A stretch of DNA of 64,000 bases from contig CAZIPS010000002.1 in the NCBI GenBank assembly GCA_964541455.1, forward strand, positions 6,326 to 70,325, read 5' to 3'. The notes beneath the pieces are model-generated. The model had not been told where the DNA came from and ran no database searches. It worked only from the letters and a program-made list of their open reading frames with translations. This document shows, one piece after another, positions 1 through 64,000 of the stretch; position 1 is the first letter of the stretch; each line of letters begins with the position of its first letter. This stretch comes from an uncultured Candidatus Saccharibacteria bacterium (lineage in GTDB: Bacteria > Patescibacteriota > Minisyncoccia > Phycocordibacterales > JAKFXT01). The position numbers and the translations under genes were made by a program.

Positions 1-87
1 AAGGAAATACACAAAACGCTTGGCTTGGCGTGGGCCAATGCCGGGGAAATCGCGAAACTTTGAAGTGAGGGCATCAAGAGCGGACAT
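1..87 (-). CDS. recR: recombination protein RecR, N-terminal fragment (continues beyond the window start)
   Basis: Minus-strand ATG at 87 translates to MSALDALTSKFRDFPGIGPRQAKRFVYFL, matching the RecR N-terminal HhH 'LPGIGPK.A.R.A..LL' signature; the ORF runs off the window edge. Confidence 0.55.
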   Translation of the reverse strand, partial: MSALDALTSKFRDFPGIGPRQAKRFVYFL

Positions 88-104
88 GGCAGTGGAATAG
101 GTCT

Positions 105-1550
105 TTAGAATGATTCAACTGAAGTGTTTCCCGCTTCGTTAAAAGCACCGAAATCGTTTTTGTCGATAGAAAGGAAGGTGGTTTTCTTTTCATCATAATA
201 GAGATCTACTTTTCCCGTAGGGCCATTGCGATGCTTTTCTACGAGAATTTCGGCAATGTTTATTTTGTCAGAATCCTCTTTATACTTATCTTCACGATGG
301 ATAAACATCACCACATCAGCATCTTGTTCGATCGAACCTGAATCACGCAAGTCAGAAAGGCGAGGTTTCCCCCCACGTTGCTCAACGGCACGCGAGAGCT
401 GAGAAAGGGCGAGTACTGGCACATCGAGATCGCGTGCGAGATGTTTGAGGGAGCGAGAAAGTTCGGTTACTTGTTGCACCGCTGAATCGGAGTTTCTGGT
501 GTTAATAGGGGTCATGAGCTGAAGGTAATCAACGATAATAAGCCCAAGCCCGTTTTCTCTTTTCATGCGTCGTGCCACAGAGCGCATTTTAAGGATGTTG
601 TTTCCAGGTTGGTCATCGATGGTGATAGGCGCCTTGGAAAGTCGATCAAGTGAGTCACGGATACGATTAAAATCCTCGTCGAGTGAAATATTTCCAGTAC
701 GAAGGCTCCACGCATTCACTCGGGATTCTGCGGCGATCATACGATCAACGAGTTGCTCATTGCTCATTTCAAGAGAGAAGATACACACAGGATTTTTATG
801 CAAGGTTGCAGTTTGTCGAGCGATATCGAGAGCAAGCGCGGTTTTACCCATTGAAGGACGGGCGGCGAGAATGATGAGGTCTGATTTCTGTAGCCCTGCA
901 AGCATATTATCGAGGTCTTTGAACCCTGTTTTGATACCGCGTACTTCATTTTTGTTTTGATGCAGTTTTTCGATACGCTCCCATGCGTCTCCCAATACAT
1001 TTTTGAGTTCAATAAACTTTTTAGACCCGCCTGCATTATTAGTTAGTTCAAAAAGCTGATGTTCGGCTTTTTCAAGAAGCATTTCTACCTCTTCTCCCTC
1101 CTCATACCCCAAATCATTTATGCCTTCAGCAGCCTCAATCAACTTGCGCATCATGAACTTTTTATAAATGATGTCAGCGTAATACTTTATATTTGAAGCG
1201 GACGGCACACTGTTTACCAGATCAGTAAGATACGCAGCTCCACCTACCTGATCGAGATGCCCCTTTTCGCGAAGGCGAGAGGAAAGTGAGAGAAGATCGA
1301 TAGGATCGCTTTTGCTATAAAGCTCGAGCATTGCAGAGAAGATGAGGCGATGTTTTTCAGCGTAAAAACTTTCTGGAGAAATACTATCGATCACATCGAT
1401 CATTGCATCTGGACGAAGCATGATTGCTCCAAGGAGTGCACGTTCGGAATCAATGTTCTGTGGAGGTACTCGTAGGCGAGCCAAATCATAGCGTGTCTGT
1501 TTGTCTTCAAAGCTTTGTTTGAAGTTCTGTTTGTAGTGCTCTTTGGCCAT
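105..1550 (-). CDS. dnaB: replicative DNA helicase DnaB
   Basis: 481 aa; DnaB N-terminal domain (SERALLGAIML), Walker A GKTALALDIA, RecA-like C-terminal domain. Confidence 0.9.
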   Translation of the reverse strand: MAKEHYKQNFKQSFEDKQTRYDLARLRVPPQNIDSERALLGAIMLRPDAMIDVIDSISPESFYAEKHRLIFSAMLELYSKSDPIDLLSLSSRLREKGHLDQVGGAAYLTDLVNSVPSASNIKYYADIIYKKFMMRKLIEAAEGINDLGYEEGEEVEMLLEKAEHQLFELTNNAGGSKKFIELKNVLGDAWERIEKLHQNKNEVRGIKTGFKDLDNMLAGLQKSDLIILAARPSMGKTALALDIARQTATLHKNPVCIFSLEMSNEQLVDRMIAAESRVNAWSLRTGNISLDEDFNRIRDSLDRLSKAPITIDDQPGNNILKMRSVARRMKRENGLGLIIVDYLQLMTPINTRNSDSAVQQVTELSRSLKHLARDLDVPVLALSQLSRAVEQRGGKPRLSDLRDSGSIEQDADVVMFIHREDKYKEDSDKINIAEILVEKHRNGPTGKVDLYYDEKKTTFLSIDKNDFGAFNEAGNTSVESF

Positions 1551-1649
1551 TAGAAGTATTCTACCATGCTCTAAAAAGGGGGAGTGAAGGGGATTTAGGA
1601 GAGATTCGGGGAAAGACTGTGTATAAAGAGAGGGGTTCTGGGGAGGGTA

Positions 1650-1678
1650 TTGCTAAAAGTAGTTTTTTGTTATATAAT
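1650..1678 (+). promoter_or_regulatory. sigma70-like promoter TTGCTA-N17-TATAAT upstream of GC-rich cassette 1
   Basis: TTGCTA at 1650-1655, 17-nt spacer, TATAAT at 1673-1678; spacer contains AGTTTTTTG; 22/29 positions identical to the module at 19618-19646. Confidence 0.4.
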
Positions 1679-1736
1679 AAAGTTCGGTAAGTTTTTTCGA
1701 TTAATTTTTTTGGCCTATGGGCCGAGGAGGTATGGG

Positions 1737-2039
1737 ATGTACAATCCCGACAATGCCAATCCCGACAGGGATACGACCCCGATTGCTCACGTGGAGCGGC
1801 TGGGGGACATCATCCACAGCATGCTCGGGGCGAGGATTGTGTATCGCCCTTGGCAGCTCGCAGGACCTTCTGAGCAGAACGAAATCCTGCTGCAGAAGGC
1901 AGGCGAAATCTGCGTGGTCACCGTGAAAGCGGGAGATCGCCGGCAGGCTTTCGAGGTGAGCAACCTCGGGGCGCAGTTCCTGGCGCTGGTGAAGGTCCTG
2001 AGCCACCAGACCGGGTTCGAGTACCGCGAAGTATTCTGA
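1737..2039 (+). CDS. hypothetical protein, GC-rich cassette 1 (100 aa, MYNPDNANPDRDTTPIAHVERLGDIIHSML...)
   Basis: ATG at 1737 lies 6 nt after GAGGAGG (1724-1730); about 60% GC in a roughly 40% GC neighbourhood; stop lies 16 nt before a hairpin terminator; no family recognised. Confidence 0.55.
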   Translation: MYNPDNANPDRDTTPIAHVERLGDIIHSMLGARIVYRPWQLAGPSEQNEILLQKAGEICVVTVKAGDRRQAFEVSNLGAQFLALVKVLSHQTGFEYREVF

Positions 2040-2054
2040 GGCGGTACTCGGGCG

Positions 2055-2086
2055 AGCGTGCGCAGCGATGCGCACGCTTTTTTTAT
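2055..2086 (+). terminator. intrinsic terminator of cassette 1
   Basis: 9-bp GC stem AGCGTGCGC/GCGCACGCT with 6-nt loop, followed by TTTTTTTATTT; the T-run overlaps the cysS stop codon. Confidence 0.6.
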
Positions 2087-3459
2087 TTCTTACTAACTTT
2101 TACTCCGTCCGGAGTATCATCGATATGATAGCCAAGGTTTGCTATTTCGGTGCGAAGCATGTCAGAGCGGGCAAAGTCTTTCTTTTCGCGCGCCACCTCA
2201 CGTTCTTTGAGAAGGTTTTGTACGGCAATGGGGATTTCAATACTTTCTTCCTCTATTTTTTCATCAAGTCGTAATCCAAGCACTTCATCGAATTTTAAAA
2301 TAGTTGCTTTCTTGTCGGCATCAGTAATGTCTGATTTCAAGACTTCAAATATAAGCGCAAGCGCTTGCGGGGTTCCCAAGTCATCGTTAATGAAAGAAGT
2401 GAATTGGTTGAGGAAATTACTATCTACTTTTCCATCCTCTGGCATCTGCCATAGTGCACGAATAATATTTTTCCTAGCGATACCAGCTGCATTTACTGCC
2501 TCCCAGCTAAAATTCATTGGACTTCTATAGTGAGTGGTGAGTAGTAAGTAACGGTAGACAAGTGGGACATCTCCCTTTTGTACAAAATCTACTAGCGTAA
2601 TAAAGTTCTCACCACTTTTTGCCATTTTATCCTCACCAACGTTTAGATGGGCATTGTGAAGCCAGTAGTTTACATATTTTTTATCATTGGCTTTTTCTGA
2701 TTGGGCAATCTCGTTATTGTGATGTACTGGGATATGGTCGATGCCACCAGTATGAATATCGAATGGTTGTCCTAGGTATTTTTCACTCATAGCAGAACAC
2801 TCTATGTGCCACCCCGGAAACCCTTTACCCCACGGAGCATCATAGCCAAGTTCGGCATTAAATTTCCAAAGGGCGAAGTCGCGCGGGTTTTTCTTTTCAG
2901 CGTTTAGTCCAATACGAGAATGTTCATCATTAGTACTTACTGCACCACCAAGCTCACCGTATGAGGGGAAGCTTTGGGTGTCAAAATATACCCCATCGCT
3001 TGTTGTGTAGGTAGCACCTTTGTCCACTAGCTTTTGAATAAGTTCGATATCTTCTTTGATATGGTCACTTGCAAAAGGGAAGTGGTGAGGTGTCTCAATA
3101 TTTAGTTGTTGTAAGTCTTCCTTAAATTTTTCAAAATAAAAATTGGCTATTTCGCGCATGGCTTCAAGCGTCATGGGTTTACCTTCACGTTTTAGTGCAC
3201 GGGTCATTTTATCATCGCCATCATCCCCATCACTTGAAAGATGTCCTATATCAGTAACATTTATTACTTGAGTTACTTTGTAAGTGTTGAACTCAAGGGT
3301 ACGGCGAAGTATGTCAGCAAACACATAAGCCCTTAGGTTACCAATGTGGGCATAATTGTAGACGGTGGGGCCACAGTTATACATACGCACTTCACCTTCT
3401 TTTATGGGGACAAACTCCTCCTTTTGCTTGGTAAGGGTATTATAGAAAAAAAGCTTCAT
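2083..3459 (-). CDS. cysS: cysteinyl-tRNA synthetase
   Basis: 458 aa; class I HIGH motif (YAHIGNLRAY) and KMSKS (KMAKSGENF); CysRS-like fold throughout. Confidence 0.9.
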   Translation of the reverse strand: MKLFFYNTLTKQKEEFVPIKEGEVRMYNCGPTVYNYAHIGNLRAYVFADILRRTLEFNTYKVTQVINVTDIGHLSSDGDDGDDKMTRALKREGKPMTLEAMREIANFYFEKFKEDLQQLNIETPHHFPFASDHIKEDIELIQKLVDKGATYTTSDGVYFDTQSFPSYGELGGAVSTNDEHSRIGLNAEKKNPRDFALWKFNAELGYDAPWGKGFPGWHIECSAMSEKYLGQPFDIHTGGIDHIPVHHNNEIAQSEKANDKKYVNYWLHNAHLNVGEDKMAKSGENFITLVDFVQKGDVPLVYRYLLLTTHYRSPMNFSWEAVNAAGIARKNIIRALWQMPEDGKVDSNFLNQFTSFINDDLGTPQALALIFEVLKSDITDADKKATILKFDEVLGLRLDEKIEEESIEIPIAVQNLLKEREVAREKKDFARSDMLRTEIANLGYHIDDTPDGVKVSKK

Positions 3460-3496
3460 GCTCTAGAGTGTATCTTAAAACAGTAACCTTGCACAA

Positions 3497-4411
3497 CTAG
3501 AGCCAATTCTTGTGTTTAAAGTAGGTAAACATAAGAATAGTGATACCTATCATAATGCCGATAATCTCGAAAAATCCATACGGACTCCCCACAATAGGGG
3601 TGATGGTGGTATTCATACCAAACACTCCTGCGATTAAGGAAAGAGGGAGCATGATGAATGAGATAAGCGCTAAGACCCGCATAGTTTCGTTCTGTTTAGT
3701 TGAAAGGAGGGAGTCGTTTGTTGCACGAAGCTCATTTAAAGTGTCAGTATTTGCTTCAATAGCGCTCTGTACCCGCGAATAAGAGCCAAGGATAGCTTGT
3801 ATGTAGTAGTTAAAATCTTCGCCAAAAAATTTACGTACAGCAAGTTCAAGTGAGGCGAGCACTTCATCGTGTAGTGAGAGTGATTGCTTGAATTGCAAAA
3901 TTTCCCGCGCGACTTTGGAGAGTTCAAAGACCATCTGGCGTTCATTGCCTAAGAAAATACGGTTCTCAATAATCTTAAGGCGATCGGTGACATAGTCGAG
4001 TTCATGAGTGAGTGACTTATATAGTTTCTTGATCATGTGGAAGAAAATGAAGCCCGCATGGTCGCCTAAACTTTCTTTTTCGAGGATCGTGTTTACTTCA
4101 AATACTTTGCCGAATTTATGTAGGGCATCTATTGAGTCGTAGTGGGTAGTAATCAGAAAATTTTTACCAATGACAAAGTCGATCTCCTGATTTTGGTCAT
4201 CGCCATGGGAATGATGGAGGGCGGGGAAGTGGAGGATAAGGTAGATATAGTCTTTGTAGAGATCAACTTTTGGTTTGAGGCTCGGGGTCATAAGGTCTTC
4301 TGCGACGCGCGGATCAAGAGCATAGCGGCCCATGAGTGTACGCACCTCTTCAAGTGAAGGAGAGGTGAGGTCGATCCATGTTAAATCTTTATTTTTGTAC
4401 TCTTTAATCAT
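3497..4411 (-). CDS. corA: CorA-family magnesium/cobalt transporter
   Basis: 304 aa; C-terminal two TM helices with the GMN motif (VFGMNTT). Confidence 0.8.
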   Translation of the reverse strand: MIKEYKNKDLTWIDLTSPSLEEVRTLMGRYALDPRVAEDLMTPSLKPKVDLYKDYIYLILHFPALHHSHGDDQNQEIDFVIGKNFLITTHYDSIDALHKFGKVFEVNTILEKESLGDHAGFIFFHMIKKLYKSLTHELDYVTDRLKIIENRIFLGNERQMVFELSKVAREILQFKQSLSLHDEVLASLELAVRKFFGEDFNYYIQAILGSYSRVQSAIEANTDTLNELRATNDSLLSTKQNETMRVLALISFIMLPLSLIAGVFGMNTTITPIVGSPYGFFEIIGIMIGITILMFTYFKHKNWL

Positions 4412-4505
4412 CCGTGTAATGTAGTGTTCTACCCATTATATAGAAGGAGCTTCTTGTTGGTAAAGGGACTGTTCTGTATAATGCGCTATATCTTTTCTTT
4501 TTTTC

Positions 4506-5780
4506 ATGTCACCTAAAACTCATTTTAAATTATATGTGTTGCCGACCATTTTGGCCGGTCTTTTAATTGCCGGCACTTTTTCGCTCGGTGTGTATATCGG
4601 CAGTCGTCACAGTGTGAGTGTTACAGTGCCGAGTCTTACTACTTCAGATGGACAAAAGGTTGATATAGATGATTTTTGGAAGGCATGGAGGATCCTTAAT
4701 GAAAAGTTTGTGGGAGACAGTGTGCCCAAAGATCAGGACAAGGTCTATGGGGCTATTGCGGGACTCGCTGCTTCGTATAAGGACTCCTATACTGTGTTCT
4801 TTCCTCCTGTTGAAGCAAAGTCATTTAATGAACAGGTGAGTGGGGCGTTTGAAGGAGTGGGGATGGAGGTTGATATAAAAAATGGCGTACTTACGGTGAT
4901 TGCCCCTATTAAGGATGCTCCGGCTGATAAGGCAGGAATGCTTCCGGGGGATCATATTTTAAAGATTGATGGGAAGGTAACGCTTGGGATGGCAGTTGAA
5001 GATGCAGTTAGGCTTATCAAAGGTAAAAAGGGAACAACAGTAGTGTTGAATATTACACGTTCAGGCAAAAAAGATCCTTTCGATGTCTCGATTGTGCGCG
5101 ACAAAATTGATATCCCTTCTCTTAAAAGCGAGATGCGTAAAGATGGAACATATGTGATAAGTATCGCTACGTTTTCTGCACCATCATATATTCAGTTCCG
5201 CGAAGCGTTGCGTAAGTTTGTTGAAACAAAAAGTGACAGGCTTATCATTGATTTGCGCGGCAACCCTGGTGGATATCTTGAGGCGGCAGTTGATATTGCG
5301 AGTTGGTTCTTGCCACAAGGGGATGTAGTGGTGAGTGAGGATTTCGGGAAAAAGCACGATCCAATTTACCATCGAAGTACTGGGTACAACATTTTTAACG
5401 ATAAATTGAAACTCATCATTTTGATTAATGGTGGTTCTGCATCAGCTTCAGAAATCCTTTCAGGAGCGCTCCATGATCATGGCAAGGCACGGTTGTTGGG
5501 GGAGAAGAGTTTCGGAAAAGGGTCAGTGCAGGAGTTGGTGCCAATTACGAGCGACACGTCACTTAAGGTTACGATTGCTCGCTGGCTTACCCCAAATGGT
5601 ACTTCAATTTCACATCAAGGTATTGTGCCAGATATTGTAGTACCTATGACACTCGACGATTATAAGAACAAGGGGGATATCCAAATGGAAAAAGCAGCTG
5701 AAATACTGCGCCAAGAAACGGCTACCTCATCAACAGCCTATGTGTTGAACGCCCCGCAGTTCACAGTAACTTCCCATTAG
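4506..5780 (+). CDS. S41 C-terminal processing (tail-specific) peptidase with PDZ domain
   Basis: 424 aa; N-terminal TM anchor, PDZ (GMLPGDHILKIDGK), S41 catalytic region (IDLRGNPGGYL, GGSASASEI, K dyad). Confidence 0.85.
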   Translation: MSPKTHFKLYVLPTILAGLLIAGTFSLGVYIGSRHSVSVTVPSLTTSDGQKVDIDDFWKAWRILNEKFVGDSVPKDQDKVYGAIAGLAASYKDSYTVFFPPVEAKSFNEQVSGAFEGVGMEVDIKNGVLTVIAPIKDAPADKAGMLPGDHILKIDGKVTLGMAVEDAVRLIKGKKGTTVVLNITRSGKKDPFDVSIVRDKIDIPSLKSEMRKDGTYVISIATFSAPSYIQFREALRKFVETKSDRLIIDLRGNPGGYLEAAVDIASWFLPQGDVVVSEDFGKKHDPIYHRSTGYNIFNDKLKLIILINGGSASASEILSGALHDHGKARLLGEKSFGKGSVQELVPITSDTSLKVTIARWLTPNGTSISHQGIVPDIVVPMTLDDYKNKGDIQMEKAAEILRQETATSSTAYVLNAPQFTVTSH

Positions 5781-5846
5781 TGAGGCGTGACAGGACTACC
5801 TGAATAAGGTAGTATCCTCTTATTATTATCTTTACGTACATTCACT

Positions 5847-6290
5847 ATGAAAGTTGTATTTCTACAAGATGTTGCGCGTGTCGGACGTAAGTACGATGTA
5901 AAGGAAGTTTCTTCTGGCTATGCTTCAAATTTCTTGTTTCCTCGTAAGCTTGCGGTAGTAGCAAGCCCTGAAATGGTAGCAAAAGTTGAAGAAAAAAGAG
6001 CCAAGGAGCTCGATATGCGCAAAATGCAGGATGATCTTCTCATAAAGAGCCTCGAGGCGCTTAAGGAAGTAACGGTTACCTTAAAAGAGAAGGCTAATGA
6101 AGAGGGGCATTTATATGCAAAGATTCGCAATGAGGATGTCGTTGCAGCCCTTAAAGAGCAGACAGGCATTGAGTTACAGCCAGCCTTGCTCACAAACACA
6201 GATCCTCTTAAGGCAGTTGGTGAGTATGAGATGGAGGTGCTCGTTCAAGATAAAAAAGCGCATTTTAAAGTGGTTGTTGAAGCACTGTAG
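5847..6290 (+). CDS. rplI: 50S ribosomal protein L9
   Basis: 147 aa; MKVVFLQDVARVGRKYDVKEVSSGYASNFLFPRKLA is the L9 N-terminal signature. Confidence 0.9.
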   Translation: MKVVFLQDVARVGRKYDVKEVSSGYASNFLFPRKLAVVASPEMVAKVEEKRAKELDMRKMQDDLLIKSLEALKEVTVTLKEKANEEGHLYAKIRNEDVVAALKEQTGIELQPALLTNTDPLKAVGEYEMEVLVQDKKAHFKVVVEAL

Positions 6291-6311
6291 GAATAGACAA
6301 AAAAAATGTAA

Positions 6312-6345
6312 CAAAAACCCTCTGTGTACAGAGGGTTTTTGTTTT
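6312..6345. terminator. bidirectional intrinsic terminator between rplI and rpmA
   Basis: AAAACCCTCTGTGTACAGAGGGTTTTT palindrome with A-run before and T-run after. Confidence 0.6.
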
Positions 6346-6350
6346 AGAGC

Positions 6351-6623
6351 TTATTTTACGTGAGCTACTTTTTTGAGGATGGTTTTGCCGTCAAAGTGTG
6401 TCTTGCGAGTAGTGCCATAGGAAACAGTTCCTTCTTTGAGTGCATAAAGCGTATGGTCTTTTCCAATACCCACATTTAAGCCAGGAAGGATGCGTGTGCC
6501 ACGTTGGCGGATGATAATAGCACCAGCCTTTGCTTTTTCGCCAGCATAAAGTTTAGTACCCAAATACTGGGCGTTTGAGTCTGTCAGGTTTTTGGCGGAA
6601 CCTCCCGCTTTTCGTGTTGCCAT
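6351..6623 (-). CDS. rpmA: 50S ribosomal protein L27
   Basis: 90 aa; [22 protein letters not shown] matches the L27 N-terminal signature. Confidence 0.9.
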
Positions 6624-6700
6624 ACGTTAGTTTTGTAGTCGGCTAGGAGTGGTTTATAGTTATAAGAGGAATTAGGTAATTCCAGACCATCCCAGCAACA

Positions 6701-7177
6701 ATGGAGACAACTATAAAGGAAAGTAGGAAAAATAGCAAGGTACCCTTTGGGGAAAGTTTGCTTTTGACCAATAAGCCAAAAAATGGCTTAACAGCAGGCT
6801 TTTTGAGGGTTTCTGAGGAGGTGTATATCGCCCTTATTATCACCTTGGTGGCTTTTTTAGGGTTTGGCCTTGGGAGATTTTCGATGGTGCAAAAAAGCAG
6901 TAGTAAGACCCAAGTCAAGCTTATTCAGGGAGGGGGAGGGGAAGCAGCCCTTGTGGCAGATAAAGGTGTTTCTGTGGTGGATACGGGGACTACAGGAGGG
7001 GAGGTGTCCACTACTACGCTTAGCGCAACAGAAGTGGTGGCTTCAAAGCAGGGGACAAAATATCACTACACATGGTGCCCCGGGGCGTCTAAGATAAGCC
7101 CAAGTAACAAAATTTCTTTTACTTCTGAGGCTGCTGCGATTGTCGCAGGGTATACGAAAGCAAGTAACTGCAAATAA
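6701..7177 (+). CDS. membrane-anchored protein with C-terminal Ada-like Zn-binding-type Cys motif domain
   Basis: 158 aa; one TM helix; Gly/Thr-rich linker; C-terminal YHYTWCPG...NKISFTSEAAAIVAGYTKASNC resembles the Ada N-terminal metal-binding pattern (C-x3-C...F.S..EA..AG(F/Y)..C..C); the N-terminal start is uncertain. Confidence 0.5.
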   Translation: METTIKESRKNSKVPFGESLLLTNKPKNGLTAGFLRVSEEVYIALIITLVAFLGFGLGRFSMVQKSSSKTQVKLIQGGGGEAALVADKGVSVVDTGTTGGEVSTTTLSATEVVASKQGTKYHYTWCPGASKISPSNKISFTSEAAAIVAGYTKASNCK

Positions 7178-7202
7178 GTAGTACTTCATATATACTAAGC
7201 AC

Positions 7203-7802
7203 ATGATTGCACTTGATATAGAAGCAAGCGGAGTAGATTATCAGAAAAATTCGATTATTAGTATCGGAGCACTTGATACTGAACATCCTACCAATCGGTT
7301 TTATGGTGAATGTCGTGTCTGGGAAGGCTCGCATATTTCAGAGGATACTATGGAGTTTCTTCAGATGACTGAAGCACAGTTTCGTGATTCTACTAAACAA
7401 ACTGAAGCCGATCTTTTGCTTACTTTTCTTTCGTGGAGTGAAGGGGTGCGGGACAGAACGTTTTTAGGTCAGAATGTTTCTTTTGATCGAGATTATCTAA
7501 AGGCGGCATGTGATCGAATACATCATGAATGGAATTTTGCGCACCGCACTGTTGATACACATTCACTTTGTTACATGCACATGATTAAGCGAGGACTTAC
7601 TCCGCCTTTTAATGAAGAGCATCATCGTACCGCACTTAATCTCGATAGTATTCTTCTTTATTGTGGGATCCCAGAAGAACCACAGCCACATAATGCACTT
7701 ACCGGTGCACTATCTCACGCTGAAGTGGCACATCGGTTACTCTATGATAAGAAGTTTTTGCCTGAATTTGATCAATTTGAAATTCCTTGGCAGAAGGCGT
7801 AA
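7203..7802 (+). CDS. DEDDh-family 3'-5' exonuclease (DnaQ/oligoribonuclease-like)
   Basis: 199 aa; Exo I motif IALDIEASG, Exo III-like H...D (HNALTGALSHAEVAH). Confidence 0.7.
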   Translation: MIALDIEASGVDYQKNSIISIGALDTEHPTNRFYGECRVWEGSHISEDTMEFLQMTEAQFRDSTKQTEADLLLTFLSWSEGVRDRTFLGQNVSFDRDYLKAACDRIHHEWNFAHRTVDTHSLCYMHMIKRGLTPPFNEEHHRTALNLDSILLYCGIPEEPQPHNALTGALSHAEVAHRLLYDKKFLPEFDQFEIPWQKA

Positions 7803-7814
7803 GATGCTTTTTAT

Positions 7815-8027
7815 ATGGAACATAATGTAACCAAGAAATTATACCTCTCTGCTACTGACCGGAAGATTGCAGGAGTGTTTGGCGGTTTGGCGGCTTACTT
7901 TAATATTGATTCAACGATACTCCGCTTAGGTTTTCTCCTTGTGCTTGTGTGTACAGCATTTTTCCCCATGACTATCTTTTATCTACTTGCTTGGGCAGTG
8001 ATCCCAGAAGAGCCTATTCATAAGTAG
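7815..8027 (+). CDS. PspC-domain membrane protein
   Basis: 70 aa; LYLSATDRKIAGVFGGLAAYFNIDSTILRLGF matches the PspC domain, followed by a TM helix. Confidence 0.7.
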   Translation: MEHNVTKKLYLSATDRKIAGVFGGLAAYFNIDSTILRLGFLLVLVCTAFFPMTIFYLLAWAVIPEEPIHK

Positions 8028-8042
8028 GTAGTTTTGAATATT

Positions 8043-8070
8043 GTCGGGGTATAGTGTATCGGTAACACAC
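8043..8070 (+). repeat. 28-bp exact duplicate of the tRNA-Pro 5' end (-2 to +26) located 144 bp upstream of the gene
   Basis: GTCGGGGTATAGTGTATCGGTAACACAC is identical to 8185-8212; it diverges at the anticodon stem. Confidence 0.7.
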
Positions 8071-8186
8071 ATGATGGGGGTCGAGCAAGACACAATAAAG
8101 TAAACAGTTTTACTTTATTATGCTAGTGAGACAAATTTTCTCATATGGTTTACCATGAGAAAATTTCGGTTTTTTGGAGGCATCGT

Positions 8187-8258
8187 CGGGGTATAGTGTA
8201 TCGGTAACACACGTGCATGGGGTGCACGTAACGCTGGGTTCGACTCCCAGTACCCCGA
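8187..8258 (+). tRNA. tRNA-Pro (anticodon GGG)
   Basis: Manual fold: 7-bp acceptor CGGGGTA/TACCCCG (C1:G72, A73), D-arm GTGT/ACAC, anticodon stem CGTGC/GCACG with loop ATGGGGT (U33, GGG, G37), variable loop TAACG, T-arm CTGGG-TTCGACT-CCCAG; no encoded CCA. Confidence 0.8.
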
Positions 8259-8287
8259 CGATGGCCCTAAAAAACGTAACTAAAAAC

Positions 8288-8308
8288 TCCCAGTATCCCG
8301 ACAATGTT
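8288..8308 (+). repeat. 21-bp near-duplicate (2 mismatches) of the tRNA-Pro 3' end located 30 bp downstream of the gene
   Basis: ACTCCCAGTATCCCGACAATG versus the tRNA 3' ACTCCCAGTACCCCGACGATG. Confidence 0.6.
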
Positions 8309-8375
8309 TCCAACAGCTCACAAAAGTAAAAAGCCGGGGTTAGCCAGCTTTTTACTTTTGTGAGACGAGTTCTAT

Positions 8376-8864
8376 TTACATCCCCATGGTATTACCCATG
8401 TTGTTTGCCATCTTGCTATCCATGCTCATCATTTCTGAGCCATGCTTAGCAACAAGAAGAATACCACCAACAATAGCAAGATTCTTAAGTACGCTTACCC
8501 AGTCAACTTGGAAAGGAACGCCAGCTGGAGCAAGAACACTTGTGTGTACAAGTACGGTTGCAATCACTGTGAAGATAACGAGCATCCATGCACCAATGCG
8601 AGTTTTATATCCAACAAGAATAGAAAGCGCGCCACCAACTTCAAAAATAACGGCAAGTCCAGCCCATACCATACCAGGAAGCACATGGAGGGCTGTCCCT
8701 AGGTTAGCTGAAAGCTGACTAAAGCCAACGATTTTTTGCCAGCCGGCAAAAAGAAATACTATAGCAATAAAGACGCGAGCAATAACAGGAGCCCACATAT
8801 CTACTTTATTACTCCACATCTGCAACTTTTCCTTCATATAGATACAATAAAATTTACTATTCAA
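8376..8864 (-). CDS. DoxX-family membrane protein
   Basis: 162 aa; WAPVIARVFIAIVFLFAGWQKI and 4 TM helices typical of DoxX; the true start may be the internal Met at 8837; 14-bp-stem hairpin (8310-8349) downstream. Confidence 0.65.
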   Translation of the reverse strand: MNSKFYCIYMKEKLQMWSNKVDMWAPVIARVFIAIVFLFAGWQKIVGFSQLSANLGTALHVLPGMVWAGLAVIFEVGGALSILVGYKTRIGAWMLVIFTVIATVLVHTSVLAPAGVPFQVDWVSVLKNLAIVGGILLVAKHGSEMMSMDSKMANNMGNTMGM

Positions 8865-8992
8865 TAATGGAGCTATTATACTCTAAAATACGGTTTTTGG
8901 GGGGAGGGGAGTGGATAAGCAATAAAAGGCCACAGCACTGCTACTTTTGTCGGTAATGATTAGTTATAAGCATAGTATGTTTACAAGATGAG

Positions 8993-9397
8993 GTGGGTAT
9001 GTTTGAGCGTATACTGCTCTTAACGCGTTCTTTTGGGTTGGCAAAACCACTGGGTCTTGCGCTTGCGAGGTGGGGAGTTGATAGCCTTGTGTACATTAGC
9101 GACCCAGCACTCTTTGAACCCAGCATTCTTGAAACGGAGGATTTCACTACTATTATTGTCGGTAAAAGTTTTCAAGGGGACTGCGAGGATACGGCTAAAT
9201 GGGTTCGCCACATTCGTTCACAGTATGGGAACCCAATCATTGGGGTGAATGATGTACTTAGCGTGTTTGGTGACATGCGTTTGCTTCGGGTAGCGGGATG
9301 TAACTATCTTTCTCAAACCGCGGATCCCAACATGCAATTACGAGAAGTTCTGGACTTTGTTTGGGAGATTGAATCAAACCTTCCACTTCTGCGCTAG
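8993..9397 (+). CDS. hypothetical protein (possible degenerate receiver-like fold)
   Basis: 134 aa; alternating beta/alpha pattern (RILLLT, LVYISDP, TIIVGKS, IIGVND) but no phospho-acceptor Asp; no confident family. Confidence 0.45.
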   Translation: MGMFERILLLTRSFGLAKPLGLALARWGVDSLVYISDPALFEPSILETEDFTTIIVGKSFQGDCEDTAKWVRHIRSQYGNPIIGVNDVLSVFGDMRLLRVAGCNYLSQTADPNMQLREVLDFVWEIESNLPLLR

Positions 9398-9405
9398 CAT
9401 CTCTT

Positions 9406-9437
9406 ACCCCCGCCTTAGGCGGGGGTCGTCTTTTGTG
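9406..9437 (+). terminator. intrinsic terminator
   Basis: ACCCCCGCC-TTAG-GCGGGGGT stem-loop followed by CGTCTTTTGTG. Confidence 0.6.
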
Positions 9438-9464
9438 GGAACCTCTAATGGTATACTTTTCTTC

Positions 9465-9983
9465 ATGGCATATACAAAAAAGGTAGCAAAGAAGGGGCTA
9501 AAAGCTACAGGATATTGGCTCATGAAATCAGAGCCACATGAATACTCGTTTGAAGATTTAGAAAAGAGTAAAAACGGGGGGAGGTGGGATGGGGTACGGA
9601 ACTATCAGGCACGGAATTTCCTTCGGGATATGAAAATTGGCGATAAAGTCCTTTTTTACTACTCAAGCATAAAAATGCCCTTGATTGTGGGCACCGCCCT
9701 CATAAAAGGAGCTCCATACCCAGACCCCACACAGTTTGATAAAAAGAGCCCATATTATGACCCAAAAGCCACTAAGGAGCGTTTTATATGGGTTTCTAGG
9801 GATTTGGTACCTGTGGATAACTTTTTAAGCGCTAAGGAGGGTAGGGGAGTAACCCTTTCTGAACTCCGGACAAATAAGAAGCTTTCCGCTTTGAGGCTCC
9901 TAGCTCCTGGGAACCGGCTTTCGGTGATGCCGGTAAGCAAAGCCCACTATGAGGAGGTTTTGAGAATGGCCAAGGGCAAATAG
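9465..9983 (+). CDS. EVE (PUA-like) domain protein
   Basis: 172 aa from the internal Met; YWLMKSEPHEYSFEDL...WDGVRNYQARNFLRDMKIGDKVLFYYS is the EVE-domain signature; the upstream in-frame extension of the six-frame ORF has no homology. Confidence 0.75.
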   Translation: MAYTKKVAKKGLKATGYWLMKSEPHEYSFEDLEKSKNGGRWDGVRNYQARNFLRDMKIGDKVLFYYSSIKMPLIVGTALIKGAPYPDPTQFDKKSPYYDPKATKERFIWVSRDLVPVDNFLSAKEGRGVTLSELRTNKKLSALRLLAPGNRLSVMPVSKAHYEEVLRMAKGK

Positions 9984-10083
9984 CCCCCCCTCTTTTAGTT
10001 CGAACTCCTATCCAATAGTGGCCTTTAGGTGGATCGACTTGCCATATTTTTGATACTCCAGCTTAGTAAAAAAACGTGAAACC

Positions 10084-10106
10084 ATGGCTCTATAGAGCCA
10101 TTTTAT
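10084..10106 (+). terminator. putative intrinsic terminator
   Basis: ATGGCTC-TATA-GAGCCAT followed by TTTTAT. Confidence 0.4.
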
Positions 10107-10142
10107 ATCTATTGACACCCCCCTAAAATCCTTGTCTAACCA

Positions 10143-10171
10143 TTGACAAAATAAAGCAAAGGTGATACAAT
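10143..10171 (+). promoter_or_regulatory. consensus sigma70-like promoter TTGACA-N17-TACAAT
   Basis: TTGACA 10143-10148, 17-nt spacer, TACAAT 10166-10171; drives the downstream lytic transglycosylase gene. Confidence 0.45.
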
Positions 10172-10411
10172 AATAACAAATCAGAGTATACCTCTGGTTT
10201 TTCCGTTAAGGGCTGAACAACAGCAGTTATGGAAAAAGCTTAAGTCTTGAGGGCCTAGTGCCGCATCCTTGAGTACTCTTCTCGGAAATTACGAGCTAAT
10301 CATTGGCTTATTTTAGGAATAGCAACAGGAATCCTTCTTTTTATCTCAAATACTACCAACAACAGCGCCGAGGCTGCACTACAACCAGTAGTTGCTACAA
10401 CCTCAGCTAAG

Positions 10412-10825
10412 GTGGTAAACAAGGATAAAACCCCAGTACGTTTACAAAAAAGCAAAACAGAAGTAGTGACAACTGCTAGTAGCACAGAAGAAACAGTTCG
10501 TGCTTACTTTGAGGATATTCCTCAACTTATAGAGGTTGCTCGCTGTGAGTCCCGTTTTCGCCAAACCGATAAAGATGGAAGCATCTTCCGTGGTGAAATG
10601 AATAACAAGGACGTGGGGGTGATGCAGATCAATGAGTTCTATCACGCCGACACTGCTAAAAAACTTGGGTTTGATATCTATACGCTTTCAGGAAATATGG
10701 CCTATGCTCGTTATATCTACGAGAAACAAGGTATAGCTCCGTGGAGCTCATCATTCCCATGTTGGAATAAAAAAGTTTCGCAAATCGAAGCTTTAGGAAA
10801 CGTAGAGCTTGCGCTCAACAAATAA
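10412..10825 (+). CDS. SLT-domain lytic transglycosylase (lysozyme-like), secreted
   Basis: Catalytic E-S ... GVMQIN motif (ARCESRFRQ...GVMQINEFYH); the six-frame start is GTG at 10412, but an in-frame signal peptide (RKLRANHWLILGIATGILLFISNTTNNSAEAA) lies upstream back to a stop at 10256 with no ATG/GTG/TTG, so the true start is probably non-canonical or there is an indel. Confidence 0.7.
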   Translation: MVNKDKTPVRLQKSKTEVVTTASSTEETVRAYFEDIPQLIEVARCESRFRQTDKDGSIFRGEMNNKDVGVMQINEFYHADTAKKLGFDIYTLSGNMAYARYIYEKQGIAPWSSSFPCWNKKVSQIEALGNVELALNK

Positions 10826-10834
10826 CATAAAACA

Positions 10835-10867
10835 AAACCGCTAGAAAATTCTAGCGGTTTTGTTTTT
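10835..10867 (+). terminator. intrinsic terminator
   Basis: AAACCGCTAG-AAAATT-CTAGCGGTTT followed by a T-run. Confidence 0.65.
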
Positions 10868-11213
10868 GAGAGAAGAAGGTGCGGAAGAAAGTAGGTGTAT
10901 AGGTAGAGGTGGGGAGTGTCTAATCTTACAAGGAGCTTCCTATGGATAATGTTCGCACAATATATCTTTTGCGAAAATAGCACAGAGGGTGGAAGGCGCT
11001 GTTTGAGTTATCCACTTCCCCCTCGATTGGAATTTTTTTGGTTGAAGTTGGCTGTTTGTTTGGCTTGTAATTATTTATTTAGTGGTACATAGGTACCACT
11101 TCCCCAGACTTTGAGCCAAAAGTTTTAAGCGCTTTCGATCAGCTGTTAATATTAAAAATGAGTACTTTTATTTTTCCCAAAAACAGGGGAGTCTCTCCCC
11201 TACTCCTTTGTAA

Positions 11214-11247
11214 AGTATAAAAAACAGGCAAGCCATTCGGCTTGCCT
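11214..11247 (-). terminator. intrinsic terminator of cassette 2
   Basis: AGGCAAGCC-ATTC-GGCTTGCCT hairpin; on the minus strand it is followed by TTTTTTAT; a second weaker hairpin GGGGAG-TCT-CTCCCC lies at 11184-11198. Confidence 0.6.
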
Positions 11248-11269
11248 TGGTGTGCAGTGTGGCGCGCGT

Positions 11270-11647
11270 TCACCTTCTTGTGCGCGTGGAGCCGTACTCC
11301 ATGGTGTCTTTGAGTAGGTTCCAAAGCAGCTCTTCCGCCCTTTCCATTTCTGGAAGCGTCGGGGAATCGGCGAGAGCGGCACGGAGCGTCCTAATGAGTG
11401 CCATGATGATCTCACTTCTTTCGTTTAACGTGGCGTTCCTAGGGATCTTCCCTACACGCTCCAGTTGTTCCTCGAAGACTGCGAGGGAATCACTTTCACC
11501 ACGCAGAATGATTGAATACATGACGATAAGTCTGCGTGCGTCTCGGTTGTCAGCGGGGACAGTTGTGTGGCCATCCTTTTTCCGGTGTAGCCTGAAAAGG
11601 GCTCCGGTGATGGTCTTGGCATGCTCTATGGTCATGCTCATGGACAT
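11270..11647 (-). CDS. hypothetical protein, GC-rich cassette 2 (125 aa, MSMSMTIEHAKTITGALFRLHRKKDGH...)
   Basis: Minus-strand ATG at 11647 preceded by AGGAG (6-nt spacing); GC-rich; terminator 22 nt past the stop; contains an R-x4-H dipeptide pattern (RKKDGH) but no confident family. Confidence 0.55.
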   Translation of the reverse strand: MSMSMTIEHAKTITGALFRLHRKKDGHTTVPADNRDARRLIVMYSIILRGESDSLAVFEEQLERVGKIPRNATLNERSEIIMALIRTLRAALADSPTLPEMERAEELLWNLLKDTMEYGSTRTRR

Positions 11648-11711
11648 AACGAACTCCTACAGTAAAGTGGGCTGCAGCTTTTATAACACAAAATAAAGGA
11701 AAATGAAGGGG

Positions 11712-12035
11712 CTAGTTTTCTGGAATCTTTATAGTTGGGGGATCGATCGAAGTGGAACGGCCAGCTTTTATATCTTTGAGTGCTTGAATAAAAGGTGTCC
11801 AGATAAGGTCAATAAACACATCATTGTAAAGATAGACTGAAGGCTTTTTAAGGTAATGATCCCAAAGGTTAACTGTAAGCTCTTTAACGTAGCCGAAGTT
11901 GCTCTGACCAGTTGGTGAATCGACAATGCCTTTAAGGTTAATACCGAAGTAGCTAATCGAAAGCAGTGCAATAATTAAAAAAACCAAAAGACCAATTATT
12001 CCTTGGTTTTTGCGCGGAGTTGATACACTTTTCAT
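11712..12035 (-). CDS. hypothetical small membrane-anchored protein
   Basis: 107 aa; N-terminal TM helix (GIIGLLVFLIIALLSISYF). Confidence 0.45.
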   Translation of the reverse strand: MKSVSTPRKNQGIIGLLVFLIIALLSISYFGINLKGIVDSPTGQSNFGYVKELTVNLWDHYLKKPSVYLYNDVFIDLIWTPFIQALKDIKAGRSTSIDPPTIKIPEN

Positions 12036-12092
12036 ATTTGTATTTTATAGTAAAGCGCGACGCTTACCAAGACACTTCTCCACTAAATTGGG

Positions 12093-13412
12093 TTACAGAT
12101 AAAGCATGGGGTTAATGTATGCCTTGTAGTCGGCGACAGGTACTGTATATGTGCCCGCGCATACTTTACTTTTTAGGTTCACTACACGTACTCCTTGAGA
12201 AGCAAAAACACCAAAGTGTAAATGTGGTCCTGTAACATAGCCTGTCGCGCCTGAATAGCCGATAAGATCCCCAGTAGTTACTTGTTGGCCAGCAGTTGCC
12301 TTTATAAGTGAAAGGTGTGCATACACAGTTGAGAGTCCATTGTTGTGTTTTATAAATACCCATTTCCCGTACGAAGCTCCTGGGCACACAGTGTCAGTGT
12401 TTCCAGTGTCTACAACAGTGCCTGAAAGTGCAGCGTATACTGGGGTGCCAATTGAAGCTTTAAGGTCAATACCATTATGACCTTTCCCACTATAGGCTCC
12501 GGCATGTGCGCGGGCAAATTCAGTATCTCCAAAAAGTTGGGTAGTAACAAATTCACTTAAAGGTGAGTTTAGTATTTTTGAATTTGGAGCTGGGTAACTT
12601 GTTGGGTCAATAGCAAGCTTGAGCTGTGATTCATAATCGTCAAGTTCTTTTTGCAGAGCAAGTCGGCGTGATTCACTCGCCGCTACCATTTTCTTGTAGT
12701 TGGCTTCAGTATTTTTGGTTTGTTTCAAGAGCTCGTTAGTTTGTGCCTTGTTGGCTTCAACGATTTTCTTCTGATCGTTTAACTGTGCCCGCAAATAGAT
12801 AAGTTCTTTTTTCTTACTTTCAGTGTTTGCTTTGGTCGTAGTAAGATCTGCTTTTGCAGAAGCTAGGGTTTCAATTTGGGTTTTGATACCCCCCTGTAAT
12901 TCTGCTAACTGGTTTTCAGTATTCCACGCTTCCCCTACGTTTTTTTTGCGCAGCAAAATTTCTACAAAAGGACTTGTATCTCCTTCTTGTAGTCGAGTAA
13001 GTGATGCTTTAAGTCCGTCTCGCTGCACGGTGATAGCTTCTTCTTTGTTTAAAATTTCACCAGAAAGACTTTCAATTACAAGGGAGGCTGCGTCTATCTT
13101 GTTTTGCGTGAGGGCAACGTCCGAAGAAAGTTTCTTACGGGTTAACTCTAATACAGAAAGTGCACTCTGGAGGGTCTTGCCTTGAGTATTAGCTTTCTGC
13201 ATTTCAATTTGATACGTTTTTATGTCACGCTCAAGTTGAGCAATGTCTCTGTTTTTTGCATCAATCTTTGCACGCAAGTCATCAGCTGCCGTACTTGCTG
13301 GAGCGGTGTCACTTGTACTTTGTGCTAGGAGATATAGCGGGGTGAGAAAAAAAAGAAGCGCTACTGTGATAGGTGTAAGATGAGAAATTGTTTTTAGCGA
13401 AAAAAAACGCAT
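12093..13412 (-). CDS. M23-family murein endopeptidase with N-terminal coiled coil (EnvC/MepM-like)
   Basis: 439 aa; signal/TM, long Q/K/E-rich coiled coil, C-terminal LytM domain (GHNGIDLKASIGTPVYA, HLHFGV). Confidence 0.8.
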   Translation of the reverse strand: MRFFSLKTISHLTPITVALLFFLTPLYLLAQSTSDTAPASTAADDLRAKIDAKNRDIAQLERDIKTYQIEMQKANTQGKTLQSALSVLELTRKKLSSDVALTQNKIDAASLVIESLSGEILNKEEAITVQRDGLKASLTRLQEGDTSPFVEILLRKKNVGEAWNTENQLAELQGGIKTQIETLASAKADLTTTKANTESKKKELIYLRAQLNDQKKIVEANKAQTNELLKQTKNTEANYKKMVAASESRRLALQKELDDYESQLKLAIDPTSYPAPNSKILNSPLSEFVTTQLFGDTEFARAHAGAYSGKGHNGIDLKASIGTPVYAALSGTVVDTGNTDTVCPGASYGKWVFIKHNNGLSTVYAHLSLIKATAGQQVTTGDLIGYSGATGYVTGPHLHFGVFASQGVRVVNLKSKVCAGTYTVPVADYKAYINPMLYL

Positions 13413-13425
13413 AGAAACAATGTGA

Positions 13426-14832
13426 TTATGCTTTCGGACTAATAAGTGAGAGCGTACTTTTAATGCGAGTTAACGTTTCTTGTTTTCCTAAAATTTCACT
13501 TAAGGTGAACGGATCAGGAGACTTGTCGCGTCCTGAAAGGAGGAAACGTAGCGGCCAGAGCACCTCGGCCCGTCCAACTTCTGTTGCATAGTCCCAAAGA
13601 GCACCTTTAACAGCTTCTTTATTCCATGAAGTTTCTGAAAGTGGATCAAGAAGCACAATTACTTTTTGCAAATGTGTTGCGACAGTATCAAGTGTTATGG
13701 ACTCCCCCTTTTTTGCTTTTGGAATAAGCGCTTCAAGGGTAAAGGTGGGGGTCGCAAAAAAGTATGTAAAGTCACCACTTTCTGCAAGCTCGGCAACATC
13801 TTTTAGTGTGCTAATGCGTTCTTTGATATCAGAAAGTGCCTTGGTGAGGCGCTCATCACTCCATTGCGGGAGTGCTTTGAATTGCTCTGGAAGGAAAGAA
13901 AGGACCTGCTTTTTAAATTCTTGATCAGGCATTCTTTTGATATGTTCACGGTTGAACCAGAGAAGTTTTTCGAGGTCAAAAATAGCTCCTGATTTTTGAA
14001 TACGTTCAAGCGAGAAGGCTTCAATAAGTTCTTCGCGCGTAAAAATTTCTTGGGTAGTGCCGGGGTTCCACCCAAGAAGGGCAAGATAGTTAATAAAGGC
14101 ATCAGGCAATATTCCCATATTCTTATATTCTGAAACGGGGATAGAGCCATTACGCTTACTTAACTTAGAGCGGTCAGCGCCTAGGATAAAGGGGAAATGG
14201 CAGTAAGTGGGACGAGGAGCACCGAGCGCTTCTTGAATTAAAATTTGACGAGGAGTGTTGTAGATACCGTCTTCCCCGCGGATAATGTGTGTGATCCCCA
14301 TTTCAAAATCATCTATAACAACAGCAAGATGGTAGAGTGGCTCCTCGATGGTGCGTGCAATAACGAAGTCACCAAGTTCGGTCGTGTCGACACTAATGTC
14401 ACCACGAAGAAGGTCAGTAAAGGTAATTACTTTGTTAGGGTTTTTAAAGCGGATAACTCTTTTCTCGTTACTGACTACCTTTACCTCATCGTCATCTTCC
14501 TCCTCACTTCCCTCTCGTGCATTGATGACCGTGCTTTCTTCTGAGAAATAAGCTTTTCCTTCCGCAATGAGTTTTCCGATGTGTTTTTGATAAATAAGCG
14601 TGCGCTCAGATTGATGGTGTACTTCATTAAAGGTAAGTCCTAGCCACTCAAGCGTTTCAAAAATATTCTGCTCGTATTCTTTTTTTGAACGCGCCCTATC
14701 AGTGTCTTCCCAGCGAAGAATTACCTTCCCGTTATGTTTCTTGGCAAAAAGATAGTTGAGGAGTGCAGTTTTAGCGGTTCCTACATGTATGAGGCCGGTG
14801 GGGCTTGGAGGAAAACGTGTGATGATATTCAT
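13426..14832 (-). CDS. gltX: glutamyl-tRNA synthetase
   Basis: 468 aa; RFPPSPTGLIHVGTAKTALLNYLFAKK (HIGH-like), ILRWEDTD, KLSKRNG (KMSKS). Confidence 0.9.
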   Translation of the reverse strand: MNIITRFPPSPTGLIHVGTAKTALLNYLFAKKHNGKVILRWEDTDRARSKKEYEQNIFETLEWLGLTFNEVHHQSERTLIYQKHIGKLIAEGKAYFSEESTVINAREGSEEEDDDEVKVVSNEKRVIRFKNPNKVITFTDLLRGDISVDTTELGDFVIARTIEEPLYHLAVVIDDFEMGITHIIRGEDGIYNTPRQILIQEALGAPRPTYCHFPFILGADRSKLSKRNGSIPVSEYKNMGILPDAFINYLALLGWNPGTTQEIFTREELIEAFSLERIQKSGAIFDLEKLLWFNREHIKRMPDQEFKKQVLSFLPEQFKALPQWSDERLTKALSDIKERISTLKDVAELAESGDFTYFFATPTFTLEALIPKAKKGESITLDTVATHLQKVIVLLDPLSETSWNKEAVKGALWDYATEVGRAEVLWPLRFLLSGRDKSPDPFTLSEILGKQETLTRIKSTLSLISPKA

Positions 14833-14843
14833 AGCGGTAAAGG

Positions 14844-15971
14844 TTATGCTTCGTGTGACTGTCCGATGGCGAAGAGGACTTGGGCTATTTTAAATGCAGC
14901 ATCTCCCTTATGAAATGCTTTTGCTGCCTCGCTCATACTTCTCCGCTTTTCTTCATCTTGCATAAGGCGGTTAACCTCATAGAACAAAAGGTGCGGCGTT
15001 AAGTTTTTCTCTTCAACGGCAAGTGCTGCGTTGCTGCGCGCGTAGGCAAAAGCATTCTTTGTTTGATCATGACTTATTTCTTCTGAAATTGGAATAACGA
15101 TTGCAGGTATGCCCCAAGAAGCTATTTCAAAGAGGGACGAACCAGCGCGACTGATGACAAGACTTGCAACGCCAGCTGCCATGCGAAGCGCCATTTCATT
15201 TAAATAGCTGAACGGCTTGTAGTGAGCGATGTTTGGATTACCCTCAAGCACCACCTCAACCATCCCAGCTACTTCCTTGAAATTCTTTTCGCCGGTTTGG
15301 TGGATGATTTGATACTTTTCAAGTAATTGTGGAAGTGAGTCAATGAGTGCTTCGTTAATTTTTTGTGCACCTTGTGATCCGCCAAGCACTAGGATGGTAG
15401 GAAGTGTGGGATCAAGTTTAAGGAACTCATACGCCCCTTCTTTTATTGGATGCATGATACTTTCTCGAATGGGGAGCCCTGTCCATACCGCCTTCCCTTC
15501 TGGGAAGTAGCTCGCTGCCTCAGGATAGGAGACTGCAATACGATCTGCAAATTTTCCAGCCCAAGCATTCACTCTTCCAGGTTTTGAATCTGATTCATGA
15601 ATAACTACAGGAATACGTAATAGGCGTGCGGCGAGAAGAGCGGGGAAACTTCCGGCTCCCCCTTTGCCAAAGACCACGTCAGGATATATGGCAAATACAG
15701 AGTAAATTGCTTTGATCACTCCAATACCCGTTTTAAAAAGGTCAAAAAAGTTTGCGATTGAAAAGTAGCGACGCAGCTTTCCCACAGGAGCGTATACGTA
15801 GGTAATGTTGTTTTCAAAGAGTACCCGACTGTCGTAAGGAGTTGGACTCATAAAAAAGAGTTCAGGGGGCAGTGTATGCTCCCTTTTTGACATTTCTTGA
15901 ATTTCCTTGGCTACTGCAATAATGGGGTAAAAATGCCCTCCTGTTACGCCGCCTGCGAAAAGTATTTTCAT
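14844..15971 (-). CDS. murG: UDP-N-acetylglucosamine--N-acetylmuramyl-(pentapeptide) pyrophosphoryl-undecaprenol GlcNAc transferase MurG
   Basis: 375 aa; N-terminal GGVTGGHFYP G-loop and GT-B fold. Confidence 0.85.
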   Translation of the reverse strand: MKILFAGGVTGGHFYPIIAVAKEIQEMSKREHTLPPELFFMSPTPYDSRVLFENNITYVYAPVGKLRRYFSIANFFDLFKTGIGVIKAIYSVFAIYPDVVFGKGGAGSFPALLAARLLRIPVVIHESDSKPGRVNAWAGKFADRIAVSYPEAASYFPEGKAVWTGLPIRESIMHPIKEGAYEFLKLDPTLPTILVLGGSQGAQKINEALIDSLPQLLEKYQIIHQTGEKNFKEVAGMVEVVLEGNPNIAHYKPFSYLNEMALRMAAGVASLVISRAGSSLFEIASWGIPAIVIPISEEISHDQTKNAFAYARSNAALAVEEKNLTPHLLFYEVNRLMQDEEKRRSMSEAAKAFHKGDAAFKIAQVLFAIGQSHEA

Positions 15972-16058
15972 AAATAAGAAACTGTAGTTTATAGAAGGGA
16001 GGAATAGAGGGAAAGGAAAAAGGTCTTCCTACAGTTCTCCTAGTATAGCAAAAAAAGC

Positions 16059-17162
16059 CTATTTTTTCTCCCCATATCGGGAAATACTAAGGAGGATACC
16101 TGCCTCGGCCAAGGCGGTGAGAAGGGCTGTCCCCCCTTGGCTTACAAAGATAAGCGGTTTCCCCGTGAGGGGAAAGATTGCAAGCATCGAGGCAATATTT
16201 AGGAGGGATTGGGCCGATATTAGTACAACAATGCCAACACCCAGTAAAATGCCAAAAAGGTCAGGGGCGTGTATTGAAGTACGGATACCACGCAGGGTGA
16301 AGGCTACAAAAAGAAGTATAAGAAGTGAGGCGCCAACAAAGCCGAACTCCTCCCCTGTTACTGCAAAAATGGAGTCCCCTACTGGTTCAGGAAGATATTG
16401 GAATTTTTGTACGCTTTGGCCAAATCCTTTGCCCAAAAGTCCTCCTGAACCAATGGCAATCAAAGATTGGTTAACTTGGTACCCCGCTCCGCGAATATCT
16501 GCTTTTTCAAAACTGATAAATGTCATTATACGTTCCTTTACGTATGGGCGACTCATGATAAGGATTCCTCCGCCTAATATTCCTACGAGTATAATGGTAA
16601 AAATATAACGCCAGGGACATCCTGCCAAAAAGAGCATGATAAAGCCTGCAAGTCCCATAATAAAAAAATCAATAGTATCTGGTTGAAGCAAAAACACGGC
16701 TCCAGTGATTGCTGTAAGGACGATAAATGGGATCACCCCGAACTTAAGGACATGCTTCTCGTGTTTGATAGTTGAAAGCCATGTGGCGAGATAGATAACA
16801 AAGGCAAGTTTTAACAGCTCACCTGGCTGAAAAGAAACAGGACCAAATTCAAGCCATCGTGTGGCTCCGCCGTGTGTGACTCCAAAGTGAGGGATAAAGA
16901 CGAGAGAAGTTAAGATAAGGGCCCCAAAAAAAATATAAAAGGCATATTTACGCCAAACTTTGTAGGAAATAAAAGAAGTGATAAATAGCGCAATGCCTCC
17001 AAGACAGATGCCATACATGAACTGTTTAACAATAACTGCTCCAAATTGTGCGCCCTCTCTTGCTAAGAGTCCCATTGAAGCTGAAGAGAAGATAATGAAC
17101 CCAACAGTAGTCAGGATAATAAGAATGCCAAAAAGTAATTTGTCTGGTGCGTGTGTACGCAT
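16059..17162 (-). CDS. ftsW: FtsW/RodA/SpoVE-family peptidoglycan glycosyltransferase
   Basis: 367 aa; 10 TM helices; SEDS motifs (GSGGLLGKGFGQS, PEPVGDSIFAV). Confidence 0.85.
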   Translation of the reverse strand: MRTHAPDKLLFGILIILTTVGFIIFSSASMGLLAREGAQFGAVIVKQFMYGICLGGIALFITSFISYKVWRKYAFYIFFGALILTSLVFIPHFGVTHGGATRWLEFGPVSFQPGELLKLAFVIYLATWLSTIKHEKHVLKFGVIPFIVLTAITGAVFLLQPDTIDFFIMGLAGFIMLFLAGCPWRYIFTIILVGILGGGILIMSRPYVKERIMTFISFEKADIRGAGYQVNQSLIAIGSGGLLGKGFGQSVQKFQYLPEPVGDSIFAVTGEEFGFVGASLLILLFVAFTLRGIRTSIHAPDLFGILLGVGIVVLISAQSLLNIASMLAIFPLTGKPLIFVSQGGTALLTALAEAGILLSISRYGEKK

Positions 17163-17175
17163 ATGTATTAGAGCA

Positions 17176-18246
17176 TTAGCCGATTAGGGCAAGGGCCATG
17201 CCAAGCATGGCAAAAACAATACTTACCACCCAAAAACGCATCACTACTTTATAAGGTGGCCACCCAAGCGCCTCAAAATGATGGTGAATTGGTGCAACAA
17301 GGAATACTTTTTTACCTCTAAATTTCTTAGAAGCTACCTGTATAATATCTGAAAGTGTGGTCACAATAAGCGGCATTGCAATAACGGGAAGCACAATAAG
17401 TCCATGTCCTCCTCCTAGGCTATCCGTCATGAAAGCAACAATAGCAAGTGTTGTGGTAAGTCCCATCATGCCAGTTTCTGACATATAAAAGCGGGCTGGA
17501 GGAATATTAAACCAGAGGAATGCCAAAATACCTCCTACCACCACAGCGCAAAAAGCGGCTAAATCGATTTGTTGCTGATAGTAAGCAATACCAGCATAGG
17601 CTGCAAACATTGATGCAAAGATGCCTCCTGAGAGCCCATCAATGCCGTCAATAACGCCTCCTGAATAAATACCAAGCACTACAAGGACAAAAAGTGGGAT
17701 GAAATAGATGCCGATAAACCATGTTCCAATAACAGGAAGCCCAATGGTCGAAATATCCAATTTAAAATAAAACCAAAGGGCACAAAGTAAGCCAATAGTT
17801 CCCACAATGAGTAACCGTTTTTTAAGCGAAAGCCCTCCTGCAATATGTCCTCCCCCGCCTTTTACCTCTAAGTAGTCATCGATAAGTCCAAAGAGAGATC
17901 CTAATATAAGCACGGAAAGTGGGATCCAAGTTTGGTTACGGCTTAGAAAGTCTAGTTTACTAAAAGTATCTCCTCCTACGGTATGGGAAAGTAATGAAAG
18001 TAAAAGGGCGGTTAACCCAACTGATGCCCACACCACTACCCCACCCATCTTAGGGGTTCCAACCTCTTTGTGTTTATGGAGTTCATTAAAAATGGGCGTG
18101 GCGTTTCCAGCAAAATCTAATTTGCCTGCTTTCTTTTTCCACATTTCATGTTTGTAAAGGTAGTTGGTGATAAAAGGAGTAATGGAAACCCCAACGATGA
18201 AGGCAAGGGTGAACGGAAGGAAAAGTTTTACGATGTCTATTATCAT
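17176..18246 (-). CDS. mraY: phospho-N-acetylmuramoyl-pentapeptide transferase MraY
   Basis: 356 aa polytopic membrane protein with MraY conserved D/E-rich loops (IDDYLE, DGIDGL, PIHHHFE). Confidence 0.9.
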   Translation of the reverse strand: MIIDIVKLFLPFTLAFIVGVSITPFITNYLYKHEMWKKKAGKLDFAGNATPIFNELHKHKEVGTPKMGGVVVWASVGLTALLLSLLSHTVGGDTFSKLDFLSRNQTWIPLSVLILGSLFGLIDDYLEVKGGGGHIAGGLSLKKRLLIVGTIGLLCALWFYFKLDISTIGLPVIGTWFIGIYFIPLFVLVVLGIYSGGVIDGIDGLSGGIFASMFAAYAGIAYYQQQIDLAAFCAVVVGGILAFLWFNIPPARFYMSETGMMGLTTTLAIVAFMTDSLGGGHGLIVLPVIAMPLIVTTLSDIIQVASKKFRGKKVFLVAPIHHHFEALGWPPYKVVMRFWVVSIVFAMLGMALALIG

Positions 18247-18279
18247 ATTTTTAGTATAGCACGTGTGTGAGGACCCTTT

Positions 18280-18840
18280 TTAGTCAGCCATTGGTTCAGT
18301 AGGCGCCTCTTTTTTACTTGTTTCTTGCCGAGTTTCGAGATCTTTTTTCATAGTTTCATATTCTGGAAGCTCTTCAACCGAGGTTATGCCAAGGAATGCA
18401 AGAAGCTCGAAGGTGGGGCGATACTTCAAGCTTCGTTTGTCACTTTCGTGTTCAATACGCTCAACAAGGCCGCGCATCAAAAGGTTGCGTAATATGAAAT
18501 TAGAATTTACTCCGCGTATGTAATCGATTTCGCTACGTGAAATAGGGCCCAAGTAAAGCACGATAGAGAGTGTCTCAAGGCCAGCTCGTCCAAGGTCTTT
18601 GTGAAGTTCTTCCTTGATAAATTTTTCAATAAGAGGGGCAGCTTCTTTGTGCGTACCAAGCATGACTTCCCCATCTTTCCGCAGTAGCACAATACCCCGG
18701 TTTTCTAGTGATGTTTCAAGTGTTAAGAGCGCATCTTCTATTTGAGAAATGGGATGCTCCGTTATTTCCGAAAGCTTCTTGAGGCTTAAGGGTTCTCCTT
18801 TGAAAAAAAGTATTGATTCTATAAGTAAAGGTAGGGGCAT
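18280..18840 (-). CDS. scpB: segregation and condensation protein B
   Basis: 186 aa; winged-helix ScpB fold (LLIESILFFKGEPLSLKKLSEI). Confidence 0.8.
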   Translation of the reverse strand: MPLPLLIESILFFKGEPLSLKKLSEITEHPISQIEDALLTLETSLENRGIVLLRKDGEVMLGTHKEAAPLIEKFIKEELHKDLGRAGLETLSIVLYLGPISRSEIDYIRGVNSNFILRNLLMRGLVERIEHESDKRSLKYRPTFELLAFLGITSVEELPEYETMKKDLETRQETSKKEAPTEPMAD

Positions 18841-18842
18841 AA

Positions 18843-19571
18843 TTAAGAAATTCTAGGTATACCAACTTCGGCAGTTTCCATAGTAATGTCGCTAAAACGT
18901 TCTTCTTGAGTTACTGCTATAATACCTTGCTTTACTAACTCTAGCATAGCAAGAAACCCAACAATTACATGTACCTTTTCGGCTTTTTCTCCCCCCGCAA
19001 ACTGTTTAAATGAGGTCCGTAGATTGCTTTGGATACGTGTGACTAAGCGCTCTATCATCTCCTCAATACTCATCACTTTCTTAACAATTGCTTGGGGGAT
19101 ATGTTCTTTGAGAGGGATTGCAAGAAGTACATTTTTAATACTTTCGTAAAGTGATGTTGAGGAAATCGTGTCTTCAGGAGAAAATACGGAGTCAATAACT
19201 TTTTGTTCAGTCTTACTAAAGATAGGAGTTTTCCCATACATTGTTTTAACATGCAGGCTCAAGGCGCGAATCTTTTCAAGTGTTTTAAGACGCTCTTCGA
19301 GTGCAGCGATATCAACACTTTCTTCGGTGGTGAGTGAGAGGTTTGGAAGAAGGGATTTTGATTTGATAAGTAAGAGGGTTGAGGCAACAAGTACAAAGTG
19401 TGCGATGTGCGGTATCCCCTCTTCCTGCATTACTTTGACATGTTCAATGAAGTCGTCAGTGACGCTCGCAAGAGAAATATCGTTGATATGGAGTTTACGT
19501 TTCTCAATAAGGTCAAGGAGTAGATCAAGAGGCCCTTCAAATTGTGCAAGCTGTACTTTAAAGGCTTCCAT
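18843..19571 (-). CDS. scpA: segregation and condensation protein A
   Basis: About 243 aa from MEAFKVQLAQFEGPLDLLL (ScpA N-terminal signature); adjacent to scpB. Confidence 0.8.
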   Translation of the reverse strand: MEAFKVQLAQFEGPLDLLLDLIEKRKLHINDISLASVTDDFIEHVKVMQEEGIPHIAHFVLVASTLLLIKSKSLLPNLSLTTEESVDIAALEERLKTLEKIRALSLHVKTMYGKTPIFSKTEQKVIDSVFSPEDTISSTSLYESIKNVLLAIPLKEHIPQAIVKKVMSIEEMIERLVTRIQSNLRTSFKQFAGGEKAEKVHVIVGFLAMLELVKQGIIAVTQEERFSDITMETAEVGIPRIS

Positions 19572-19617
19572 AATGTATTCTACTATAACGGTTTTGGGCC
19601 GTTCGGGCAATCAGCGC

Positions 19618-19646
19618 TTGCTAAAATGGATTTTTTGTCCTATAGT
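19618..19646 (+). promoter_or_regulatory. sigma70-like promoter TTGCTA-N17-TATAGT upstream of GC-rich cassette 3
   Basis: TTGCTAAAA-TGG-ATTTTTTGT-CC-TATAGT; same module as 1650-1678; a GGCGCGA/TCGCGCC hairpin at 19672-19694 lies in the 5'UTR. Confidence 0.4.
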
Positions 19647-19714
19647 GAAATTTGCTGTAAATTTTGGAAGGCGCGACCAATAAAATTCGCGCCACCACGG
19701 AAAAGGAGGGCCGC

Positions 19715-19978
19715 ATGGCCGCTGAAAAGGGCTGTTGTTGGACGCAGGGCGACAATCGTTGTGTTACGCTCTGCGAGGATGGGCACTGCCCAGGGGGGGA
19801 CGTTTGCGTAACGTCCCAGAGGCACAACGTCAACCACGTCGTTGACTACCCCTACCAGATCCTCCAAAGGGTCATGGAAGAGGGGCGGCCGGGACAGAAG
19901 ACGAAACACAGGCATACTGGGACGGGCGACGGAGACCGTTCTGTCTGGCAGGTGGGCGTCCCTGAAGCTTCATCGTGA
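19715..19978 (+). CDS. hypothetical Cys-rich small protein, GC-rich cassette 3 (87 aa, MAAEKGCCWTQGDNRCVTLCEDGHCPGGDVCVT...)
   Basis: ATG at 19715 lies 5 nt after AAGGAGG; 7 Cys in the first 32 residues; no signal peptide; GC-rich; terminator directly after the stop. Confidence 0.5.
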   Translation: MAAEKGCCWTQGDNRCVTLCEDGHCPGGDVCVTSQRHNVNHVVDYPYQILQRVMEEGRPGQKTKHRHTGTGDGDRSVWQVGVPEASS

Positions 19979-19993
19979 ATGCCCTTCGGGCAA

Positions 19994-20022
19994 GGCTGCG
20001 TACCCCGCAGCCTTTTTTATTA
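19994..20022 (+). terminator. intrinsic terminator of cassette 3
   Basis: GGCTGCG-TACCC-CGCAGCC followed by TTTTTTATTATTT; the T-run abuts the aspS stop codon. Confidence 0.6.
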
Positions 20023-21345
20023 TTTACTAAGAAGCGTGTCGATACGATTAATGTCGCGTGGGAAAAGGGTGGCCTCTTTTACATTAGAGAGATTGAGGAA
20101 TTTTTGAGTGAGACGCTCGAGACCTATCGCTAGCCCCCCGTGTGGAGGCATACCCGTGTCAAAGGCTTGGAGATAGAAAGAAAATAGTTCTGGGTTAAGA
20201 TTTTTATTTTTTAAGCCTTCGAGCATAAGTTCCCTTGTATGGCGGCGCTGACCACCCGTAGTTATCTCAACTCCACGGAAGAGTAGATCAAAAGATTTTG
20301 AAAATCCCTTATCGTTTTCATCCTCGTAAGTATAGAAGGGGCGCTTAGTAATTGGGTAGTGCGTGATAAAGATAAAATCAGAATTATGGGTTTTCTTTGC
20401 CCACTCACAAAGCTGTCTTTCGTGTTCTGGCTCAAGGTCTGGTTCCCCTACTGCTTTGCCGCCGAATTCTTTTTCGATAAGTTCCTGTGCCTCGCGAAGC
20501 TTCATAGTGGGGATATGCGCTGGCACTACAGGAATTTCTGCCTTAAGTAGAGCGAACTCTTTTTCACATGTTTTATGAAGCTCTTCGGTGATCGCTATCA
20601 TAAGATCATTTTCAAGGCGCATGATATCAGTATGGTCTTTGATAAAGCCAAACTCTAAATCGAGAGAAGTGTACTCGTTTAGATGTCGTGAGGTTGCATG
20701 TTTTTCAGCGCGAAAGACGTTTCCAATAGTGTAGACACGCTCAAAGACACCGACCATGATTTGTTTATATAACTGTGGAGAGGTGGCAAGTCCTGCTTTA
20801 TGCCCAAAGTGGTCTATGTTATACACAGCACTTCCCCCTTCTGCATCCCCCCCAACAATTTTTGGACACTGAAATTCTGTAAATCCACGGCTGTCAAGGA
20901 AAGCATGAAATGCTTTAATAATGTGGCTTTGCACTTTAAATATTGCTCGGCTTCTTTCGCTACGAAGCGTGTAAGGTTGGTTATCAAGAAAAGTATCAAT
21001 GTTAAGTTCAGTATCTAACTCAAATGGGACCTCAGCGCTTGCAAGCACAGTGATGCTCGTGATTTCAAGTTCAATGTCGCCATTTTGAACCCCTTCTTTG
21101 ACCATTTTTAATGGACGCTTATTAACTTTCCCCTCAATTGTCACCACCCACTCTGGGCGGAGAGTCTCGGCCACTTTGTGGGCTTTTTCGTAGTTTGGGA
21201 GGACTACGCCTTGTACAAGCCCTGTGCTATCACGAATATCAAGGAAAATAAGCTTGCCGTGGTCACGCCTAATATGTATCCATCCGTTAATGGTAACGCC
21301 CTTCTCTATGTTTTGGGCCAGATCTTTAATGAGTGTTCTTTCCAT
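20020..21345 (-). CDS. aspS: aspartyl-tRNA synthetase, short type-2 (archaeal-like) form
   Basis: 441 aa; N-terminal OB anticodon-binding domain; class II motifs FRAEKHATSRHLNEY and the SPQLYKQ motif (AspRS QSPQ-type rather than AsnRS SGQL); no GAD insertion; AsnRS cannot be fully excluded. Confidence 0.7.
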   Translation of the reverse strand: MERTLIKDLAQNIEKGVTINGWIHIRRDHGKLIFLDIRDSTGLVQGVVLPNYEKAHKVAETLRPEWVVTIEGKVNKRPLKMVKEGVQNGDIELEITSITVLASAEVPFELDTELNIDTFLDNQPYTLRSERSRAIFKVQSHIIKAFHAFLDSRGFTEFQCPKIVGGDAEGGSAVYNIDHFGHKAGLATSPQLYKQIMVGVFERVYTIGNVFRAEKHATSRHLNEYTSLDLEFGFIKDHTDIMRLENDLMIAITEELHKTCEKEFALLKAEIPVVPAHIPTMKLREAQELIEKEFGGKAVGEPDLEPEHERQLCEWAKKTHNSDFIFITHYPITKRPFYTYEDENDKGFSKSFDLLFRGVEITTGGQRRHTRELMLEGLKNKNLNPELFSFYLQAFDTGMPPHGGLAIGLERLTQKFLNLSNVKEATLFPRDINRIDTLLSK

Positions 21346-21347
21346 AA

Positions 21348-22325
21348 TTACATTGTTATACCAACAAGTTCACGCACTTTCCTTATAGTGTTTTCAGCAT
21401 TACCTCTCGCACGCTCCCCTCCTTTTGCTAGTACCGAGGCGATGAGCGAAGGATCGTTTCGTATTTCTTCAAAGCGAACGCGAAGTGGTAAAAGCATATT
21501 TTTCATGTTCTCAAAAAGTATGTCTTTTGATTCCTTATAGCCAATACCCCCCTTAATGTAGCGCTCGCGCAGTTGTTCCAGATCGTTTTGACTAAAGAGC
21601 TTGTGGTAGGCAAAAACAAGGTCGGTGTCAGGGTTTTTTGCTTCCTCAACCCCTTTTGAATCGGTGGTAATCCCCATGACGGCTTTACGCAGTACTTCTT
21701 CTGTTGGAAAAAGTGGAATAATGTTTCCGTAGCTTTTACTCATCTTCTGTCCATCAATACCAGGAATAGTCTGCACGGCTTCATCAATAAGAGCTTCTGG
21801 CAGTGTGAACACTTCACCAAATGTATTATTGAACTTTTGAGCAGTATCTCGTGTTATCTCTATATGTTGTTTTTGGTCGGCCCCAACAGGAACGACGGAG
21901 GCTTGCTCAATCAATATGTCCGCTGCCATAAGTAGCGGGTAATTGAAGACTCCAACATTAATCTCCTTATTTTTTGCTTCCGCATCCTTAAAAGCATGTG
22001 CGCGCATTAAGTATGGCATTGTAGTTAAACAACTAAGTATCCACGATAATTCAGTTACTTCCGGAACATCCGATTGTTTATAGAGGGTTACTTTCTCTGG
22101 ATTAAGGCCGATTGCTAGATAGCCTGCAACCGTGTCTTTAATAATTTCTTGCATTTGTTCCTTGTTTTGGAGGGTGGTAAGTGCGTGGAGGTCTGCAACA
22201 AAAATGTTGCAATCATAGGTGTTTTGAAGGGTCAAAAATTGGCGCATGGCACCAAAATAATTTCCAATATGGAGGGTTCCGGTTGATTTAATCCCGGAAA
22301 CGAGGGTTTTTTTAGCTTCTGCCAT
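21348..22325 (-). CDS. trpS: tryptophanyl-tRNA synthetase
   Basis: 325 aa; HIGH-type motif (TGTLHIGNYFGA) and KMSKSYGN. Confidence 0.9.
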   Translation of the reverse strand: MAEAKKTLVSGIKSTGTLHIGNYFGAMRQFLTLQNTYDCNIFVADLHALTTLQNKEQMQEIIKDTVAGYLAIGLNPEKVTLYKQSDVPEVTELSWILSCLTTMPYLMRAHAFKDAEAKNKEINVGVFNYPLLMAADILIEQASVVPVGADQKQHIEITRDTAQKFNNTFGEVFTLPEALIDEAVQTIPGIDGQKMSKSYGNIIPLFPTEEVLRKAVMGITTDSKGVEEAKNPDTDLVFAYHKLFSQNDLEQLRERYIKGGIGYKESKDILFENMKNMLLPLRVRFEEIRNDPSLIASVLAKGGERARGNAENTIRKVRELVGITM

Positions 22326-22375
22326 AGGCGCTATACTAGCAGAAATAAGGGTTTTTTCAAAACAGCTCTGGCATC

Positions 22376-23095
22376 TTATTTTCTGTGTGGATTAAAAATG
22401 TCTTTTGGAAGGAGGTACATAAGAAGCATGAGGCATCCTGATAATACAGCAAGCACTAAGCCTAGTACGTTTTGTACACCATTTATAGAAATTTGGATAA
22501 GGAATCCTCCAGTACCTAAGAGAAATCCGACTGCACTAAGAATAAGAAGCTTAAAGCGATTATAGGGGTCATTAAGAAGTAGTGCCGCTTGGTAAAAAAT
22601 AACCCCCCAAAGATATCCATACATAAAATACACTAGAGCAACCCCCCAACGGACAATGGGGTTAGCTACCCATGTCATAACACCAAGGTCGTTTACGGTT
22701 GGGAGTCTAAAGTCCATAAAGAGAATAGCCGTGGTAATAATAGTTATGAGTCCGACAATAAACATACCCACCACTTCTTCTCTTTCACTAATGATTGAGC
22801 TCGCCATGAGACGAAGTAATCGGAACCCCACCATAAGTGCACAAAGGGTAAGAATGGTTGCGATAATATACGCATATGCAAAATAATGCATATTTGTAGC
22901 ATCAATAAAGTACGGTACAACAAAGCTAATGCAACGAAGGGAAATAAAAGTGAAAAAAATCCCGGCAGAGAGAATCGCTTCATTTTTTGTTTTGTGGTAC
23001 GAAGCAAAAAGATACCATGTAGCGCATATGAAGCAAAAACCAGTGAGAGCTGACCCAACAAGGCTAATAGGTGCGTTCAATAAATCTCCTATCAT
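22376..23095 (-). CDS. polytopic membrane protein (7TM-like), overlaps the histidine kinase gene by 4 nt
   Basis: 239 aa; about 7 predicted TM helices; composition resembles the N-terminal 7TM sensor region of the upstream kinase. Confidence 0.45.
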   Translation of the reverse strand: MIGDLLNAPISLVGSALTGFCFICATWYLFASYHKTKNEAILSAGIFFTFISLRCISFVVPYFIDATNMHYFAYAYIIATILTLCALMVGFRLLRLMASSIISEREEVVGMFIVGLITIITTAILFMDFRLPTVNDLGVMTWVANPIVRWGVALVYFMYGYLWGVIFYQAALLLNDPYNRFKLLILSAVGFLLGTGGFLIQISINGVQNVLGLVLAVLSGCLMLLMYLLPKDIFNPHRK

Positions 23096-24762
23096 ACAGT
23101 TTTAGCAAAATTAGTAACGGTGAGGGTGCGCGCGGCCTCGCTATCCTCTAAAAGTTCTACAAAAAACGTTGACCCCTTCCCCACTCCACCCGACTCAATC
23201 CACACTTCTCCTTTATGCCCCGCTACGATTTCCTTAACAACATAAAGGCCGAGTCCGGTACCAATAACATTTACTTTATTTGCATTTTTGGCACGAGAAA
23301 ACTTAGAGAAGAGTACAGGAATGGTTTCTTTATCAATACCGATACCAGTGTCGGCCACGGCGAGAATAATTTTCCTTTCAGCTCGCTTTTTTGTGAGACG
23401 GACAGAGATGCTCCCTTTGGGCGTATATTTTATAGCATTATCAATTAAATTGAGCACCACTTGGCGGATTTTGCTCAAATCAGCTTTTACAAAGTAAGGA
23501 GGTAGATGATCGGTACTAAAGGTGAGGGAGAGATGTGCATGTTCTGCTGAGGGCTTCTGTTCATCAACAACGCTTTTTACTACTTTTTCAAGATCAAGTG
23601 TTTCAAATTCGTACTTCATTCTTCCCTGCTCAATACGTGAGACATTAAGGAAGTCTTCCACCATAACCACAAGTGATTGGCAGGATTGAAACATTTTATC
23701 AACTGCTTCATGAATAGCGGGAGGAGTCTTGCCAAAGGAGCCGTCAAGAATAAGTGACGCATACCCTTTAATAGCAGTAAGGGGGCTGCGAAGTTGATGA
23801 GAGGCAATTGAAACGAACTCGGATTTTAATTGATCAAGTTCTTGTAGGCGGTTATTTGCTCGACTTAGGTCAGTGGCAAGCCTTTCAATTTCTTCACGCG
23901 ACTCAATTTCCTTACCCACACTTCGAATAAGGAAAATTCCTGAAATAATAGTAGCGATAAGTAGTCCTGAAGTAATAACCTGGTCTTCAAAGGTGGGTGA
24001 AACAAGTACTCGAGAAAAAAGTAGCCCCCAAATGGCAAAAGTGAAGAGTTCGGCAGAAATCACTTTTATATTGAAAAGATGATGACGTAGAATAGCGTAG
24101 GTAATGATAAGCGGATAGAGTGAAAAAAGAATAAGTGGGTATGGTGGAATATTGATATTAAATGTAAGGAGGAAGACACTTCCCCCCCCGATAAACCCAG
24201 CACTTGATGAAAAAAGTACATAGAGGAGGCGTGTCCTTTCTAGGTCTTTTTGTTTCAAAATGGTCAAAAGAAGTATCCATTCAGCAATAAGCACAATTGC
24301 GAAAAAGTAAACAGTGAAATATATGTAAAGTGGTCCTGCATCAGGGGCAAAAGCTAAAGGTGCCTTGGGGAACACATCAGCAACAAAAAGAGTACTCTTA
24401 CTTATAATAAGAAACGCAACGGCAAAGACAGAAAAGAGCACGGTGAGCATTTGATATTTTTTCGCTGTTTTTGTCAGGTGGACAATAAAGTAAAAATAAA
24501 AGATAGGAATCAAAATAGCGCCGATGTGGAGAATCCAATCGCTGTTAATGGCAGCAAGCTTACTTGGAGAAAGGAGCATCGAAAAATACCCAAAACTCCA
24601 AATAGCGGTAACCAGGTTTAAAAGCATCCACGCAATGTTTTCTCTTTTGTGTGGGTCATTGAAGAACACAAAGGCTCCCGAGCCTATAGCAACAAGCCCA
24701 CCTAAAAAAAGCGAAATATTAAAATAGTTTAATGATTCAAGCATGGATAGTAGTAATATCAA
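23092..24762 (-). CDS. sensor histidine kinase with N-terminal 7TM sensor region
   Basis: 556 aa; multi-TM N-terminus; HisKA (SIASHQLRSPLTAIKGY); HATPase_c (NLIDNAIKYT, DTGIGI, GTGLGLYVV); no response regulator in the window. Confidence 0.85.
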   Translation of the reverse strand: MILLLSMLESLNYFNISLFLGGLVAIGSGAFVFFNDPHKRENIAWMLLNLVTAIWSFGYFSMLLSPSKLAAINSDWILHIGAILIPIFYFYFIVHLTKTAKKYQMLTVLFSVFAVAFLIISKSTLFVADVFPKAPLAFAPDAGPLYIYFTVYFFAIVLIAEWILLLTILKQKDLERTRLLYVLFSSSAGFIGGGSVFLLTFNINIPPYPLILFSLYPLIITYAILRHHLFNIKVISAELFTFAIWGLLFSRVLVSPTFEDQVITSGLLIATIISGIFLIRSVGKEIESREEIERLATDLSRANNRLQELDQLKSEFVSIASHQLRSPLTAIKGYASLILDGSFGKTPPAIHEAVDKMFQSCQSLVVMVEDFLNVSRIEQGRMKYEFETLDLEKVVKSVVDEQKPSAEHAHLSLTFSTDHLPPYFVKADLSKIRQVVLNLIDNAIKYTPKGSISVRLTKKRAERKIILAVADTGIGIDKETIPVLFSKFSRAKNANKVNVIGTGLGLYVVKEIVAGHKGEVWIESGGVGKGSTFFVELLEDSEAARTLTVTNFAKTV

Positions 24763-26383
24763 GATAGCGGTTCCCTAATTCTGTAAAATGCTCTGTTGAG
24801 GCCATATGCCTTGCAAGTTCTTTCTGGCTGTTATAGGTAATATTTGTGCCATGATGGGGTTCAACATGGATATCTCCTTTGTATACCCTGTGTGTGAGCA
24901 TGGCTTGTTTGAAGGCGTTAAGTTTACCCTCAAGCGCATAGATAGCTGATTGTGGGGATGAGCAAGCAACGTGCGGGTTGGTGAGTCCGTGTACTTGCCA
25001 GCCCCTTGGAATATGAAGTGGGTTAATGTACCCGTGCCAATGAGAAAGTGCCATTCCTTTGGTAGTGATGTGTTTTAAGAAAGAATTTTCTTTATCTATA
25101 TGGTTAAGGATTGAGGCAATAATGGCATTACCTATACCATGAGCGAGCATGACACCAGTATCGAAAGATGGTTTATAGTCTTTAGTGAACGTAACTCCCT
25201 TTGGTGCTTGTAAATACATTGTTCCATTTTTAATACCAATTTTGACAACATCTTTTATCTTATCCATATTGGTTTTATTTGCCCCCGAGCGCTGACTTAG
25301 TATCCATACTTCGGGAACCTTAAGGGCAAACTTCCCTTCGGCGATTTCAACAGTAATATACATATCATTTCCCACGTAGAACAGATCGTCTTGAGGAGGT
25401 GTTCCACCAAGCACTTTTTCTATATCTGTATAAGGGATAAGTGGAGAAGGGGTGACAGGCATTTGGTCTGCCAAAAATCCATAGCTCATGCCTGTGCGAT
25501 GATCTAGGTGGAGTTGTCCTATCCATGTGTAAAATTTATTGCGAAAAGGGAGATCAGCAATTTTTTTCCCAGGGGGGTAAATTGAAAGTTTTTCAAAGAG
25601 CGGTCCGCTTTCTGCAAGATCAGCAATAATTGGTGCATGTACAGCGTCAGTTGAATCAAATTTTTCCTTAACAACGGTAAAATCTGAAAAGCGATATGGG
25701 CGGATAGGCGCTGCAATTTTTGGTAGTAGCCCATAGAGAAGGTCATGTTTAAAATCCCCTTCTCGCTTATAGAGCGGATGAGATGCATTAAAATTGTAGA
25801 CAATCCAATCTTTTTTGTCGACCACAATAACGATGTTGGTCATGTGATATGCAAAAAGGCGCATAGCAGTATCAAAATGAGTATAAAAATTACTTTCCTC
25901 TGTTATTTCTTTTGGTTTATCAAGGATAGTGATTACCGAGCTTAGACGAAAACTTGACGCAACATCAATGGGCATACGCCCCATACTACTTTCGCCAAGT
26001 GCAATAACGGAAACGCCAGGTTTTATGCGGTGCGTTTTTAAAATTCCCTTAAGTGTTTTTCGATCTATGTATACACGCTCGGTGCGTCCAAGTAAGCGCT
26101 CCAAAAGATAAATACCATTATTGGAGAGGCTTGCAAGAAGACGTTTAACACGCTTTTTTTGAGGCACTTTTTCAAGCGCTTCCTTGTAAGGAATAATACT
26201 TATTCCTATTTCTTTAAGGGTTTCTTCAAGTTTTTTTGCAAAGGTAAGTACTGGAGTACTAAGTGCGGCAAGATTCTCAACTGGATAGAAGGTAAGGGTA
26301 ACCCCTCTCGCCATTGAAAGAGGGTCTTTTTGAATATTTTCGGTCAGACCTAAAAGTGTATGTATTGCTTTTTCGCTGATCAT
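24737..26383 (-). CDS. hypothetical protein (548 aa), in an operon with the kinase and acyltransferase
   Basis: Long ORF with a 26-nt overlap onto the downstream kinase gene; no recognisable motifs. Confidence 0.45.
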   Translation of the reverse strand: MISEKAIHTLLGLTENIQKDPLSMARGVTLTFYPVENLAALSTPVLTFAKKLEETLKEIGISIIPYKEALEKVPQKKRVKRLLASLSNNGIYLLERLLGRTERVYIDRKTLKGILKTHRIKPGVSVIALGESSMGRMPIDVASSFRLSSVITILDKPKEITEESNFYTHFDTAMRLFAYHMTNIVIVVDKKDWIVYNFNASHPLYKREGDFKHDLLYGLLPKIAAPIRPYRFSDFTVVKEKFDSTDAVHAPIIADLAESGPLFEKLSIYPPGKKIADLPFRNKFYTWIGQLHLDHRTGMSYGFLADQMPVTPSPLIPYTDIEKVLGGTPPQDDLFYVGNDMYITVEIAEGKFALKVPEVWILSQRSGANKTNMDKIKDVVKIGIKNGTMYLQAPKGVTFTKDYKPSFDTGVMLAHGIGNAIIASILNHIDKENSFLKHITTKGMALSHWHGYINPLHIPRGWQVHGLTNPHVACSSPQSAIYALEGKLNAFKQAMLTHRVYKGDIHVEPHHGTNITYNSQKELARHMASTEHFTELGNRYLDITTIHA

Positions 26384-27060
26384 ACGTGGTGGAAAGTATG
26401 TAGAGATGTTCCCTCCATTATTATACGTGCTTTTTCACGATATGACTCTGCATCATCGCTTTCGCTGTGAATATTATATAGGGGAATATTGAAGACTACG
26501 GCAACATGACGCTTGCGAGTGAAAAAATCACGCAAGGTAATTTTGTAGGGTCCAGTAATGGTGACGTGAACAACAGGGGTATGTGTTGCTTCGGCTAGGT
26601 ATACTACTCCCCCATGTACTTCACCAAGTACTCCAGTTTTGGTAATACGTCCTTCGGGGAAAATGCACACGCTATTTTTCCCCTTAAGTAATTTGATGTG
26701 GTTAAAGAGAGATTCAGCATAACTTTTAAGCCCTGACTGTGCAGGGTAGGCTCCCCATGCCTTAAAAAAGAATCCCCCATAAAAATATTTACGCATTCCC
26801 TTTATGGAAGCAAGGTAATTTTTTCTTGATACGTAAAAGAGCGGACCAAAACGAGAAAAACATGGAAGTGCAGCTCGCACCAAGATGGGGTCAAGTTCGC
26901 TTACATGATTTGAAGCAAATATAACAGGAGCCTCAATACCTTTTAGATGCTCCAAACCAACAACATTGAAATGAATAAAAAAGTTAAGCACAAGGCGTGT
27001 CGGAAGCCAAGCGCACGATTGTAGTATCTTTGGAATATATCTAATAAAAAATTGACGCAT
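26380..27060 (-). CDS. plsC: 1-acyl-sn-glycerol-3-phosphate acyltransferase family protein (PlsC-like)
   Basis: 226 aa; acyltransferase motif I NHVSELD and motif III FPEGRITKTG. Confidence 0.8.
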   Translation of the reverse strand: MRQFFIRYIPKILQSCAWLPTRLVLNFFIHFNVVGLEHLKGIEAPVIFASNHVSELDPILVRAALPCFSRFGPLFYVSRKNYLASIKGMRKYFYGGFFFKAWGAYPAQSGLKSYAESLFNHIKLLKGKNSVCIFPEGRITKTGVLGEVHGGVVYLAEATHTPVVHVTITGPYKITLRDFFTRKRHVAVVFNIPLYNIHSESDDAESYREKARIIMEGTSLHTFHHV

Positions 27061-27078
27061 ATACTATGCAGGGTGTAT

Positions 27079-27564
27079 TTAGGAACGACCCGAAGTGAGA
27101 AAAAGCATGGCAAAACTTCCAAGTATCCAATAAAAAAGAATATGTGGGATTGCTTGGAACATAGAAATTATTTTTCCGTATTGTGTTAAGAAACTTGTTT
27201 CCATGTGTGGAGTAATTGCAAGAAGGAGAAAGCCTATAATTGAAAGCGCTAACAGTACCGCTTCAAACACCCTACGCATGGGGCTCCATGAAAATACTGT
27301 TGAAACAAGGCGACGAAAAATAAAAAATAGTAGTAAGGTGGTAATGAGGAAGATGATAAGTGCAATAGTATCGCTCTGTTTCTCATAGTGTAGTTTCTCC
27401 GTAATAAATGACTGAAATGGAGAAAGAAGTTCAAAGGTGTAGGCAGCAAAAAGTGCGAAGAAAAGACTTACTCCGGAACTTTTACCAAAATAAAGAAGCC
27501 AAGAGAAAAGTATGGCAAAGACAACTATCAAAGCAAGAATGTCAAAAGGCATACCAAAGAACAT
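27079..27564 (-). CDS. hypothetical membrane protein
   Basis: 161 aa; 5 predicted TM helices. Confidence 0.45.
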   Translation of the reverse strand: MFFGMPFDILALIVVFAILFSWLLYFGKSSGVSLFFALFAAYTFELLSPFQSFITEKLHYEKQSDTIALIIFLITTLLLFFIFRRLVSTVFSWSPMRRVFEAVLLALSIIGFLLLAITPHMETSFLTQYGKIISMFQAIPHILFYWILGSFAMLFLTSGRS

Positions 27565-27615
27565 ATATATAGACGATATGATTGATTAAAGTACTTCTAT
27601 TGTAATATAGGTTGC

Positions 27616-28704
27616 TTAAATTCCCTCATGTTTCAACTTCTCTACCAACTCGCGTGCTGATTTTGTGAGCTTTTGTGGCATGGCAATAGTGACTTTTATC
27701 AAAAGATCTCCTCGTTGTGATTTTGAAATAGGAACACCCTTCCCTTTAACCCGAAGAATTTCACCAAAGCTTATGCTTGAAGGCACGGTGACTTTAAGAG
27801 GGCCTTCAACTGAAGCAACGGTGTACTCGCCTCCAAGAAGGGCATCACTTAACTTTATCGAGAGTTCGGTAACAAGATTATTTCCTTCTCTGTAAAGTTT
27901 TGGGTGAGGTTTTACATGAATTTTTATGTAAAGATCTCCAGAGGCTCCTCCTTGAGCCGCCTCCCCTCTTCCTTGCATACGAATAACTTCTCCATTATCA
28001 ATGCCCGCTGGCACTTGTATTGAAAGTTCTTCTTGTTTGCGCAATACCCCCTCCCCATGACAGGTAGCACATTTTTCCTTTGGGATTTTCCCGCTACCAC
28101 GACACGTTGCACAAGCACGTACCACACTTACTTGTCCAAAGAATGAACGCTTTGTCTCGTGGATTTTTCCATTACCATTACATGTTTTACATGTTTGCAT
28201 GTCAGTTCCCTTTTTTGCTCCGGTGCCTGTACAGGTGTCACATGTGCCAAGTTTTGTGAGAAGTACTTTACGAGTAACCCCAAACACCGATTCCTCAAAG
28301 GTTAGTTCAAGATCAATTGAAATATCGCGCCCTCGTGGTTTACTTTCACGCCCTCCCCCAAACATGTCACCAAAAATGTCTCCAAGATCGCCGAAGTCGA
28401 AGTTTTGGAATCCTTGCCCTCCAGTAAAACCAGAAAAATCGAAATCACCAAAACCCTGTCCCCCAGCGCCTTGAGCGCCAGAGAAGGTTTGGCCATAGGT
28501 ATCATACTCGGCCCTTTTTTTATCATCAGAGAGTACACTATACGCTTCGCTAATCTCCTTAAACTTAGCATCGTCCCCACCCTTTTTGTCAGGATGGTAT
28601 TTATGCGCGAGTTTATGGAAGGCTTTCTTAACCTCGTCCTTGTTTGCTTTTTTGTCGACACCTAAAATATCGTAATAGTTTTTTGCCATATAGTGATTAT
28701 ACAC
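27616..28704 (-). CDS. dnaJ: chaperone DnaJ
   Basis: 362 aa; J domain (YYDILGV...HKYHPDK), G/F-rich linker, four CxxCxGxG zinc-finger repeats. Confidence 0.9.
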   Translation of the reverse strand: MYNHYMAKNYYDILGVDKKANKDEVKKAFHKLAHKYHPDKKGGDDAKFKEISEAYSVLSDDKKRAEYDTYGQTFSGAQGAGGQGFGDFDFSGFTGGQGFQNFDFGDLGDIFGDMFGGGRESKPRGRDISIDLELTFEESVFGVTRKVLLTKLGTCDTCTGTGAKKGTDMQTCKTCNGNGKIHETKRSFFGQVSVVRACATCRGSGKIPKEKCATCHGEGVLRKQEELSIQVPAGIDNGEVIRMQGRGEAAQGGASGDLYIKIHVKPHPKLYREGNNLVTELSIKLSDALLGGEYTVASVEGPLKVTVPSSISFGEILRVKGKGVPISKSQRGDLLIKVTIAMPQKLTKSARELVEKLKHEGI

Positions 28705-28763
28705 AAACTGATTCTTTAGTAAAAAACCCCTCTTTTTGTGATGAGGAGTTTTCCACTTTTGTT

Positions 28764-30629
28764 TTAGGCTGAAGCCTGACCTTCCCCACCTTCTTGTTTC
28801 GGTGTCTCTGTTTCTTGAGCTGGCGCTTCATTTTGTTTATAAAGGGCCTCACCTATTTTGGATAATTCTGAAGAGAGTGCTTCGGTTGCAGTTTTAAGCG
28901 TTGCTGCTTCTCCTTCCCGATGCTTTTTAACTTCAGCAATTTTTTCTTCAATAGAGGTTTTCAATTCAGGTGCCACCTTTTCGCTATTATCCTTTAGTGA
29001 TTTCTCAGCGGTATAGACTAATTGATCAGCGGTGTTGCGAAGTTCTGCAAGTTCTTTTTTGCGTTCATCTTCTGCACTGTATGCTTCAGCTTCTTTTCGC
29101 ATGCGCTCAATGTCAGCATCAGAAAGACTTGAACGAGCCTCGATGCGAATACTCTGCTCTTTGCCACTCGCCTTGTCTTTTGCCTTAACTTGCAAAATAC
29201 CATTAGCGTCAACATCAAAAGATACTTCTACTTGCGGCATGCCACGTGGTGCTGGAGGGATGCCGTCAAGGATGAATCTCCCCAAGCTTTTATTGTCGCT
29301 TGCCATTGGGCGTTCTCCTTGAGTGATATGAATTTCTACAGATGTTTGATTATCTGCGGCGGTAGAAAACACTTGTGAGCGAGAAGCAGGAATAGTAGTG
29401 TTCTTCTCAACGAGCTTAGTTGCAACACCTCCCATGGTTTCGATACCAAGTGAAAGAGGGATTACATCAAGAAGTAAAATATCCTTAACATCACCTTGCA
29501 AAATTCCAGCTTGAATAGCCGCGCCCGCTGCTACCACTTCATCAGGGTTGATGCTCTTGTTAGGTTCACGACCAAAAAGTTCCTTCACTGCTTTTTCAAT
29601 AGCAGGCATTCTTGTTTGTCCTCCTACAAGTACTACCTCATCAATTTCCCCTACTTTAAAAGGAGAAGCGTCGATAGCTCTTTTGGTAATAGTAATCGAG
29701 CGTTCAATGAATTCACGAGACAACTCTTCAAGTGTTGCACGAGAAAGTTTCATGAGGAGGTGCTTTGGGCCAGTAGCATCTGAAGTAATGAAGGGAATAT
29801 TTATTTCTGTTTCGTTCGTAGTTGAAAGCTCGTGCTTTGCTTTTTCAGCAGCTTCGTCAAGACGCTGTAGTGCAAGAGGGTCAGTTGAAACATCAATCCC
29901 GCTTTCTTTTTTATATTCATCAGCGATGTAGCGAATAATCTTTCGATCAATATCACGTCCACCAAGATGGCTATCTCCATCAGTTGATTTAACCTCAACA
30001 ACATCATCTCCTACTTCAAGAATAGAGATATCAAAGGTACCTCCACCAAAATCGAACACCGCTATTTTCTCGTTTTTCTTTTTGTTAAAGCCATATGCAA
30101 GGGCTGCGGCAGTAGGTTCATTAATAATGCGCTTTACCTCAAGGCCAGCAATTGCCCCAGCATCTTTTGTAGCTTGACGTTGTGCGTCATTGAAGTATGC
30201 AGGGACGGTGATGATCGCTTCTGTTATTTTTTCTCCCAGCTTACTTTCTGCATCAGCTTTTAATTTTGAAAGTATCATTGCAGAAATTGCTTCCGGAGAA
30301 TACCAATCAGTACCCATTTCGATTTTGACACCGCCATTGTCTGCCTTCTCTACTTTGTAGGCAACATTTTTTTTGTCGCTCTGCACGGCCTCTTCGTCAT
30401 ATGAGTGACCAATAAAGCGCTTAATACCATACACCGTATTAGTTGGGTTGGTAACGGCTTGGCGCTTAGCAAGTTGCCCCACAAGACGCTCGCCAGTCTT
30501 TGAAAGCGCAACAATTGAGGGCGTAGTTCGAGCCCCTTCAATATTTTCAATAATACGAGGTTCACCGTTTTCAACAATAGCCATTGCAGAGTTGGTGGTG
30601 CCAAGATCAATACCTAAAATTTTTGCCAT
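28764..30629 (-). CDS. dnaK: chaperone DnaK (Hsp70)
   Basis: 621 aa; [27 protein letters not shown] and other Hsp70 signatures. Confidence 0.95.
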
Positions 30630-30657
30630 AGTATGTATGAATAAGTGAATAATGTTT

Positions 30658-31257
30658 CTATACTAATTTTCCAACAACAACACGTGCTCCGCGGAGTACC
30701 TTGTCGTGAAGCATGTACCCTCTCTGTAGCACGGCAAGTACTTTATTGTCATCTGCTGCACTTTTAACTTCTTCGGTACGTACCGCCTCATGAAGTGTGG
30801 GGTCAAAGGGTTGCTCTAAAGGATCAATCACACTCACTCCGCGCTGTTTTAAGACATCAAGCAACATTGTGTATATGTACTCAATTCCCATTCTCCAAGC
30901 GCTATCAACTTTCCCCCACACTTCTTTATTACCCATTGCACTATCAAAACTTTGCAATACGGGGATCAAGTCCTCAATAAGGCTTGCTGTAGCAAATTTT
31001 GAAAGGGACGCACGATCCTCATCAAAACTTTTCTTAGCATTAACAAAATCAGCCTTACTTCTTTGCCACCCTGAAAGGTACTCCATTTTTTCTCCCTCAA
31101 GGAGCTTAATTTTTTCACGAAGCTTCTTAAGTATGGTTTTTGTATCTACAGATTCATCCTCAAGAATGAATTCATCCTGGGAGGCAGAAGTATTATCGAA
31201 CTTGTTATTCGTTTCGTCAAGGACTACGTCTTCTTCATGGTCATGTGTGTGTTTCAT
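30658..31257 (-). CDS. grpE: nucleotide exchange factor GrpE
   Basis: 199 aa; acidic N-terminus, coiled coil, C-terminal beta domain; immediately upstream of dnaK. Confidence 0.8.
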
Positions 31258-31336
31258 ATAGTGTGAAGATGAGCATTACAAATAAAGTGTCTTTCCGTAG
31301 GCAAGGACACGGTCTCTTTGGCAGAGATTGAGGAGA

Positions 31337-31744
31337 TTAACGCTTAGACCACTGTGGAGCCTTGCGAGCTTTCTTGAGCCCGAATTTCTTGCGTTCTTTA
31401 CGGCGTGGGTCACGCTTTAGAAAACCAGCCTGTTTTAGCTCTTTACGGAGTGTTTCGTCAAATGAGGTTAAGGCACGTGCAATGCCGTGGCGGATAGCAT
31501 CGGCTTGAGCGCGGATGCCACCACCCACTACTTTTGCTGAAACTTCAAACTGCTTAGGATGTTCCCCCTGAGTAAGTGGGCTAAGGACTGCGGCCTGCTG
31601 ATCTGCAATGACAAAGTATTCGTTAAGTCCCTTACCGTTCACCACTACCCCCTGCTTAGTGCTTTCGGTAATGCGCACACGCGCCACAGCACTTTTGCGA
31701 CGTCCAATACCTTCTGTATATGTTCCTGTAGTTTTTGTAGCCAT
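31337..31744 (-). CDS. rpsI: 30S ribosomal protein S9
   Basis: 135 aa; GRRKSAVARV and C-terminal ...KKARKAPQWSKR. Confidence 0.9.
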   Translation of the reverse strand: MATKTTGTYTEGIGRRKSAVARVRITESTKQGVVVNGKGLNEYFVIADQQAAVLSPLTQGEHPKQFEVSAKVVGGGIRAQADAIRHGIARALTSFDETLRKELKQAGFLKRDPRRKERKKFGLKKARKAPQWSKR

Positions 31745-31746
31745 AG

Positions 31747-32115
31747 TTATTCGCTGATTGAAAGATTAAGAAGCATAGTATCACGATGCTTGTTTTTTGG
31801 AAGCATACGAGAAACGGCGTGCTTAATGACTTCGCCAAACCCCTTGGTTTCGGCGACACGTTTTGCAGTCAGTTGGGTAATACCTCCTGGGTATCCTGAA
31901 TAACGTGTATGAAGTATTCCTTCAAGTCGAGTTTGGGTAGCATTGAGCTTACTTGCGTTGGTGATAACCACCTTTGCAGTTGGGGCGTGGTGGCGACGGA
32001 AAGCTGGGCTATCTTTACCCATGAGAAGTGTTGCTACCTCTGTTGCAAGGCGGCCAAGCTTTTTTCCTGTAGCATCAATAGTGTGAGTTTTTTCCATATA
32101 ATTATACGAATTCAA
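31747..32115 (-). CDS. rplM: 50S ribosomal protein L13
   Basis: 122 aa; MEKTHTIDATGKKLGRLATEVA. Confidence 0.9.
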   Translation of the reverse strand: MNSYNYMEKTHTIDATGKKLGRLATEVATLLMGKDSPAFRRHHAPTAKVVITNASKLNATQTRLEGILHTRYSGYPGGITQLTAKRVAETKGFGEVIKHAVSRMLPKNKHRDTMLLNLSISE

Positions 32116-32455
32116 TTACCGCCTGTTTGCTTCCATCCTTAATACGAGGTGAAAGTTTGGTGATACGGGTATATCCTCCTGCACGTGATTCATAACGTGG
32201 AGCAAGTGTTTTAAAAATCTTTTCAACACTACTTCGTCCAGATCCGAGGCGTGAAAGTACGAGACGGCGTGAGGCAACGGTATCATTTTTGCCCTTAGTC
32301 ACAAGTTTCTCAACAAATGGGCGTAGTTCTTTAGCCTTAGCTTCAGAAGTGGTAATTTTTTCGCGAAGAATGAGAGAGCGCGCTAAAGAGCGAATAAGGG
32401 CGGTGCGACCCTTATCAACCAATCCAAACGCTCGACCTTTTTTGTGATGACGCAT
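32102..32455 (-). CDS. rplQ: 50S ribosomal protein L17
   Basis: 117 aa; MRHHKKGRAFGLVDKGRTALIRSLARSLI. Confidence 0.9.
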   Translation of the reverse strand: MRHHKKGRAFGLVDKGRTALIRSLARSLILREKITTSEAKAKELRPFVEKLVTKGKNDTVASRRLVLSRLGSGRSSVEKIFKTLAPRYESRAGGYTRITKLSPRIKDGSKQAVIEFV

Positions 32456-32464
32456 ATGTGTAGA

Positions 32465-33421
32465 TTATTTAAGTGTTATACCAAAGCCTGCAAGCATCTT
32501 TTTGATCTCCTGCATACCCTTACTGCCTAGTCCATCGATATCAAGAATATCCTCTTCTTTCTTGCGAGCAAGGCCGCCTAGGGTGCGAATATTGGCGGTC
32601 GTGAGCGCGTTAATAGTGCGAGGTGAAAGCTCAAGTGTCTCAATACGAGTTTTGAGCATATCGGGATCTACCGCACTTTCCTTTTCGGCGTGCATAGTAA
32701 CTGGCTCACTGTGGTGAAGTGAAAGATCTTCCTCCTTGAAGCCGATGATAGCCTTAAGTTGATTGATCATGATTTCAATTGACTTCTCAAGCGCCTCGTG
32801 TGGAGTGATGATGCCATCAGTTTCAATAAAGATTTTCAAGCGATTGAAGTCAGTACGATTTCCTACACGCATGTTTTCAACCTCATAGTTTACACGACGG
32901 ATAGGGGTAAATGAGGCGTCAAGGGCAATAGTACCAATGTCCACTTTATCTTTTTGGAGGTTTTCCTTAGATACGTAGCCCATCCCTTTCTCAACACGGA
33001 ATTCAGCCTTAAAAGAAACTTTGCCTGTAACGTTAGCGATAACCTGATCTTTGTTGATGATCTCCACTTGGCCAGGAGCAACAATGTCTTTTGCGGTTAC
33101 CTCCTTAGGACCCTTAACATCAATTGTGAGGGTTTGTGGCTCGTCGGTAAGCATCTTTATGCGTACGCGCTTTAAATTAAGGAGGATAGTAATAACATCT
33201 TCCTTAACACCCTCGAGAGTTGAAAACTCATGACTAACCCCATCAATTTTTACATGAGTAATTGAGGCTCCAGGGAGGCTTGAGAGGATAATGCGGCGAA
33301 GTGAGTTTCCGAGCGTGTGCCCATAGCCAGGGTAAAGACCATCAATTTCGTAGCTACCGCTTAGCTCGGTTTCCTCCACTACCTTTGGTTTTGAAGGAAG
33401 AATGACGTTAAAATCTGACAT
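32465..33421 (-). CDS. rpoA: DNA-directed RNA polymerase subunit alpha
   Basis: 318 aa; N-terminal dimerisation domain (LYPGYGHTLGNSLRRILLSSLPGA) and C-terminal HhH domain. Confidence 0.9.
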   Translation of the reverse strand: MSDFNVILPSKPKVVEETELSGSYEIDGLYPGYGHTLGNSLRRIILSSLPGASITHVKIDGVSHEFSTLEGVKEDVITILLNLKRVRIKMLTDEPQTLTIDVKGPKEVTAKDIVAPGQVEIINKDQVIANVTGKVSFKAEFRVEKGMGYVSKENLQKDKVDIGTIALDASFTPIRRVNYEVENMRVGNRTDFNRLKIFIETDGIITPHEALEKSIEIMINQLKAIIGFKEEDLSLHHSEPVTMHAEKESAVDPDMLKTRIETLELSPRTINALTTANIRTLGGLARKKEEDILDIDGLGSKGMQEIKKMLAGFGITLK

Positions 33422-33494
33422 ATTTTTTTACTATTTAAACAATTGCTAATTTTACAATAATTTTAAACAAAAGGCAATTCCTTACCCCAAACGA

Positions 33495-34103
33495 TTATCG
33501 ACTATAAAACTCAAGCACTGGTACCAAGTCGTAAGCGAGCTCACTTCTTGTATACACCGGCACACCTACTACTTTTCCTTCGGCCTTTTCAGCGTTAAAG
33601 GAAATCCATGAAGGAGTAGTGTGATCTTTCAACTTCTCCTTTAGGTCAGCAAAAAGTACGCTGTTACGGCTTCCCTCACGCACCGTAATGACATCATTTG
33701 CCCCAACAACTGCAGAAGGGATAGTGAGTTTGCGGCCGTTTACTACAATGTGACCGTGGGAAACGAGCTGACGTGCCTTGCGGCGGGTGTGTGCGAGTCC
33801 CATGCGGTACACCGCATTATCAAGACGGCTTTCGAGTGAGCGGTAAAGTGTTTCAGCAGGATTCGTACTCTTCCCTTCCATCGCTTTGGTAATGTAGTTC
33901 TTAAACTGCTTTTCGGTGATACCGTAGGTAAAACGAACCTTTTGTTTTTCGATAAACTGTTTGGCATAGTCACTCTTTGGAGGGCGTCGCTTCCCAGCTC
34001 CTTCAGTGCGGGCAAGTGAAAGTTGAAACTTCTGTGTTTGAAGTTGTTCAAAAACAGATGATCCAAGGCGCTTACCGATTTTATACTTTGGTCCGATTTT
34101 CAT
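33495..34103 (-). CDS. rpsD: 30S ribosomal protein S4
   Basis: 202 aa; MKIGPKYKIGKRLG; S4 RNA-binding domain. Confidence 0.9.
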   Translation of the reverse strand: MKIGPKYKIGKRLGSSVFEQLQTQKFQLSLARTEGAGKRRPPKSDYAKQFIEKQKVRFTYGITEKQFKNYITKAMEGKSTNPAETLYRSLESRLDNAVYRMGLAHTRRKARQLVSHGHIVVNGRKLTIPSAVVGANDVITVREGSRNSVLFADLKEKLKDHTTPSWISFNAEKAEGKVVGVPVYTRSELAYDLVPVLEFYSR

Positions 34104-34115
34104 AGTGGTAATAAA

Positions 34116-34550
34116 TTAAATACGACGTGGCTTAGGTGGTTTTGGTCCATTGTGTGGCACAGGAGTAATATCTTTGATTGAAAGGAGTCCTATGCCCTTA
34201 CCTGAAAAAGCGCGGATTGCAGACTCGCGTCCTGCTCCTACTCCCTTTACCACAACATCAACTTCTCGTACGCCAATAGCAGTTGCTTTTTCACCGATAA
34301 GTTCTCCTACCTTTGCAGCTGCAAAAGGAGTTCCCTTTTTAGCCCCAGCAAACCCTAGTGAACCACTTGATGATGAACAGATAGCATTACCACTTTTGTC
34401 TGTTAGGAGTACACGAGTATTGTTGTAGGTTGAAGCAACATAAAGAATCCCAGTATCGATCTTCTTTTTTGCGGCACGCGCCAAAGACTTTGCCCGGAGT
34501 CCCTGGTCAACTTCACCACCACTTTTGCTTGCTACTCGTTTTTTACCCAT
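34116..34550 (-). CDS. rpsK: 30S ribosomal protein S11
   Basis: 144 aa; GILYVASTYNNTRVLLTD. Confidence 0.9.
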   Translation of the reverse strand: MGKKRVASKSGGEVDQGLRAKSLARAAKKKIDTGILYVASTYNNTRVLLTDKSGNAICSSSSGSLGFAGAKKGTPFAAAKVGELIGEKATAIGVREVDVVVKGVGAGRESAIRAFSGKGIGLLSIKDITPVPHNGPKPPKPRRI

Positions 34551-34578
34551 ATGAGTTTAAATCTGTTTAATATAAGGT

Positions 34579-34962
34579 TTATGTCTTTGATTCCTTGCGA
34601 CGGCCACTTCCCATGGTCTTTCTAACGTTTCCTCGTACTGTTCGTGAGTTTGTTTTAGTACGTTGTCCTCTGCTTGGTAAGTGTTTTGCGTGACGGCTCC
34701 CTCGGTAGGTCTTAATATCCTTGAGGCGCTTTATGTTTGCTTGAATAATACGCTTTAGGTCACCTTCAATCTTGTAATCTCTTTCAATAATGGTACGAAT
34801 AGCCTGTTCCTCATGCTCTTTAAGCTCTTTTGGCTTGACGTCAATTGAAACTTTTGCCTCCTTAAGTATCTTTCGAGCACTGGTTGTTCCAATACCATAA
34901 AGGGCGGTAAGGGCGTACTCCATGCGCTTATTTTCTGGAAGAGTGATACCAAGGATTCTCAT
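34579..34962 (-). CDS. rpsM: 30S ribosomal protein S13
   Basis: 127 aa; MRILGITLPENKRMEYALTALYGIG. Confidence 0.9.
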   Translation of the reverse strand: MRILGITLPENKRMEYALTALYGIGTTSARKILKEAKVSIDVKPKELKEHEEQAIRTIIERDYKIEGDLKRIIQANIKRLKDIKTYRGSRHAKHLPSRGQRTKTNSRTVRGNVRKTMGSGRRKESKT

Positions 34963-34994
34963 AGTGTTAAAAAATATTGAAAATTATTCCACTG

Positions 34995-35108
34995 TTAGCC
35001 CTGACGCTGTTTGTGTCGTGGATCAGCACAAATAACATGCACACGTCCCTTGCGGCGTACCATTTTACACTTAGTGCAAATCTTTTTTACTGAAGCTCGG
35101 ATTTTCAT
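34995..35108 (-). CDS. rpmJ: 50S ribosomal protein L36
   Basis: 37 aa, below the ORF-track cutoff; hand translation gives [37 protein letters not shown], the C-x2-C...C...H zinc ribbon of L36. Confidence 0.8.
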
Positions 35109-35113
35109 TGCGA

Positions 35114-35341
35114 TTATAAGCGCCGTACGATTTTGCCTTTTGAGAGGTTGTATGGATCAATTTCAACTTCAACCGTGTCTCCAACAAGCACGCGGATACG
35201 GTGTAGTCTCATTCTCCCACCAAGGTAGCCAAGCATGGTTCCCCCGCTTTCTCCTTGTAATTCAATTCGAAAGAGTGTGTTGGGCAAGGCCTCGGTAACG
35301 GTGCCTATTTTCTTTTCCTTACTCTCTTTTTCGTTGCTCAT
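35114..35341 (-). CDS. infA: translation initiation factor IF-1
   Basis: S1-like OB fold ([60 protein letters not shown]); start set at the internal Met. Confidence 0.85.
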
Positions 35342-35546
35342 TTGGCTTTTACGGAACAATGCCCCATAGAATAACAAAAAAGCTTTTGAGCGTCAACTAA
35401 AAACGCTTAACAAAGCCATTTGTTTCAGACTGGATGTGCTTATTACGGTAGCACGCTTCCCAAAGTTAAGTCAAACGGGGCAAAAAATAGAGGCTTTTTA
35501 ATGGGTAATGGTCAATAAATGGCTTAAAATAAGGTTTTTTTCATCC

Positions 35547-36992
35547 TTATTTTAAAAGGGATCCGCTATTCACAATTTCGATTTTTGAGCTGTCCTCGGG
35601 GAGACTTGATTTCCAGGCTGGCCTGATTGAAACCTCGGCTTTTTCTATCCCAGCATAATTTTTGAAAATTTCGTTTACTTTGCTTTGTGGGACTCCAGCG
35701 AGATCTTTAACAAGTTTCTCGTTGTCATAAAGCCAGGTAATGGTGGTGGTCCCCTGAAGGGTGAAGGGAAGGTTCCCACTATTCCAAGGAGCCGTTTCAA
35801 GGCTATCTGGTGAAAATGAGAGATTCTGCAGATTTATACTTGTGACAGGGTCCCCGTTGTAGTCCGGAATATTGTTCTTAGCTAGAAAGGTTGCAAGCTC
35901 ATCTTTTTTGAACAAAATTCCGTGCATGCTCCCCTTAATTGAGATATCAGTGTCATCGGGCTTTGAAAGCATAGTGTAGGTAATGTATACCGCATTGTCA
36001 TAGAGTATGAACCCAGCAGGAACTTGTTCTTTGGCCTTTGAGAGAAGCTTGGCCTTAAGGGTAGCCTTAAGTTCAGTCTGCCCTGCTTCAAGGTCGCTTT
36101 GAGAAGCGGTTTTAATGGTTCCTTTCATACCTCCTGTCATGGGAGTTTTTGATCGGCCAAAAATAGTGTTAAAACGAGGATCACCTTTAAAGCCTGGAAT
36201 GGTAAAATCCGAAAGTGGAATATTGTAGTCTTCGCCAGCTGAATAAGCACTCACTGTCACCTCAACACTCCCTGGCGTACTTCCCTTTTGCGCAGGGACA
36301 ACAACAGAATTATCAATGCGGAAGATGAGATTGTCATCAGTTTCCAATCGAGTATTTTTTACTAAGGCTTGAGACTTGCTTGTTTTGTTAAAAATAACTA
36401 CCGATCCCGTAGCGCGCCGTTCAACCGTTTTTTCGCCAGTTGAGGGAATAGTTTTGTCCCCTGTTTCCTCGAGGGATAAAACATTAAATGCAAGGTCTCC
36501 TGGTTGAGGATTCTTTTTTGCTGCGTAGGTTGCCTTAATACCTATATCTTTAGTTTTTGGGGTAATAGTAATAACTGCGCCAACATGAAGGAACAAATAG
36601 AGAAAGTACACAAGTGCAATTGCTACTGCAAAGCCGCCTATTGAAGCAATACGTGTAATCTTTTTCGAATAAGTACTAACACTTTCGGTTGATGGAATGC
36701 GGGGATTTTTAAAAGAAGTGTACTCACTTTCTTTTCTTACCTCTTTCAAAGGTGGAGGAGTCTCTTCACTTTTTTGGAAATTTTTTGTCTCGGAGGGGTA
36801 TGAGGTATATGTAAGTTCTGTTTTGATACGTGGTGTGTCAGCGCTAAGCGGTTTTGGGGGTACAGGGGCAGGTTCTACCTTCTTTAGTGAGGTCGGTGGG
36901 AGGCGATTTCCTCGACTTGGCAGGTTGATGTCGCGTACAGTACGCTTCGGGTTTGGGGGAACTATGTCTTCAATTAGTTTTTTTCTTAGCAT
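35547..36992 (-). CDS. hypothetical bitopic membrane protein with Pro/Lys-rich cytoplasmic N-terminus and large extracytoplasmic domain
   Basis: Start probably MLRKK at 36992; TM helix IASIGGFAVAIALVYFLYLFL; no family recognised. Confidence 0.4.
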   Translation of the reverse strand: MLRKKLIEDIVPPNPKRTVRDINLPSRGNRLPPTSLKKVEPAPVPPKPLSADTPRIKTELTYTSYPSETKNFQKSEETPPPLKEVRKESEYTSFKNPRIPSTESVSTYSKKITRIASIGGFAVAIALVYFLYLFLHVGAVITITPKTKDIGIKATYAAKKNPQPGDLAFNVLSLEETGDKTIPSTGEKTVERRATGSVVIFNKTSKSQALVKNTRLETDDNLIFRIDNSVVVPAQKGSTPGSVEVTVSAYSAGEDYNIPLSDFTIPGFKGDPRFNTIFGRSKTPMTGGMKGTIKTASQSDLEAGQTELKATLKAKLLSKAKEQVPAGFILYDNAVYITYTMLSKPDDTDISIKGSMHGILFKKDELATFLAKNNIPDYNGDPVTSINLQNLSFSPDSLETAPWNSGNLPFTLQGTTTITWLYDNEKLVKDLAGVPQSKVNEIFKNYAGIEKAEVSIRPAWKSSLPEDSSKIEIVNSGSLLK

Positions 36993-37011
36993 AGGGAATG
37001 AAGGTGTTTTT

Positions 37012-38241
37012 TTACGCTTTATTTTCTGGGTACATTTCAGGGAGGGCTTCTTTCGCTGCCGCTGCAAAGCTAGCACTTATAGCTAGGATTGTATCAAACC
37101 GAATATCAAGACTGAAGCTCACAGAATCAGCTAAAAGAGCTGTGTCAACTAAGCTGACGCGAAATCCATTTGGTACAAGGGTTTGGCTTGCAAAGCCGTG
37201 GGCGGCGCTGATTTCTGAAAAAATATCCTTAAGATCGGTATCAACGAGGAGATACAAATCAGGTGGTACCGAAGTTTCTTCGGTGAGACTAATGAGCGAG
37301 CGTTCCAGGTACGCCAACCATTCGGCTTGTGCTTCTTTGATAAATGGTTCAAGTTTTGCCCGCTCTGGTTCAGCAAGCTTTTTATCATGATATAGTCCGA
37401 GTCGCGCAAGGGCGTCTTCGTTGGTAGTTCCCATTTTTTGTGCTATGTAGCGCACTAAAGAATATTTCCCATAAGGGAAAGATACTGTTTCAAGTAGTGT
37501 ATGGTTGCGCACAAGCGATACTTCGGATATTTCACTTCCAATAGTCATAAAAAGAAAATCAGCTTCTGCGTCAACGCGGTTGCGTAGGGCAATAAAAGCA
37601 GCAAGAGAAAGTGGCTCAACCGACACGTGGGCAGGGGTAAACTTTCTTACTGTTGAAACAAGACTTTGTATGATGACTGGGTCAATAGAGGTTCGGAAGG
37701 CTGACACAGTGACGTCAGTACTTGTTTTCCCGTAAGGATTGCTTACGTGGTATCCATTTATTTTTATATCAATAATGCGTTCATGCACGGTTGCACCATT
37801 CTCTCCCACGAGCTCAATTTCGTGTGCTGGGAGGGTATTTTTTTTCTCAACTTTAAGGAGTGAATCAATAAAATGAGGTGAAATTGAGAACTCTTTCTCA
37901 CTTTTATGATGAATGAGGGTGGTATGGGAGAGGTAGTATGGAGCAGCCAAAATGCAATACACTTCGTCGGCCGCGAGGAGCATATCTTTAGAATTTGTTT
38001 TGTCTAATATGCGTGCAATATGATCAAGTACTTGCTCCAAGGATGAAAGCGCGGTGGTAAGTGTGTCCTTTTGATCACCATCACTTATGTTCTGCTCACC
38101 AAGTACGGTGTAGAGAATATAGGGTTTGCCATCACGCATTTCAACCACCGCTCCACGAGAGTTACCTCTCCCGATATCAAGATACAGTACAAGTTTAAGT
38201 GGCACTGTCTTTGGTAAGTGCAAAAAAGAAAAAAGACCCAT
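37012..38241 (-). CDS. hypothetical protein, possibly actin-fold ATPase (FtsA/PilM-like)
   Basis: 409 aa; N-terminal LVLYLDIGRGNSRGAVVEM resembles the phosphate-1 loop of actin-like ATPases; weak. Confidence 0.35.
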   Translation of the reverse strand: MGLFSFLHLPKTVPLKLVLYLDIGRGNSRGAVVEMRDGKPYILYTVLGEQNISDGDQKDTLTTALSSLEQVLDHIARILDKTNSKDMLLAADEVYCILAAPYYLSHTTLIHHKSEKEFSISPHFIDSLLKVEKKNTLPAHEIELVGENGATVHERIIDIKINGYHVSNPYGKTSTDVTVSAFRTSIDPVIIQSLVSTVRKFTPAHVSVEPLSLAAFIALRNRVDAEADFLFMTIGSEISEVSLVRNHTLLETVSFPYGKYSLVRYIAQKMGTTNEDALARLGLYHDKKLAEPERAKLEPFIKEAQAEWLAYLERSLISLTEETSVPPDLYLLVDTDLKDIFSEISAAHGFASQTLVPNGFRVSLVDTALLADSVSFSLDIRFDTILAISASFAAAAKEALPEMYPENKA

Positions 38242-38314
38242 GTGTGAATTATAACAGAGGAAGCTTCGAGCTTGTAGCTTTTAGCTGTTAGTAGAATAAA
38301 AAGATGGTGGTTTA

Positions 38315-40069
38315 CTATTTCAACACGGCTTTGATTCTTCTTACGCCAGCCGACACAGCTTCTTCCTTTTGAATACTAAAATTTCCTAAATCTTTGGTGT
38401 TTGTTACGTGAGGGCCGCCACAAAATTCTAAACTAAAGTCACCTATTTTATAGACACGAACCGTGTCGCCATATTTTTCTTCAAATAGACCAATTGCCCC
38501 CCTTGTTTCAGCCTCTTCTTTTGGGAGGTCTTCAAAGGTAACAGGAAGTCCAGCCTTAATCTGTTCATTTACCAACACCTCAACCGCCTTTTTTTGCTCG
38601 TCAGTCATTTTCTCAGGGTGGGCAAAGTCAAAACGAAGACGTTCTGTGGTGATATTGCTCCCCTTTTGGGCAACATGCTCGCCTAAAATTGTTTTGAGGG
38701 CCTTATGGAGTAAGTGTGTTGCCGTGTGATACTTCACAGACATTTCTGATGTATCAGCGAGTCCTCCCTTAAACTTTTTTTCAGCTCCGACTCGAGAAAG
38801 GGCTTGGTGTTTTTGCATCTCTTCCTTAAAACTTTCTTCATCAACTACCACTCCCCTTTCAGTTGCGAGCTCTTTGGTCATTTCAAAAGGAAATCCGTAA
38901 GTAGAAAAGAGTTTAAAAGCCTCTTTTCCAGTAATTTTACCTGTTGAAAGTTTTGTGAACTCTTTCATGCCTTCTGTGAGTGTTTTTCGAAAACGCTTTT
39001 CTTCTTCAAGGATTTCTTCTCTAATACTGTTACTTTGAGTTTCAAGGTTGGGATATACTTCTTTGTATTTTTGTACTACAGGTTCGACAAGGTGTGCTAT
39101 ATCCCCTTCTTTAAATTTAAGAATGTCAGCGTAGCGAATGGCGCGACGTAATAATCGACGCAAGATGTAACCCTGGTCGGTGTTACTTGGATGCACTCCG
39201 TCCGCAATAAGGAAGACACTGGTGCGAATATGGTCAGCAACAATACGAATAGCCTTAACATCATGCTCTAGTGCAAAGTCTTCAATCTTTTGGATAAGGG
39301 GTTCAAAGATATCAGTGTCGTAGGCGGTTTTTTTTCGTTGCATAACGGCAGTGATACGTTCTAGTCCCGCTCCGGTGTCTACGTTTTGTTGTGTTAGTTT
39401 TCCAACCACCTGCCCTGCTTCCTTTTTGTATTCCATGAACACGTCATTCCATATCTCAATAACATCTTCTCGTTTCATGGCGGCAAGAAAGTCTTCTTTG
39501 TTGAGGTCTCCCAGACCTTTTTCTGTCATGTCATAAAACATTTCAGTATCTGGTCCACATGGCCCATTGTCCCCTGGGCTCCACCAATTATCCTCCGCCG
39601 GAAGAAAATAAATGCGAGATTCTGGAATGCCAAGTGACTTCCAGACAGCGGGAGCCTCTTCATCTCTTGGGGCATTTTGGTCCCCCTCAAAAACGGTGAC
39701 ATACAATTTTTGTGGATTTAGACCCAACCCCTCTTCTTTTGAAGTGAGAAACTCAAAACTCCAGGTTATAGCCTCTTTTTTGAAATAATCACCAAGTGAC
39801 CAATTTCCCATCATTTCAAAAAATGAAAAATGGCGGTTGTCTCCAATGTCCTCAAGATCACCAGTGCGGACACATTTTTGGACATTAGCTAAGCGAGTGC
39901 CTTGTGGGTGTTTAGCCCCTAAAAGGTAGGGTACTAAGGGTTGCATGCCAGCTGTGTTAAAAAGGACCGAGGGGTCATTTTCCGGTACAAGGGAGGCCGA
40001 AGGCACAATGGCATGCCCTCTTTTTTCAAAGAAGGTAAGGAATCGCCTACGAATTTCGTTTGAAAGCAT
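38315..40069 (-). CDS. alaS: alanyl-tRNA synthetase, short form lacking the C-terminal C-Ala domain
   Basis: 584 aa; AlaRS N-terminal catalytic signature (RRRFLTFFEKRGHAIVPSASLVPENDPSVLFNTAGM) and editing-domain HxxxH...CxxxH (HTATHLLH ... CGGPH). Confidence 0.85.
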   Translation of the reverse strand: MLSNEIRRRFLTFFEKRGHAIVPSASLVPENDPSVLFNTAGMQPLVPYLLGAKHPQGTRLANVQKCVRTGDLEDIGDNRHFSFFEMMGNWSLGDYFKKEAITWSFEFLTSKEEGLGLNPQKLYVTVFEGDQNAPRDEEAPAVWKSLGIPESRIYFLPAEDNWWSPGDNGPCGPDTEMFYDMTEKGLGDLNKEDFLAAMKREDVIEIWNDVFMEYKKEAGQVVGKLTQQNVDTGAGLERITAVMQRKKTAYDTDIFEPLIQKIEDFALEHDVKAIRIVADHIRTSVFLIADGVHPSNTDQGYILRRLLRRAIRYADILKFKEGDIAHLVEPVVQKYKEVYPNLETQSNSIREEILEEEKRFRKTLTEGMKEFTKLSTGKITGKEAFKLFSTYGFPFEMTKELATERGVVVDEESFKEEMQKHQALSRVGAEKKFKGGLADTSEMSVKYHTATHLLHKALKTILGEHVAQKGSNITTERLRFDFAHPEKMTDEQKKAVEVLVNEQIKAGLPVTFEDLPKEEAETRGAIGLFEEKYGDTVRVYKIGDFSLEFCGGPHVTNTKDLGNFSIQKEEAVSAGVRRIKAVLK

Positions 40070-40092
40070 AATAGAAAGAGTGTACCACAGGC

Positions 40093-40656
40093 TTACTTTG
40101 GGAGAAATGTCTCCTTGGCAAGGAGTAGTACCTCTTCGTGTTTAACGACCAAGGGGTACGTTGCGCCCAGTTTTTCCCTTATAACCTCAAAGACTTCATC
40201 ATGGAACCAGGTGTATTGAGTCGGATCTTTAATTTGAATTTTTGCAGGGTTTTCAAGGGCACTTTGGAGATTGTGTATTTTGTCAGCTGAAGCAATAATT
40301 GCGGCGTCGTTTCCCGCCGCTTTTAACTTGGCTATGTAGAGCTCTTTGCGCTCCCTCCAAGAAGAGAGATGTTTGTCTTTTTTAAGAAGCTCAGTCACTG
40401 TTTCAACAAGCATTGCAACACGCTTTCCTAAATGCTCTTCGATTTTATGAAGAGGGTAATCGGTATCTTCAAGAATGTCATGAAGAAGTGCTGCGGCAAT
40501 AACTTCTTCGTCATCATGATGGCTTCCGACAAGACTTGCTACAGAGTACAAATGACTAACGTATGGGAGTGGATACTCATACGCCGCGCGATAGATACCA
40601 TCATGTGCGGCAGTAGCTATTTTTATGGCTTTTTCGATAAGAGGGGTGTAGGTCAT
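40093..40656 (-). CDS. HD-domain phosphohydrolase
   Basis: 187 aa; H...HD (AALLHDILEDT) metal-binding motif; 1-nt overlap with the upstream UDG gene. Confidence 0.7.
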   Translation of the reverse strand: MTYTPLIEKAIKIATAAHDGIYRAAYEYPLPYVSHLYSVASLVGSHHDDEEVIAAALLHDILEDTDYPLHKIEEHLGKRVAMLVETVTELLKKDKHLSSWRERKELYIAKLKAAGNDAAIIASADKIHNLQSALENPAKIQIKDPTQYTWFHDEVFEVIREKLGATYPLVVKHEEVLLLAKETFLPK

Positions 40657-41270
40657 TATGAAGCGAGGAATTCTTTGAGGACGGCAAAATCAGTTTTTAA
40701 CGTATCTTTAGTCTTATTGTTATACACGGCAACTGCTGGATGGTAAAGTGGCACAATGGTTATTTCTCCATAGTTCGTTTTTGCTTTAAATGTCTTCCCA
40801 TGTAGTTCGCTGATGGGGCCTAAGTCTTTAAAGAGACTAAACCGCTCCATAATGTACTTCATGGAATAGCGACCAAGCGTTGCTAAAACCTTGGGTTCAA
40901 TAATGTTTATTTGTCTATCAAGGAAGGGGCCATATGCAGTTATCTCCTCCGGTGTTGGGTCGCGATTAAGAGGAGGTCTATCTTTCGCTATATTGGTTAC
41001 ATACACACTTTCTCGCGGTAGGTTTATGGAGGCGAGGAGTTCATCGAGAATCTTACCGGAGGCACCACAAAAAGGTTTCCCAGTAAGTGCTTCGTTTTTT
41101 CCAGGAGCTTCACCGATAAACATAATTGAAGCATTGAGATCACCTTCCCCTATGACTGGACAGGCGTTATGTTTAGTTCGTTCAGCATAAAGTGGGGATG
41201 TTGTCAGTGCAAAAACTTCGTCTCGAAGTTCAGTCATAAGTACTTGTTTTTGCTTATTACGAGGCGCCAT
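40656..41270 (-). CDS. uracil-DNA glycosylase, family 4
   Basis: 204 aa; motif A GEAPGKNE, Fe-S Cys ligands, motif B (LYHPAV). Confidence 0.85.
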   Translation of the reverse strand: MAPRNKQKQVLMTELRDEVFALTTSPLYAERTKHNACPVIGEGDLNASIMFIGEAPGKNEALTGKPFCGASGKILDELLASINLPRESVYVTNIAKDRPPLNRDPTPEEITAYGPFLDRQINIIEPKVLATLGRYSMKYIMERFSLFKDLGPISELHGKTFKAKTNYGEITIVPLYHPAVAVYNNKTKDTLKTDFAVLKEFLAS

Positions 41271-41273
41271 TAA

Positions 41274-41305
41274 AAGTAGTATAGCAAAATATAAAACCCG
41301 TCTTC
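41274..41305 (-). terminator. intrinsic terminator of cassette 4
   Basis: AACCCGTC-TTCAC-GACGGGTT hairpin followed (minus strand) by TTTTATATTTTGC. Confidence 0.55.
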
Positions 41306-41341
41306 ACGACGGGTTCCCTGCGGGGCAGGCAGCCTTGGCGC

Positions 41342-41509
41342 TTAGCTGGCGCGGGTATGCCTTTTCTGGTAGCCACCGTGAGGGGCAGGCAGCCCCCCTG
41401 GCGGCGGGTCGCGCGCCTTTGGCGCGGGCGTGGATTCAAACAGAAATACTGGCCCAGAGAATGCTACGTTAAGTACTGTCTCGATGAGGCAGTACATGAG
41501 ATGTTTCAT
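41342..41509 (-). CDS. hypothetical small protein, GC-rich cassette 4 (55 aa, MKHLMYCLIETVLNVAFSGPVFLFESTPAPKARDPPPGGLPAPHGGYQKRHTRAS)
   Basis: Below the ORF-track size cutoff; found by hand: minus-strand ATG at 41509 lies 7 nt after AGGAGG; hydrophobic N-terminal half, Pro/Gly-rich basic C-terminus; terminator 37 nt after the stop; contains the direct repeat GGGGCAGGCAGCC twice. Confidence 0.4.
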   Translation of the reverse strand: MKHLMYCLIETVLNVAFSGPVFLFESTPAPKARDPPPGGLPAPHGGYQKRHTRAS

Positions 41510-41544
41510 GGTCGCTGCCTCCTCTTGTTTGCAAAACTAAAAAA

Positions 41545-41573
41545 ATAGTAGCAAAAAACTAGTTCTTTTACAA
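41545..41573 (-). promoter_or_regulatory. sigma70-like promoter TTGTAA-N17-TACTAT (minus strand) upstream of cassette 4
   Basis: Minus-strand TTGTAA-AAGAACTAGTTTTTTGC-TACTAT; spacer again carries AGTTTTTTG; the -35 overlaps the ogt stop codon. Confidence 0.35.
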
Positions 41574-41846
41574 CTTTATGTGCACCCCTTCGGCTTTAAG
41601 AAGCGCTCTCTTTTTTTCTGTTCCTCCACGGTTATACTCTCCTATCTTTCCATCACTTCGTATAACACGATGACACGGCACAGTGGGGTCGTAATTGTTT
41701 TTCATAATAGTTCCCACAGCCCGCGAGGCTCTGGGGTTTCCTGCTTGTTTGGCAACTTCCCCATAGCTCATAGTTTCCCCTTTTGGAATAGCACGTACCA
41801 CTTTTCTCACTCGTTCTGCAAACAGTGTTGTGGACGATGTTCGCAT
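41568..41846 (-). CDS. ogt: methylated-DNA--protein-cysteine methyltransferase (Ogt/MGMT) DNA-binding/catalytic domain
   Basis: 92 aa; active-site PCHRV and the YGEVA...G.P.A.RAVG helix-turn-helix. Confidence 0.8.
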   Translation of the reverse strand: MRTSSTTLFAERVRKVVRAIPKGETMSYGEVAKQAGNPRASRAVGTIMKNNYDPTVPCHRVIRSDGKIGEYNRGGTEKKRALLKAEGVHIKL

Positions 41847-41851
41847 ATTAA

Positions 41852-42628
41852 TTATTTTTTGCGAAGCTTTGCATCAGCTAAGGCAGCCTCTTTTCGATAA
41901 GCACAATATTGGCAGGTATCTGCTGGTTTTGGGAGAGTTTCCTCAAGGAGGCATTTTTTTATAGCAACAAGTGTTTCTGGGATCCACGAAGGATCGCCTT
42001 TATATGGAAGAAGGACGACGTCAAATTCAAGTTTTCCATCGAAAGCCTCCCTATCTTGTTTACCATTTACATACACAAAGTAGCCAGTGTCTGAAACTTT
42101 AAAACCATTTTGGCGGAAAAGCCATTGGTATACTTCCATTTGACGCTTGTAGCCGATTTGCCAGTCAGCATCAAGAGTGATTTCAGCTTCGGCATCAGCC
42201 TTACTGGTGGCCTTGTAGTCAGCGATAATAAGTTCTCCCTCGGGGTTCACCCATACATCATCAATTCCTCCACGAATAAGGAGGTTGAGTGCTTTGTCTG
42301 TGTATTTAATCCCATTTCGTAGTGCGTCCCTCCATTCATCCATACGCTCGTCTTGAAATGGGACTGCGTCTAGCCCGTAGCTCTTCAAAAGGGGGTGCTT
42401 ACTCTGGGCTTTGCGGTGAATATCGAACTCTTTTTTTAGCAAAGCGTCAACGGCATTGTTGAGAGTGAAAGGAAAAGAATCAGGCCGTCCGATGCCGAGC
42501 CTGCGATCGAGATAAAAGCAGCGAGGACACTCGAGGAATAAATCTATTTTACTTCGTGAAAGTTCAAAGGGTTCTTTGCTTTGCGGGTTAAATATTTTGT
42601 ATGTTTTGACTTTATAGAGAAATGCCAT
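41852..42628 (-). CDS. Cas4-like/RecB-family PD-(D/E)xK nuclease with a 4-Cys cluster
   Basis: 258 aa; N-terminal C-x2-C (LECPRC), central D...E.K (IIADYKATS), C-terminal C-x2-C (TCQYC): the Cas4/DUF83 arrangement; no cas genes nearby. Confidence 0.6.
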   Translation of the reverse strand: MAFLYKVKTYKIFNPQSKEPFELSRSKIDLFLECPRCFYLDRRLGIGRPDSFPFTLNNAVDALLKKEFDIHRKAQSKHPLLKSYGLDAVPFQDERMDEWRDALRNGIKYTDKALNLLIRGGIDDVWVNPEGELIIADYKATSKADAEAEITLDADWQIGYKRQMEVYQWLFRQNGFKVSDTGYFVYVNGKQDREAFDGKLEFDVVLLPYKGDPSWIPETLVAIKKCLLEETLPKPADTCQYCAYRKEAALADAKLRKK

Positions 42629-42666
42629 ATTAAAAGAAAGGAAAAGTTCAGTAGTATTCGTTTGTA

Positions 42667-43179
42667 TTATTCGGCTGCTTCTTTTCGCATTTGTTCCTCA
42701 ACTCCCCAAAGGGTCGAGAAAATAAACAATGCAAGAATAGTAGTAACGATAGCAATCGTGAAGTAACCAAAGGCAACAGCGATACCAATACCATTTGCTA
42801 CCCACAACCCTGCGGCTGTAGTTACTCCAATGATTCGGTCATTGTGGTAGATAATAATACCTCCACAAAGGAATCCTATACCCATAACAATTCCCGCCGC
42901 CATACGCATCGGGTCAAAATTGGTAAACCCAATAAATTCTTTTGTAGCTAAAAGCGAAATAAGAACTAAAAGACATGATCCAAGCGAAACAAAAGCATAG
43001 GTACGCATACCCGCCATTTTATGAGCAAGCGTACGTTCGGTACCAATAACTGCCCCTAACCCAACTGCTAAAAGCAGCTTAATGATAAGTGGGAGATTAA
43101 AAGTGAGATATAGCGCTACTGGTTCTGGAATAGTCATAGTCTTAGAGTGTATTTTGACAGAGAACTTTTCCTTCTTCAA
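42667..43179 (-). CDS. mgtC: MgtC/SapB-family membrane protein
   Basis: 170 aa; GAVIGTERTLAHKMAGMRTY motif and 4 TM helices. Confidence 0.7.
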   Translation of the reverse strand: MKKEKFSVKIHSKTMTIPEPVALYLTFNLPLIIKLLLAVGLGAVIGTERTLAHKMAGMRTYAFVSLGSCLLVLISLLATKEFIGFTNFDPMRMAAGIVMGIGFLCGGIIIYHNDRIIGVTTAAGLWVANGIGIAVAFGYFTIAIVTTILALFIFSTLWGVEEQMRKEAAE

Positions 43180-43984
43180 GTACTTTGTTCATTTTTGTGT
43201 CTGACATGCCAAGCTTCTGCATGGCTTCACGGTTTTCGTCAATTGTTTTGCAAAGCACGACACCGCTTGTAAGAAGATTAAGTTTCTCCTGTTTAGAAAG
43301 AGTCGTAAGGCAAGTAATAGGATGAATACCAGTTTGTTCAATAAGGTCTTGTAGATTTCCAAAACGAGGGTATGTCCAACTTAAGACTTTAAGCCCCTTG
43401 CAGTTCGCGTACTGTACTGCTTGTTTTGTAAATTTGGTGTTCGTGATAAGCCAACCCTCATCAATAGGGCGACCTCCACGCTCGGCGCGATACTTCTTAA
43501 TATCCTCGATACGAGAATTGACATAGAGTGCTACTTTTACATCTGACTTAATACCAAGTTGGTTGTGAAATTTTACTTCGCCTAAAATAGACTTTTGGTC
43601 ATTTTCTGCGACAAGATCTACTTCGTGCTCAACGCATGATCCTTGCAGCATCACTCCAGTCTCAACTTTAAAACCTTTCGCTTTAAAAATTTCACCAATA
43701 AAATCTTCAAAAGGAAAACCAGAAGGACCAAGCTCCATGACGGCACGTTTAAGTGAGTAACGCATAGCGGCAGGTTTCTCAATCGTACGTAAATACTCGT
43801 AAGCTTTTTTATAGATAAGTCCGGTGGGCATGCCGGGCTTGATTTCGCTTTTAATTTCTCTAGTTACAGCGTTAATTGCCTTATCTGTCGCTCCAGAACG
43901 GTGGAGTGAGTGAATAAGTTTGCTTATATCGAAAGCTTCAAGCTCACCATTTTCTTTAAGTATGAGAAGCGGTTTTTTAGACAT
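43142..43984 (-). CDS. ATP-cone domain fused to Mrr-like restriction-endonuclease-fold domain
   Basis: 280 aa; N-terminal ATP-cone (LILKENGELEAFDISKLIHSLHRSGA); C-terminal PD-(D/E)xK (EVDLVAEND...GEVKFHNQ). Confidence 0.6.
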   Translation of the reverse strand: MSKKPLLILKENGELEAFDISKLIHSLHRSGATDKAINAVTREIKSEIKPGMPTGLIYKKAYEYLRTIEKPAAMRYSLKRAVMELGPSGFPFEDFIGEIFKAKGFKVETGVMLQGSCVEHEVDLVAENDQKSILGEVKFHNQLGIKSDVKVALYVNSRIEDIKKYRAERGGRPIDEGWLITNTKFTKQAVQYANCKGLKVLSWTYPRFGNLQDLIEQTGIHPITCLTTLSKQEKLNLLTSGVVLCKTIDENREAMQKLGMSDTKMNKVLEEGKVLCQNTL

Positions 43985-44168
43985 GTTGTATAGTATACCA
44001 CCACTACTCGTGAATTTGGTCGGTTATAAAAATATAGTGCCCAAAGCCATACAACCGGCCTCGGGCACTGTCGCAGAGGTACTACATCGCTTCCATCGCT
44101 AGACGGATCTCCTCTCCTTTCTTAAAGAGTGATGGGAGTGCCACTTTAATATAAGAAAATACTTTTGT

Positions 44169-45254
44169 CTAGTGAGGTTTTGGTGTGTCAATAATGGCTC
44201 CACCAAGACATACTGTGTCTTTATAGAAAACAATTGACTGTCCAAGTGGAGCAAGAAGTGGGTCTTTAAACATTATTTCATTTTTACTAGGATAGAGCGT
44301 GGCCTCGTGGTATTCACCGTGATAGCGAATTTGGGCGGTCACAGATACACTTTCCTGTTCACGACTTCTGAACAAAAGGTTGGCTATAGTGTAACGCGAA
44401 GTACTATGTACTACTGTTTCTGGGTCATTAGAAACGGTAATAGTGTTTTGTGAAATATTTTTTTGTACAACATAATAAGGAGCATCACTGGCCGTCTTTC
44501 GGGTAATTGTAAAGCCATGTCGCTCTCCTATGGTATAAAGTAGTGCTCCTTCATGTTGGCCAATAACTTCACCTGTCTCGTTAAGCACATTCCCTTTTTT
44601 TGTTTCTATAAAATGCTTAAGGAAGCTTTTCATATCCACATTACTAATAAAGCAAAGTCCTTGGCTATCCTTTTTCTTTGCAGTCATAAGTCCAGTATTT
44701 TCTGCAATAGTGCGCACTTCTGTTTTGTGCAAACATCCAACGGGGAAAAGCACATGAGCTAAAATATCCTGACTTAGTGTCCAAAGAAAATAGCTTTGAT
44801 CTTTGCTTTTATCGGGGCTCCTATGTAGTTCATAGGTACCCGTTTTTTTGTTTAAAATACTTTGTGCATAGTGTCCGGTAGCGACATAGTCCGCACCTTC
44901 GTTTCTTGCCCAATTGTAAAACGCACCAAACTTTACTTCTTTATTGCAAAATACATCTGGATTAGGCGTTCTTCCCTTTTTGTATTCTGATAGAAGATAA
45001 TCTATAACTCCTTCTTTGTATTCTTTTTCAAGATCGAGTGTTCTAAATGGAATATTAAGTTGTGCTGCGATGCGCATGGCGTCCAGTCTGTCCTCCCTCC
45101 AGGTGCACGGCACAAAGTCTGGTTGCCATACTTTTATAAATACTCCGACAACGTGGTATCCGGCTTTCTTAAGTAGATACGCTGAAACAGAGCTATCGAC
45201 TCCACCTGATAGCCCTACGTAGACTGTTTTCCCGTTTCCCTGCTCCCTTTGCAT
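44169..45254 (-). CDS. mnmA: tRNA-specific 2-thiouridylase MnmA
   Basis: 361 aa; PP-loop SGGVDSSV; catalytic Cys residues; full MnmA fold. Confidence 0.9.
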   Translation of the reverse strand: MQREQGNGKTVYVGLSGGVDSSVSAYLLKKAGYHVVGVFIKVWQPDFVPCTWREDRLDAMRIAAQLNIPFRTLDLEKEYKEGVIDYLLSEYKKGRTPNPDVFCNKEVKFGAFYNWARNEGADYVATGHYAQSILNKKTGTYELHRSPDKSKDQSYFLWTLSQDILAHVLFPVGCLHKTEVRTIAENTGLMTAKKKDSQGLCFISNVDMKSFLKHFIETKKGNVLNETGEVIGQHEGALLYTIGERHGFTITRKTASDAPYYVVQKNISQNTITVSNDPETVVHSTSRYTIANLLFRSREQESVSVTAQIRYHGEYHEATLYPSKNEIMFKDPLLAPLGQSIVFYKDTVCLGGAIIDTPKPH

Positions 45255-45271
45255 ATGCGGGGCATATTACC

Positions 45272-46264
45272 CTATTTTGTGGCGTTGAGGTAGCGGTGTT
45301 TGTTAGCAACATGTTCTTCAAACGTAGTGGCGTAGTAAAAAGTACCTCCGCGGCTAGTGAGATAGTAAAGATACTTTGTAGGCTTAGCCGAAAGGGCAGC
45401 TCGAATTGACTCAAGGCCGGGGTTTGCAATTGGTGTTGGAGGAAGCCCCTTATATTTATAAGTGTTGTAGGGCGAAGAAGTTGCAAGGTCCACTGATGAG
45501 AGTTCGTAAGTGTTTTTGTTGAGTGCGTAATCAAGTGAAGAATCAACTTGGAGCGGCATACCAATTGCAATACGTTTCCAAAGAATACTTGCGACGTTAA
45601 CACGGTTTTCGAAGTTCTGAGCTTCTCGTTCAAGGATTGAGGCCATAATAACCACGTCACTCATACTTTTCCCAAAATTTTTGATTTCTCGATCAAGCGG
45701 TTGCTCCTTATCCTTAAATGTATCGTGCATAGTTTGTACAACCTCTTTTGCATCGGCAGACTGCAAAAAGAAATAAGTATCTGGAAATAGATACCCCTCA
45801 AAAGGAGTGCCAAGCGCAATAAACTGCTGCTCATTACACAACGGCAGGTTTTTAGCACAAAGATTAGCGAGCTCTTTAACGGTGAGCCCTTCAGGGAAGG
45901 TTACACGAATAGAAGTAAGCTCGTGGTCTCCCTTGGCAAGCCGTACACCCACCTTAAGCAAATTTTCCTTATGATTGAAAAGATACCCTCCGGCAATAAC
46001 ACCATTTTCACCAGATAGTTTAACTACAATTGCAAACAGTGTTGTCGAACGAATGATGTGCCGTGTTTTAAGAAGATTCCCCGCCGCAACAACAGTACTA
46101 TCCTTTGGGATAACAACCATATCATTTTCTGGAAAATTTGAAGGAGCCGAAAGAAATATGCCATAGAGGACAAAACTCAAAAAAAGAACAACGCAAATGA
46201 AACGAGCCACCTTTTTTGGTATGGCAAGATAAAAGCGGATGATAAGCTGCTTTGGTTTATGCAT
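45272..46264 (-). CDS. mltG: endolytic murein transglycosylase MltG (YceG family)
   Basis: 330 aa; N-terminal TM; YceG signatures (FPEGLTVKE, YNTYKYKGLPPTPIANPG). Confidence 0.8.
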   Translation of the reverse strand: MHKPKQLIIRFYLAIPKKVARFICVVLFLSFVLYGIFLSAPSNFPENDMVVIPKDSTVVAAGNLLKTRHIIRSTTLFAIVVKLSGENGVIAGGYLFNHKENLLKVGVRLAKGDHELTSIRVTFPEGLTVKELANLCAKNLPLCNEQQFIALGTPFEGYLFPDTYFFLQSADAKEVVQTMHDTFKDKEQPLDREIKNFGKSMSDVVIMASILEREAQNFENRVNVASILWKRIAIGMPLQVDSSLDYALNKNTYELSSVDLATSSPYNTYKYKGLPPTPIANPGLESIRAALSAKPTKYLYYLTSRGGTFYYATTFEEHVANKHRYLNATK

Positions 46265-46267
46265 AGA

Positions 46268-47527
46268 TTAGTGTGGGAGATTAGTTGGAGCATCTCCCTT
46301 GCGTGAGGTCACACGATTTATCATCGGTGTTTGAAGTGTTGAACCAATAGGGTGGAAAATGGTCGCTAATTCTTCAGTGTTTAGGATAAAAGTATGTTCC
46401 TTGTGTGGGTTGTAAAAGAACATACGACGTCTGTAGGCATCGACCGCATGGTGCTTAATTTTATCTTTTCTAAAATCGTTAAAATCTTGCCAAGGAAAGT
46501 CAAATGGATCTGCTACATGATCTGGCTTAAACCCATTTAAGTTGTTTGAACCATACTGGCTCATAAGTGTTAAAAGGCTTGCGATACGGCCACCGTTAAA
46601 CTTGTCTGGCTCGCCAAAATAGATGAGACGAATACCTACATCAAATGCAGGTTTTGAGGTGCTTCTTTCAATGGCAGCAAAAAGATCAGCCTCTCCTTTG
46701 GTTGGAATCCTTTCAAATTCAGTGGCATGCTCACCCGCACCTTTTTTAGTAAGTAATTTTTCACGTAATTCCTTTATTACCTCTTTACCCTCTTCTTCAA
46801 GTGTTGTCTCGCCAAACCAGGTGCCGTGTTTATGCTTTTTCTTATGAGCGGTAAACACTATTTGATACCATGCAAACTCACCCTTTTGTAAGGTGCTAAA
46901 ATATTCAAGCACATGACTGAAGGGGTCAACTTTGTACTCTTCTTTGGGGTCTTTATCTAGCCCATAGTCAACATACGTTTTGATTGGGTATGGATCGGCT
47001 TTTGTGAGGATAAAGTTATTGCTCCATACTGAAAATTTCTTTTTATTATAGTGAGGCATCATGTCGGTATAGTCCCCCACTTCATTTATTTCGATGTTTG
47101 GGTACTGTCCATAAAGTTGAGCTTCAATAAGATTCTTAAAGGAGGCGCGTGTCCAAAAGAAAAAGTGGATATTACCTTCAAAAGAAGCGATCTCAATAGA
47201 GTACCAAGGGCGCATTTTGCCCTGAATGTACTTTGCATACCAATTTCCTTCCCCCCCTGTTTGGCGGAGGTTGGTAAGCACGAGTTCCATAGCAAGCGGT
47301 GATTTGTACACTTCAGGGGGGAATTTCAACTCAAGCAGTACATACTTTTGCTTTAAAATAAATTCTGAACGAATATACTCAATCCAGACATTCCATAGTA
47401 CGAATGCAAGTGTAAGCGGAAGCCATACTGGGGCAAGTATAAAAAGATAGTGTACAAGAAGTAAAAACCAGTGACTGTAAAACACACTGAAAAGTGGTGC
47501 CCAAAAATCAGTCGAAGACATATGCAC
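46268..47527 (-). CDS. hypothetical membrane protein (2 N-terminal TM helices plus large soluble domain)
   Basis: 419 aa; no recognisable motifs. Confidence 0.4.
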   Translation of the reverse strand: MHMSSTDFWAPLFSVFYSHWFLLLVHYLFILAPVWLPLTLAFVLWNVWIEYIRSEFILKQKYVLLELKFPPEVYKSPLAMELVLTNLRQTGGEGNWYAKYIQGKMRPWYSIEIASFEGNIHFFFWTRASFKNLIEAQLYGQYPNIEINEVGDYTDMMPHYNKKKFSVWSNNFILTKADPYPIKTYVDYGLDKDPKEEYKVDPFSHVLEYFSTLQKGEFAWYQIVFTAHKKKHKHGTWFGETTLEEEGKEVIKELREKLLTKKGAGEHATEFERIPTKGEADLFAAIERSTSKPAFDVGIRLIYFGEPDKFNGGRIASLLTLMSQYGSNNLNGFKPDHVADPFDFPWQDFNDFRKDKIKHHAVDAYRRRMFFYNPHKEHTFILNTEELATIFHPIGSTLQTPMINRVTSRKGDAPTNLPH

Positions 47528-47613
47528 TATTGTATCTTAAGAATCACTAAGTTGTACATTTTGAAACACACTATGCAAACAAAAACCCCAGTGAGTAGAC
47601 TGAGGTTTTTGTG

Positions 47614-48645
47614 TTAAGCGATTGCGTACTTACCTTCTTTATTTTTCTTGAAAAACTTTGGATTTTGAAGGTTTACTGAAATTGTATTTTCTTTAACATA
47701 ACGCTCCTTCAACACTTTTTCGATAATTTCTTGCTTTGTAAGAGGACCATGCTTCTTAATGATCTCACGGATAACGTCTTTGACTACACCTGAAGCGTAT
47801 CCCCACTCTGTGAGGGCGTAGAGGCCACGTCCGACAAGTACAAAACGTTTGTCTTTGATGAGTTCGTTGTGGCATGTGGCAACATGAGCTTCGCGATCGA
47901 AAAGTTCTTGGATAGCCTTAGCTACTTCCGTAAAGTGCATAGGAGATCCATGGCGGCGGATAGCAAGATATGCAAAATCACGCATACCCTTTGCTTTAAT
48001 ATTTGCTGAATGTGCAACTCCCCACTCGCCAAGTGGATTACGATTTATTTTCTTCGAAAGAGAGAGCCAACGCTTTGCGAGCTCCTTGTCCTTATACTCC
48101 TCAGAAACCTCCTTGAGCTCATTAAGAAAAGCGTCAATCATTTCAGCTTCAGGGATGAGTGCATCATCCTCGAGTGACTCATAGAGTTTCTTAAGTGAGT
48201 TCTCTATTTTGTTAGCCAGTACATCATCAGTAAACCAGCGGTGATGGAAATGTTCATCCTCTTTGCGCTTTTTGAAGGCGTCTCCTAGTACAAGTAAAAA
48301 GTGGATGCAGTTTTGAGTACCTAGATCATCGCTAATTGCTTTGAGAAAATGTGCTTCTGAAACAATGGTGCCAAGCTCCTTCATGGCACGCTTTAGGTCG
48401 GTAAGTGCCTCAACTTCCTTGGTGTAAGCGCTTGATTTGCGAATAACTCCAAAAGAATAGTTTTCAATCTGGCGGACACGTTCACGGGTGATTTTGTAGG
48501 TCTTACCAATACTTTCAAGAGTCATGTGTTCAGGAGTTTTACCTAGGCCGTAACGGTTGGTGATGACATCCCGTGCACGTAGAGGAAGCGCCCCAAGGAG
48601 GCGCTTAACAACTTGCTTTGGCTTAAAATTGAGTGTGACCTTCAT
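47614..48645 (-). CDS. sigma-70 region-4-like HTH protein with long C-terminal extension
   Basis: 343 aa; N-terminal MTLESIGKTYKITRERVRQIE is a sigma70 region 4.2 HTH, but no region 2; the remaining 270 aa are unassigned. Confidence 0.5.
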   Translation of the reverse strand: MKVTLNFKPKQVVKRLLGALPLRARDVITNRYGLGKTPEHMTLESIGKTYKITRERVRQIENYSFGVIRKSSAYTKEVEALTDLKRAMKELGTIVSEAHFLKAISDDLGTQNCIHFLLVLGDAFKKRKEDEHFHHRWFTDDVLANKIENSLKKLYESLEDDALIPEAEMIDAFLNELKEVSEEYKDKELAKRWLSLSKKINRNPLGEWGVAHSANIKAKGMRDFAYLAIRRHGSPMHFTEVAKAIQELFDREAHVATCHNELIKDKRFVLVGRGLYALTEWGYASGVVKDVIREIIKKHGPLTKQEIIEKVLKERYVKENTISVNLQNPKFFKKNKEGKYAIA

Positions 48646-48852
48646 ATGCGCGTTGTGTTGTATTTGTATGTTTTAGCACTTAGTTACTAAGAAGTCAAGT
48701 ACCCCCTGTGGAAGGCTTTTTTTACCCCTTTTTTATGAGGTCAATCCAAGGGTCATGGAGGGTAAGTACCAATACCCATGCAGGAAACATGACAATACCC
48801 CCCAAAACAAAAATAGTGAATCGTACTGTTTTCCCCAATAACTCCATAGATA

Positions 48853-51750
48853 TTACAAAAGGATATTAAGCACTTTTCCCGGAATGTAAATAACACGCCT
48901 TATGTCCCCCACCAACCATTTAGCAATGAGGGGCTCCTTGTGGACGCTTTGAAGGACTTCTTCCTCTGTAGCAGAAGGTGAGACGCTAATTACGCCACGG
49001 TGTTTGCCCCCTATCGAAACACTTAGGGCTACTGTTTCGCTTTTAAGTTTCCTCTCACTCCACTTTGGCCATTTTTCTTTGTGAATTGATCCCTTGTTCC
49101 CTAATTCATGCCAGAGTTCTTCGGTTACATGTGGTGCAAATGGGGCAAGCAGGCGCAACAACACTTGGTACTCCTCCTTAGAAGGGGGTGTTTTTTCAAA
49201 GGCATTAAGCAAGATCATGAGTTGGCTAATCGCCGTATTCATTTTGAGCTGTTCAATGTCCAAAGACACTTTCTTGATAGTTTTCTCAACCTCCAAAGTA
49301 TGCACTTTTGGTACTCTTTTACCCTTTTTTTCAATTACTACCCGGTCGAGAAGTCCGTACACTCTTTCAATAAAGCGACGTGACCCTGCCATACTATCGC
49401 TATCCCAAGCAATCGGTTGGTCAAAGGGGCCCATAAACATTTCAAAGAGGCGTAAGGTGTCAGCTCCAAGTTTCTCCACTATGGTATCCGGGTTTACGAC
49501 ATTACCTTTTGATTTTGACATTTTTACACCACCTTCAGCCAAAATAAGTCCATGGCTTGTTCTCTTTTTATAGGGCTCCTTGCTTGGTACTAGTTTTAAA
49601 TCAAAAAGTACTTTTTGCCAGAAACGAGAATAGAGCAAATGAAGCGTAGTGTGCTCCATCCCTCCGTTGTACCAATCAACTGGAGTAAAATATTTTAGTG
49701 CTTTTTTGCTTGCAAATTCTTTTTTGTTTTTAGGGTCTGCATAACGAAGAAAGTACCATGATGAGCCTGCCCATTGTGGCATGGTGTCAGTTTCTCTTTT
49801 TGCCTTACCTTTACAGGTAGGGCACTTGGTTACTACCCACTTCTCCATAAGGGCTAAGGGGGACTCACCATTGGCAGTTGGCTGGTATGTTTTAACTTTT
49901 GGAAGGGTAACCGGTAAGTCTTTTTCTGGTACGGGAACTATCCCACACTTTGGGCAATGAATAATTGGGATGGGTTCGCCCCAATAGCGTTGTCGACTGA
50001 AAATCCAGTCCCGGAGTTTAAAAGATGTTTTCTTTTCTCCTCCCACCGCTTTCGTTATTTCTTTTTTTGCTTCTTCACTTGTAAGACCTGTGAAAGGACC
50101 TGAATTCACCAGTATACCGTCATCAGTGTATACGTTGTAGTCTTTATTCCAGCGATTAAGCCAATCATTAAGTTCTGCATGTACTACTTTGGGATAGACA
50201 ATCTCTTCCTTACTAAACCACGCACAGTCGTAAGCAGCCTCTTCTTCAGCAGTTCTTTTCGCTTGTGTTTCATCAACAAGATCAAACATAACTGCCTGAG
50301 TGAAAGCGACACGATTCTGGTCTTTATGAGCGGCAAAATATTCTGCACGCACTTGCCCCCCTAGAACTTTTACAAACTTAAGATTTGTATACCCAGTTTC
50401 TTCAGCAACTTCACGCTTAGCAGCAGCTATAACATCTTCCCCAGCTTCTATTCCACCCATAGGAAAAGTAATCCATGGCTGTGTCTTCCATTTTAAAACG
50501 AGGAACTTATTTGTAGCAGGGTTTCGGACAATACAGTGAACATTTTGACGCTCAACACTTTTCTTCCCTTCACGGGGTGGGTTTTTTTCATCAATCCGAT
50601 TAGGTACTATTACTTCTTTGATCGATAGATTGTGTGCTCTGGCAAAAGCATGATCACGCTCATCGTGTGCGGGTACTGCCATAATTGCTCCTGTCCCATA
50701 GTGTGCTAGTACATAGTCTGCGACGAAGACAGGAATCATCTCTTTTGTGCCTGGGTTAATAGCAAAAACACCTTCAAGCTTAATACCTGTTTTTTCGCGC
50801 TCTTCGGCAATTCTTTCGAAGTCTTCTTTAAGAAGTGCTTCTTTTTGGTAAACGTCGAGCGCTTGAGAATTCGTAATATGTGTTTTGAGTGTTTTTACAA
50901 GTGGGTGCTCTGGAGCAATCACCACGTATGTAGCACCAAAAAGGGTGTCAGGGCGTGTAGTAAATACTTCTAACTTTCCAACCTCTTCATGTGCTGAAGT
51001 AGTAAGTTCAAAAGTAAGGAGTGCCCCTTCACTTTTCCCTATCCAGTTACGCTGTTGGATCTTTATCTTCTCAAGATAGTCCACAGTATCAAGGTCCTTA
51101 TCAAGTCGTTCTGCGTACTTGGTAATTGCAAGCATCCATTGTTCACGTTCACGCTTTTCGGTAACAGTGCCACAGCGCTCACATTTTCCGTCGATCACTT
51201 CTTCGTTCGCTAGTCCCACTTTGTCTTTCGGACACCAGTTAACTACCGTACGTGCTTTGTAGGCTAACCCCTTTTTATAGAGCTGTAAAAAAATCCATTG
51301 TGTCCACTTGTAATACTGTGGGTCGGTGGTATCTACTTCCCTATCCCAATCAAAAGAAAAGCCGAGTCGCTGCAGTTGTGCTCTAAAGTTTTTAATATTT
51401 TTTTGAGTTTGAATAGCTGGGTGTGTGCCAGTTTTAATAGCATAATTTTCTGCAGGAAGGCCAAAAGCGTCCCAGCCAATAGGAAAAAGCACATTATACC
51501 CTTCACCACGACGTTTACGCGCCACTATATCCATAGCCGTATTACTGCGAATATGTCCTACATGAAGGCCATCACCCGAAGGGTACGGGAATTCTATGAG
51601 CCCATAGAATTTTTTTGTTTTTGAGGGAAAGAGTGCCTTGCCAGCCTTTTCTTTTTTCCACACTGCCTGCCATTTCTTCTCGATCTTCTTATGATTGTAT
51701 GCGCGTGCCATATAACTCTTCATGTTACTGAAAGAGTCACTAAAATGCAA
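48853..51750 (-). CDS. leuS: leucyl-tRNA synthetase with reduced CP1 editing domain and an inserted Nudix hydrolase domain
   Basis: 965 aa; HVGH (HIGH), VKMSKSKGN, LeuRS-specific PIGWDAFGLPAE; TTRPDT editing start but only about 90 aa before GTGAIMAVPAHDERD; then a roughly 130-aa insertion carrying the Nudix box GGIEAGEDVIAAAKREVAEETGY. Confidence 0.85.
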   Translation of the reverse strand: MHFSDSFSNMKSYMARAYNHKKIEKKWQAVWKKEKAGKALFPSKTKKFYGLIEFPYPSGDGLHVGHIRSNTAMDIVARKRRGEGYNVLFPIGWDAFGLPAENYAIKTGTHPAIQTQKNIKNFRAQLQRLGFSFDWDREVDTTDPQYYKWTQWIFLQLYKKGLAYKARTVVNWCPKDKVGLANEEVIDGKCERCGTVTEKREREQWMLAITKYAERLDKDLDTVDYLEKIKIQQRNWIGKSEGALLTFELTTSAHEEVGKLEVFTTRPDTLFGATYVVIAPEHPLVKTLKTHITNSQALDVYQKEALLKEDFERIAEEREKTGIKLEGVFAINPGTKEMIPVFVADYVLAHYGTGAIMAVPAHDERDHAFARAHNLSIKEVIVPNRIDEKNPPREGKKSVERQNVHCIVRNPATNKFLVLKWKTQPWITFPMGGIEAGEDVIAAAKREVAEETGYTNLKFVKVLGGQVRAEYFAAHKDQNRVAFTQAVMFDLVDETQAKRTAEEEAAYDCAWFSKEEIVYPKVVHAELNDWLNRWNKDYNVYTDDGILVNSGPFTGLTSEEAKKEITKAVGGEKKTSFKLRDWIFSRQRYWGEPIPIIHCPKCGIVPVPEKDLPVTLPKVKTYQPTANGESPLALMEKWVVTKCPTCKGKAKRETDTMPQWAGSSWYFLRYADPKNKKEFASKKALKYFTPVDWYNGGMEHTTLHLLYSRFWQKVLFDLKLVPSKEPYKKRTSHGLILAEGGVKMSKSKGNVVNPDTIVEKLGADTLRLFEMFMGPFDQPIAWDSDSMAGSRRFIERVYGLLDRVVIEKKGKRVPKVHTLEVEKTIKKVSLDIEQLKMNTAISQLMILLNAFEKTPPSKEEYQVLLRLLAPFAPHVTEELWHELGNKGSIHKEKWPKWSERKLKSETVALSVSIGGKHRGVISVSPSATEEEVLQSVHKEPLIAKWLVGDIRRVIYIPGKVLNILL

Positions 51751-51779
51751 AATCCCGCCAGCAATGGCGGGGATTTCTA

Positions 51780-52751
51780 TTACTTTACAAGTGGCGTTGT
51801 AGTTTTTTGGTATGGTTTGTAAAGCTCCGGATCAATAATTCTATCGTAACAAGTTACTCCAGCAGGGTGCTCCCAATTTCCGATTGTTCCACCCACAATC
51901 GAAACAGGTTGAGTTTCCCAGTTAGTTTCCTTGTATGTTTTTGAAGCCTTATTGAAAGTTGCACAAAGTTTAAACGAGTTCTGTCCAGTAGCTTCATACC
52001 CATAAGGCTTAAGTGTTTGCGGATCGTTGAGTGAAACATTTATGTAGCTTAAGGTGTCTCGAAGGTCTGATAATTTCGGCGGTAACTGTGACTTTGCTTG
52101 CCAATAACTAATTATTTTCTCCTGAATATACATAAGGTCTTGCACTTTTTGCTGATCAAATGCAACTAATCTCGCTGATTGAGGTGAGCCAGCAATGAGA
52201 AAACCTCCTAGTATACTTCCAACAACGATAACAATTGAAGTTAATCCGAATAAACGACTTAAGCGCATATTTTCAATGAAGGCCCCTTTCAAATCAAGGA
52301 TGTAGTAGTAGAGGGTAAAACCAGCGAGTATTAAAATGGCGAGCACTTTTAGAAGAAAACGCATGGTAATTTCGCCATTAAGAAATGTATTTATGAGTGC
52401 AATAAGGTCACCAATAATTAAGGCTCCAGCCAAAAAAAGTGTCAATAACAAGAGCCACTTACGAATGCCAACGTCTTTGCGGTTAGGGGTTAGACGCAAC
52501 TCTTTATTTTGATAGTACGAAAAACCTAAAAGTGTTGGGAAGAGTACTATAATCATTGCAAGCGAAAAGCGAACAGCCCCTGAATAGGGGTCTCCATAGA
52601 ATTGACTATTGGAAAGTGGGTCTGGAAAGGTGTAATTAATGTAGGTAAAAAGAAGTGAAAGTAAACTACCAATCGAGGTATACAAAGAAAAAATAATTGC
52701 AAGATATACAAAGAAGTCTTTGGCGGTTGTTTTATTAGTGTTTGGTTCCAT
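51780..52751 (-). CDS. hypothetical polytopic membrane protein
   Basis: 323 aa; 6-7 TM helices plus C-terminal soluble domain. Confidence 0.4.
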   Translation of the reverse strand: MEPNTNKTTAKDFFVYLAIIFSLYTSIGSLLSLLFTYINYTFPDPLSNSQFYGDPYSGAVRFSLAMIIVLFPTLLGFSYYQNKELRLTPNRKDVGIRKWLLLLTLFLAGALIIGDLIALINTFLNGEITMRFLLKVLAILILAGFTLYYYILDLKGAFIENMRLSRLFGLTSIVIVVGSILGGFLIAGSPQSARLVAFDQQKVQDLMYIQEKIISYWQAKSQLPPKLSDLRDTLSYINVSLNDPQTLKPYGYEATGQNSFKLCATFNKASKTYKETNWETQPVSIVGGTIGNWEHPAGVTCYDRIIDPELYKPYQKTTTPLVK

Positions 52752-52796
52752 ATGTTAGGTGCTGTTAATAAAGTTTGTGCTTATAAGTATAGCAGA

Positions 52797-53465
52797 TTAT
52801 TTTGGAGGGAAACCTAAATAGGTAAGATAGCCCAATTTCTGCAGAATGGGGTAGTAAAAAACACCAGCGATCTTCCATACTACAGCTTGCAGCGCAAGCC
52901 CAATGAGTACTACGGGATAACGAATATAAAAAGGAGCCTTCCTTTGACTTGAGGAAAAGCGCTGTTGAGTAAGCATATAGGCAAGCATAGGAAAGACGGC
53001 GTACACAAACATTACAAAGAGTGAGACGATAAACCCAGGGCCAAAAAGCATGAAGAAAAATTTTGCATGCTGCTCAAAAATCAAGCCATAGGCACCACAA
53101 AGTAACAAAATTTCTTTTTTTGAATAGTGGTATCGTTTTAGGATTGTGTACCACACCAGAACAAAAAGACCGTACCAGAAAAAACCAAGTATAAGGTCAA
53201 CAGTTGGGTACGGACTTAGGAGTGCCCGCTCTTTAAGTGGGAGTTTCAGACTACTCCAAATAGCAAATACTTCAGTAAGAAGTCCAAAGAAAAGCCCACC
53301 CCCAATAAAAGCAACAGGGAGAGAAAAGCGATTTAAAAAGTTTGTAAGTCTTTCCCTAAAGGCGTAGGTAACGAGCGCCATAGGGAGGATGAAGGTCATT
53401 TGGTTCCCTAGCGATACACCTATAAGGAGAGTAGTTACAATCCAAAAAAATATTTTTTTAAGCAT
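52797..53465 (-). CDS. hypothetical polytopic membrane protein
   Basis: 222 aa; 6 TM helices. Confidence 0.4.
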   Translation of the reverse strand: MLKKIFFWIVTTLLIGVSLGNQMTFILPMALVTYAFRERLTNFLNRFSLPVAFIGGGLFFGLLTEVFAIWSSLKLPLKERALLSPYPTVDLILGFFWYGLFVLVWYTILKRYHYSKKEILLLCGAYGLIFEQHAKFFFMLFGPGFIVSLFVMFVYAVFPMLAYMLTQQRFSSSQRKAPFYIRYPVVLIGLALQAVVWKIAGVFYYPILQKLGYLTYLGFPPK

Positions 53466-54187
53466 TATTTTTTATAGGTTACTATATGCGGGTAAAATTC
53501 ACCCTCATTGATATACACAAGATTTTTATCTTGTGCTACTTTCCCAGTAGGATTTTGCTCTAGAATGAAAGTAGCGGGGTCAGAGTTCTCAAAACCTTGA
53601 CTCTCGTAGTAAACCCGTAAGCTATCCTTAGCAAAAGCACTGCTAATGTGAATGAATGTTTTCGGATCCGCACCTTTTATAATTTGGTTGTTGAAGTAAA
53701 CATTATTCTTATCTCGTGCAAAGATCTTACTAACTGTGCCATTGTAAGGAATATCATATTTGAAACTAGCTGGATCAGCCCCTTCAATTTGAATGTATTT
53801 AGTTTGATTGTTGACTTGGGTCTTGTAGTAGACCCCATTTGTATCTTTAATAATGGTATAGAGTGATTCATCTGCGGGAACATCCTTTGCATCAGCATAT
53901 GCTTTGACAAGAATAGTGACACCACTTGATTTTAAGGTTTTCAAGGGAGCCCCATCTTTATCAACGATTTCATAGGTGGGGGGTATCGCCTCTTCTTTAG
54001 CGAGCTGTTCCCTCTTTTCAGCTTCCAATTGCGCGTCCTGTGCTTCTTTAGCCTCCCTATTTTTCTGGAATTCCTTTTTATCAGCTTCCCATTTTAACTT
54101 GTCGTGAATCATCAAACCTATGTTAAAGAGCAGTATAAAAAAGAAAAAGTAACCAGCCCACCTAATCCCCCTTTTGAATTTTTCCAT
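53465..54187 (-). CDS. DKNYY-repeat secreted/anchored protein
   Basis: 240 aa; N-terminal TM; repeated DKNNVYF/DKNLVYI ... GADP.TF units typical of the DKNYY family. Confidence 0.55.
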   Translation of the reverse strand: MEKFKRGIRWAGYFFFFILLFNIGLMIHDKLKWEADKKEFQKNREAKEAQDAQLEAEKREQLAKEEAIPPTYEIVDKDGAPLKTLKSSGVTILVKAYADAKDVPADESLYTIIKDTNGVYYKTQVNNQTKYIQIEGADPASFKYDIPYNGTVSKIFARDKNNVYFNNQIIKGADPKTFIHISSAFAKDSLRVYYESQGFENSDPATFILEQNPTGKVAQDKNLVYINEGEFYPHIVTYKK

Positions 54188-54197
54188 ATAAGTTTTA

Positions 54198-55034
54198 TTA
54201 AATTTTTTCTATCCGTATATCCTTAATATGAACTGTATTATTTGTTTCGATATCTCGGTTGCGGTACATTCCAATTTTCATATAGTGTTGTACTGCATTA
54301 ACCATGTTTGGTCCAGTGGTTGATACTACGGGCTTGGTACTTCCATCAAAGTAAACATTCACCTCACCATTATCTTTTTGAGACCATTTCACTACCATTC
54401 TAATTGTATGCCATACTTCACGGGTAAAGGGAATAAGGCCTCGAGGGATTATGCCTTCTTTACTTCCATCTATGCCTGTTGAGATAGAAATCATATCTTT
54501 ACCATCTAGGTTCCCATAACCAACAAGAATTGGTGAACTGTAGCTTGGGAAATTGTCCCATGATTCCCCCTTACTAGTATCGGGTTGCACATGCCAATCA
54601 GCAAATAGCCACCATCTGTTCTGAGGTGCATCTGAGGGAAAATCCTTTGGGATGCGGAACTTCCAGGAGTATTGAACTGTATCCCCTTCTTGGTAAGGGA
54701 AATCTATAGCAAGTTCTGCGCGAATACCTTTATTTTTAATTGGCTGACCCTTAAAAATTGAAAGTGAAAGATAGTTTCCGGAACTATCTGTTGAAGTTGC
54801 AATGTTTTTAATTGTCGGTATTTCTATTTTTGTATAGTCAAAAAGGTCGGGACTTACTGCGTAGCGGATATATTCTAATTCAAGCGCGCGCAGTGACCCT
54901 TCTTCGGTAGGCACCGTCTGGTCTGGAGTACTATTATCTTTGGTTATATTCCTGCCTTTAAAAAAAGCAAATGAAAGTACTACCAAGCCAGCAAGGAGAG
55001 CTAGTAGAAGGAATCTCTTAAAAGGGCGGATCAT
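54198..55034 (-). CDS. secreted concanavalin-like/polysaccharide-lyase-like protein
   Basis: 278 aa; signal peptide; beta-rich with W/Y/H pattern (WHTIRMVVKW, YMKIGMYRN) reminiscent of the PF14099-type lyase fold; weak. Confidence 0.4.
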   Translation of the reverse strand: MIRPFKRFLLLALLAGLVVLSFAFFKGRNITKDNSTPDQTVPTEEGSLRALELEYIRYAVSPDLFDYTKIEIPTIKNIATSTDSSGNYLSLSIFKGQPIKNKGIRAELAIDFPYQEGDTVQYSWKFRIPKDFPSDAPQNRWWLFADWHVQPDTSKGESWDNFPSYSSPILVGYGNLDGKDMISISTGIDGSKEGIIPRGLIPFTREVWHTIRMVVKWSQKDNGEVNVYFDGSTKPVVSTTGPNMVNAVQHYMKIGMYRNRDIETNNTVHIKDIRIEKI

Positions 55035-55046
55035 AGGTAAATATGT

Positions 55047-56144
55047 TTATATTTTAAATTCTATAACATCTCCATCTTTTACAATATATTCCTTTCCTTC
55101 AGTGCGAAGTATGCCCTTAGCCTTGGCTTCGGCGTAGGAACCAGCAGAAAGTAATTTGTCCCACTCTATAACTTCTGCGCGTATAAACTTTTCTTTAAAG
55201 TCGTTGTGTATAGCCGTTCCTGCAATAGGAGCAGTACTTCCTTTTTTTATTGTCCACGCTCGTGTCTCGTCTTCTCCTGTCGTGAAGTAGGTCATGAGAT
55301 TAAGGAGGGTGTAGCTCTTTTGTATAAGCTCATCGATACCGTCATTTTTATCATTAAGTTCTCCCTTAAACATTTCTTTCTCTTCGGGAGAAAAATCTTT
55401 GAGATCTTCTTGGATCTTGGCATCTATGACCACATATTCTGAGTGTTCAGCTTCTATGTAGTCGGTGAGCTGCTTAAAGCGTGCTAGGTCTGTCTCATCA
55501 AGATTTTTGGCTCCAGACTTCTTATTGAGTCCATAAATAATTGGCTTCTTAGAAAGAAGGTTCAATTGCTTTACGAAGGGGATCTCTTTTTCGGTTAGTT
55601 CGACTAATCGTGCGCTTTTCCCTGCATTAAGCGTCACTTTAATTCGCTGCAGCGCCCCCTCTTCAGTAATCGCGTCTTTATCCCCCTTTTTCACTTCTCG
55701 CACAAGGTTGCCTAGGCGTTTAGTAACAGTCTCAAGGTCAGCAAGAATAAGTTCAGTATTTATGATCTCTATATCGCGAATAGGATCTACTCCACCCTCA
55801 ACATGGATAACATTACTATCTTCGAAAATGCGCACCATGTGGAGTATGGCATCCGTCTCACGGATATTGGCTAGAAACTTATTTCCAAGTCCCTCGCCAG
55901 TCGAAGCTCCTTTTACAAGTCCTGCAATATCTACGAACTCAATAACTGCAGGAATAGTTTTCTTAGAATGTGAAAAGTTAGTTAACTTCTGTAGTCGCTC
56001 ATCGGGTACGGCAACAATGCCCACTGACGGATCAATGGTACAGAAGGGGTAGTTTTCTGCTGGCACTGACTTTTTAGTGAGTGCATTAAAAAGTGTGGAT
56101 TTCCCCACATTTGGTAGCCCCACAATTCCAATAGATAGTGACAT
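55047..56144 (-). CDS. ychF: ribosome-binding ATPase YchF
   Basis: 365 aa; G1 GLPNVGKST, YchF-specific NYPFCTIDP, C-terminal TGS domain. Confidence 0.9.
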   Translation of the reverse strand: MSLSIGIVGLPNVGKSTLFNALTKKSVPAENYPFCTIDPSVGIVAVPDERLQKLTNFSHSKKTIPAVIEFVDIAGLVKGASTGEGLGNKFLANIRETDAILHMVRIFEDSNVIHVEGGVDPIRDIEIINTELILADLETVTKRLGNLVREVKKGDKDAITEEGALQRIKVTLNAGKSARLVELTEKEIPFVKQLNLLSKKPIIYGLNKKSGAKNLDETDLARFKQLTDYIEAEHSEYVVIDAKIQEDLKDFSPEEKEMFKGELNDKNDGIDELIQKSYTLLNLMTYFTTGEDETRAWTIKKGSTAPIAGTAIHNDFKEKFIRAEVIEWDKLLSAGSYAEAKAKGILRTEGKEYIVKDGDVIEFKI

Positions 56145-56938
56145 TCGGCTATAATTATCTAATAATGACGAAAAAGCAAGAATATCTCTTATTTCTACTG
56201 TGGCCGTTTATCATTCTTGGCGTAAGTCTATTTCTTAAACCGGTTTTTTTTGAAACTATTTTTCTTTTCTATATTTTGCCAGCACTTTTTCTTTCATGGA
56301 AACTTCCTGGGCAAATAGTAAAAACTGCGCAATTGGCATTCGTTGGCTCCTTATTAGGGCTTATTTTCGATTATTCAGCGGAGGTTACTGCTACCTGGGT
56401 TTTCCCTCAAACGTATTTTTCATTTAAATTACTTGGTGTAACACCTATTGAAGTCCCACTTTGGTTTTTCTTTTGGACATATCTTGTAATTATGTTTTAT
56501 GAGTATTTCCTGGAACAAGATAAGAAGCGTGAAAAAATAGCATCATCGGCCAAAACCCTGTTATGGGTGGGCCTGGTAATCTATCTAACCTTTTACTTTC
56601 TAATTACGGTTTGGCGCATGCCGTTCGCTGTACCTTATACTTATCTCACCTTCGGTGTTTTGTACGCTTTTATCCCACTCGTATTAATGCTCTATTTTTA
56701 TCCTAAACTAAGAGCAAAGTTTTTAATTGTTATTGCTTACTTTTTCCTACATTCACTTGTCTACGAAATAGTTGGTCTCAGGTATGGTAGTTGGAGTTTT
56801 CCTGCCACAAGTCAATTTGTTGGTTGGATTCAATTATTTTCATTTAAATTTCCCTTTGAAGAGTTCTTTTTTTGGATAACAGTTGCTTCGGCAGGGATTC
56901 TTGCTTGGTATGAATTCTTTGACGACGATAGAAAGTAG
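56138..56938 (+). CDS. membrane protein with tandem lycopene-cyclase (CrtYcd-like) domains
   Basis: 266 aa; two repeats each with the PxE(E) motif (TPIEVPLWFFFW and FPFEEFFFW) and a TM pattern typical of CrtYcd. Confidence 0.55.
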   Translation: MTFGYNYLIMTKKQEYLLFLLWPFIILGVSLFLKPVFFETIFLFYILPALFLSWKLPGQIVKTAQLAFVGSLLGLIFDYSAEVTATWVFPQTYFSFKLLGVTPIEVPLWFFFWTYLVIMFYEYFLEQDKKREKIASSAKTLLWVGLVIYLTFYFLITVWRMPFAVPYTYLTFGVLYAFIPLVLMLYFYPKLRAKFLIVIAYFFLHSLVYEIVGLRYGSWSFPATSQFVGWIQLFSFKFPFEEFFFWITVASAGILAWYEFFDDDRK

Positions 56939-56941
56939 TTT

Positions 56942-56969
56942 ATAAAAAAACACCCCGCTTGCGCGGGGT
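56942..56969 (-). terminator. intrinsic terminator of cassette 5
   Basis: CCCCGC-TTGC-GCGGGG hairpin; on the minus strand it is followed by TTTTTTTATA. Confidence 0.55.
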
Positions 56970-56985
56970 AAGCGGGGGTGGCGGA

Positions 56986-57618
56986 TCAGCGTGGTGGCGC
57001 CAGAACAAGCCTGAGGAAATCCTCCATGGTATCGGCGATGAGGCAGCCCATCGCCTCAAGCTGCTCCTTGCTTGGAAAACCGCCGAGGCCGAACTGGGGT
57101 TGCCATTCGCACCCGACGATCACCTTGGGAGGAGGTTCGTCTTCGTTGTCCCGCAAGTTTTCCTTCCGAGCAAGCGCCGTCACGATGTGCAAAAAGTCAT
57201 CAGGGTTGGGCCGAAGGTGGTACTTGCCGGGGTTTTCGAAGTAGTGTGCTGTAAACCAGAAGAGAAAAGTATGGGAGAGTGCCAAGGAGAGCCGCACATT
57301 GCCTGCGTCCTCGATGTCCTTGCGCGGGTCATCATGAAGGAAAAAACTTCCCCGCTCGAGGCCAACGTCCACCACCCCCTTGAACCCAGACAGGGCCCGC
57401 AGGGCGTGATACTGCCATGGGACATGCGTTGGGTCATTGAGAGCATTGATCGGCCCACAAAGGGCCACGCTTCCAAATGCCGCCATGGCATGACTCGAAA
57501 CTAGGTCGAGCTCTTGATGCCTCCAGCGGTAGTGGCCAGTGAGATTGAGGCTCTGCCAGAACTTTTGTACAGCAGCAGCCTTTTCTTGCAACTCTTGCAA
57601 TTCTCCGGGAGCGAACAT
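56986..57618 (-). CDS. hypothetical protein, GC-rich cassette 5 (210 aa, MFAPGELQELQEKAAAVQKFWQSL...)
   Basis: Minus-strand ATG at 57618 preceded by AAGGAA; spans the whole 60%-GC island; terminator 17 nt after the stop; overlapping ORFs in other frames lack translation signals; no family recognised. Confidence 0.55.
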   Translation of the reverse strand: MFAPGELQELQEKAAAVQKFWQSLNLTGHYRWRHQELDLVSSHAMAAFGSVALCGPINALNDPTHVPWQYHALRALSGFKGVVDVGLERGSFFLHDDPRKDIEDAGNVRLSLALSHTFLFWFTAHYFENPGKYHLRPNPDDFLHIVTALARKENLRDNEDEPPPKVIVGCEWQPQFGLGGFPSKEQLEAMGCLIADTMEDFLRLVLAPPR

Positions 57619-57705
57619 CGCTAGTTTCCTTTCATGGGGTCATGGGGGTAATGGGGTACTAAAAGCGAGTTTCACAATAACACGCACTTTAATTTTATCA
57701 AAAAG

Positions 57706-58293
57706 TTAGATCCCTTTTTTAGCAAGCTTTGCAACCGTATCCCCTGCTTTAGTTCTTCCCTCGGGGGTAAGTTTTTTGATGTTTCCGATATAGGTTACGC
57801 GAGTAGGCCAGATGCCTGAAAACCAAAACACACCTTTGCGTATGTCGTGAGTAAAGTCCCCCATGAAAAGGCGGTCGAGTAATGGCGGATTATCCATAGT
57901 AACAATGATTCGCCCTGTACGACCCTTAAGTAATTTATCCCAAAGTCCAAGTAGGCTCCCCTTTCGCATACGAAAAGCAAATCCTGGAAGAAACATGCGA
58001 TCAAGAAGTCCTTTGAGAAGGGCGGGCATTGTGCTCCACCAATTGGGGTAGACCACTGTGATATGGTTTGCCCATTTAAAATCATTTTGTAACTGCAGTA
58101 GATCAGGTTCGAGTGCTTGGATTTCTTTATAACCTTTGTGAAGAATGGGGTCAAACTGGAGTTCACCGATGTTTACCCTTTTTACTTCATGACCCGCCTC
58201 CCTTGCTGCTTCTTCATACCGTGTCGCCAAGTAGCCGCACATAGTGTCCCAGTTACTGTGCCCGAGCAGCACCAAAATTTTTTTCTTTTGCAT
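57706..58293 (-). CDS. flavodoxin-fold NAD(P)H-dependent oxidoreductase (NQO1/MdaB-like)
   Basis: 195 aa; KILVLLGHSN...ITVVYPNWWSTMPALLKGLLDRMF typical of Flavodoxin_2. Confidence 0.7.
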   Translation of the reverse strand: MQKKKILVLLGHSNWDTMCGYLATRYEEAAREAGHEVKRVNIGELQFDPILHKGYKEIQALEPDLLQLQNDFKWANHITVVYPNWWSTMPALLKGLLDRMFLPGFAFRMRKGSLLGLWDKLLKGRTGRIIVTMDNPPLLDRLFMGDFTHDIRKGVFWFSGIWPTRVTYIGNIKKLTPEGRTKAGDTVAKLAKKGI

Positions 58294-58294
58294 G

Positions 58295-58522
58295 TTACTT
58301 TTGCATTAAAGAACTCAACTGCCCTTTGTATTCTTGGAGTACACTCATAACAGCCTGCATCTGTGGAGTACCTTGCTTCATTTTGGCTTCTACTTTTTTT
58401 CCAATTTCTGTAAAAAGTTCAGGATGCTGCTCTACTATATTTAAAATTTGTTCCTGCTGCGCTTCAGGAACTCCTTTCAGTTTACTTTTTATAAGACTGC
58501 GCATTAAGAAATTTTTTAGCAT
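58295..58522 (-). CDS. hypothetical small protein
   Basis: 75 aa; helical and charged; 1-nt gap to the oxidoreductase gene suggests co-transcription. Confidence 0.35.
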   Translation of the reverse strand: MLKNFLMRSLIKSKLKGVPEAQQEQILNIVEQHPELFTEIGKKVEAKMKQGTPQMQAVMSVLQEYKGQLSSLMQK

Positions 58523-58706
58523 GTGTGTATGTTAGCATCCCGTCTACTCCCGCACAATTTAGGAGAAGGTCGTAGTTATTAACAGGTGACTTTTCAAAAT
58601 GGATAAAATCTATTATACTCTACTTACAAGCTAAACTAGGTCGGAAAAATAGTTAGCTCGAAGTGTGTCTGTAACAAAAGGCTATCGAACTTTTGTAATA
58701 GACCGG

Positions 58707-58745
58707 CAAAAACCCGAAAGAAATATCTTTCGGGTTTTTGCTTTT
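58707..58745. terminator. bidirectional intrinsic terminator
   Basis: AAAAACCCGAAAGA-AATA-TCTTTCGGGTTTTTGCTTTT: 9-bp perfect stem flanked by an A-run and a T-run. Confidence 0.6.
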
Positions 58746-58781
58746 AAAATCAAAAAGGAGATAAGGCAGTAAATGCAAAAT

Positions 58782-58810
58782 TTGACTTTATATAATAAGT
58801 AAGTTATAAT
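58782..58810 (+). promoter_or_regulatory. consensus sigma70 promoter TTGACT-N17-TATAAT upstream of cassette 6
   Basis: TTGACT 58782-58787, 17-nt spacer, TATAAT 58805-58810; about 29 nt upstream of the cassette 6 ATG. Confidence 0.5.
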
Positions 58811-58839
58811 TATCCTCAGGCAATTTCAGGAGATTTTTT

Positions 58840-59055
58840 ATGGACTTTTGTCCAGCATGCGGTGGGCTTCTCAAGGAGACCCACCTCTCAGGAAACCTCT
58901 ACGGGTTTTCTCGGCGTGATGCATACAAGTGCAATGACTGCAGCCTTGTCTTGGCACGCGCTAACGGCGGGGCGGTACACTCGGTCACCCCCATCGCACC
59001 AAATGCGGTGGTGATCGAGGGGTACAAGTTGGGGCTCCGTCTCCCACAGGTTTAG
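58840..59055 (+). CDS. hypothetical zinc-ribbon small protein, GC-rich cassette 6 (71 aa)
   Basis: ATG at 58840 lies 7 nt after AGGAG; CPACGG ... CNDC (C-x2-C-x23-C-x2-C) zinc-ribbon pattern; GC-rich; terminator 6 nt after the stop. Confidence 0.55.
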   Translation: MDFCPACGGLLKETHLSGNLYGFSRRDAYKCNDCSLVLARANGGAVHSVTPIAPNAVVIEGYKLGLRLPQV

Positions 59056-59061
59056 TATCAC

Positions 59062-59094
59062 CCCGGGTCGGAAGACCCGGGTGTTTCTTTTTAT
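59062..59094 (+). terminator. intrinsic terminator of cassette 6
   Basis: CCCGGGTC-GGAA-GACCCGGG followed by TGTTTCTTTTTAT; overlaps the atpC stop codon. Confidence 0.6.
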
Positions 59095-59324
59095 ACGAGT
59101 ACCAGAACGCTTTCTTTTGATACTTCAAGCACTCCTTTATTAATTGGAAATGTTTCATTTCCCCCTACCCCACGTACAGTCACTACCCCACTGCGTAAAG
59201 CAGAAACTAAAGGTATATGGTTTTTGAGAATAGTCATTTCTCCTTCACTCCCTGGAAGCGTGACTGAAGTAACTTCGCCATGGAAGAGGACGTCACTAAC
59301 TGAAGCAATGGTGAGAGTGAACAT
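59091..59324 (-). CDS. atpC: F0F1 ATP synthase subunit epsilon (short form)
   Basis: 77 aa; N-terminal beta-sandwich (LTIASVSDVLFHGEVTSVTLPGSEGEMTILKNHIPL); last gene of the atp operon. Confidence 0.8.
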   Translation of the reverse strand: MFTLTIASVSDVLFHGEVTSVTLPGSEGEMTILKNHIPLVSALRSGVVTVRGVGGNETFPINKGVLEVSKESVLVLV

Positions 59325-59329
59325 ATTGA

Positions 59330-61656
<2,327 letters not shown>

Positions 61657-61661
61657 ATGTT

Positions 61662-63209
61662 TTATCGTGCACTAAAGAAGGCACTTAGCGCTTCTTTGAG
61701 TTTCTGTTCGGTGTCCTCGCTAATTTCTCTTGTTGTTTTGATAGTTTCAAATAATGTAGGGACACTATTTTCAAGATGAAGTAAAAGTCGCTCTTCAGTG
61801 TCTTTGACCGAAGAAACCTCAATTTTGTCGAAGTAGCCGTTCACTCCGGCATAAATAATCACTACCTGCTTTTCAAATGAAAGCGGTACTCCCTTTCCTT
61901 GTGTGAGCACTTCAGAGAGTCTGCGTCCCTTCTCAAGACGCTCTTTGGTAACTGGATCTAGGTCTTGTGAGAATTGCATAAACGCTTCGAGTTCGCGGAA
62001 TTGAGCAAGTTCTAGGCGGATTTTAGCTGCAACTTTTTTCATCGCTTTTGTTTGAGCGGCACTTCCCACACGAGACACTGAAATACCAACGTTGATGGCA
62101 GGTTTAGTCCCTTTGTTGAAAAGATCAGCCTCAAGGTAAATCTGGCCATCAGTAATTGAAATCACGTTAGTAGGAATATACCCTGACACATCGTTTTCTT
62201 GAGTTTCGATGATAGGAAGCGCAGTAAGTGATCCTCCTTTAAGTTTTGGAGAAAGTTTTGCAGCACGTTCCAAAAGGCGTGAGTGAAGATAAAAAATGTC
62301 ACCTGGATACGCTTCACGTCCCGGTGGACGACGGAGCAAAAGTGAAAGCTGACGGTAAGCAACAGCCTGCTTTGAAAGATCGTCATAAATCACAAGGGCG
62401 TCTTTCCCTTGTTCCATAAAGTACTCACCAAGTGCCGCTCCTGCATAGGGGGCCAAAAATTGAAGCGCCGCAGGGTCACTTGCTCCTGCTGAAACAACGA
62501 TAGTGTAGGCAAGCGCACCCTTTGTTTTAAGCTGATGCACAATACGTGCTGTCTTTGACTCCTTTTGACCGATAGCAACATAGATACACATTGGGCGCGT
62601 TGCCTCTGGCTCATGTAACTGATTAAGGATAGTATCAATTGCTACCGTTGTTTTTCCGATTCCGCGGTCACCGATAATAAGTTCACGTTGTCCGCGTCCG
62701 ATAGGAATCATGGCGTCAATTGCTTTGATACCTGTATGAAGTGGGGTATCTACACTTGCGCGGTCAATCACCCCATACGCCTCGCGTTCAATAGGGTAAA
62801 AAGCACTTTCTTTAATAGCGCCTAGTCCATCAAGAGGAACACCAAGTGGGTTTACTACACGACCTAGGAAATGTTCGCCCACAGGAAGCGAAAGTACTTT
62901 TTTGAGACGCTTTACACGCATACCCTCAACGACGCGCGTTGAGTCACCCAAAAGAATCGCACGCACAAGCCCCTCTTCAAGGTTAAGTACAAGTCCATAG
63001 AGTGGATCATGTTGTTCCATGCTTTCCTCAAGACTTTTACCATCGTGAGTAATGAACTCGATCATTTCTGACATCATTGCCTTACCAAGCCCCTCTATTT
63101 CAACCACACCATCACCAATAGCGCGTACCACCCCGACCTCTTCTGTTGTAGGAAGGTGTGCATAGTGTTCGAGCTCCTTCTTTATCTTTTCAATCAGATG
63201 TTCGTTCAT
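61662..63209 (-). CDS. atpA: F0F1 ATP synthase subunit alpha
   Basis: 515 aa; Walker A GDRGIGKT; alpha-subunit signature. Confidence 0.95.
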
Positions 63210-63601
63210 ATGTTGTGTTGTGTTAGTAGGGTTTTATAAAGTGTGAGAAGGGATTGTTTGTAGCTCTCATCAATACGCAGGTCTTTGGTTTCTAATTGGT
63301 ACCCGCCAATAAGTGATGCGTCGAGTACGTGCGCAATTGAGGAAGGGTTGTGGTGAGGAAAATATTTTTCGATAATCTGTTTTGCCCTCTCACTTGAAAT
63401 TGGCTTGGCAGTTTTAAGTAAAAGATAGTCTCGTTTCTTTTTTTGCGCTGTCTCAAGGGATTTTAAAATTTTGGGAAAAAGACGCATGAGATGTTTCTTT
63501 TGAAGGAGCGCCCGCAGGTGCTCGATTAAGATATCGATTTCTTCAGTATTTTTGTTCCTTCCCAATTCAAGAAGTGCTTCAGCGTATAGTTCTGCTTTCA
63601 T
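63206..63601 (-). CDS. atpH: F0F1 ATP synthase subunit delta (OSCP)
   Basis: Start set at [14 protein letters not shown] (delta N-terminal signature), giving a 1-nt gap to atpF; the longer six-frame ORF (to 63706) would overlap atpF by 104 nt. Confidence 0.7.
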
Positions 63602-63602
63602 G

Positions 63603-63992
63603 TTATGCTTCCTTGCGAAGAATTTTCTCGGCACCAAGTATGGCGAGTTTTGCAATATGCGCCTCAGTTTCTTTAAGTGCTTCTGCCTTAATCCGCTCAC
63701 CCTCAAGCGCTGCTTCTTTTAGAAGTGTTGCCTTTATATTTTCAGCTTCAAGAGCCGCCTTTTCTTTAAGGTGTGTTGCTGAACTAAGGGCGTTTGACAA
63801 TGCTTTGTCAGCTTTTTGTGCACTTTCTTTTAATAGCTGCGCACCTTCTGTTTCGGCCATCGTAAGTCTCTCTTTTGCTTCTTCTGCATCGCTTACCCCC
63901 TTAGCAATCAACCTACGACGCTCGTCGAGAAGCGTAAGAAGTGGCGTGTAGAGAAAACGCTTGAGTAAAAATAGCAAGATAAGAAAGTTCAC
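63603..63992 (-). CDS. atpF: F0F1 ATP synthase subunit b
   Basis: 129 aa; N-terminal TM helix then long charged helix (AEEAKERL...AEALKETEAHIAKL); gene order b-delta-alpha-gamma-beta-epsilon. Confidence 0.7.
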   Translation of the reverse strand: MNFLILLFLLKRFLYTPLLTLLDERRRLIAKGVSDAEEAKERLTMAETEGAQLLKESAQKADKALSNALSSATHLKEKAALEAENIKATLLKEAALEGERIKAEALKETEAHIAKLAILGAEKILRKEA

Positions 63993-64000
63993 TATTTGTA

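Follow-up and report, generated by a model that had tools for sequence, protein, structure and literature searches.

Six short segments in a 64,000-nt stretch of DNA (the window) from a Paceibacteria/Parcubacteria (CPR) bacterium are authentic GC-rich islands, each holding a small orphan ORF with its own Shine-Dalgarno (SD) site and intrinsic terminator. On balance, and with real reservations, we read these cassettes (C1–C6) as natural, mutually unrelated, lineage-restricted accessory genes that occupy conserved slots, at least three of them old, resemble phage morons and come from a GC-richer, SD-using gene pool.

Composition and expression signals

A sequence-only reading had pointed to six GC-rich segments. 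All were found where it placed them, and no other GC island in the window peaks as high (150-nt windows; peaks 0.61–0.69 versus a mean of 0.428, s.d. 0.05). Its GC content of 58–62% is too high for four of the six, the spans it delimited being at 0.605, 0.530, 0.564, 0.523, 0.568 and 0.508 for C1–C6. Each carries one small ORF as described (Table 1), except that the ATG at 1717 assigned to C1 lies in a different frame. Profiling of GC, GC3 and codon usage set the cassette ORFs (GC 0.53–0.60; GC3 0.62–0.78) apart from resident genes (GC 0.43; GC3 0.37±0.041, maximum 0.48, n=51), as had been proposed. Cassette GC3 was at least 6 s.d. above the native mean, and codon preferences were switched (CTC/CTG, AAG, ATC and GGG). 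The GC step was sharp at the SD/ORF boundary, the promoter and 5′UTR parts of the same slots being AT-rich. Flanking genes were confirmed as dnaB and cysS (C1), scpA and aspS (C3), UDG and an ogt-like gene (C4), NQO (Flavodoxin_2) and atpC (C6), whereas the proposed flanks 'SLT' (ORF 10412–10825) and 'CrtYcd' (ORF 56138–56938) gave no Pfam match. The gene next upstream of ORF 10412–10825, at 9357–9983, bears an EVE domain.

SD strength was expressed as the predicted energy of pairing with an anti-SD of the E. coli type. In contrast to the cassettes (Table 1), native genes (n=64) averaged −0.3 kcal/mol, with 2 of 64 reaching −6, and random 20-mers averaged −2.4. Regions upstream of native genes were SD-depleted, with a G fraction of 0.11 versus 0.22, and a −10 box lay 4–10 nt 5′ of the start codon in 10 of 64 (chance expectation 1.8%). 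Native genes are devoid of SD sites and often appear leaderless; the cassettes therefore form a separate expression class in the host genome.

The reported spacing of 5–8 nt between SD and start codon was seen in all six cassettes, as was a GC-stemmed hairpin with T-run 3′ of each ORF (6–24 nt past the stop codon, stem of 7–11 pairs including 5–7 G-C). Four sigma70-like promoters had been described at exactly 17 nt; those of C1, C3 and C6 have this spacing, but that of C5 has 16 nt, and a scan of C2 and C4 found none. Shuffled sequence contains promoter-like sites at least as often as the window does, so these sites are weak evidence on their own. Modularity as such is not unique to the cassettes, contrary to what had been claimed: GC-stemmed terminators also end native genes (for example at 9406–9426, 6310–6343 and 44036–44069), and the TTGCTA-17-TATAGT promoter type also occurs at 6710–6738 (−), directly upstream of rpmA (6351–6623). 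What is specific to the cassettes is their composition, codon usage and leadered SD arrangement.

Table 1. Features of cassettes C1–C6, in window positions
Feature	Position	Strand	Remarks
C1 promoter-like site TTGCTA-17-TATAAT	1650..1678	+	hexamers and spacing same in sister genome
C1 SD GAGGAGG, 6 nt to ATG	1724..1730	+	−13.1 kcal/mol; GAGGAG kept in sister
C1 ORF, 100 aa, orphan	1737..2039	+	GC 0.60, GC3 0.78
C1 intrinsic terminator, 11-pair stem and T-run	2054..2086	+	kept in sister, substitutions within stem
C2 intrinsic terminator, 9 pairs, 6 G-C, T-run	11217..11247	−	
C2 ORF, 125 aa	11270..11647	−	GC 0.53, GC3 0.62
C2 SD AGGAG, 6 nt to ATG	11654..11658	−	−6.8 kcal/mol
C3 promoter-like site TTGCTA-17-TATAGT	19618..19646	+	near-identical in strains L122, L124
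C3 replaced segment, SD and ORF	19687..19982	+	minimum identity 0.43 per 100 nt; flanks 95–100% identical
C3 SD AAGGAGG, 5 nt to ATG	19703..19709	+	−12.1 kcal/mol; diverged allele: ACAGGAG
C3 ORF, 87 aa, six Cys within residues 1–31	19715..19978	+	GC 0.60
C3 intrinsic terminator, stem GGCTGCG / CGCAGCC and T-run	19994..20018	+	identical in L122, L124
C4 intrinsic terminator	41285..41317	−	kept in sister along with UDG promoter
C4 ORF, 55 aa, least secure of six	41342..41509	−	
C4 SD GAGGAGG, 8 nt to ATG	41518..41524	−	−12.0 kcal/mol; region aligns with sister AAAGGAGG
C5 intrinsic terminator, 8 pairs, 6 G-C, T-run	56943..56970	−	
C5 ORF, 210 aa, strict orphan	56986..57618	−	GC 0.57
C5 hypervariable patch, ORF nt 381–516	57103..57238	−	95%-ANI strain: ~25% divergence, 1-nt deletion
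C5 weak SD-like AAGGAA, 7 nt to ATG	57626..57631	−	−5.6 kcal/mol
C5 promoter-like site TTGATA-16-TATTGT and TG extension	57674..57701	−	
C6 promoter-like site TTGACT-17-TATAAT, 11/12 matches	58782..58810	+	
C6 SD AGGAG, 7 nt to ATG	58828..58832	+	−7.4 kcal/mol
C6 ORF, 71 aa, CxxC...CxxC zinc-ribbon-like	58840..59055	+	GC 0.58; weak zinc-ribbon matches
C6 intrinsic terminator, 8 pairs, 7 G-C	59062..59091	+	

Authenticity, orphan status and coding evidence

Textbook promoter/SD/terminator modules and a sharp compositional contrast are what engineered expression cassettes, chimeric assembly or GC-rich contamination could produce, and engineering or assembly artefact had been suggested. However, independent assemblies of different samples, from ENA, Logan, JGI and NCBI, have identical cassettes, junctions included, at the same loci. 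Contigs that span the junctions, from many independent samples and assemblers, either match the window at 100% or are natural variants with 95–97% identity. In addition, diverged orthologues occupy the same loci in a sister genome and neither plasmid nor phage matches were found. An artefact is thus refuted as far as the assemblies show, and we give it next to no chance.

The proteins had been said to fit no placeable family, and they are orphans in all databases searched, C6 apart from its weak zinc-ribbon matches. Neither a donor nor a homologue outside the clade was found in any of these, including Pfam, PHROGs, PADLOC, NCBIfam, IMG/VR, GenBank phages and PLSDB plasmids. Among 5.8e9 proteins C1 and C5 had no homologue outside the clade, C5 matching only its own 90% cluster, and a full HMMER search of 1.84e9 representatives with C5 returned the same cluster only. 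The exact C4 ORF is missing from public protein sets. The six share no similarity in DNA or protein, so they are not the 'family of mini-genes' once envisaged.

Since stops are few in GC-rich DNA, the ORFs could be accidental, and the islands foreign GC-rich scraps or structured non-coding RNAs; overlapping ORFs are indeed present on both strands in every island. We consider this very improbable. Codon-level purifying selection is clear in C1 and C3. C1 and its sister orthologue share 83% amino-acid identity (omega ~0.13), with 8, 9 and 33 differences at codon positions 1, 2 and 3. C6 and its sister orthologue share the metal-binding Cys pairs, and correctly spaced SD sites precede the ORF in all six cassettes and in the orthologues. 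The islands have no Rfam match and their antisense frames no Pfam match. The C3 transcript is not unusually structured (z −1.9). Codon-level selection in C1 and C3 and the shared Cys pairs of C6 show these three to be protein-coding.

Some observations favour this non-coding alternative. C4 is short and uncalled in public annotations, and shuffled versions of its transcript fold less well than the real one (z −3.7). Between strains, C5 mismatches are spread evenly across codon positions and a frameshifted variant exists. AF2 models of C1 (pLDDT 54) and C5 (pLDDT 38) are unreliable, and this low confidence also counts on that side; the C1 protein is predicted to adopt a small alpha/beta fold. 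C2 is 98.7% identical in strain L121, and the coding evidence for it is thin, with five differences, two of them synonymous and two non-synonymous. Public annotations of C2 also use a start giving 121 aa.

Slots, alleles and origin

C1, C6 and the C4 slot are common to the sister genome at the same loci. Synonymous sites of the genes flanking these shared slots are saturated between the two genomes (pS 0.75–0.86). This comparison shows that the three slots are old, and the recent acquisition originally suggested fails for at least these. Orthologues of native composition at the same loci would have pointed to ordinary resident genes; C1 and C6 do have sister orthologues in place, but these are GC-rich. 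The C6 orthologue retains 32% identity (BLASTP E 1e-7, alignment z 8.8) and the CxxC pairs, and both versions have a GC3 of 0.60–0.67. Similar GC-rich, SD-led, terminator-capped ORFs adjoin the atp operon in Patescibacteria MAGs L080, L077, L040 and L065. The sister C4 slot holds a GC-rich, SD-led ORF of 146 aa without significant similarity to C4, which may be a shortened or decayed remnant. The sister genome has neither C2 nor C5.

Precise insertion, as first described, is borne out in part, but the same gaps in relatives hold different genes and are not empty: a GH18 gene lies between aspS and scpA, NQO and ychF are separated by a gene of 363 aa, and one of 373 aa is found near C2. In relatives with 77–80% aspS identity the C3 gap is filled by different genes and GC islands are lacking, and relatives at 34–38% GC have no such islands within the regions compared.

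In a 95%-ANI strain (L124) the SD and ORF of C3 have been swapped for an anciently diverged allele of 96 aa, while promoter and terminator are near-identical. Synonymous divergence between the alleles is saturated (overall pS 0.75), and the N-terminal domain has an omega of 0.07; both alleles keep the reading frame, the six-Cys pattern and a GC of 0.60–0.62. Exchange between lineages is favoured by this replacement, by the mosaic patch of C5 and by an excess of codon identity in C1, where 71% of conserved residues have identical codons in the sister (50% expected at saturation), compared with 47–49% in the flanking genes (40% expected).

A fading foreign signature does not fit, because C6 GC3 and C3 GC stay high despite saturated synonymous sites. 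For GC-richness to persist, the cassettes must either still reside in a GC-rich pool or be subject to a force that acts in place.

One such force would be selection on a special class of native genes that arose and stayed in the lineage without horizontal transfer, GC, structured leaders and SD sites being kept, for example, for mRNA stability or as a regulated SD-dependent translation channel. The synteny of C1, C6 and the C4 slot is consistent with this, as are high GC3 at saturated synonymous sites, SD sites retained in every orthologue and allele examined, a promoter type common to at least one native-type site and the negative donor search. We nevertheless judge it unlikely: it does not accommodate an anciently diverged, ORF-limited C3 allele inside near-identical flanks, presence/absence variation of C2 and C5, non-homologous content of the C4 slot or the relatives at 34–38% GC that lack islands in the regions compared, and we know of no selective reason for synonymous sites 25–40 points above the genome.

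Alternatively, the slots could be recombination hot spots in which GC-biased gene conversion raises the GC and GC3 of ordinary fast-evolving accessory genes. Most of the bacteria examined show raised GC3 in recombinant genes, and the reported effects are correlations across genes (10.1101/011023). The exchange seen in C3, C5 and C1 and a GC rise that is largest at third codon positions agree with such a process. However, gene conversion effects amount to a few percentage points, whereas the cassette GC3 excess is 25–40 points. The sharp GC step at the SD/ORF boundary, next to an AT-rich promoter and 5′UTR, also speaks against it, and the SD sites are left unexplained. We regard this explanation as improbable.

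Under the favoured reading of an accessory pool, each cassette would be an autonomous leadered unit (sigma-70-type promoter, 5′UTR with strong SD, small ORF, intrinsic terminator) in an inter-operon slot, slots and control regions being old and vertically inherited. The cassettes would come from a gene pool set apart from the resident genome by high GC and GC3 and by SD dependence. Their coding sequences would turn over in four ways: C1 diverges slowly under purifying selection, C6 diverges to an extreme degree, C2 and C5 are gained or lost, and C3, probably with the C4 slot, undergoes ORF-precise allelic replacement between lineages, with recombination running through the conserved flanks that hold promoter and terminator. 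We infer that the cassettes ultimately arrived horizontally, their source being a GC-richer pool that uses SD sites, for example mobile elements or further Patescibacteria; the argument draws on composition and signals only, because the searches returned neither a donor nor a homologue from outside the clade. The proteins probably act in conflict or in host/partner interaction (immunity, anti-defence, effector-like), as is usual for small accessory genes with rapid turnover and dimorphic alleles. The dispersed system of small conflict-type proteins proposed earlier survives as a live reading.

Comparison with known systems

A phage moron is defined as a single-gene independent transcription unit with its own promoter and terminator, amid conserved gene order and with deviant GC (PMC3594210). 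The cassettes resemble HK97/HK022-type morons as single genes with their own promoter and terminator and a GC unlike that of their neighbours. In contrast to morons, they are carried not by a prophage but by the chromosome of a cell, where they stand between housekeeping genes (dnaB, cysS, aspS, the atp operon), and lack PHROG or phage matches; several are old and have been passed on vertically, and the same slots recur with different ORFs in them.

Patescibacteria are reported to hold many acquired regions, mostly of genes of unknown function (PMC12455944). Like acquired ORFans and single-gene islets, the cassettes are lineage-restricted, homologue-free, atypical in composition and variable between close relatives. 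Acquired genes and ORFans are, as Daubin et al. reportedly found in 2003, usually A+T-richer than the host genome, whereas the cassettes are 10–17 points G+C-richer. They also differ in a translation-initiation signal unlike that of host genes and in a composition kept through saturating synonymous divergence.

Integron gene cassettes are likewise small, mostly orphan, deviant in composition, exchangeable and equipped with a hairpin-forming 3′ end. Unlike them, the units described here are dispersed singly, not arrayed beside an integrase, and each has its own promoter; their 3′ hairpins are ordinary terminators with T-runs, and they share neither an attC-like core nor any mutual similarity.

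Allelic 'cassette' loci, such as pherotype, bacteriocin/immunity and antigen loci, are under balancing or diversifying selection. As in C3 and the C5 patch, anciently diverged alleles of one short gene there lie within near-identical flanks in the same species; in contrast to such loci, no partner gene (toxin, receptor, kinase) adjoins any cassette.

In SD-poor bacteria such as Bacteroidota the rare genes led by an SD site are conserved ones with housekeeping or regulatory roles. The host resembles these bacteria in genome-wide SD avoidance and in having few genes with a strong SD, and a Parcubacteria subgroup is even without the anti-SD motif (PMC9297842). In contrast, the SD-led genes of the window are orphan, GC-rich and accessory.

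Composition and expression signals of the six units

The six small-ORF units lying in gaps between core genes (cassettes C1 to C6) were the six strongest GC islands of the window, with peaks of 0.61-0.69 in 150-nt windows against a window mean of 0.428. At the same window size the next-ranked island (0.57) fell inside a ribosomal protein gene. The sequence-only reading had singled out the same six segments at 58-62% GC, a somewhat overstated figure, as the segments it delimited contain 0.51-0.605. A GC3 and codon profile, which it had proposed as a check, separated the two sets of genes: the native (resident, non-cassette) genes had a GC3 of 0.37±0.041 with a maximum of 0.48 (n=51), whereas the cassette ORFs ranged from 0.62 to 0.78. 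Codon preference in the cassettes (CTC/CTG not CTT, AAG not AAA, ATC not ATT) differed from the native pattern throughout.

Each of the six ORFs has a Shine-Dalgarno (SD) motif 5-8 nt ahead of the ATG, as had been claimed, and a strong hairpin with a T-run 6-24 nt past the stop codon. Promoter-like hexamers were found upstream of C1, C3 and C6 at 17-nt spacing and of C5 at 16-nt spacing, four at 17 nt having been reported; a promoter scan found no such site upstream of C2 or C4. Phage morons are defined as autonomous promoter/terminator units with a composition unlike that of their neighbours (PMC3594210). Likewise, the GC content of the cassettes differed from that of the surrounding genes, and those with their own promoter and terminator would, on these signals, form independent transcription units. 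This modularity had been thought unique to the cassettes; terminators and promoters of the TTGCTA-17-TATAnT type also occur elsewhere in the window, and it is composition, codon usage and the SD-led arrangement that set the units apart. The flanking genes were as described for dnaB/cysS, scpA/aspS, UDG/ogt-like, NQO and atpC, and no confirmation was obtained for 'SLT' or 'CrtYcd'.

Half of the cassettes (C1, C3 and C6) lie on the + strand, compared with roughly 8/64 native genes, the rest of the window being almost all on the - strand. A purine-rich tract with G-runs (GGGGG, GGGG four times, GGG) between the dnaB and C1 promoters could form a G-quadruplex on the + strand. Gene finders call such islands inconsistently: public protein sets contain neither the C3 nor the C4 protein within the limits given here, and the C6-like ORF of the sister genome (GCA_964385825.1) is uncalled in its record.

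Coordinates of the six cassette ORFs and of associated features (positions in the window unless a locus of another genome is named)
Feature	Position	Strand	Length	Setting
C1 ORF	1737-2039	+	100 aa	dnaB/cysS slot; C1 in both window and sister
C2 ORF	11270-11647	-	125 aa	C2 missing in sister; different 373-aa gene after conserved hairpin
C3 ORF	19715-19978	+	87 aa	aspS/scpA gap; in three relatives (77-80% aspS identity) GH18 gene or another ORF, no GC islands
C4 ORF	41342-41509	-	55 aa	UDG/ogt slot; GC-rich SD-led ORF in both genomes, 146 aa in sister
C5 ORF	56986-57618	-	210 aa	C5 missing in sister; 363-aa gene of ordinary composition between NQO and ychF
C6 ORF	58840-59055	+	71 aa	gap by atpC; zinc-ribbon gene in both genomes, GC-rich in both (0.58 and 0.56)
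Purine-rich tract	1575-1650
Native upstream regions, examples	1551-1575, 18247-18270, 41271-41292, 43985-44005			no SD, G-depleted
tRNA-Pro	8187-8258
Stretch most divergent in strain L121	10696-11019
Non-coding gap	10826-11225		about 400 nt	ahead of C2 terminator; sister region L093 19360-19760
Hairpin AGGGGAGTCTCTCCCCT	11185-11201			C2 gap
Segment replaced in strain L124	about 19687-19982			exactly C3 SD and ORF
Extra sister ORF	L111 6176-6700 (= window 38241-38315)		174 aa	between alaS and next gene; window gap 73 nt
13-nt direct repeat	41311-41323 and 41381-41393		13 nt	C4
Candidate small RNA	58591-58745 (transcript 58622-58745)	+	about 124 nt	just upstream of C6 promoter
Further sister GC-rich islands	L093 746-936, 3156-3600, 3729-4224, 6868-7509; L099 4688-5042			upstream of dnaB and atp operon
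GC-rich SD-led terminator-capped ORFs, other Patescibacteria MAGs	L080 11423-12025; L040 12547-13071; L077 11919-12164, 12993-13238; L065 13521-13721			by atp operon

Proteins of the window, including AtpD and AspS, place it in Patescibacteria of the Paceibacteria/Parcubacteria type, the closest atpD matches (78%) coming from MAGs labelled Nomurabacteria, Yonathbacteria and 'Patescibacteria group'. The exact C1, C2, C5 and C6 proteins are present in public collections together with those of flanking genes, on a 90,653-bp NCBI contig and on ENA, Logan and JGI contigs from other samples. Contigs spanning the C1 and C5 junctions were 100% identical to the window, and in natural variants of 95-97% identity C2, C3 and C5 occupy unchanged positions. 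These independent identical and variant contigs therefore exclude an assembly chimera or engineered expression units, both raised in the sequence-only reading, as far as assemblies can show.

Two classes of translation-initiation signals

An SD core, even of 4 nt, was found at the right position in 0 of about 60 native genes. When the 20 nt upstream of each start were scored for pairing with an E. coli-type anti-SD sequence, which may not be that of the host, native genes averaged -0.3 kcal/mol versus -2.4 kcal/mol for random 20-mers of the window, and the cassettes reached -5.6 to -13.1 kcal/mol; only 2/64 native genes attained -6 kcal/mol or lower. No 16S rRNA 3' end occurred within the window or the fetched loci. 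Native pairing is weaker than random because native upstream regions are poor in G (0.11 vs 0.22).

A good -10 box (TAnnnT) ended 4-10 nt before the start codon in 10/64 native genes versus 1.8% of random positions, and many operon-first genes have such a box near the ATG. Its closeness to native starts indicates that leaderless mRNAs are probably widespread. A subgroup of Parcubacteria is reported to lack the anti-SD motif, which could be detected in no more than 48% of Parcubacteria (PMC9297842), and native genes that are SD-poor and apparently in part leaderless would be consistent with such a loss. As the cassettes are SD-led and the native genes lack SD motifs, the former would be leadered SD-type genes within an SD-free, partly leaderless genome. 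Such a two-tier expression architecture, with a leaderless or SD-free core and leadered, SD-dependent accessory genes in a single genome, bears on why some Parcubacteria lost the anti-SD motif and on what still uses the retained ones (PMC9297842).

Coding evidence, slot occupancy and probable exchange

The sister genome, represented by a 372-kb contig, shares the gene order of the window at a nucleotide identity of about 75%, and its core genes have reached saturation at synonymous sites (pS 0.75-0.86). Since the C1, C6 and C4 slots are occupied in both genomes, the recent acquisition suggested earlier does not apply as a rule; the parts of that reading that find support are the foreign-like composition and translation signals and the orphan status of the proteins. 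In the UDG/ogt slot alignment was limited to the promoter/SD region and the terminator, and the ORF bodies showed no significant similarity. Morons are additions between genes that adjoin in related genomes; here the sister lacks C2 and C5 but has other genes in those gaps.

Comparison with the sister and with close strains also allowed the coding status of individual ORFs to be judged. For C1, the 8/9/33 differences at codon positions 1/2/3 and an omega of about 0.13 identify it as a protein gene; its promoter, SD and terminator are all kept in the sister, the terminator with substitutions inside the stem. In strain L124 (~95% ANI) the C3 allele keeps its reading frame through indels and its six-Cys pattern, with an omega of 0.07 in the N-terminal domain, identifying C3 as a protein gene by its mode of evolution. 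C1 and the Cys-rich domain of C3 are under strong purifying selection, which shows that at least these two genes encode working proteins. C6 is likewise a protein gene, its positional orthologue in the sister retaining both CxxC pairs at 32% identity (BLASTP E 1e-7, z 8.8 vs shuffles). C5 is probably a protein gene, as several annotation pipelines call it, although mismatches between strains favour no codon position and one strain carries a frameshift. For C2 the evidence of coding is weak, with only five differences in its single variant. None of the six proteins contains a clear membrane segment.

C4, which is missing from public protein sets, is a doubtful protein gene and may be the shortened remnant of a longer one. 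Its N-terminal segment is of borderline hydropathy (KD19 1.55) and its SD can pair inside a hairpin in the predicted fold; a type I toxin was considered, and neither an antisense promoter nor a homologue was identified. The 13-nt sequence GGGGCAGGCAGCC (on the coding strand, GGCTGCCTGCCCC) is directly repeated, with one copy towards the 3' end within the C4 ORF and the other in the 3'UTR just ahead of the terminator; a small duplication or chance may account for it.

Within the species, the deepest divergence dips fall on cassettes. Strain L124 has, in place of precisely the SD and ORF of C3, an allele that is saturated at synonymous sites, and the surrounding promoter, 5'UTR hairpin and terminator are 95-100% identical. 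C5 contains a 135-nt patch of 25% divergence between strains. At residues conserved between C1 and its sister orthologue, 71% of codons are identical versus 50% expected at saturation, the corresponding values for the flanking genes being 47-49% versus 40%. The clearly lower synonymous divergence of C1 suggests either that the lineages exchanged the gene later or that its synonymous sites are constrained. An origin of the variable regions in C3 and C5 from a diversity-generating retroelement (DGR), in which a template repeat is paired with the variable region and differences fall at template adenines, seems unlikely: the six units, compared all against all, showed no internal repeat, and by inspection the mismatches involve all bases and all codon positions, with many synonymous changes typical of long divergence.

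The non-coding gap ahead of the C2 terminator is unusually long. It holds a hairpin, AGGGGAGTCTCTCCCCT, that is conserved in the sister, where it abuts the 373-aa gene. The most divergent stretch of the close strain L121 overlaps this gap. Between alaS and the next gene the sister carries an additional Cys-rich ORF of ordinary, AT-rich composition; differences in gene content between the two are not confined to GC-rich cassettes.

Further GC-rich islands of the sister lie outside the window-equivalent region, and their ORFs (72, 67, 83, 140, 121, 115 and 179 aa) have no Pfam domains, which suggests that the clade carries about one unit of this kind every 5-10 kb. Comparable ORFs by the atp operon of unrelated Patescibacteria MAGs suggest that the phenomenon is wider than the clade. 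One of them (L040) weakly matches Pro_CA_2 (28.6 bits vs a cutoff of 30) as a putative carbonic anhydrase, and hence not all such islands are orphans. A C-terminal likeness of C5 ('TMEDFL') to the ORF of another MAG (L080) was not significant (E 0.05).

Relationship to known systems and possible origin

As the sequence-only reading had anticipated, the six proteins could not be placed: searches of Pfam, PHROGs, PADLOC and NCBIfam were negative for all of them, the PADLOC models including known anti-phage defence, and Pfam had no match to antisense ORFs of any island. C1 and C5 matched only their own lineage in a word-indexed search of 5.8e9 proteins, C1 also the sister, and exhaustive HMMER of C5 against 1.84e9 cluster representatives returned only its own 90% cluster. 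No match was obtained in PDB sequences with C2, C3 and C6, in IMG/VR with all six, in GenBank phages with C1, C2 and C5 (tblastn) or in PLSDB plasmids with C1, C2, C3 and C5 (tblastn). When all cassettes and alleles were compared by phmmer with every ORF in 1.68 Mb of Patescibacteria loci, only strain and sister copies were recovered, and the relatives found by scanning metagenomes with aspS were all distant. AlphaFold models of C1 (pLDDT 54) and C5 (pLDDT 38) were unreliable and too poor for a fold search. A structured RNA reading of the cassettes was rejected following a folding check of the C3 transcript, which showed no unusual structure (z -1.9), and Rfam covariance searches, in which no cassette scored at the gathering threshold and the sole match in the window was tRNA-Pro.

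The description that fits the units best is that of moron-like accessory genes occupying conserved slots of the chromosome. With phage morons they share the organization as autonomous promoter-SD-ORF-terminator modules of a composition unlike their neighbours, but sit in a cellular CPR chromosome among cellular core genes, and PHROG, IMG/VR and GenBank-phage searches gave no sign of phage or prophage residence. Unlike integron cassettes, they are single, 1-21 kb apart and between housekeeping genes rather than in a tandem array; no GTTRRRY/RYYYAAC pairs bracket them as attC sites would, they have no common motif, and their hairpins and T-runs are terminator-like. The units are not the 'family of mini-genes' proposed earlier: all-against-all blastn and blastp of the units and their flanks gave only chance 11-20-nt matches, and a MITE- or IS-like repeated family was rejected as the units share neither sequence nor terminal repeats.

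For the moron-like genes, composition, codon usage and initiation signals point to a GC-richer, SD-using gene pool, and reused slots, ORF-limited allele replacement and gain and loss to ongoing homologous recombination through conserved control regions. The main difficulty for this reading is the persistence of GC-richness in C3 and C6, whose synonymous sites have diverged to saturation; either alleles keep cycling through the GC-rich pool or GC is maintained in place. This persistence keeps alive the rather unlikely alternative of a native gene class in which something maintains GC within the lineage. GC-biased gene conversion at recombination hot spots (10.1101/011023) could contribute, but the magnitude of the shift and its sharp edge at the SD/ORF boundary speak against it as the main cause.

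A bolder and quite improbable extension of the moron-like reading is an integrase-free, dispersed 'slot and cassette' system, in which unrelated GC-rich ORFs would be swapped among Paceibacteria lineages with the fixed promoter plus 5'UTR hairpin and the terminator hairpin as recombination anchors. If true, an ultra-small symbiont would gain rapidly diversifying small effector or immunity proteins via a separate SD-dependent channel, alongside an initiation that is otherwise leaderless and SD-free. In its extreme version, the universal sigma-70 promoters, strong SDs and GC-rich codons could fit the units for a GC-richer partner organism, which would express them or exchange them with the host.

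Acquired genes generally have an AT-rich composition. The cassettes are unusual in being GC-rich instead, in being SD-led in an SD-free genome and in occupying conserved slots with ORF-precise replacement; the persistence of GC3 through synonymous saturation and one allele replacement exact to SD plus ORF are unusual population-genetic signatures. CPR/Patescibacteria are thought to be symbionts of other microbes, and very few of the mediating proteins are known. Genes of conflict or partner interaction are typically small, turn over fast and show ancient dimorphism, and we infer such a role for the cassettes from these properties. They constitute a sharply defined candidate class of small, fast-turning orphans recognizable by composition and translation signals alone.

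A candidate small RNA lies just upstream of the C6 promoter. It comprises a promoter-like TTTTCA-17-TATACT followed by a predicted transcript with three hairpins, the last being the terminator, and folds with an MFE of -48.3 kcal/mol (z -8.8 vs shuffles). No Rfam family reached its gathering score, the best being His_leader (31.8 bits vs 49). Among the fetched loci the candidate occurs in this species and the sister only, where it is about 96% identical compared with 73-79% for neighbouring coding DNA.

Follow-up and report, generated by a model that had tools for sequence, protein, structure and literature searches.

A GC-Rich Orphan-Gene Cassette with Conserved Predicted Expression Signals at the cysS–dnaB Junction of a Narrow Paceibacterota Clade

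The Locus and Its Reading Frame

Near the start of the 64,000-nucleotide stretch of DNA analyzed here (hereafter, the window), a GC-rich cassette with a single 100-aa coding sequence lies between dnaB and cysS, two genes whose identity, and with it the placement given in the original prediction, is supported by matches of their orthologs to Pfam DnaB and tRNA-synt_1e. The neighboring genes comprise recR, dnaB, cysS, corA, an S41 peptidase gene, rplI, and rpmA, and no phage gene is found in the 12-kb neighborhood of the cassette. The features of the locus are:

105–1550, minus strand: dnaB (Pfam DnaB on orthologs)
1551–1649, minus strand: upstream region of dnaB, divergent from the cassette and adjoining it, not part of it
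1650–1678, plus strand: predicted sigma70-type promoter, with −35 TTGCTA (1650–1655), a 17-nt spacer, and −10 TATAAT (1673–1678)
1704–1731, plus strand: predicted 5′UTR hairpin, in which U1705–U1711 pair with the whole Shine–Dalgarno (SD) sequence
1724–1730, plus strand: SD sequence GAGGAGG, 6 nt before ATG 1737, read from the sequence
1737–2039, plus strand: coding sequence (CDS) of the 100-aa orphan protein (11.2 kDa, pI 5.9; GC 0.60, GC3 0.77)
2015–2053, plus strand: predicted 3′ hairpin A, a 13-bp stem with core CGAGTACCGC / GCGGTACTCG, within which lie the final codons of the CDS and its stop
2054–2086, plus strand: predicted intrinsic terminator (terminator scan), with a hairpin at 2054–2079 and a T-run from 2078
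2083–3459, minus strand: cysS (Pfam tRNA-synt_1e on orthologs)

The SD sequence, the ATG at 1737, and the 100-aa ORF are all present as first described, the translation being exactly the one then quoted, and the product of this frame carries the peptide sequence MYNPDNANPDRDTTPIAHVER... Across the orthologs presented below, from the lineages L011 and L001, the frame has a dN/dS of 0.107–0.131. The differences between the window and L001 number 8, 9, and 33 at the three codon positions (33 of 50 at position 3), and 17 of the 24 differences from L011 likewise fall at position 3. By comparison, dN/dS runs from 0.8 to above 1 in both remaining sense frames and in two antisense frames out of three. 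The 1737 ORF is a real conserved gene kept by purifying selection.

It is extremely improbable that the real gene instead occupies one of two other frames, namely a 124-aa antisense ORF (1701–2075, minus strand) or a 69-aa frame that could start at ATG 1717 or ATG 1732 and ends at 1926. The antisense ORF is interrupted in none of the three lineages, displays a lowish dN/dS (0.16–0.23), and is co-directional with cysS and dnaB, that is, with the ancestral cysS–dnaB operon. However, this dN/dS is still higher than that of the sense frame, and it is low because the wobble positions of the antisense frame coincide with those of the sense frame, while the openness of the antisense frame, kept in 100% of 3,000 synonymous-codon shuffles, arises because the sense protein sequence alone dictates it. 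The antisense ORF moreover has neither a conserved start nor an SD sequence: the window copy contains no Met, and its only GTG lies inside the terminator stem and is not a start in L001. It was thus rejected as a compositional artifact. The 69-aa frame was rejected as well on account of its in-frame stops in L001 and its dN/dS of 1.3–2.6, and Pfam returned no match for either frame. The preference for the 1737 frame expressed in the original prediction is therefore upheld.

Expression Signals and RNA Structure

The promoter TTGCTA-N17-TATAAT matches the consensus at 10 of 12 positions, and the same consensus scan detected no other promoter-like site on either strand in 1400–2300. Since shuffled sequence yields 0.8 ± 1.0 promoter-like sites, this match is not significant by itself. 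The promoter call is supported instead by the conservation of both hexamers in two diverged relatives: in a three-way alignment, the hexamers are unchanged in L011 and L001, when 8 of 12 central spacer positions differ in L001. A transcription start is predicted near 1685, from which the sigma70-type promoter would drive an mRNA of about 400 nt. The GAGGAG of the SD sequence and the ATG are also kept in L011 and L001 in the alignment.

At the other end of the cassette, the terminator hairpin (2054–2079) has 11 pairs, seven of them G-C, and a loop of 4, and is followed by a T-run (T7 at 2078–2084, then A and TTT) that extends over the stop codon (2083–2085, minus strand) of cysS, its convergent neighbor. 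The GC hairpin and subsequent T-run first reported at this position are therefore present, the run being a T7 and not a T8, which is a trivial discrepancy. Comparison of the three lineages reveals compensatory double changes at two stem pairs (C-G to U-A and U-A to C-G) and compatible single-sided changes at two more, with every pair preserved. In hairpin A, immediately upstream, the three lineages agree at 11 of the 13 stem pairs, and the two closing pairs broken in L001 lie one at each stem end. The predicted fold of 2010–2090 reaches −44.9 kcal/mol (z −6.2). The two tandem 3′ hairpins would end the transcript and probably stabilize it, the second being predicted to act as a canonical intrinsic terminator abutting the stop codon of the convergent cysS.

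In the 5′UTR, the pairing between the U-run and the SD sequence is stacked on a GGCC/GGCC stem with a UAUG loop, giving a hairpin of −13.5 kcal/mol when the window sequence is folded (z −3.9; 0 of 200 shuffles equally stable). This hairpin may occlude the ribosome-binding site, and the pairing of the U-run with the SD sequence could thereby allow translational control. The GGCC-N4-GGCC core is the same in the three lineages, with one U-to-C change in the loop. In L001, however, the U-run pairs in another register (z −1.2), so that strong pairing with the SD sequence is found only in the window's own sequence; because of this difference in register, a regulatory role of the hairpin is one that we can only infer. 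In this regard, a U-run paired with a purine-rich SD sequence just before a start codon is reminiscent of FourU-type RNA thermometers and other SD-occluding hairpins, from which the present case differs by the lack of any Rfam cis-regulatory match at E up to 10 and by the different L001 register.

The transcript as a whole folds with a z of −6.2. Within the CDS, the three orthologs give z values of −2.7 to −3.0 against dinucleotide shuffles and −2.1 to −2.7 against synonymous-codon shuffles, when 12 host CDS segments give 0.03 ± 0.83. These values, together with the strong conserved hairpins at the 5′ and 3′ ends and the short monocistronic organization with its own promoter and terminator, are what might be expected if the functional product were an RNA (an sRNA or a dual-function RNA), with a secondary or incidental ORF. 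We nevertheless consider this highly improbable: the codon-periodic distribution of differences (8, 9, and 33) and the dN/dS of 0.12 imply that the protein is what is conserved, and a strong SD sequence stands at ideal spacing from the ATG, both being conserved. In addition, Rfam yielded no family for the cassette region, whether with gathering scores or with E up to 10, and convincing covariation is lacking in the helices internal to the CDS, where about 95 pairs include just 2 with changes on both sides and several that are broken. That the transcript serves a dual function is nonetheless conceivable.

On the opposite strand, an extended −10-like motif, TGGTAGAAT (1558–1566, minus strand), lies 7 nt before the ATG of dnaB, and the three-way alignment shows that the ensemble TGnTAGAAT, 7 nt, and ATG is kept in L011 and L001. 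Such a position suggests that the dnaB mRNA is leaderless. The same region holds a conserved DnaA-box-like motif, TTATACACA (1618–1626, minus strand), which was not retained as a DnaA box, since the window contains 4 matches to this pattern against 2.4 expected, which is no enrichment.

Orthologs and Insertion Site

The orthologs from the L011 and L001 lineages are 94% and 83% identical to the window protein, respectively, and both are 100 aa long. Assemblies from JGI, NCBI, ENA, and Logan provide 24 contigs with this same dnaB/ORF/cysS context, and the cassette is always found at this one site. Because these 24 contigs come from four sources and share the same junctions, misassembly or contamination was rejected as the cause of the GC step. 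The constant length, shared synteny, and conserved signals in three lineages bear out the original description of an independent cassette encoding a 100-aa protein.

In 47 other loci of Patescibacteria (28 + 19), cysS and dnaB are co-directional neighbors, with cysS immediately upstream. The gap between the two genes is often of about 10–80 bp, and at least 14 of these loci have one of less than about 85 bp. The 100-aa ORF is encoded in 0 of 160 loci; the comparison with relatives proposed in the original prediction thus finds the locus in three lineages and in none of these 160. No relative with a DnaB identity between 71% and 94% was found in the species-representative genomes or the metagenome collection, and no mobility gene, repeat, or target duplication was found at the cassette borders. 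By sequence comparison, the cassette is an insertion, in opposite orientation to its neighbors, at the conserved cysS–dnaB junction of a narrow Paceibacterota (CPR/Patescibacteria) clade. As for the GC-rich island in the cysS–dnaB gap of another member of the Patescibacteria (L056, 3500–3925), it turned out to be a hairpin-repeat array and was discarded as a comparable cassette.

Orphan Status and Predicted Fold

In a word-indexed search, homologs of the protein were confined to two clusters in 5.8e9, and an exhaustive HMMER scan of 1.84e9 representatives matched its own cluster only. Pfam, PHROGs, and PADLOC gave no match to the 100-aa protein at E up to 1, PDB sequences gave none at E up to 10, and tblastn searches of phages and plasmids came back empty. 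The NCBIfam rhamnulokinase hit (E 0.059) scored 11.8 bits against a cut-off of 639 and is no family match. An AF2 model, built from only three sequences, is moderately confident and compact (pLDDT 69.6, pTM 0.59) and presents an alpha-beta4-alpha-beta topology after a 13-residue disordered N-terminus; Foldseek found no match to this model at E at or below 1e-3 in PDB or BFVD. The homology and structure searches that had been suggested for this "unknown protein" thus reveal no family and no homolog besides its own orthologs. The 1737 gene is an orphan, well documented as such, and does not represent a novel type of system.

The predicted protein is mildly acidic and soluble, with neither signal peptide nor membrane segment, and translation from ATG 1737 would give a 100-aa cytoplasmic alpha/beta protein. 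Our best guess, a purely inferential one, is that it could be a small binding protein or modulator devoid of enzymatic activity, playing an accessory role that we would surmise to be conflict-related, for example in phage or host interaction.

Orphan status raises the question of whether a GC-rich non-coding insert, such as a degenerate structured RNA or a repeat element, gave rise to the gene de novo inside the clade. This scenario would explain the lack of homologs, none being found at any sensitivity, and it fits both the strong folding of a GC-rich sequence, like that of a structured RNA, and the existence of non-coding GC-rich inserts at the same junction in other Patescibacteria, such as the L056 array. 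We still deem it improbable, for the gene already experiences strong purifying selection (dN/dS 0.12), is predicted to encode a compact mixed alpha/beta domain (with a pTM of 0.59 from three sequences), and possesses a complete and conserved set of promoter, SD sequence, and terminator, when its non-coding precursor is seen in no relative and no Rfam family is detected at E up to 10.

Composition and Origin

The cassette has a GC of 0.60 and a GC3 of 0.77, against a mean GC of 0.428 in the window and a host GC3 of about 0.40; its five neighboring genes range from 0.41 to 0.45 in GC and from 0.37 to 0.48 in GC3. The abrupt rise of GC at about 1717 and its fall at about 2080, as initially reported, are confirmed by 100-nt windows, in which GC goes from 0.35 (1651–1750) to 0.54 (1701–1800), stays at 0.59–0.64 (1751–2050), and drops to 0.47 (2051–2150). 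Since GC1 and GC2 are close to those of the host, the difference lies at the nucleotide level and not in amino-acid content.

On the whole, we find it reasonably probable that the cassette is a horizontally acquired, moron-like autonomous unit lodged in the cysS–dnaB junction and encoding a small alpha/beta protein. Its accessory gene would then be compositionally foreign DNA gained by horizontal transfer, with the organization of a moron in a cellular chromosome. As no donor can be named, horizontal origin is argued entirely from composition and phyletic pattern.

The main rival to horizontal acquisition, which we judge unlikely, is that of a native, vertically inherited, clade-specific gene whose GC-richness and mRNA structure are themselves selected, for instance for transcript stability or regulated translation, its low synonymous divergence from L001 then reflecting constraint on synonymous sites. 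Several observations are in keeping with such constraint. In each of the three orthologs, the CDS is more stably folded than its shuffled nulls, which is not the case for host segments, and the whole transcript has a z of −6.2. Only 23 of the 80 conserved codons differ from L001, versus 39 ± 4 expected at saturation. Furthermore, substitutions polarized between the two close lineages, in a test biased by its distant outgroup, are balanced and not AT-biased (9 GC-to-AT vs. 10 AT-to-GC), a result no less compatible with a maintained composition than with a foreign relic in decay. A comparable situation is seen at the site of another GC-rich cassette of the window (cassette 5, see below), where a Zn-ribbon gene, equally GC-rich in two lineages but with encoded proteins only about 23% identical, lies between flanks that are about 85–90% identical. 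However, constant constraint does not predict that the ratio of ORF to flank synonymous distance should be 0.44 for L001 (CI 0.24–0.79) and 1.45 for L011 (CI 0.71–2.55). The internal CDS pairs do not covary convincingly, the gene is absent from every outgroup, where the junction often spans only 10–80 bp, and no native cause is known for a GC3 of 0.77 where the genome has 0.40.

Discussion

The organization described here invites comparison with morons, a concept reportedly going back to Hendrix and Juhala. A moron carries its own promoter and a factor-independent terminator, sits between genes that are adjacent in relatives, and deviates in GC in a way that implies horizontal transfer, usually bringing one small accessory gene (PMC3594210, "The moron comes of age"). 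Likewise, the cassette has its own predicted promoter (1650–1678) and terminator (2054–2079 plus the T-run), both conserved, lies between two genes found adjacent in 47 other loci, and stands apart from its neighbors in GC (0.60 vs. 0.41–0.45) and GC3 (0.77 vs. 0.37–0.48). In contrast to a moron, it resides in a CPR cellular chromosome between essential housekeeping genes and not in a phage or prophage, and the same gene is not seen in a second genomic context. Since it neither resides in a phage nor has any PHROG or phage match, we call it "moron-like" and not a moron.

The cassette also resembles the lineage-restricted ORFans and single-gene genomic islets known from bacteria, being a narrow-clade gene with atypical composition inserted at a conserved synteny break. 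Daubin and Ochman are said to have found in 2004 that bacterial ORFans are typically more AT-rich than their own genome. The cassette gene, by contrast, is about 17 GC points richer than its genome (about 35 points for GC3), and it combines strong purifying selection with a complete conserved signal set.

On a wider scale, the cassette is not isolated: the window harbors at least four others that are similarly GC-rich (about 0.60) and laid out in the same way, and the cassettes are dispersed singly at 1.7, 19.7, 41.4, 57.3, and 58.9 kb. The protein of cassette 4 is also an orphan. Outside cassette 1, the best match in the window to its 29-mer promoter (22/29) is located upstream of cassette 2 (19618–19646), a likeness that is suggestive only, given that a Markov null reaches at least 21/29 in 7% of trials. 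It could be envisioned that cassette 1 belongs to an undescribed class of small, promoter-to-terminator, GC-rich orphan cassettes (about 0.60 in a 0.43 genome) in Paceibacterota chromosomes, a proposal that we advance tentatively and hold to be rather doubtful. The traits shared under such a reading would be mini-proteins, several unusually structured mRNAs, and fixed intergenic sites between housekeeping genes. As regards genealogy, the synonymous divergence of cassette 1 between two lineages is about half that of its flanks, and at the cassette 5 site described above the occupants have diverged strongly between well-conserved flanks. Decoupled cassette genealogies would point either to recurrent replacement from an unsampled GC-rich pool or to selection maintaining GC and RNA structure; the pool in question would be a CPR mobilome or a phage reservoir.

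Units of this kind bring to mind integron cassettes, which are usually promoterless, end in an attC site, and are arrayed beside an integrase. The two share their small size, a mostly single-ORF content, a composition unlike that of the host, and genealogies decoupled from the chromosome. However, each cassette of the window has its own predicted promoter and terminator and is dispersed singly between housekeeping genes, with no repeat family common to the cassettes and no integrase nearby.

To our knowledge, almost nothing has been established experimentally on the gene expression signals of CPR bacteria. Through the present analysis, what was a raw ORF in such a bacterium becomes a well-supported gene endowed with a predicted promoter, 5′UTR, start codon, and terminator. 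The protein family is new to databases, although nothing yet says that its activity is new. The value of the finding lies more in the pattern than in the single gene: GC-rich, self-contained orphans are wedged between essential genes, and a reduced, AT-leaning, symbiont-type genome carries several such cassettes that evolve out of step with their flanks. If these cassettes stem from an exchangeable accessory pool, they would suggest an unsampled CPR mobilome and offer candidate host- or phage-interaction factors; if they instead reflect selection for GC and RNA structure, they would represent an unusual composition maintained against mutation bias.

A conserved orphan gene between dnaB and cysS

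The window is a chromosome segment (GC 42.8%) that carries the housekeeping genes dnaB, cysS, corA, S41 peptidase, rplI, tRNA-Pro, scpA, aspS, and the atp operon, and that the relatives of its DnaB place within the Paceibacterota (Patescibacteria/CPR). Cassette 1 (1650-2086) is divergent from dnaB and convergent with cysS, whose stop codon is overlapped by the T-run of the cassette terminator.

Cassette 1 and its flanking genes (window coordinates)
105-1550, minus strand: dnaB
1650-1678, plus strand: predicted promoter of cassette 1, TTGCTA-17-TATAAT (consensus scan)
1724-1730: Shine-Dalgarno (SD) sequence GAGGAGG, 6 nt from the ATG at 1737
1737-2039: cassette 1 ORF, from the ATG, 100 codons
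2054-2079: terminator hairpin, then a T-run (T7)
2083-3459, minus strand: cysS

The promoter is the sole promoter-like site between 1400 and 2300 on both strands. The original prediction had described this promoter, the SD, and the 100-aa ORF exactly where we find them, together with a GC hairpin and T8, of which the hairpin and the T-run are present but the run is T7. The abrupt change in composition that it reported is also borne out, GC rising from 0.35 to ~0.60-0.64 at ~1717 and dropping again at ~2080.

Among 5.8 billion protein clusters, the encoded protein has only two relatives (94% and 83% identical), each exactly 100 aa long. The three proteins are found on 24 contigs from JGI, NCBI (GCA_964385825.1), ENA, and Logan assemblies, with the dnaB/ORF/cysS context in every contig where the flanks are visible, which excludes a misassembly. 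In an ungapped three-way alignment with the orthologs of a closer (L011) and a more diverged (L001) relative, the window differs at codon positions 1, 2, and 3 by 8, 9, and 33 nucleotides from L001 and by 5, 2, and 17 from L011. The Nei-Gojobori dN/dS of frame 1737 is 0.107-0.131 across the three lineages, versus 0.8 to >1 in the two other sense frames and in two of the three antisense frames. This upholds the earlier preference for frame 1737 over an overlapping 69-aa sense frame, which we rejected because it contains in-frame stops in L001. An antisense ORF of 124 aa, free of stops in the window, L011, and L001, has a dN/dS of 0.16-0.23; it was rejected because its wobble positions are those of the sense frame, because it has neither a conserved start codon nor an SD, and because none of 3000 synonymous-codon shuffles of the sense gene closes it, so that its openness is uninformative. 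On this evidence, the gene is frame 1737.

The protein (11.2 kDa, pI 5.5-6.0) has no hydrophobic segment. AlphaFold2, run on the three-sequence alignment, gave a model (pLDDT 69.6, pTM 0.59) in which residues 1-13 are disordered and followed by H15-30, E33-36, E49-55, E58-65, E68-75, H80-92, and E95-99; a Foldseek search of this model against PDB and BFVD returned nothing at E <= 1e-3. Sequence-profile libraries, PDB sequences, and phage and plasmid collections gave no match, and when 1.84 billion representatives were scanned exhaustively with HMMER, only the protein's own cluster was recovered. The claim that it is of no known kind thus held, homology and structure searches having yielded the two relatives and no family or fold. 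A small soluble domain without recognisable motif would fit a binding or modulator protein.

Insertion at the cysS-dnaB junction

Among other Patescibacteria, 28 species-representative genomes and 19 metagenome contigs have cysS immediately upstream of dnaB and on its strand, often with a gap of only ~10-80 bp. Because of this adjacency, shared strand, and often short gap, the pair is, on comparative grounds, ancestral and was probably co-transcribed. Elsewhere among the relatives, this space is taken up by unrelated genes, which often lie on the other strand; in the nearest outgroup (L098, DnaB 71% identical) it contains a 243-aa nucleotidyltransferase gene. The presence/absence comparison proposed for this locus found the ORF between dnaB and cysS in three lineages and the 100-aa protein encoded in none of the 160 cysS/dnaB loci of other relatives; the genomes and metagenomes searched contained no relative with a DnaB identity between 71% and 94%.

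More broadly, insertions recur at this junction throughout the Paceibacterota (L016-L060, L098-L136), with gaps of ~0 to 1.8 kb occupied by nucleotidyltransferase genes (234-243 aa; L049, L098) or by small coiled-coil or membrane ORFs. The occupant in locus L044 is a 231-aa protein whose sequence, judged by eye, we take to resemble a Y1/REP-associated transposase. In a distant Patescibacteria MAG (L056, DnaB 53% identical), the gap contains at 3500-3925 a GC-rich array of repeated hairpin units (GAGATTGCTTCG...CGCAATGAC; GC 0.64 vs 0.38) with no convincing ORF, terminator, or Rfam match, a GC-rich insert of another kind than cassette 1.

Expression signals

Although the flanking genes have nearly saturated synonymous sites among the three lineages, the -35 and -10 hexamers of the promoter, whose activity is predicted, the GGCC-N4-GGCC hairpin core, GAGGAG, and the ATG are all kept; the promoter spacer is mostly different in L001. 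Across the three lineages, the terminator stem shows two double-sided pair changes (C-G to U-A, U-A to C-G), two one-sided compatible changes, and no broken pair. A second perfect hairpin (2015-2053) surrounds the stop codon of the ORF, and both 3' hairpins folded together give a z of -6.2. In the folded 5'UTR of the window, every base of the SD is paired with U1705-U1711 (-13.5 kcal/mol, z -3.9), whereas the U-run of L001 pairs in a different register (z -1.2), so that SD occlusion is a lead rather than a finding. An Rfam search of the cassette 1 region returned no family match.

Upstream of dnaB, an extended -10-like TGnTAGAAT (1558-1566, minus strand) lies exactly 7 nt before the ATG, with no SD, and is kept in the window, L011, and L001; its conserved position suggests that the dnaB mRNA is leaderless. 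A 19-nt block at 1609-1627 (GGGGAAAGACTGTGTATAA) is kept by the window, L011, and L001, the rest of the dnaB upstream region having diverged. On its minus strand, TTATACACA agrees with the DnaA-box pattern TTATNCACA, of which the window has no excess (4 matches vs 2.4 expected).

Composition and synonymous divergence

The ORF has a GC3 of 0.77 in the window and 0.69 in L001, versus 0.37-0.48 in five neighbouring genes; its GC1 and GC2 are near host values, so its GC excess is nucleotide-level. When the window is compared with L001, dnaB, cysS, and corA show differences at 51-53% of conserved codons (~90% of their saturation level) and the ORF at only 23 of 80, against 39 +/- 4 expected for an ORF of its codon usage at saturation. 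Dividing the synonymous distance of the ORF by that of the flanks gives a bootstrapped ratio of 0.44 (95% CI 0.24-0.79) for this deep pair and 1.45 (0.71-2.55) for the close pair, window and L011.

Two explanations may account for these ratios: either cassette 1 was exchanged between the deep lineages after their split, or its synonymous sites are unevenly constrained. In favour of constraint, the CDS of all three orthologs is more stably folded than its shuffled versions, with z of -2.7 to -3.0 against dinucleotide shuffles and -2.1 to -2.7 against synonymous ones (host CDS segments, 0.03 +/- 0.83), and the entire cassette transcript reaches z -6.2; however, among three sequences the internal CDS helices are without covariation support. 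Substitutions polarised in the two close lineages number 9 GC-to-AT versus 10 AT-to-GC, a balance that simple amelioration would not give, in a comparison biased by its distant outgroup.

Sister cassettes in the window

Four further islands of GC ~0.60 (~19.6-20.0, 41.3-41.5, 56.9-57.6, and 58.8-59.1 kb) all sit between housekeeping genes, each combining a small ORF (87, 55, 210, and 71 aa) with a promoter-like site or an SD and with a hairpin and T-run; none has an Rfam family match.

Sister cassettes (window coordinates)
19609-20020, plus strand: cassette 2, between scpA (minus) and aspS/asnS (minus); GC 0.62
19618-19646: predicted cassette 2 promoter, TTGCTAAAATGGATTTTTTGTCCTATAGT; leader with GGCGCG..CGCGCC hairpin and AAGGAGG
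19716-19978: cassette 2 ORF from ATG, 87 aa, Cys-rich
~19995-20020: cassette 2 terminator-like hairpin and T-run
41290-41545, minus strand: cassette 3, between a uracil-DNA-glycosylase-like gene and a 92-aa gene; GC 0.62; AGAGGAGG, ATG 41509, putative 55-aa ORF, terminator AACCCGTCGTGAAGACGGGTTTT
56945-57640, minus strand: cassette 4, GC-rich 210-aa orphan ORF (56986-57618), terminator 56945-56970
58775-59095, plus strand: cassette 5, TTGACT..TATAAT, 71-aa Zn-ribbon ORF (58840-59055), terminator CCCGGGTC-GGAA-GACCCGGG

The cassette 2 promoter is the window's best match to that of cassette 1 (22/29; a null gives >=21 in 7% of trials). CDS folding z-scores are -0.4 for cassette 2, -2.4 for cassette 3, and -4.1 for cassette 5; in Rfam, cassette 2 had no match at E up to 1 and cassette 3 only sub-threshold noise. 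The cassette 4 protein has a sole homolog (cluster P0003, 97% identical) and no match in Pfam, PHROG, NCBIfam, or PADLOC; its site lies downstream of a 195-aa NAD(P)H-quinone reductase gene and is occupied in the L001 lineage by an unrelated gene of 363 aa. The counterpart of the cassette 5 site (atpC/75-aa-gene) in that lineage (L097 9186-9550) holds another GC-rich (0.61) unit with its own predicted TTGACA/TATAGT promoter and terminator, encoding a ~86-aa Zn-ribbon protein only ~23% identical to that of cassette 5, when the flanking housekeeping proteins are ~85-90% identical (DNA ~82%).

In 1 Mb of other Patescibacteria loci, islands whose GC exceeds the local mean by 0.15 or more appear ~0.28 times per 10 kb, and the window has five distinct GC islands in 64 kb; the window is enriched in this pattern, which is not unique to it. 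Elsewhere in the window, 8045-8081 copies the 5' half (8187-8223) of tRNA-Pro(GGG) with 88% identity over 42 nt, 142 bp upstream of the intact gene (8187-8259), which ARAGORN and Rfam call without calling the copy; the copy may have been left behind by a small insertion or integration.

Relation to known systems

[quoted passage not shown] Cassette 1 shares three of these four features (predicted promoter and terminator, insertion site, deviant GC) but lies outside any phage or prophage, and is for this reason moron-like and not a moron. An integron cassette was rejected, as cassette 1 has its own predicted promoter, no shared repeat, and a dispersed rather than arrayed distribution. It is typical of a lineage-restricted ORFan or genomic islet, except for being GC-richer than its genome, when such elements are usually AT-richer.

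The sequence evidence bears out both the observation and the interpretation of the original prediction. Cassette 1 is a real and conserved orphan-gene cassette, autonomous and inserted where cysS meets dnaB in a narrow Paceibacterota clade; its acquisition was most likely horizontal. Its features do not yet make a new kind of system; its maintained GC-richness, excess mRNA structure, flank-decoupled divergence, and sister cassettes raise it above a routine hypothetical protein.

Follow-up and report, generated by a model that had tools for sequence, protein, structure and literature searches.

What is a single GC-rich open reading frame doing between two convergent, native transcription units? 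The question arises in the window (the whole stretch of 64,000 nucleotides analyzed here), which comes from an ultra-small CPR bacterium (Patescibacteria), has a GC content of 42.8% and carries core genes for DnaB, CysRS, GluRS, MurG, FtsW, MraY, ribosomal proteins and ATP synthase. We found that the segment, here called cassette 2, is probably an ordinary but clean moron-like horizontally acquired orphan gene. Its horizontal origin is very likely, and we are nearly as confident that it is a real gene of the donor that can still be translated. With more reserve we favor the full explanation, that is, that cassette 2 is a complete, acquired single-gene unit that was inserted after the split from a sister species and is transcribed, translated and functional.

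The sequence-only reading had described a cassette located in a convergent intergenic region, with a GC-rich ORF for a 125-aa protein at 11270-11647 on the minus strand and an AGGAG-N6-ATG start. The sequence itself, the GC profile, GC3 and the neighboring genes agreed with this description on every point, and they support a discrete unit of a single gene whose composition is foreign. The Shine-Dalgarno sequence AGGAG (11654-11658, minus strand) is spaced 6 nt from the first ATG and overlaps an in-frame TAG that is located 12 nt upstream of that ATG, so the ORF cannot extend further (start region on the minus strand, gTAGGAGttcgttATG). The protein begins with MSMSM and there are alternating ATGs at 11647, 11641 and 11635; translation from the third of these would give a product of 121 aa. 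The encoded protein (14.3 kDa, pI 9.2) has no hydrophobic or transmembrane segment and is of ordinary composition, rich in L, R, E, A and T, with one Trp and no Cys. It is predicted to be soluble, basic and all-helical.

The GC content of the ORF is ~53% (0.50-0.56 across the ORF) compared to ~41% in the flanks (0.36-0.42). That is, cassette 2 is GC-richer than its host by 11-12 points. By codon position, GC is 0.53/0.44/0.62. The GC3 of 0.62 compares to 0.381 +/- 0.058 in the native genes of at least 150 aa, a difference of +4.1 sd.

The genes on both sides of cassette 2 are native. Directly upstream on the minus strand, across a gap of 64 nt, is the gene for a 107-aa protein with a single transmembrane segment (11712-12035), and upstream of that is the gene for an M23 peptidase (12093-13412, minus strand; 439 aa, PF01551), the first of a conserved pair. 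The 107-aa gene has native GC3 and its homologs are found directly after the M23 peptidase gene in three relatives (L003, L004 and L017), which bears out the earlier placement of cassette 2 downstream of a native membrane-protein gene. On the other side, a gene for a 137-aa SLT/lysozyme-like protein (10412-10825, plus strand; 10412-10866 including its terminator, a perfect 18-bp hairpin at 10829-10866) converges on cassette 2. A homolog of this gene is in the same convergent position in L017 and in a contig of the sister species (L018).

Co-transcription of the 107-aa gene and cassette 2, which the sequence-only reading had raised, is plausible because a scan detected no terminator in the 64 nt between them. 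There is also a candidate extended -10 element, TGtTATAAA (TGTTATAAA), at 11680-11688 on the minus strand. It was recognized by eye, lies ~30 nt upstream of the ATG and has a poor -35. A consensus scan of the minus strand found no two-hexamer promoter for cassette 2; CPR promoters are uncharacterized.

Two tandem terminator hairpins had been noticed downstream of the ORF. Both are present, and they differ in origin. The proximal hairpin is the intrinsic terminator of cassette 2 itself (11218-11247, minus strand). It begins 22 nt past the stop codon, within the GC-rich segment, and consists of a 9-bp stem with 6 GC pairs and the loop GAAT, found in a terminator scan at 11247-11226 as GGCAAGCC-GAAT-GGCTTGCC and followed by the T-run TGTTTTTT. 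The distal hairpin (AGGGGAG-AGA-CTCCCCT followed by GTTTTT, 11201-11185) is in DNA that is shared with the sister species. Alignment with the L018 sequence identifies it as part of an ancestral, bidirectional hairpin, AAAAACAGGGGAGTCTCTCCCCT (11179-11205, both strands). In the sister species the identical sequence ends the neighboring minus-strand gene. The distal hairpin is therefore the resident terminator, serving whichever minus-strand gene adjoins the region.

Comparison with the sister species also indicates where cassette 2 was inserted. This species was found by chance, via another GC-rich cassette of the window (cassette 1), and is represented by GCA_964385825.1 and by JGI and Logan contigs (L018-L023). 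It has ~75% nucleotide identity to the window and is collinear with it from 5 to 10837. After the SLT-like gene, the two species share a native non-coding block (10947-11044; 73% identity overall, with an identical stretch of 25 nt, ATGTTCGCACAATATATCTTTTGCG) and then, ~130 nt further, the ancestral hairpin (shared over 11179-11201), which in the sister species is directly past the stop codon of a minus-strand gene for a 373-aa AT-rich membrane protein (L018). Because the non-coding block is conserved, the DNA between the SLT terminator and cassette 2 is resident and not part of the insert. Despite sharing the SLT-like gene, the non-coding block and the hairpin, the sister species (L018-L022) does not have the cassette-2 ORF. 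Since the hairpin and the block are ancestral, cassette 2 was inserted between the native M23/107-aa operon and the old terminator of that operon, and the alignment places the 3' insertion junction within 11202-11225.

Neither of two protein searches, in both of which the sister species is well represented, found a homolog of intermediate identity to the product of cassette 2. Thus, cassette 2 either entered after the split of the two species or was lost in the sister lineage. We did not see a clean empty site; in the sister species the far side of the slot is taken up by another gene, at which the locus examined ends.

The order of genes around the slot is conserved: M23 peptidase, small single-transmembrane protein, slot, and convergent SLT-like gene. 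The slot itself holds different genes in every relative examined. In L017 it holds a methyltransferase gene of native GC content, with the convergent SLT-like gene also kept, and in L003 it holds two orphan ORFs of elevated GC content that are unrelated to cassette 2. Scans of genomes and metagenomes with the M23 peptidase yielded the same species, relatives with up to 48% identity over the full length, and the C-terminal fragment from L017 with 67% identity. Among species-representative genomes, the nearest homolog is from a Candidatus Paceibacterota MAG (48% identity).

One contig of the sister lineage gives a view of how foreign DNA may behave in this intergenic region. In L023, the 3' end of the SLT-like gene and a terminator of the type found in the window are followed immediately by a 54%-GC segment. 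Translated from its minus strand, this segment corresponds to a sugar ABC transporter permease of which only the N-terminal third is present, cut in frame at the native terminator; 99% of its 76 residues align with Rhizobium permeases, at 43% identity (E 4e-11). A relic of the fragment's last 22 nt is kept in the window (10868-10890, minus strand), which speaks for an earlier foreign insertion in this region; in L023 these nucleotides are the final in-frame codons (FFRTFFF) of the permease fragment. Thus, foreign GC-richer DNA has entered the intergenic region more than once, and at least once as a non-functional fragment.

There were no convincing flanking or shared repeats, att sites, target-site duplications or recombinase genes at cassette 2, and no integrase in the gene tables of the left 22 kb of the window. 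An 11-nt direct repeat (CAGCTTTTATA, at 11675 and 11762) and a 10-nt repeat (CCACTTCCCC, at 11012 and 11096) are within chance or unexplained.

The earlier description of the product as an unknown 125-aa protein also held: it has no homolog outside the species. Profile scans of the protein against Pfam, NCBIfam, PHROGs and PADLOC (E up to 10) found no family. A word-indexed search of 5.8 billion protein clusters returned three clusters with 98-100% identity, all of them alleles from the same species. An exhaustive phmmer search of 1.84 billion representatives returned the cluster of the protein itself and one other protein, P0005, a eukaryotic PARP14-like protein of 2955 aa with RRM repeats, twelve in tandem and nearly identical to one another. 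Each repeat is ~20% identical to the cassette-2 protein over ~55 residues; when the two sequences alone were compared by BLASTP, E was 0.001-0.012. We rejected this match as due to chance because the repetition inflates the summed score. The sole phmmer match in the PDB, IFT81, had an E of 0.85 and was also rejected. There was no match to cassette 2 in phage and plasmid genomes (tblastn) or in a scan of IMG/VR, and a scan of IMG/VR with cassettes 1 and 4 was likewise negative. Among about 15 billion known proteins, cassette 2 has no relative outside its own species. It is a strict species-restricted ORFan. AlphaFold2 run on the single sequence predicted five helices with low confidence (pLDDT 47), and a Foldseek comparison of this model to the PDB gave no match at E < 3, which is unsurprising for a model of such quality.

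Cassette 2 is fixed in the species. Same-species contigs from independent metagenomes reach the slot (DRR685535, ERZ28655916, SRR12487046, ERZ724549, SRR32910815, ERZ27309396 and ERZ724532), and on every one of them cassette 2 is present and intact. Exact-protein look-ups with both flanking genes revealed no presence/absence polymorphism on the contigs reaching the slot.

The alleles differ from one another in a way that hints at selection on the protein. Allele L007 has 9 nt differences from the window. Eight of these fall in a stretch of 27 nt, and four consecutive third positions are changed synonymously; the amino acid changes are R66K, L70P and N71S. Allele L024 has 5 differences within 16 nt, two of which are synonymous, and the changes L107V and N110A. 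Allele L008 differs by 1 nt, giving A16D. In total there are 15 nt differences, 7 synonymous in 88 sites and 8 non-synonymous in 287 sites, with no stops and no frameshifts. The resulting pN/pS is ~0.35 (binomial P ~0.04), a value calculated from 15 changes that are mostly in two clusters and are not independent. The two clusters probably represent only two recombination events, and the antisense frame gives an equal number of amino acid changes for the L007 allele. The lean toward synonymous changes is suggestive of selection at this level. We did not count the apparent over-conservation of the ORF in L001 (0 mismatches compared to an average of 2.7%); the whole region from 11 to 13 kb is a low-divergence mosaic block.

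We considered whether cassette 2 might be passenger DNA, that is, a foreign piece carrying a small donor gene that has no effective expression, is unselected and will decay. We think this unlikely. The truncated and clearly non-functional permease fragment in the same intergenic region of L023, together with the 22-nt relic in the window, indicates that foreign DNA can persist in the slot without function, and this is the chief argument for passenger DNA. In addition, the length of the cassette-2 ORF is unexceptional for its GC content: dinucleotide shuffling of 11214-11700 gave longest open frames of 93 +/- 23 codons on average, so that length alone is within chance for such a composition. 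What argues for a gene is thus the Shine-Dalgarno sequence, the terminator, the amino acid composition and the tight boundaries, together with the population data. The absence of homologs everywhere we searched and the low-confidence predicted structure are also what passenger DNA would give. In contrast, the boundaries of the segment are trimmed almost exactly to a Shine-Dalgarno sequence, an ORF and a terminator. The ORF is intact in all strains reaching the slot, despite the strong deletion bias to be expected of a streamlined genome, and its polymorphisms lean synonymous. The analogous cassette 1 argues in the same direction. Its 100-aa product is 83% identical between two species with a dN/dS of 0.13, indicative of clear purifying selection, and its GC3 is 0.69-0.77 in the two species.

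The 64 kb contain several orphan cassettes, and cassette 2 may belong to a set of at least five that are GC-rich and carry one gene each (1737-2039, 11270-11647, about 19640-19980, 56986-57618 and 58840-59055). Their number, the 64-nt spacing and the probable co-transcription with the 107-aa gene would all be compatible with cassette 2 being one half of a toxin-antitoxin or toxin-immunity pair, with either the 107-aa protein or another cassette as the partner. This is quite improbable. The 107-aa gene is native and is conserved beside the M23 peptidase gene in relatives that do not have cassette 2. The other cassettes are 9-47 kb distant. They are orphans too, and there is no similarity among them that would indicate paralogy or partnership, so the idea of a cognate partner among them did not bear fruit. 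Cassette 1 furthermore differs in evolutionary age; it is present in the sister species and cassette 2 is absent there.

It is also improbable, and slightly more so, that cassette 2 is a resident gene that arose de novo from native intergenic DNA or that diverged rapidly from a native gene. Its ORFan status is compatible with such an origin, and a minority of ORFans in E. coli arise in this way (PMC13012023). The composition of cassette 2 is, in contrast, far from that of both native coding and native intergenic DNA, and cassette 2 has a GC-rich terminator of its own. In addition, the segment is absent from the sister species, in which one flank of the insertion point is native intergenic DNA.

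To the same small degree, the segment could be non-coding, a GC-rich structured RNA or another element in which the open frames are a product of composition. RNA genes are common among the GC-rich islands of AT-rich genomes, the length of the ORF is within chance, and there are long open frames on both strands. The open frame on the plus strand overlaps cassette 2 and has 149 codons. It is an antisense frame that shares its third positions with the cassette-2 ORF; its product is serine-rich and antisense-like, and its start would be a TTG inside the terminator stem. The minus frame stands apart from it: GC is periodic by codon position (GC3 > GC1 > GC2), and the pattern GC1 > GC2 is confined to the minus frame of the region. 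The Shine-Dalgarno sequence is optimally spaced, the terminator is directly after the stop codon, and one allele has four consecutive third-position substitutions. As an RNA, the region has a folding energy no better than that of shuffled sequences (z = -1.16), and neither the gathering mode of Rfam nor a search with E up to 1 returned a relevant family.

The least probable explanation is that cassette 2 encodes a HEPN-like RNase toxin or abortive-infection effector with RKKDGH as its catalytic motif, as the sequence-only reading had hinted from the spacing of R22 and H27. The protein shares with HEPN-domain RNases (HEPN-MNT toxins and Abi proteins) a small size, a predicted helical content and one R-x4-H, and its slot is variable and horizontally acquired. 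RKKDGH (R22-x4-H27) is the only match to R-x4-6-H in the protein, but shuffled versions of the protein contain R-x4-H in 31% of cases and R-x4-6-H in 67%. HEPN domains have the R-x4-6-H motif where the last core helix begins, among the C-terminal helices at the junction of helix 3 and helix 4. In contrast, R22 and H27 are close to the N-terminus, and the low-confidence AlphaFold2 model puts them in a loop that follows its first helix. Searches of Pfam, NCBIfam, PADLOC and PHROGs (E up to 10) gave no profile match to HEPN, Abi or toxin families, and there was no HEPN domain among the phmmer matches or the fold matches in the PDB. We also found no adjacent antitoxin or MNT partner and no defense context. 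The neighbors are the conserved native membrane protein just upstream, the M23 peptidase and the SLT-like protein, and PADLOC returned nothing for the neighbors or for the other cassettes. The gene should not be annotated as HEPN or as a toxin.

Taken as an acquired single-gene unit, cassette 2 can be accommodated in the following scheme. The unit (~11218-11690, comprising ribosome-binding site, ORF and its own terminator) would have come from a GC-richer donor that is not represented among sampled genomes. Its insertion would postdate the divergence from the sister species and would have placed it past the stop codon of the M23/107-aa operon but before the operon's ancestral terminator hairpin. 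Transcription would most likely be by read-through from the operon, possibly with an additional contribution from the extended -10-like element of cassette 2 (11688-11680). Translation would start at the first ATG, from AGGAG-N6-ATG, and transcription would end at the hairpin of cassette 2, with the ancestral hairpin as a back-up. The product would be a basic, soluble and probably alpha-helical protein of 14 kDa with no recognizable catalytic motif. If functional, such a protein would most likely bind protein or nucleic acid and would be a small factor with an accessory, regulatory or immunity-type role, and not an enzyme. Any specific functional class that might be proposed for it is, at best, unlikely to be correct.

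Cassette 2 resembles several kinds of known elements. In form it is closest to a phage moron. Phage morons, as described by Hendrix, Juhala and colleagues, are single genes of atypical composition with their own promoter and/or terminator that are found between resident genes of lambdoid prophages. Cassette 2 is likewise a one-gene unit of deviant composition with its own ribosome-binding site, terminator and candidate promoter, and it is located between two resident transcription units, neither of which is disrupted. In contrast to morons, it is in a neighborhood of cellular core genes (GluRS, MurG, M23 peptidase) and not in a prophage. We found no phage genes near cassette 2 and no matches to it in phage or viral collections. 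Integron cassettes are also compact, with a single ORF, foreign composition and little flanking DNA, but the cassettes in the window do not have an attC-like imperfect inverted repeat or a shared recombination site, and they are dispersed and not arrayed.

In kind, cassette 2 belongs with horizontally acquired, species-restricted ORFans. They are the majority class of ORFans in E. coli (uz-Zaman and Ochman 2026; PMC13012023), and cassette 2 is like them (PMC13012023; reviewed in PMC12315717) in being short and of atypical composition, with no homolog outside the species and an unsampled source. E. coli ORFans are described as typically AT-richer than their host (PMC3514957). Cassette 2 differs from E. 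coli ORFans in being GC-richer than its host, and in being fixed in the species rather than sporadic. Transfers of single genes into Patescibacteria have been documented, with detection based partly on homology to putative donors (Gios et al. 2025; PMC12455944). Cassette 2 would likewise have entered a streamlined CPR genome as a single gene, but it has no donor or homolog in any database that we searched.

What is unusual about cassette 2 is that it is GC-richer than its host and that the 64 kb contain several such cassettes. It is also a clean case: its insertion point is resolved to ~25 nt, because the resident terminator survives beside the imported one, and it is fixed in its species. The interest lies mainly in the collective pattern of the cassettes and not in cassette 2 alone. 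Each cassette may be lodged beside the 3' end of a core gene, and it is conceivable, although doubtful, that this, together with the truncated permease fragment in the related lineage, reflects systematic capture of GC-richer, possibly host-derived DNA at terminator-proximal sites. If so, the episymbiont takes up DNA, compact ORFans would keep a high GC3 for long periods, as cassette 1 does, and those that survive would be selected, lineage-specific factors for symbiosis or defense.

Much of what is unexplained in the coding capacity of CPR bacteria (Patescibacteria) consists of orphan genes, and genomes this small should not tolerate useless DNA. A set of orphans like the one described here would be suited to testing the intake of foreign DNA by CPR bacteria. 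Compact, GC-rich and apparently selected orphans may also be a reasonable place to search for lineage-specific functions in host interaction or defense.

We found that cassette 1, a GC-rich orphan of 100 aa encoded on the plus strand between dnaB and cysS (window 1737-2039), occupies the same site in the sister species (L018:10001-10303). The two copies are 83% identical at the amino acid level, with a dN/dS of 0.13 (window compared to L018), and a GC3 of 0.69-0.77 is held in genomes of ~42% GC. For cassette 1, dS was 0.67, well under that of the neighbouring cysS, in which synonymous sites were saturated (pS 0.77). This low value suggests either later spread of the cassette between lineages or constraint on its synonymous sites.

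The window contains five additional segments that are outliers in GC3 or GC, all of them in intergenic slots. These include an ORF of ~91-104 aa of ambiguous strand (19640-19978), with a 2-nt indel at 19677 in the same-species strain contig L001; a 210-aa orphan on the minus strand (56986-57618) whose sole match, at 97%, is from JGI; and a 71-aa CxxC...CxxC zinc-ribbon orphan on the plus strand (58840-59055). An island of 63.5% GC (41189-41578) had no convincing ORF and no match in Rfam. The fifth outlier is at 37149-37409.

The intact gene for tRNA-Pro(GGG) (8187-8259) is flanked by partial copies, a 5' half (8043-8083) on one side and a 3' end (8289-8306) on the other. The acceptor-stem changes in the two outer pieces compensate each other (TGTCGGG and CCCGACA, compared to CGTCGGG and CCCGACG). 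An insertion of ~205 nt seems to have split an older tRNA-Pro copy and delivered the present one. The segment is also inverted relative to the sister species.

We also compared strains within the species. L001, which is ~97% identical to the window, has an additional AT-rich orphan gene of 172 aa between the PspC-like and Rv2179c-like genes (L001:13735-14455). This gene is absent from the window (corresponding site 7800-7815) and is a second kind of strain-variable single-gene insertion, one with native or AT-rich composition. Within cassette 2, the GC-rich 125-aa orphan, strain differences were tightly clustered: 8 in 27 nt in L007 (11424-11450) and 5 in 16 nt in L024 (11315-11330), with the surrounding sequence otherwise identical. 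Similar clusters were found in native genes, those for M23 and GluRS (e.g., 13834-13843). The pattern suggests recombination in short patches, the partners being more divergent strains so far absent from databases.

The native 107-aa membrane protein next to cassette 2 has a C-terminal extension of ~30 residues (11712-11800), and its homologs in relatives, of 67-81 aa, are without it. A perfect 11-nt direct repeat, CAGCTTTTATA, is present within the extension (11762-11772) and just upstream of the SD of cassette 2 (11675-11685). The repeat could be left over from the 5' junction of the cassette 2 insertion, or it may be due to chance.

A non-coding block in the cassette-2 intergenic region (10947-11044, notably 10953-10985) is conserved with the sister species and includes a stretch of 25 identical bases. 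Within it, a small hairpin (TTCGCA-N12-TGCGAA) precedes TTATCCACTTCCCC. The block, in which we found neither an ORF nor an Rfam match, could act as a regulatory site or encode a small RNA.

The slot has other occupants in other genomes. In the distant Paceibacterota relative L003, the M23/small-TM pair is followed by two ORFs of elevated GC (48-52%, compared to ~35%), encoding 128 aa (L003:6574-6960) and 138 aa (L003:7133-7549). Neither matched Pfam, PHROG or PADLOC, and neither was similar to cassette 2. In the sister species, the gene adjoining the shared terminator hairpin (L018:19748-20303, minus strand; 30% GC) encodes a protein of 373 aa with no match in Pfam and a hydrophobic segment that is probably membrane-spanning. 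This gene is a further occupant of orphan type in the variable region. The related-lineage contig L023 has a 54%-GC fragment (L023:11517-11764) of a sugar ABC transporter permease gene. The fragment covers the N-terminal third of the protein and ends, truncated, in frame at the terminator of the native SLT gene. Its final 22 nt (FFRTFF codons) persist in the window at 10868-10890. Based on this fragment and its remnant, foreign DNA has entered the cassette-2 intergenic region more than once.
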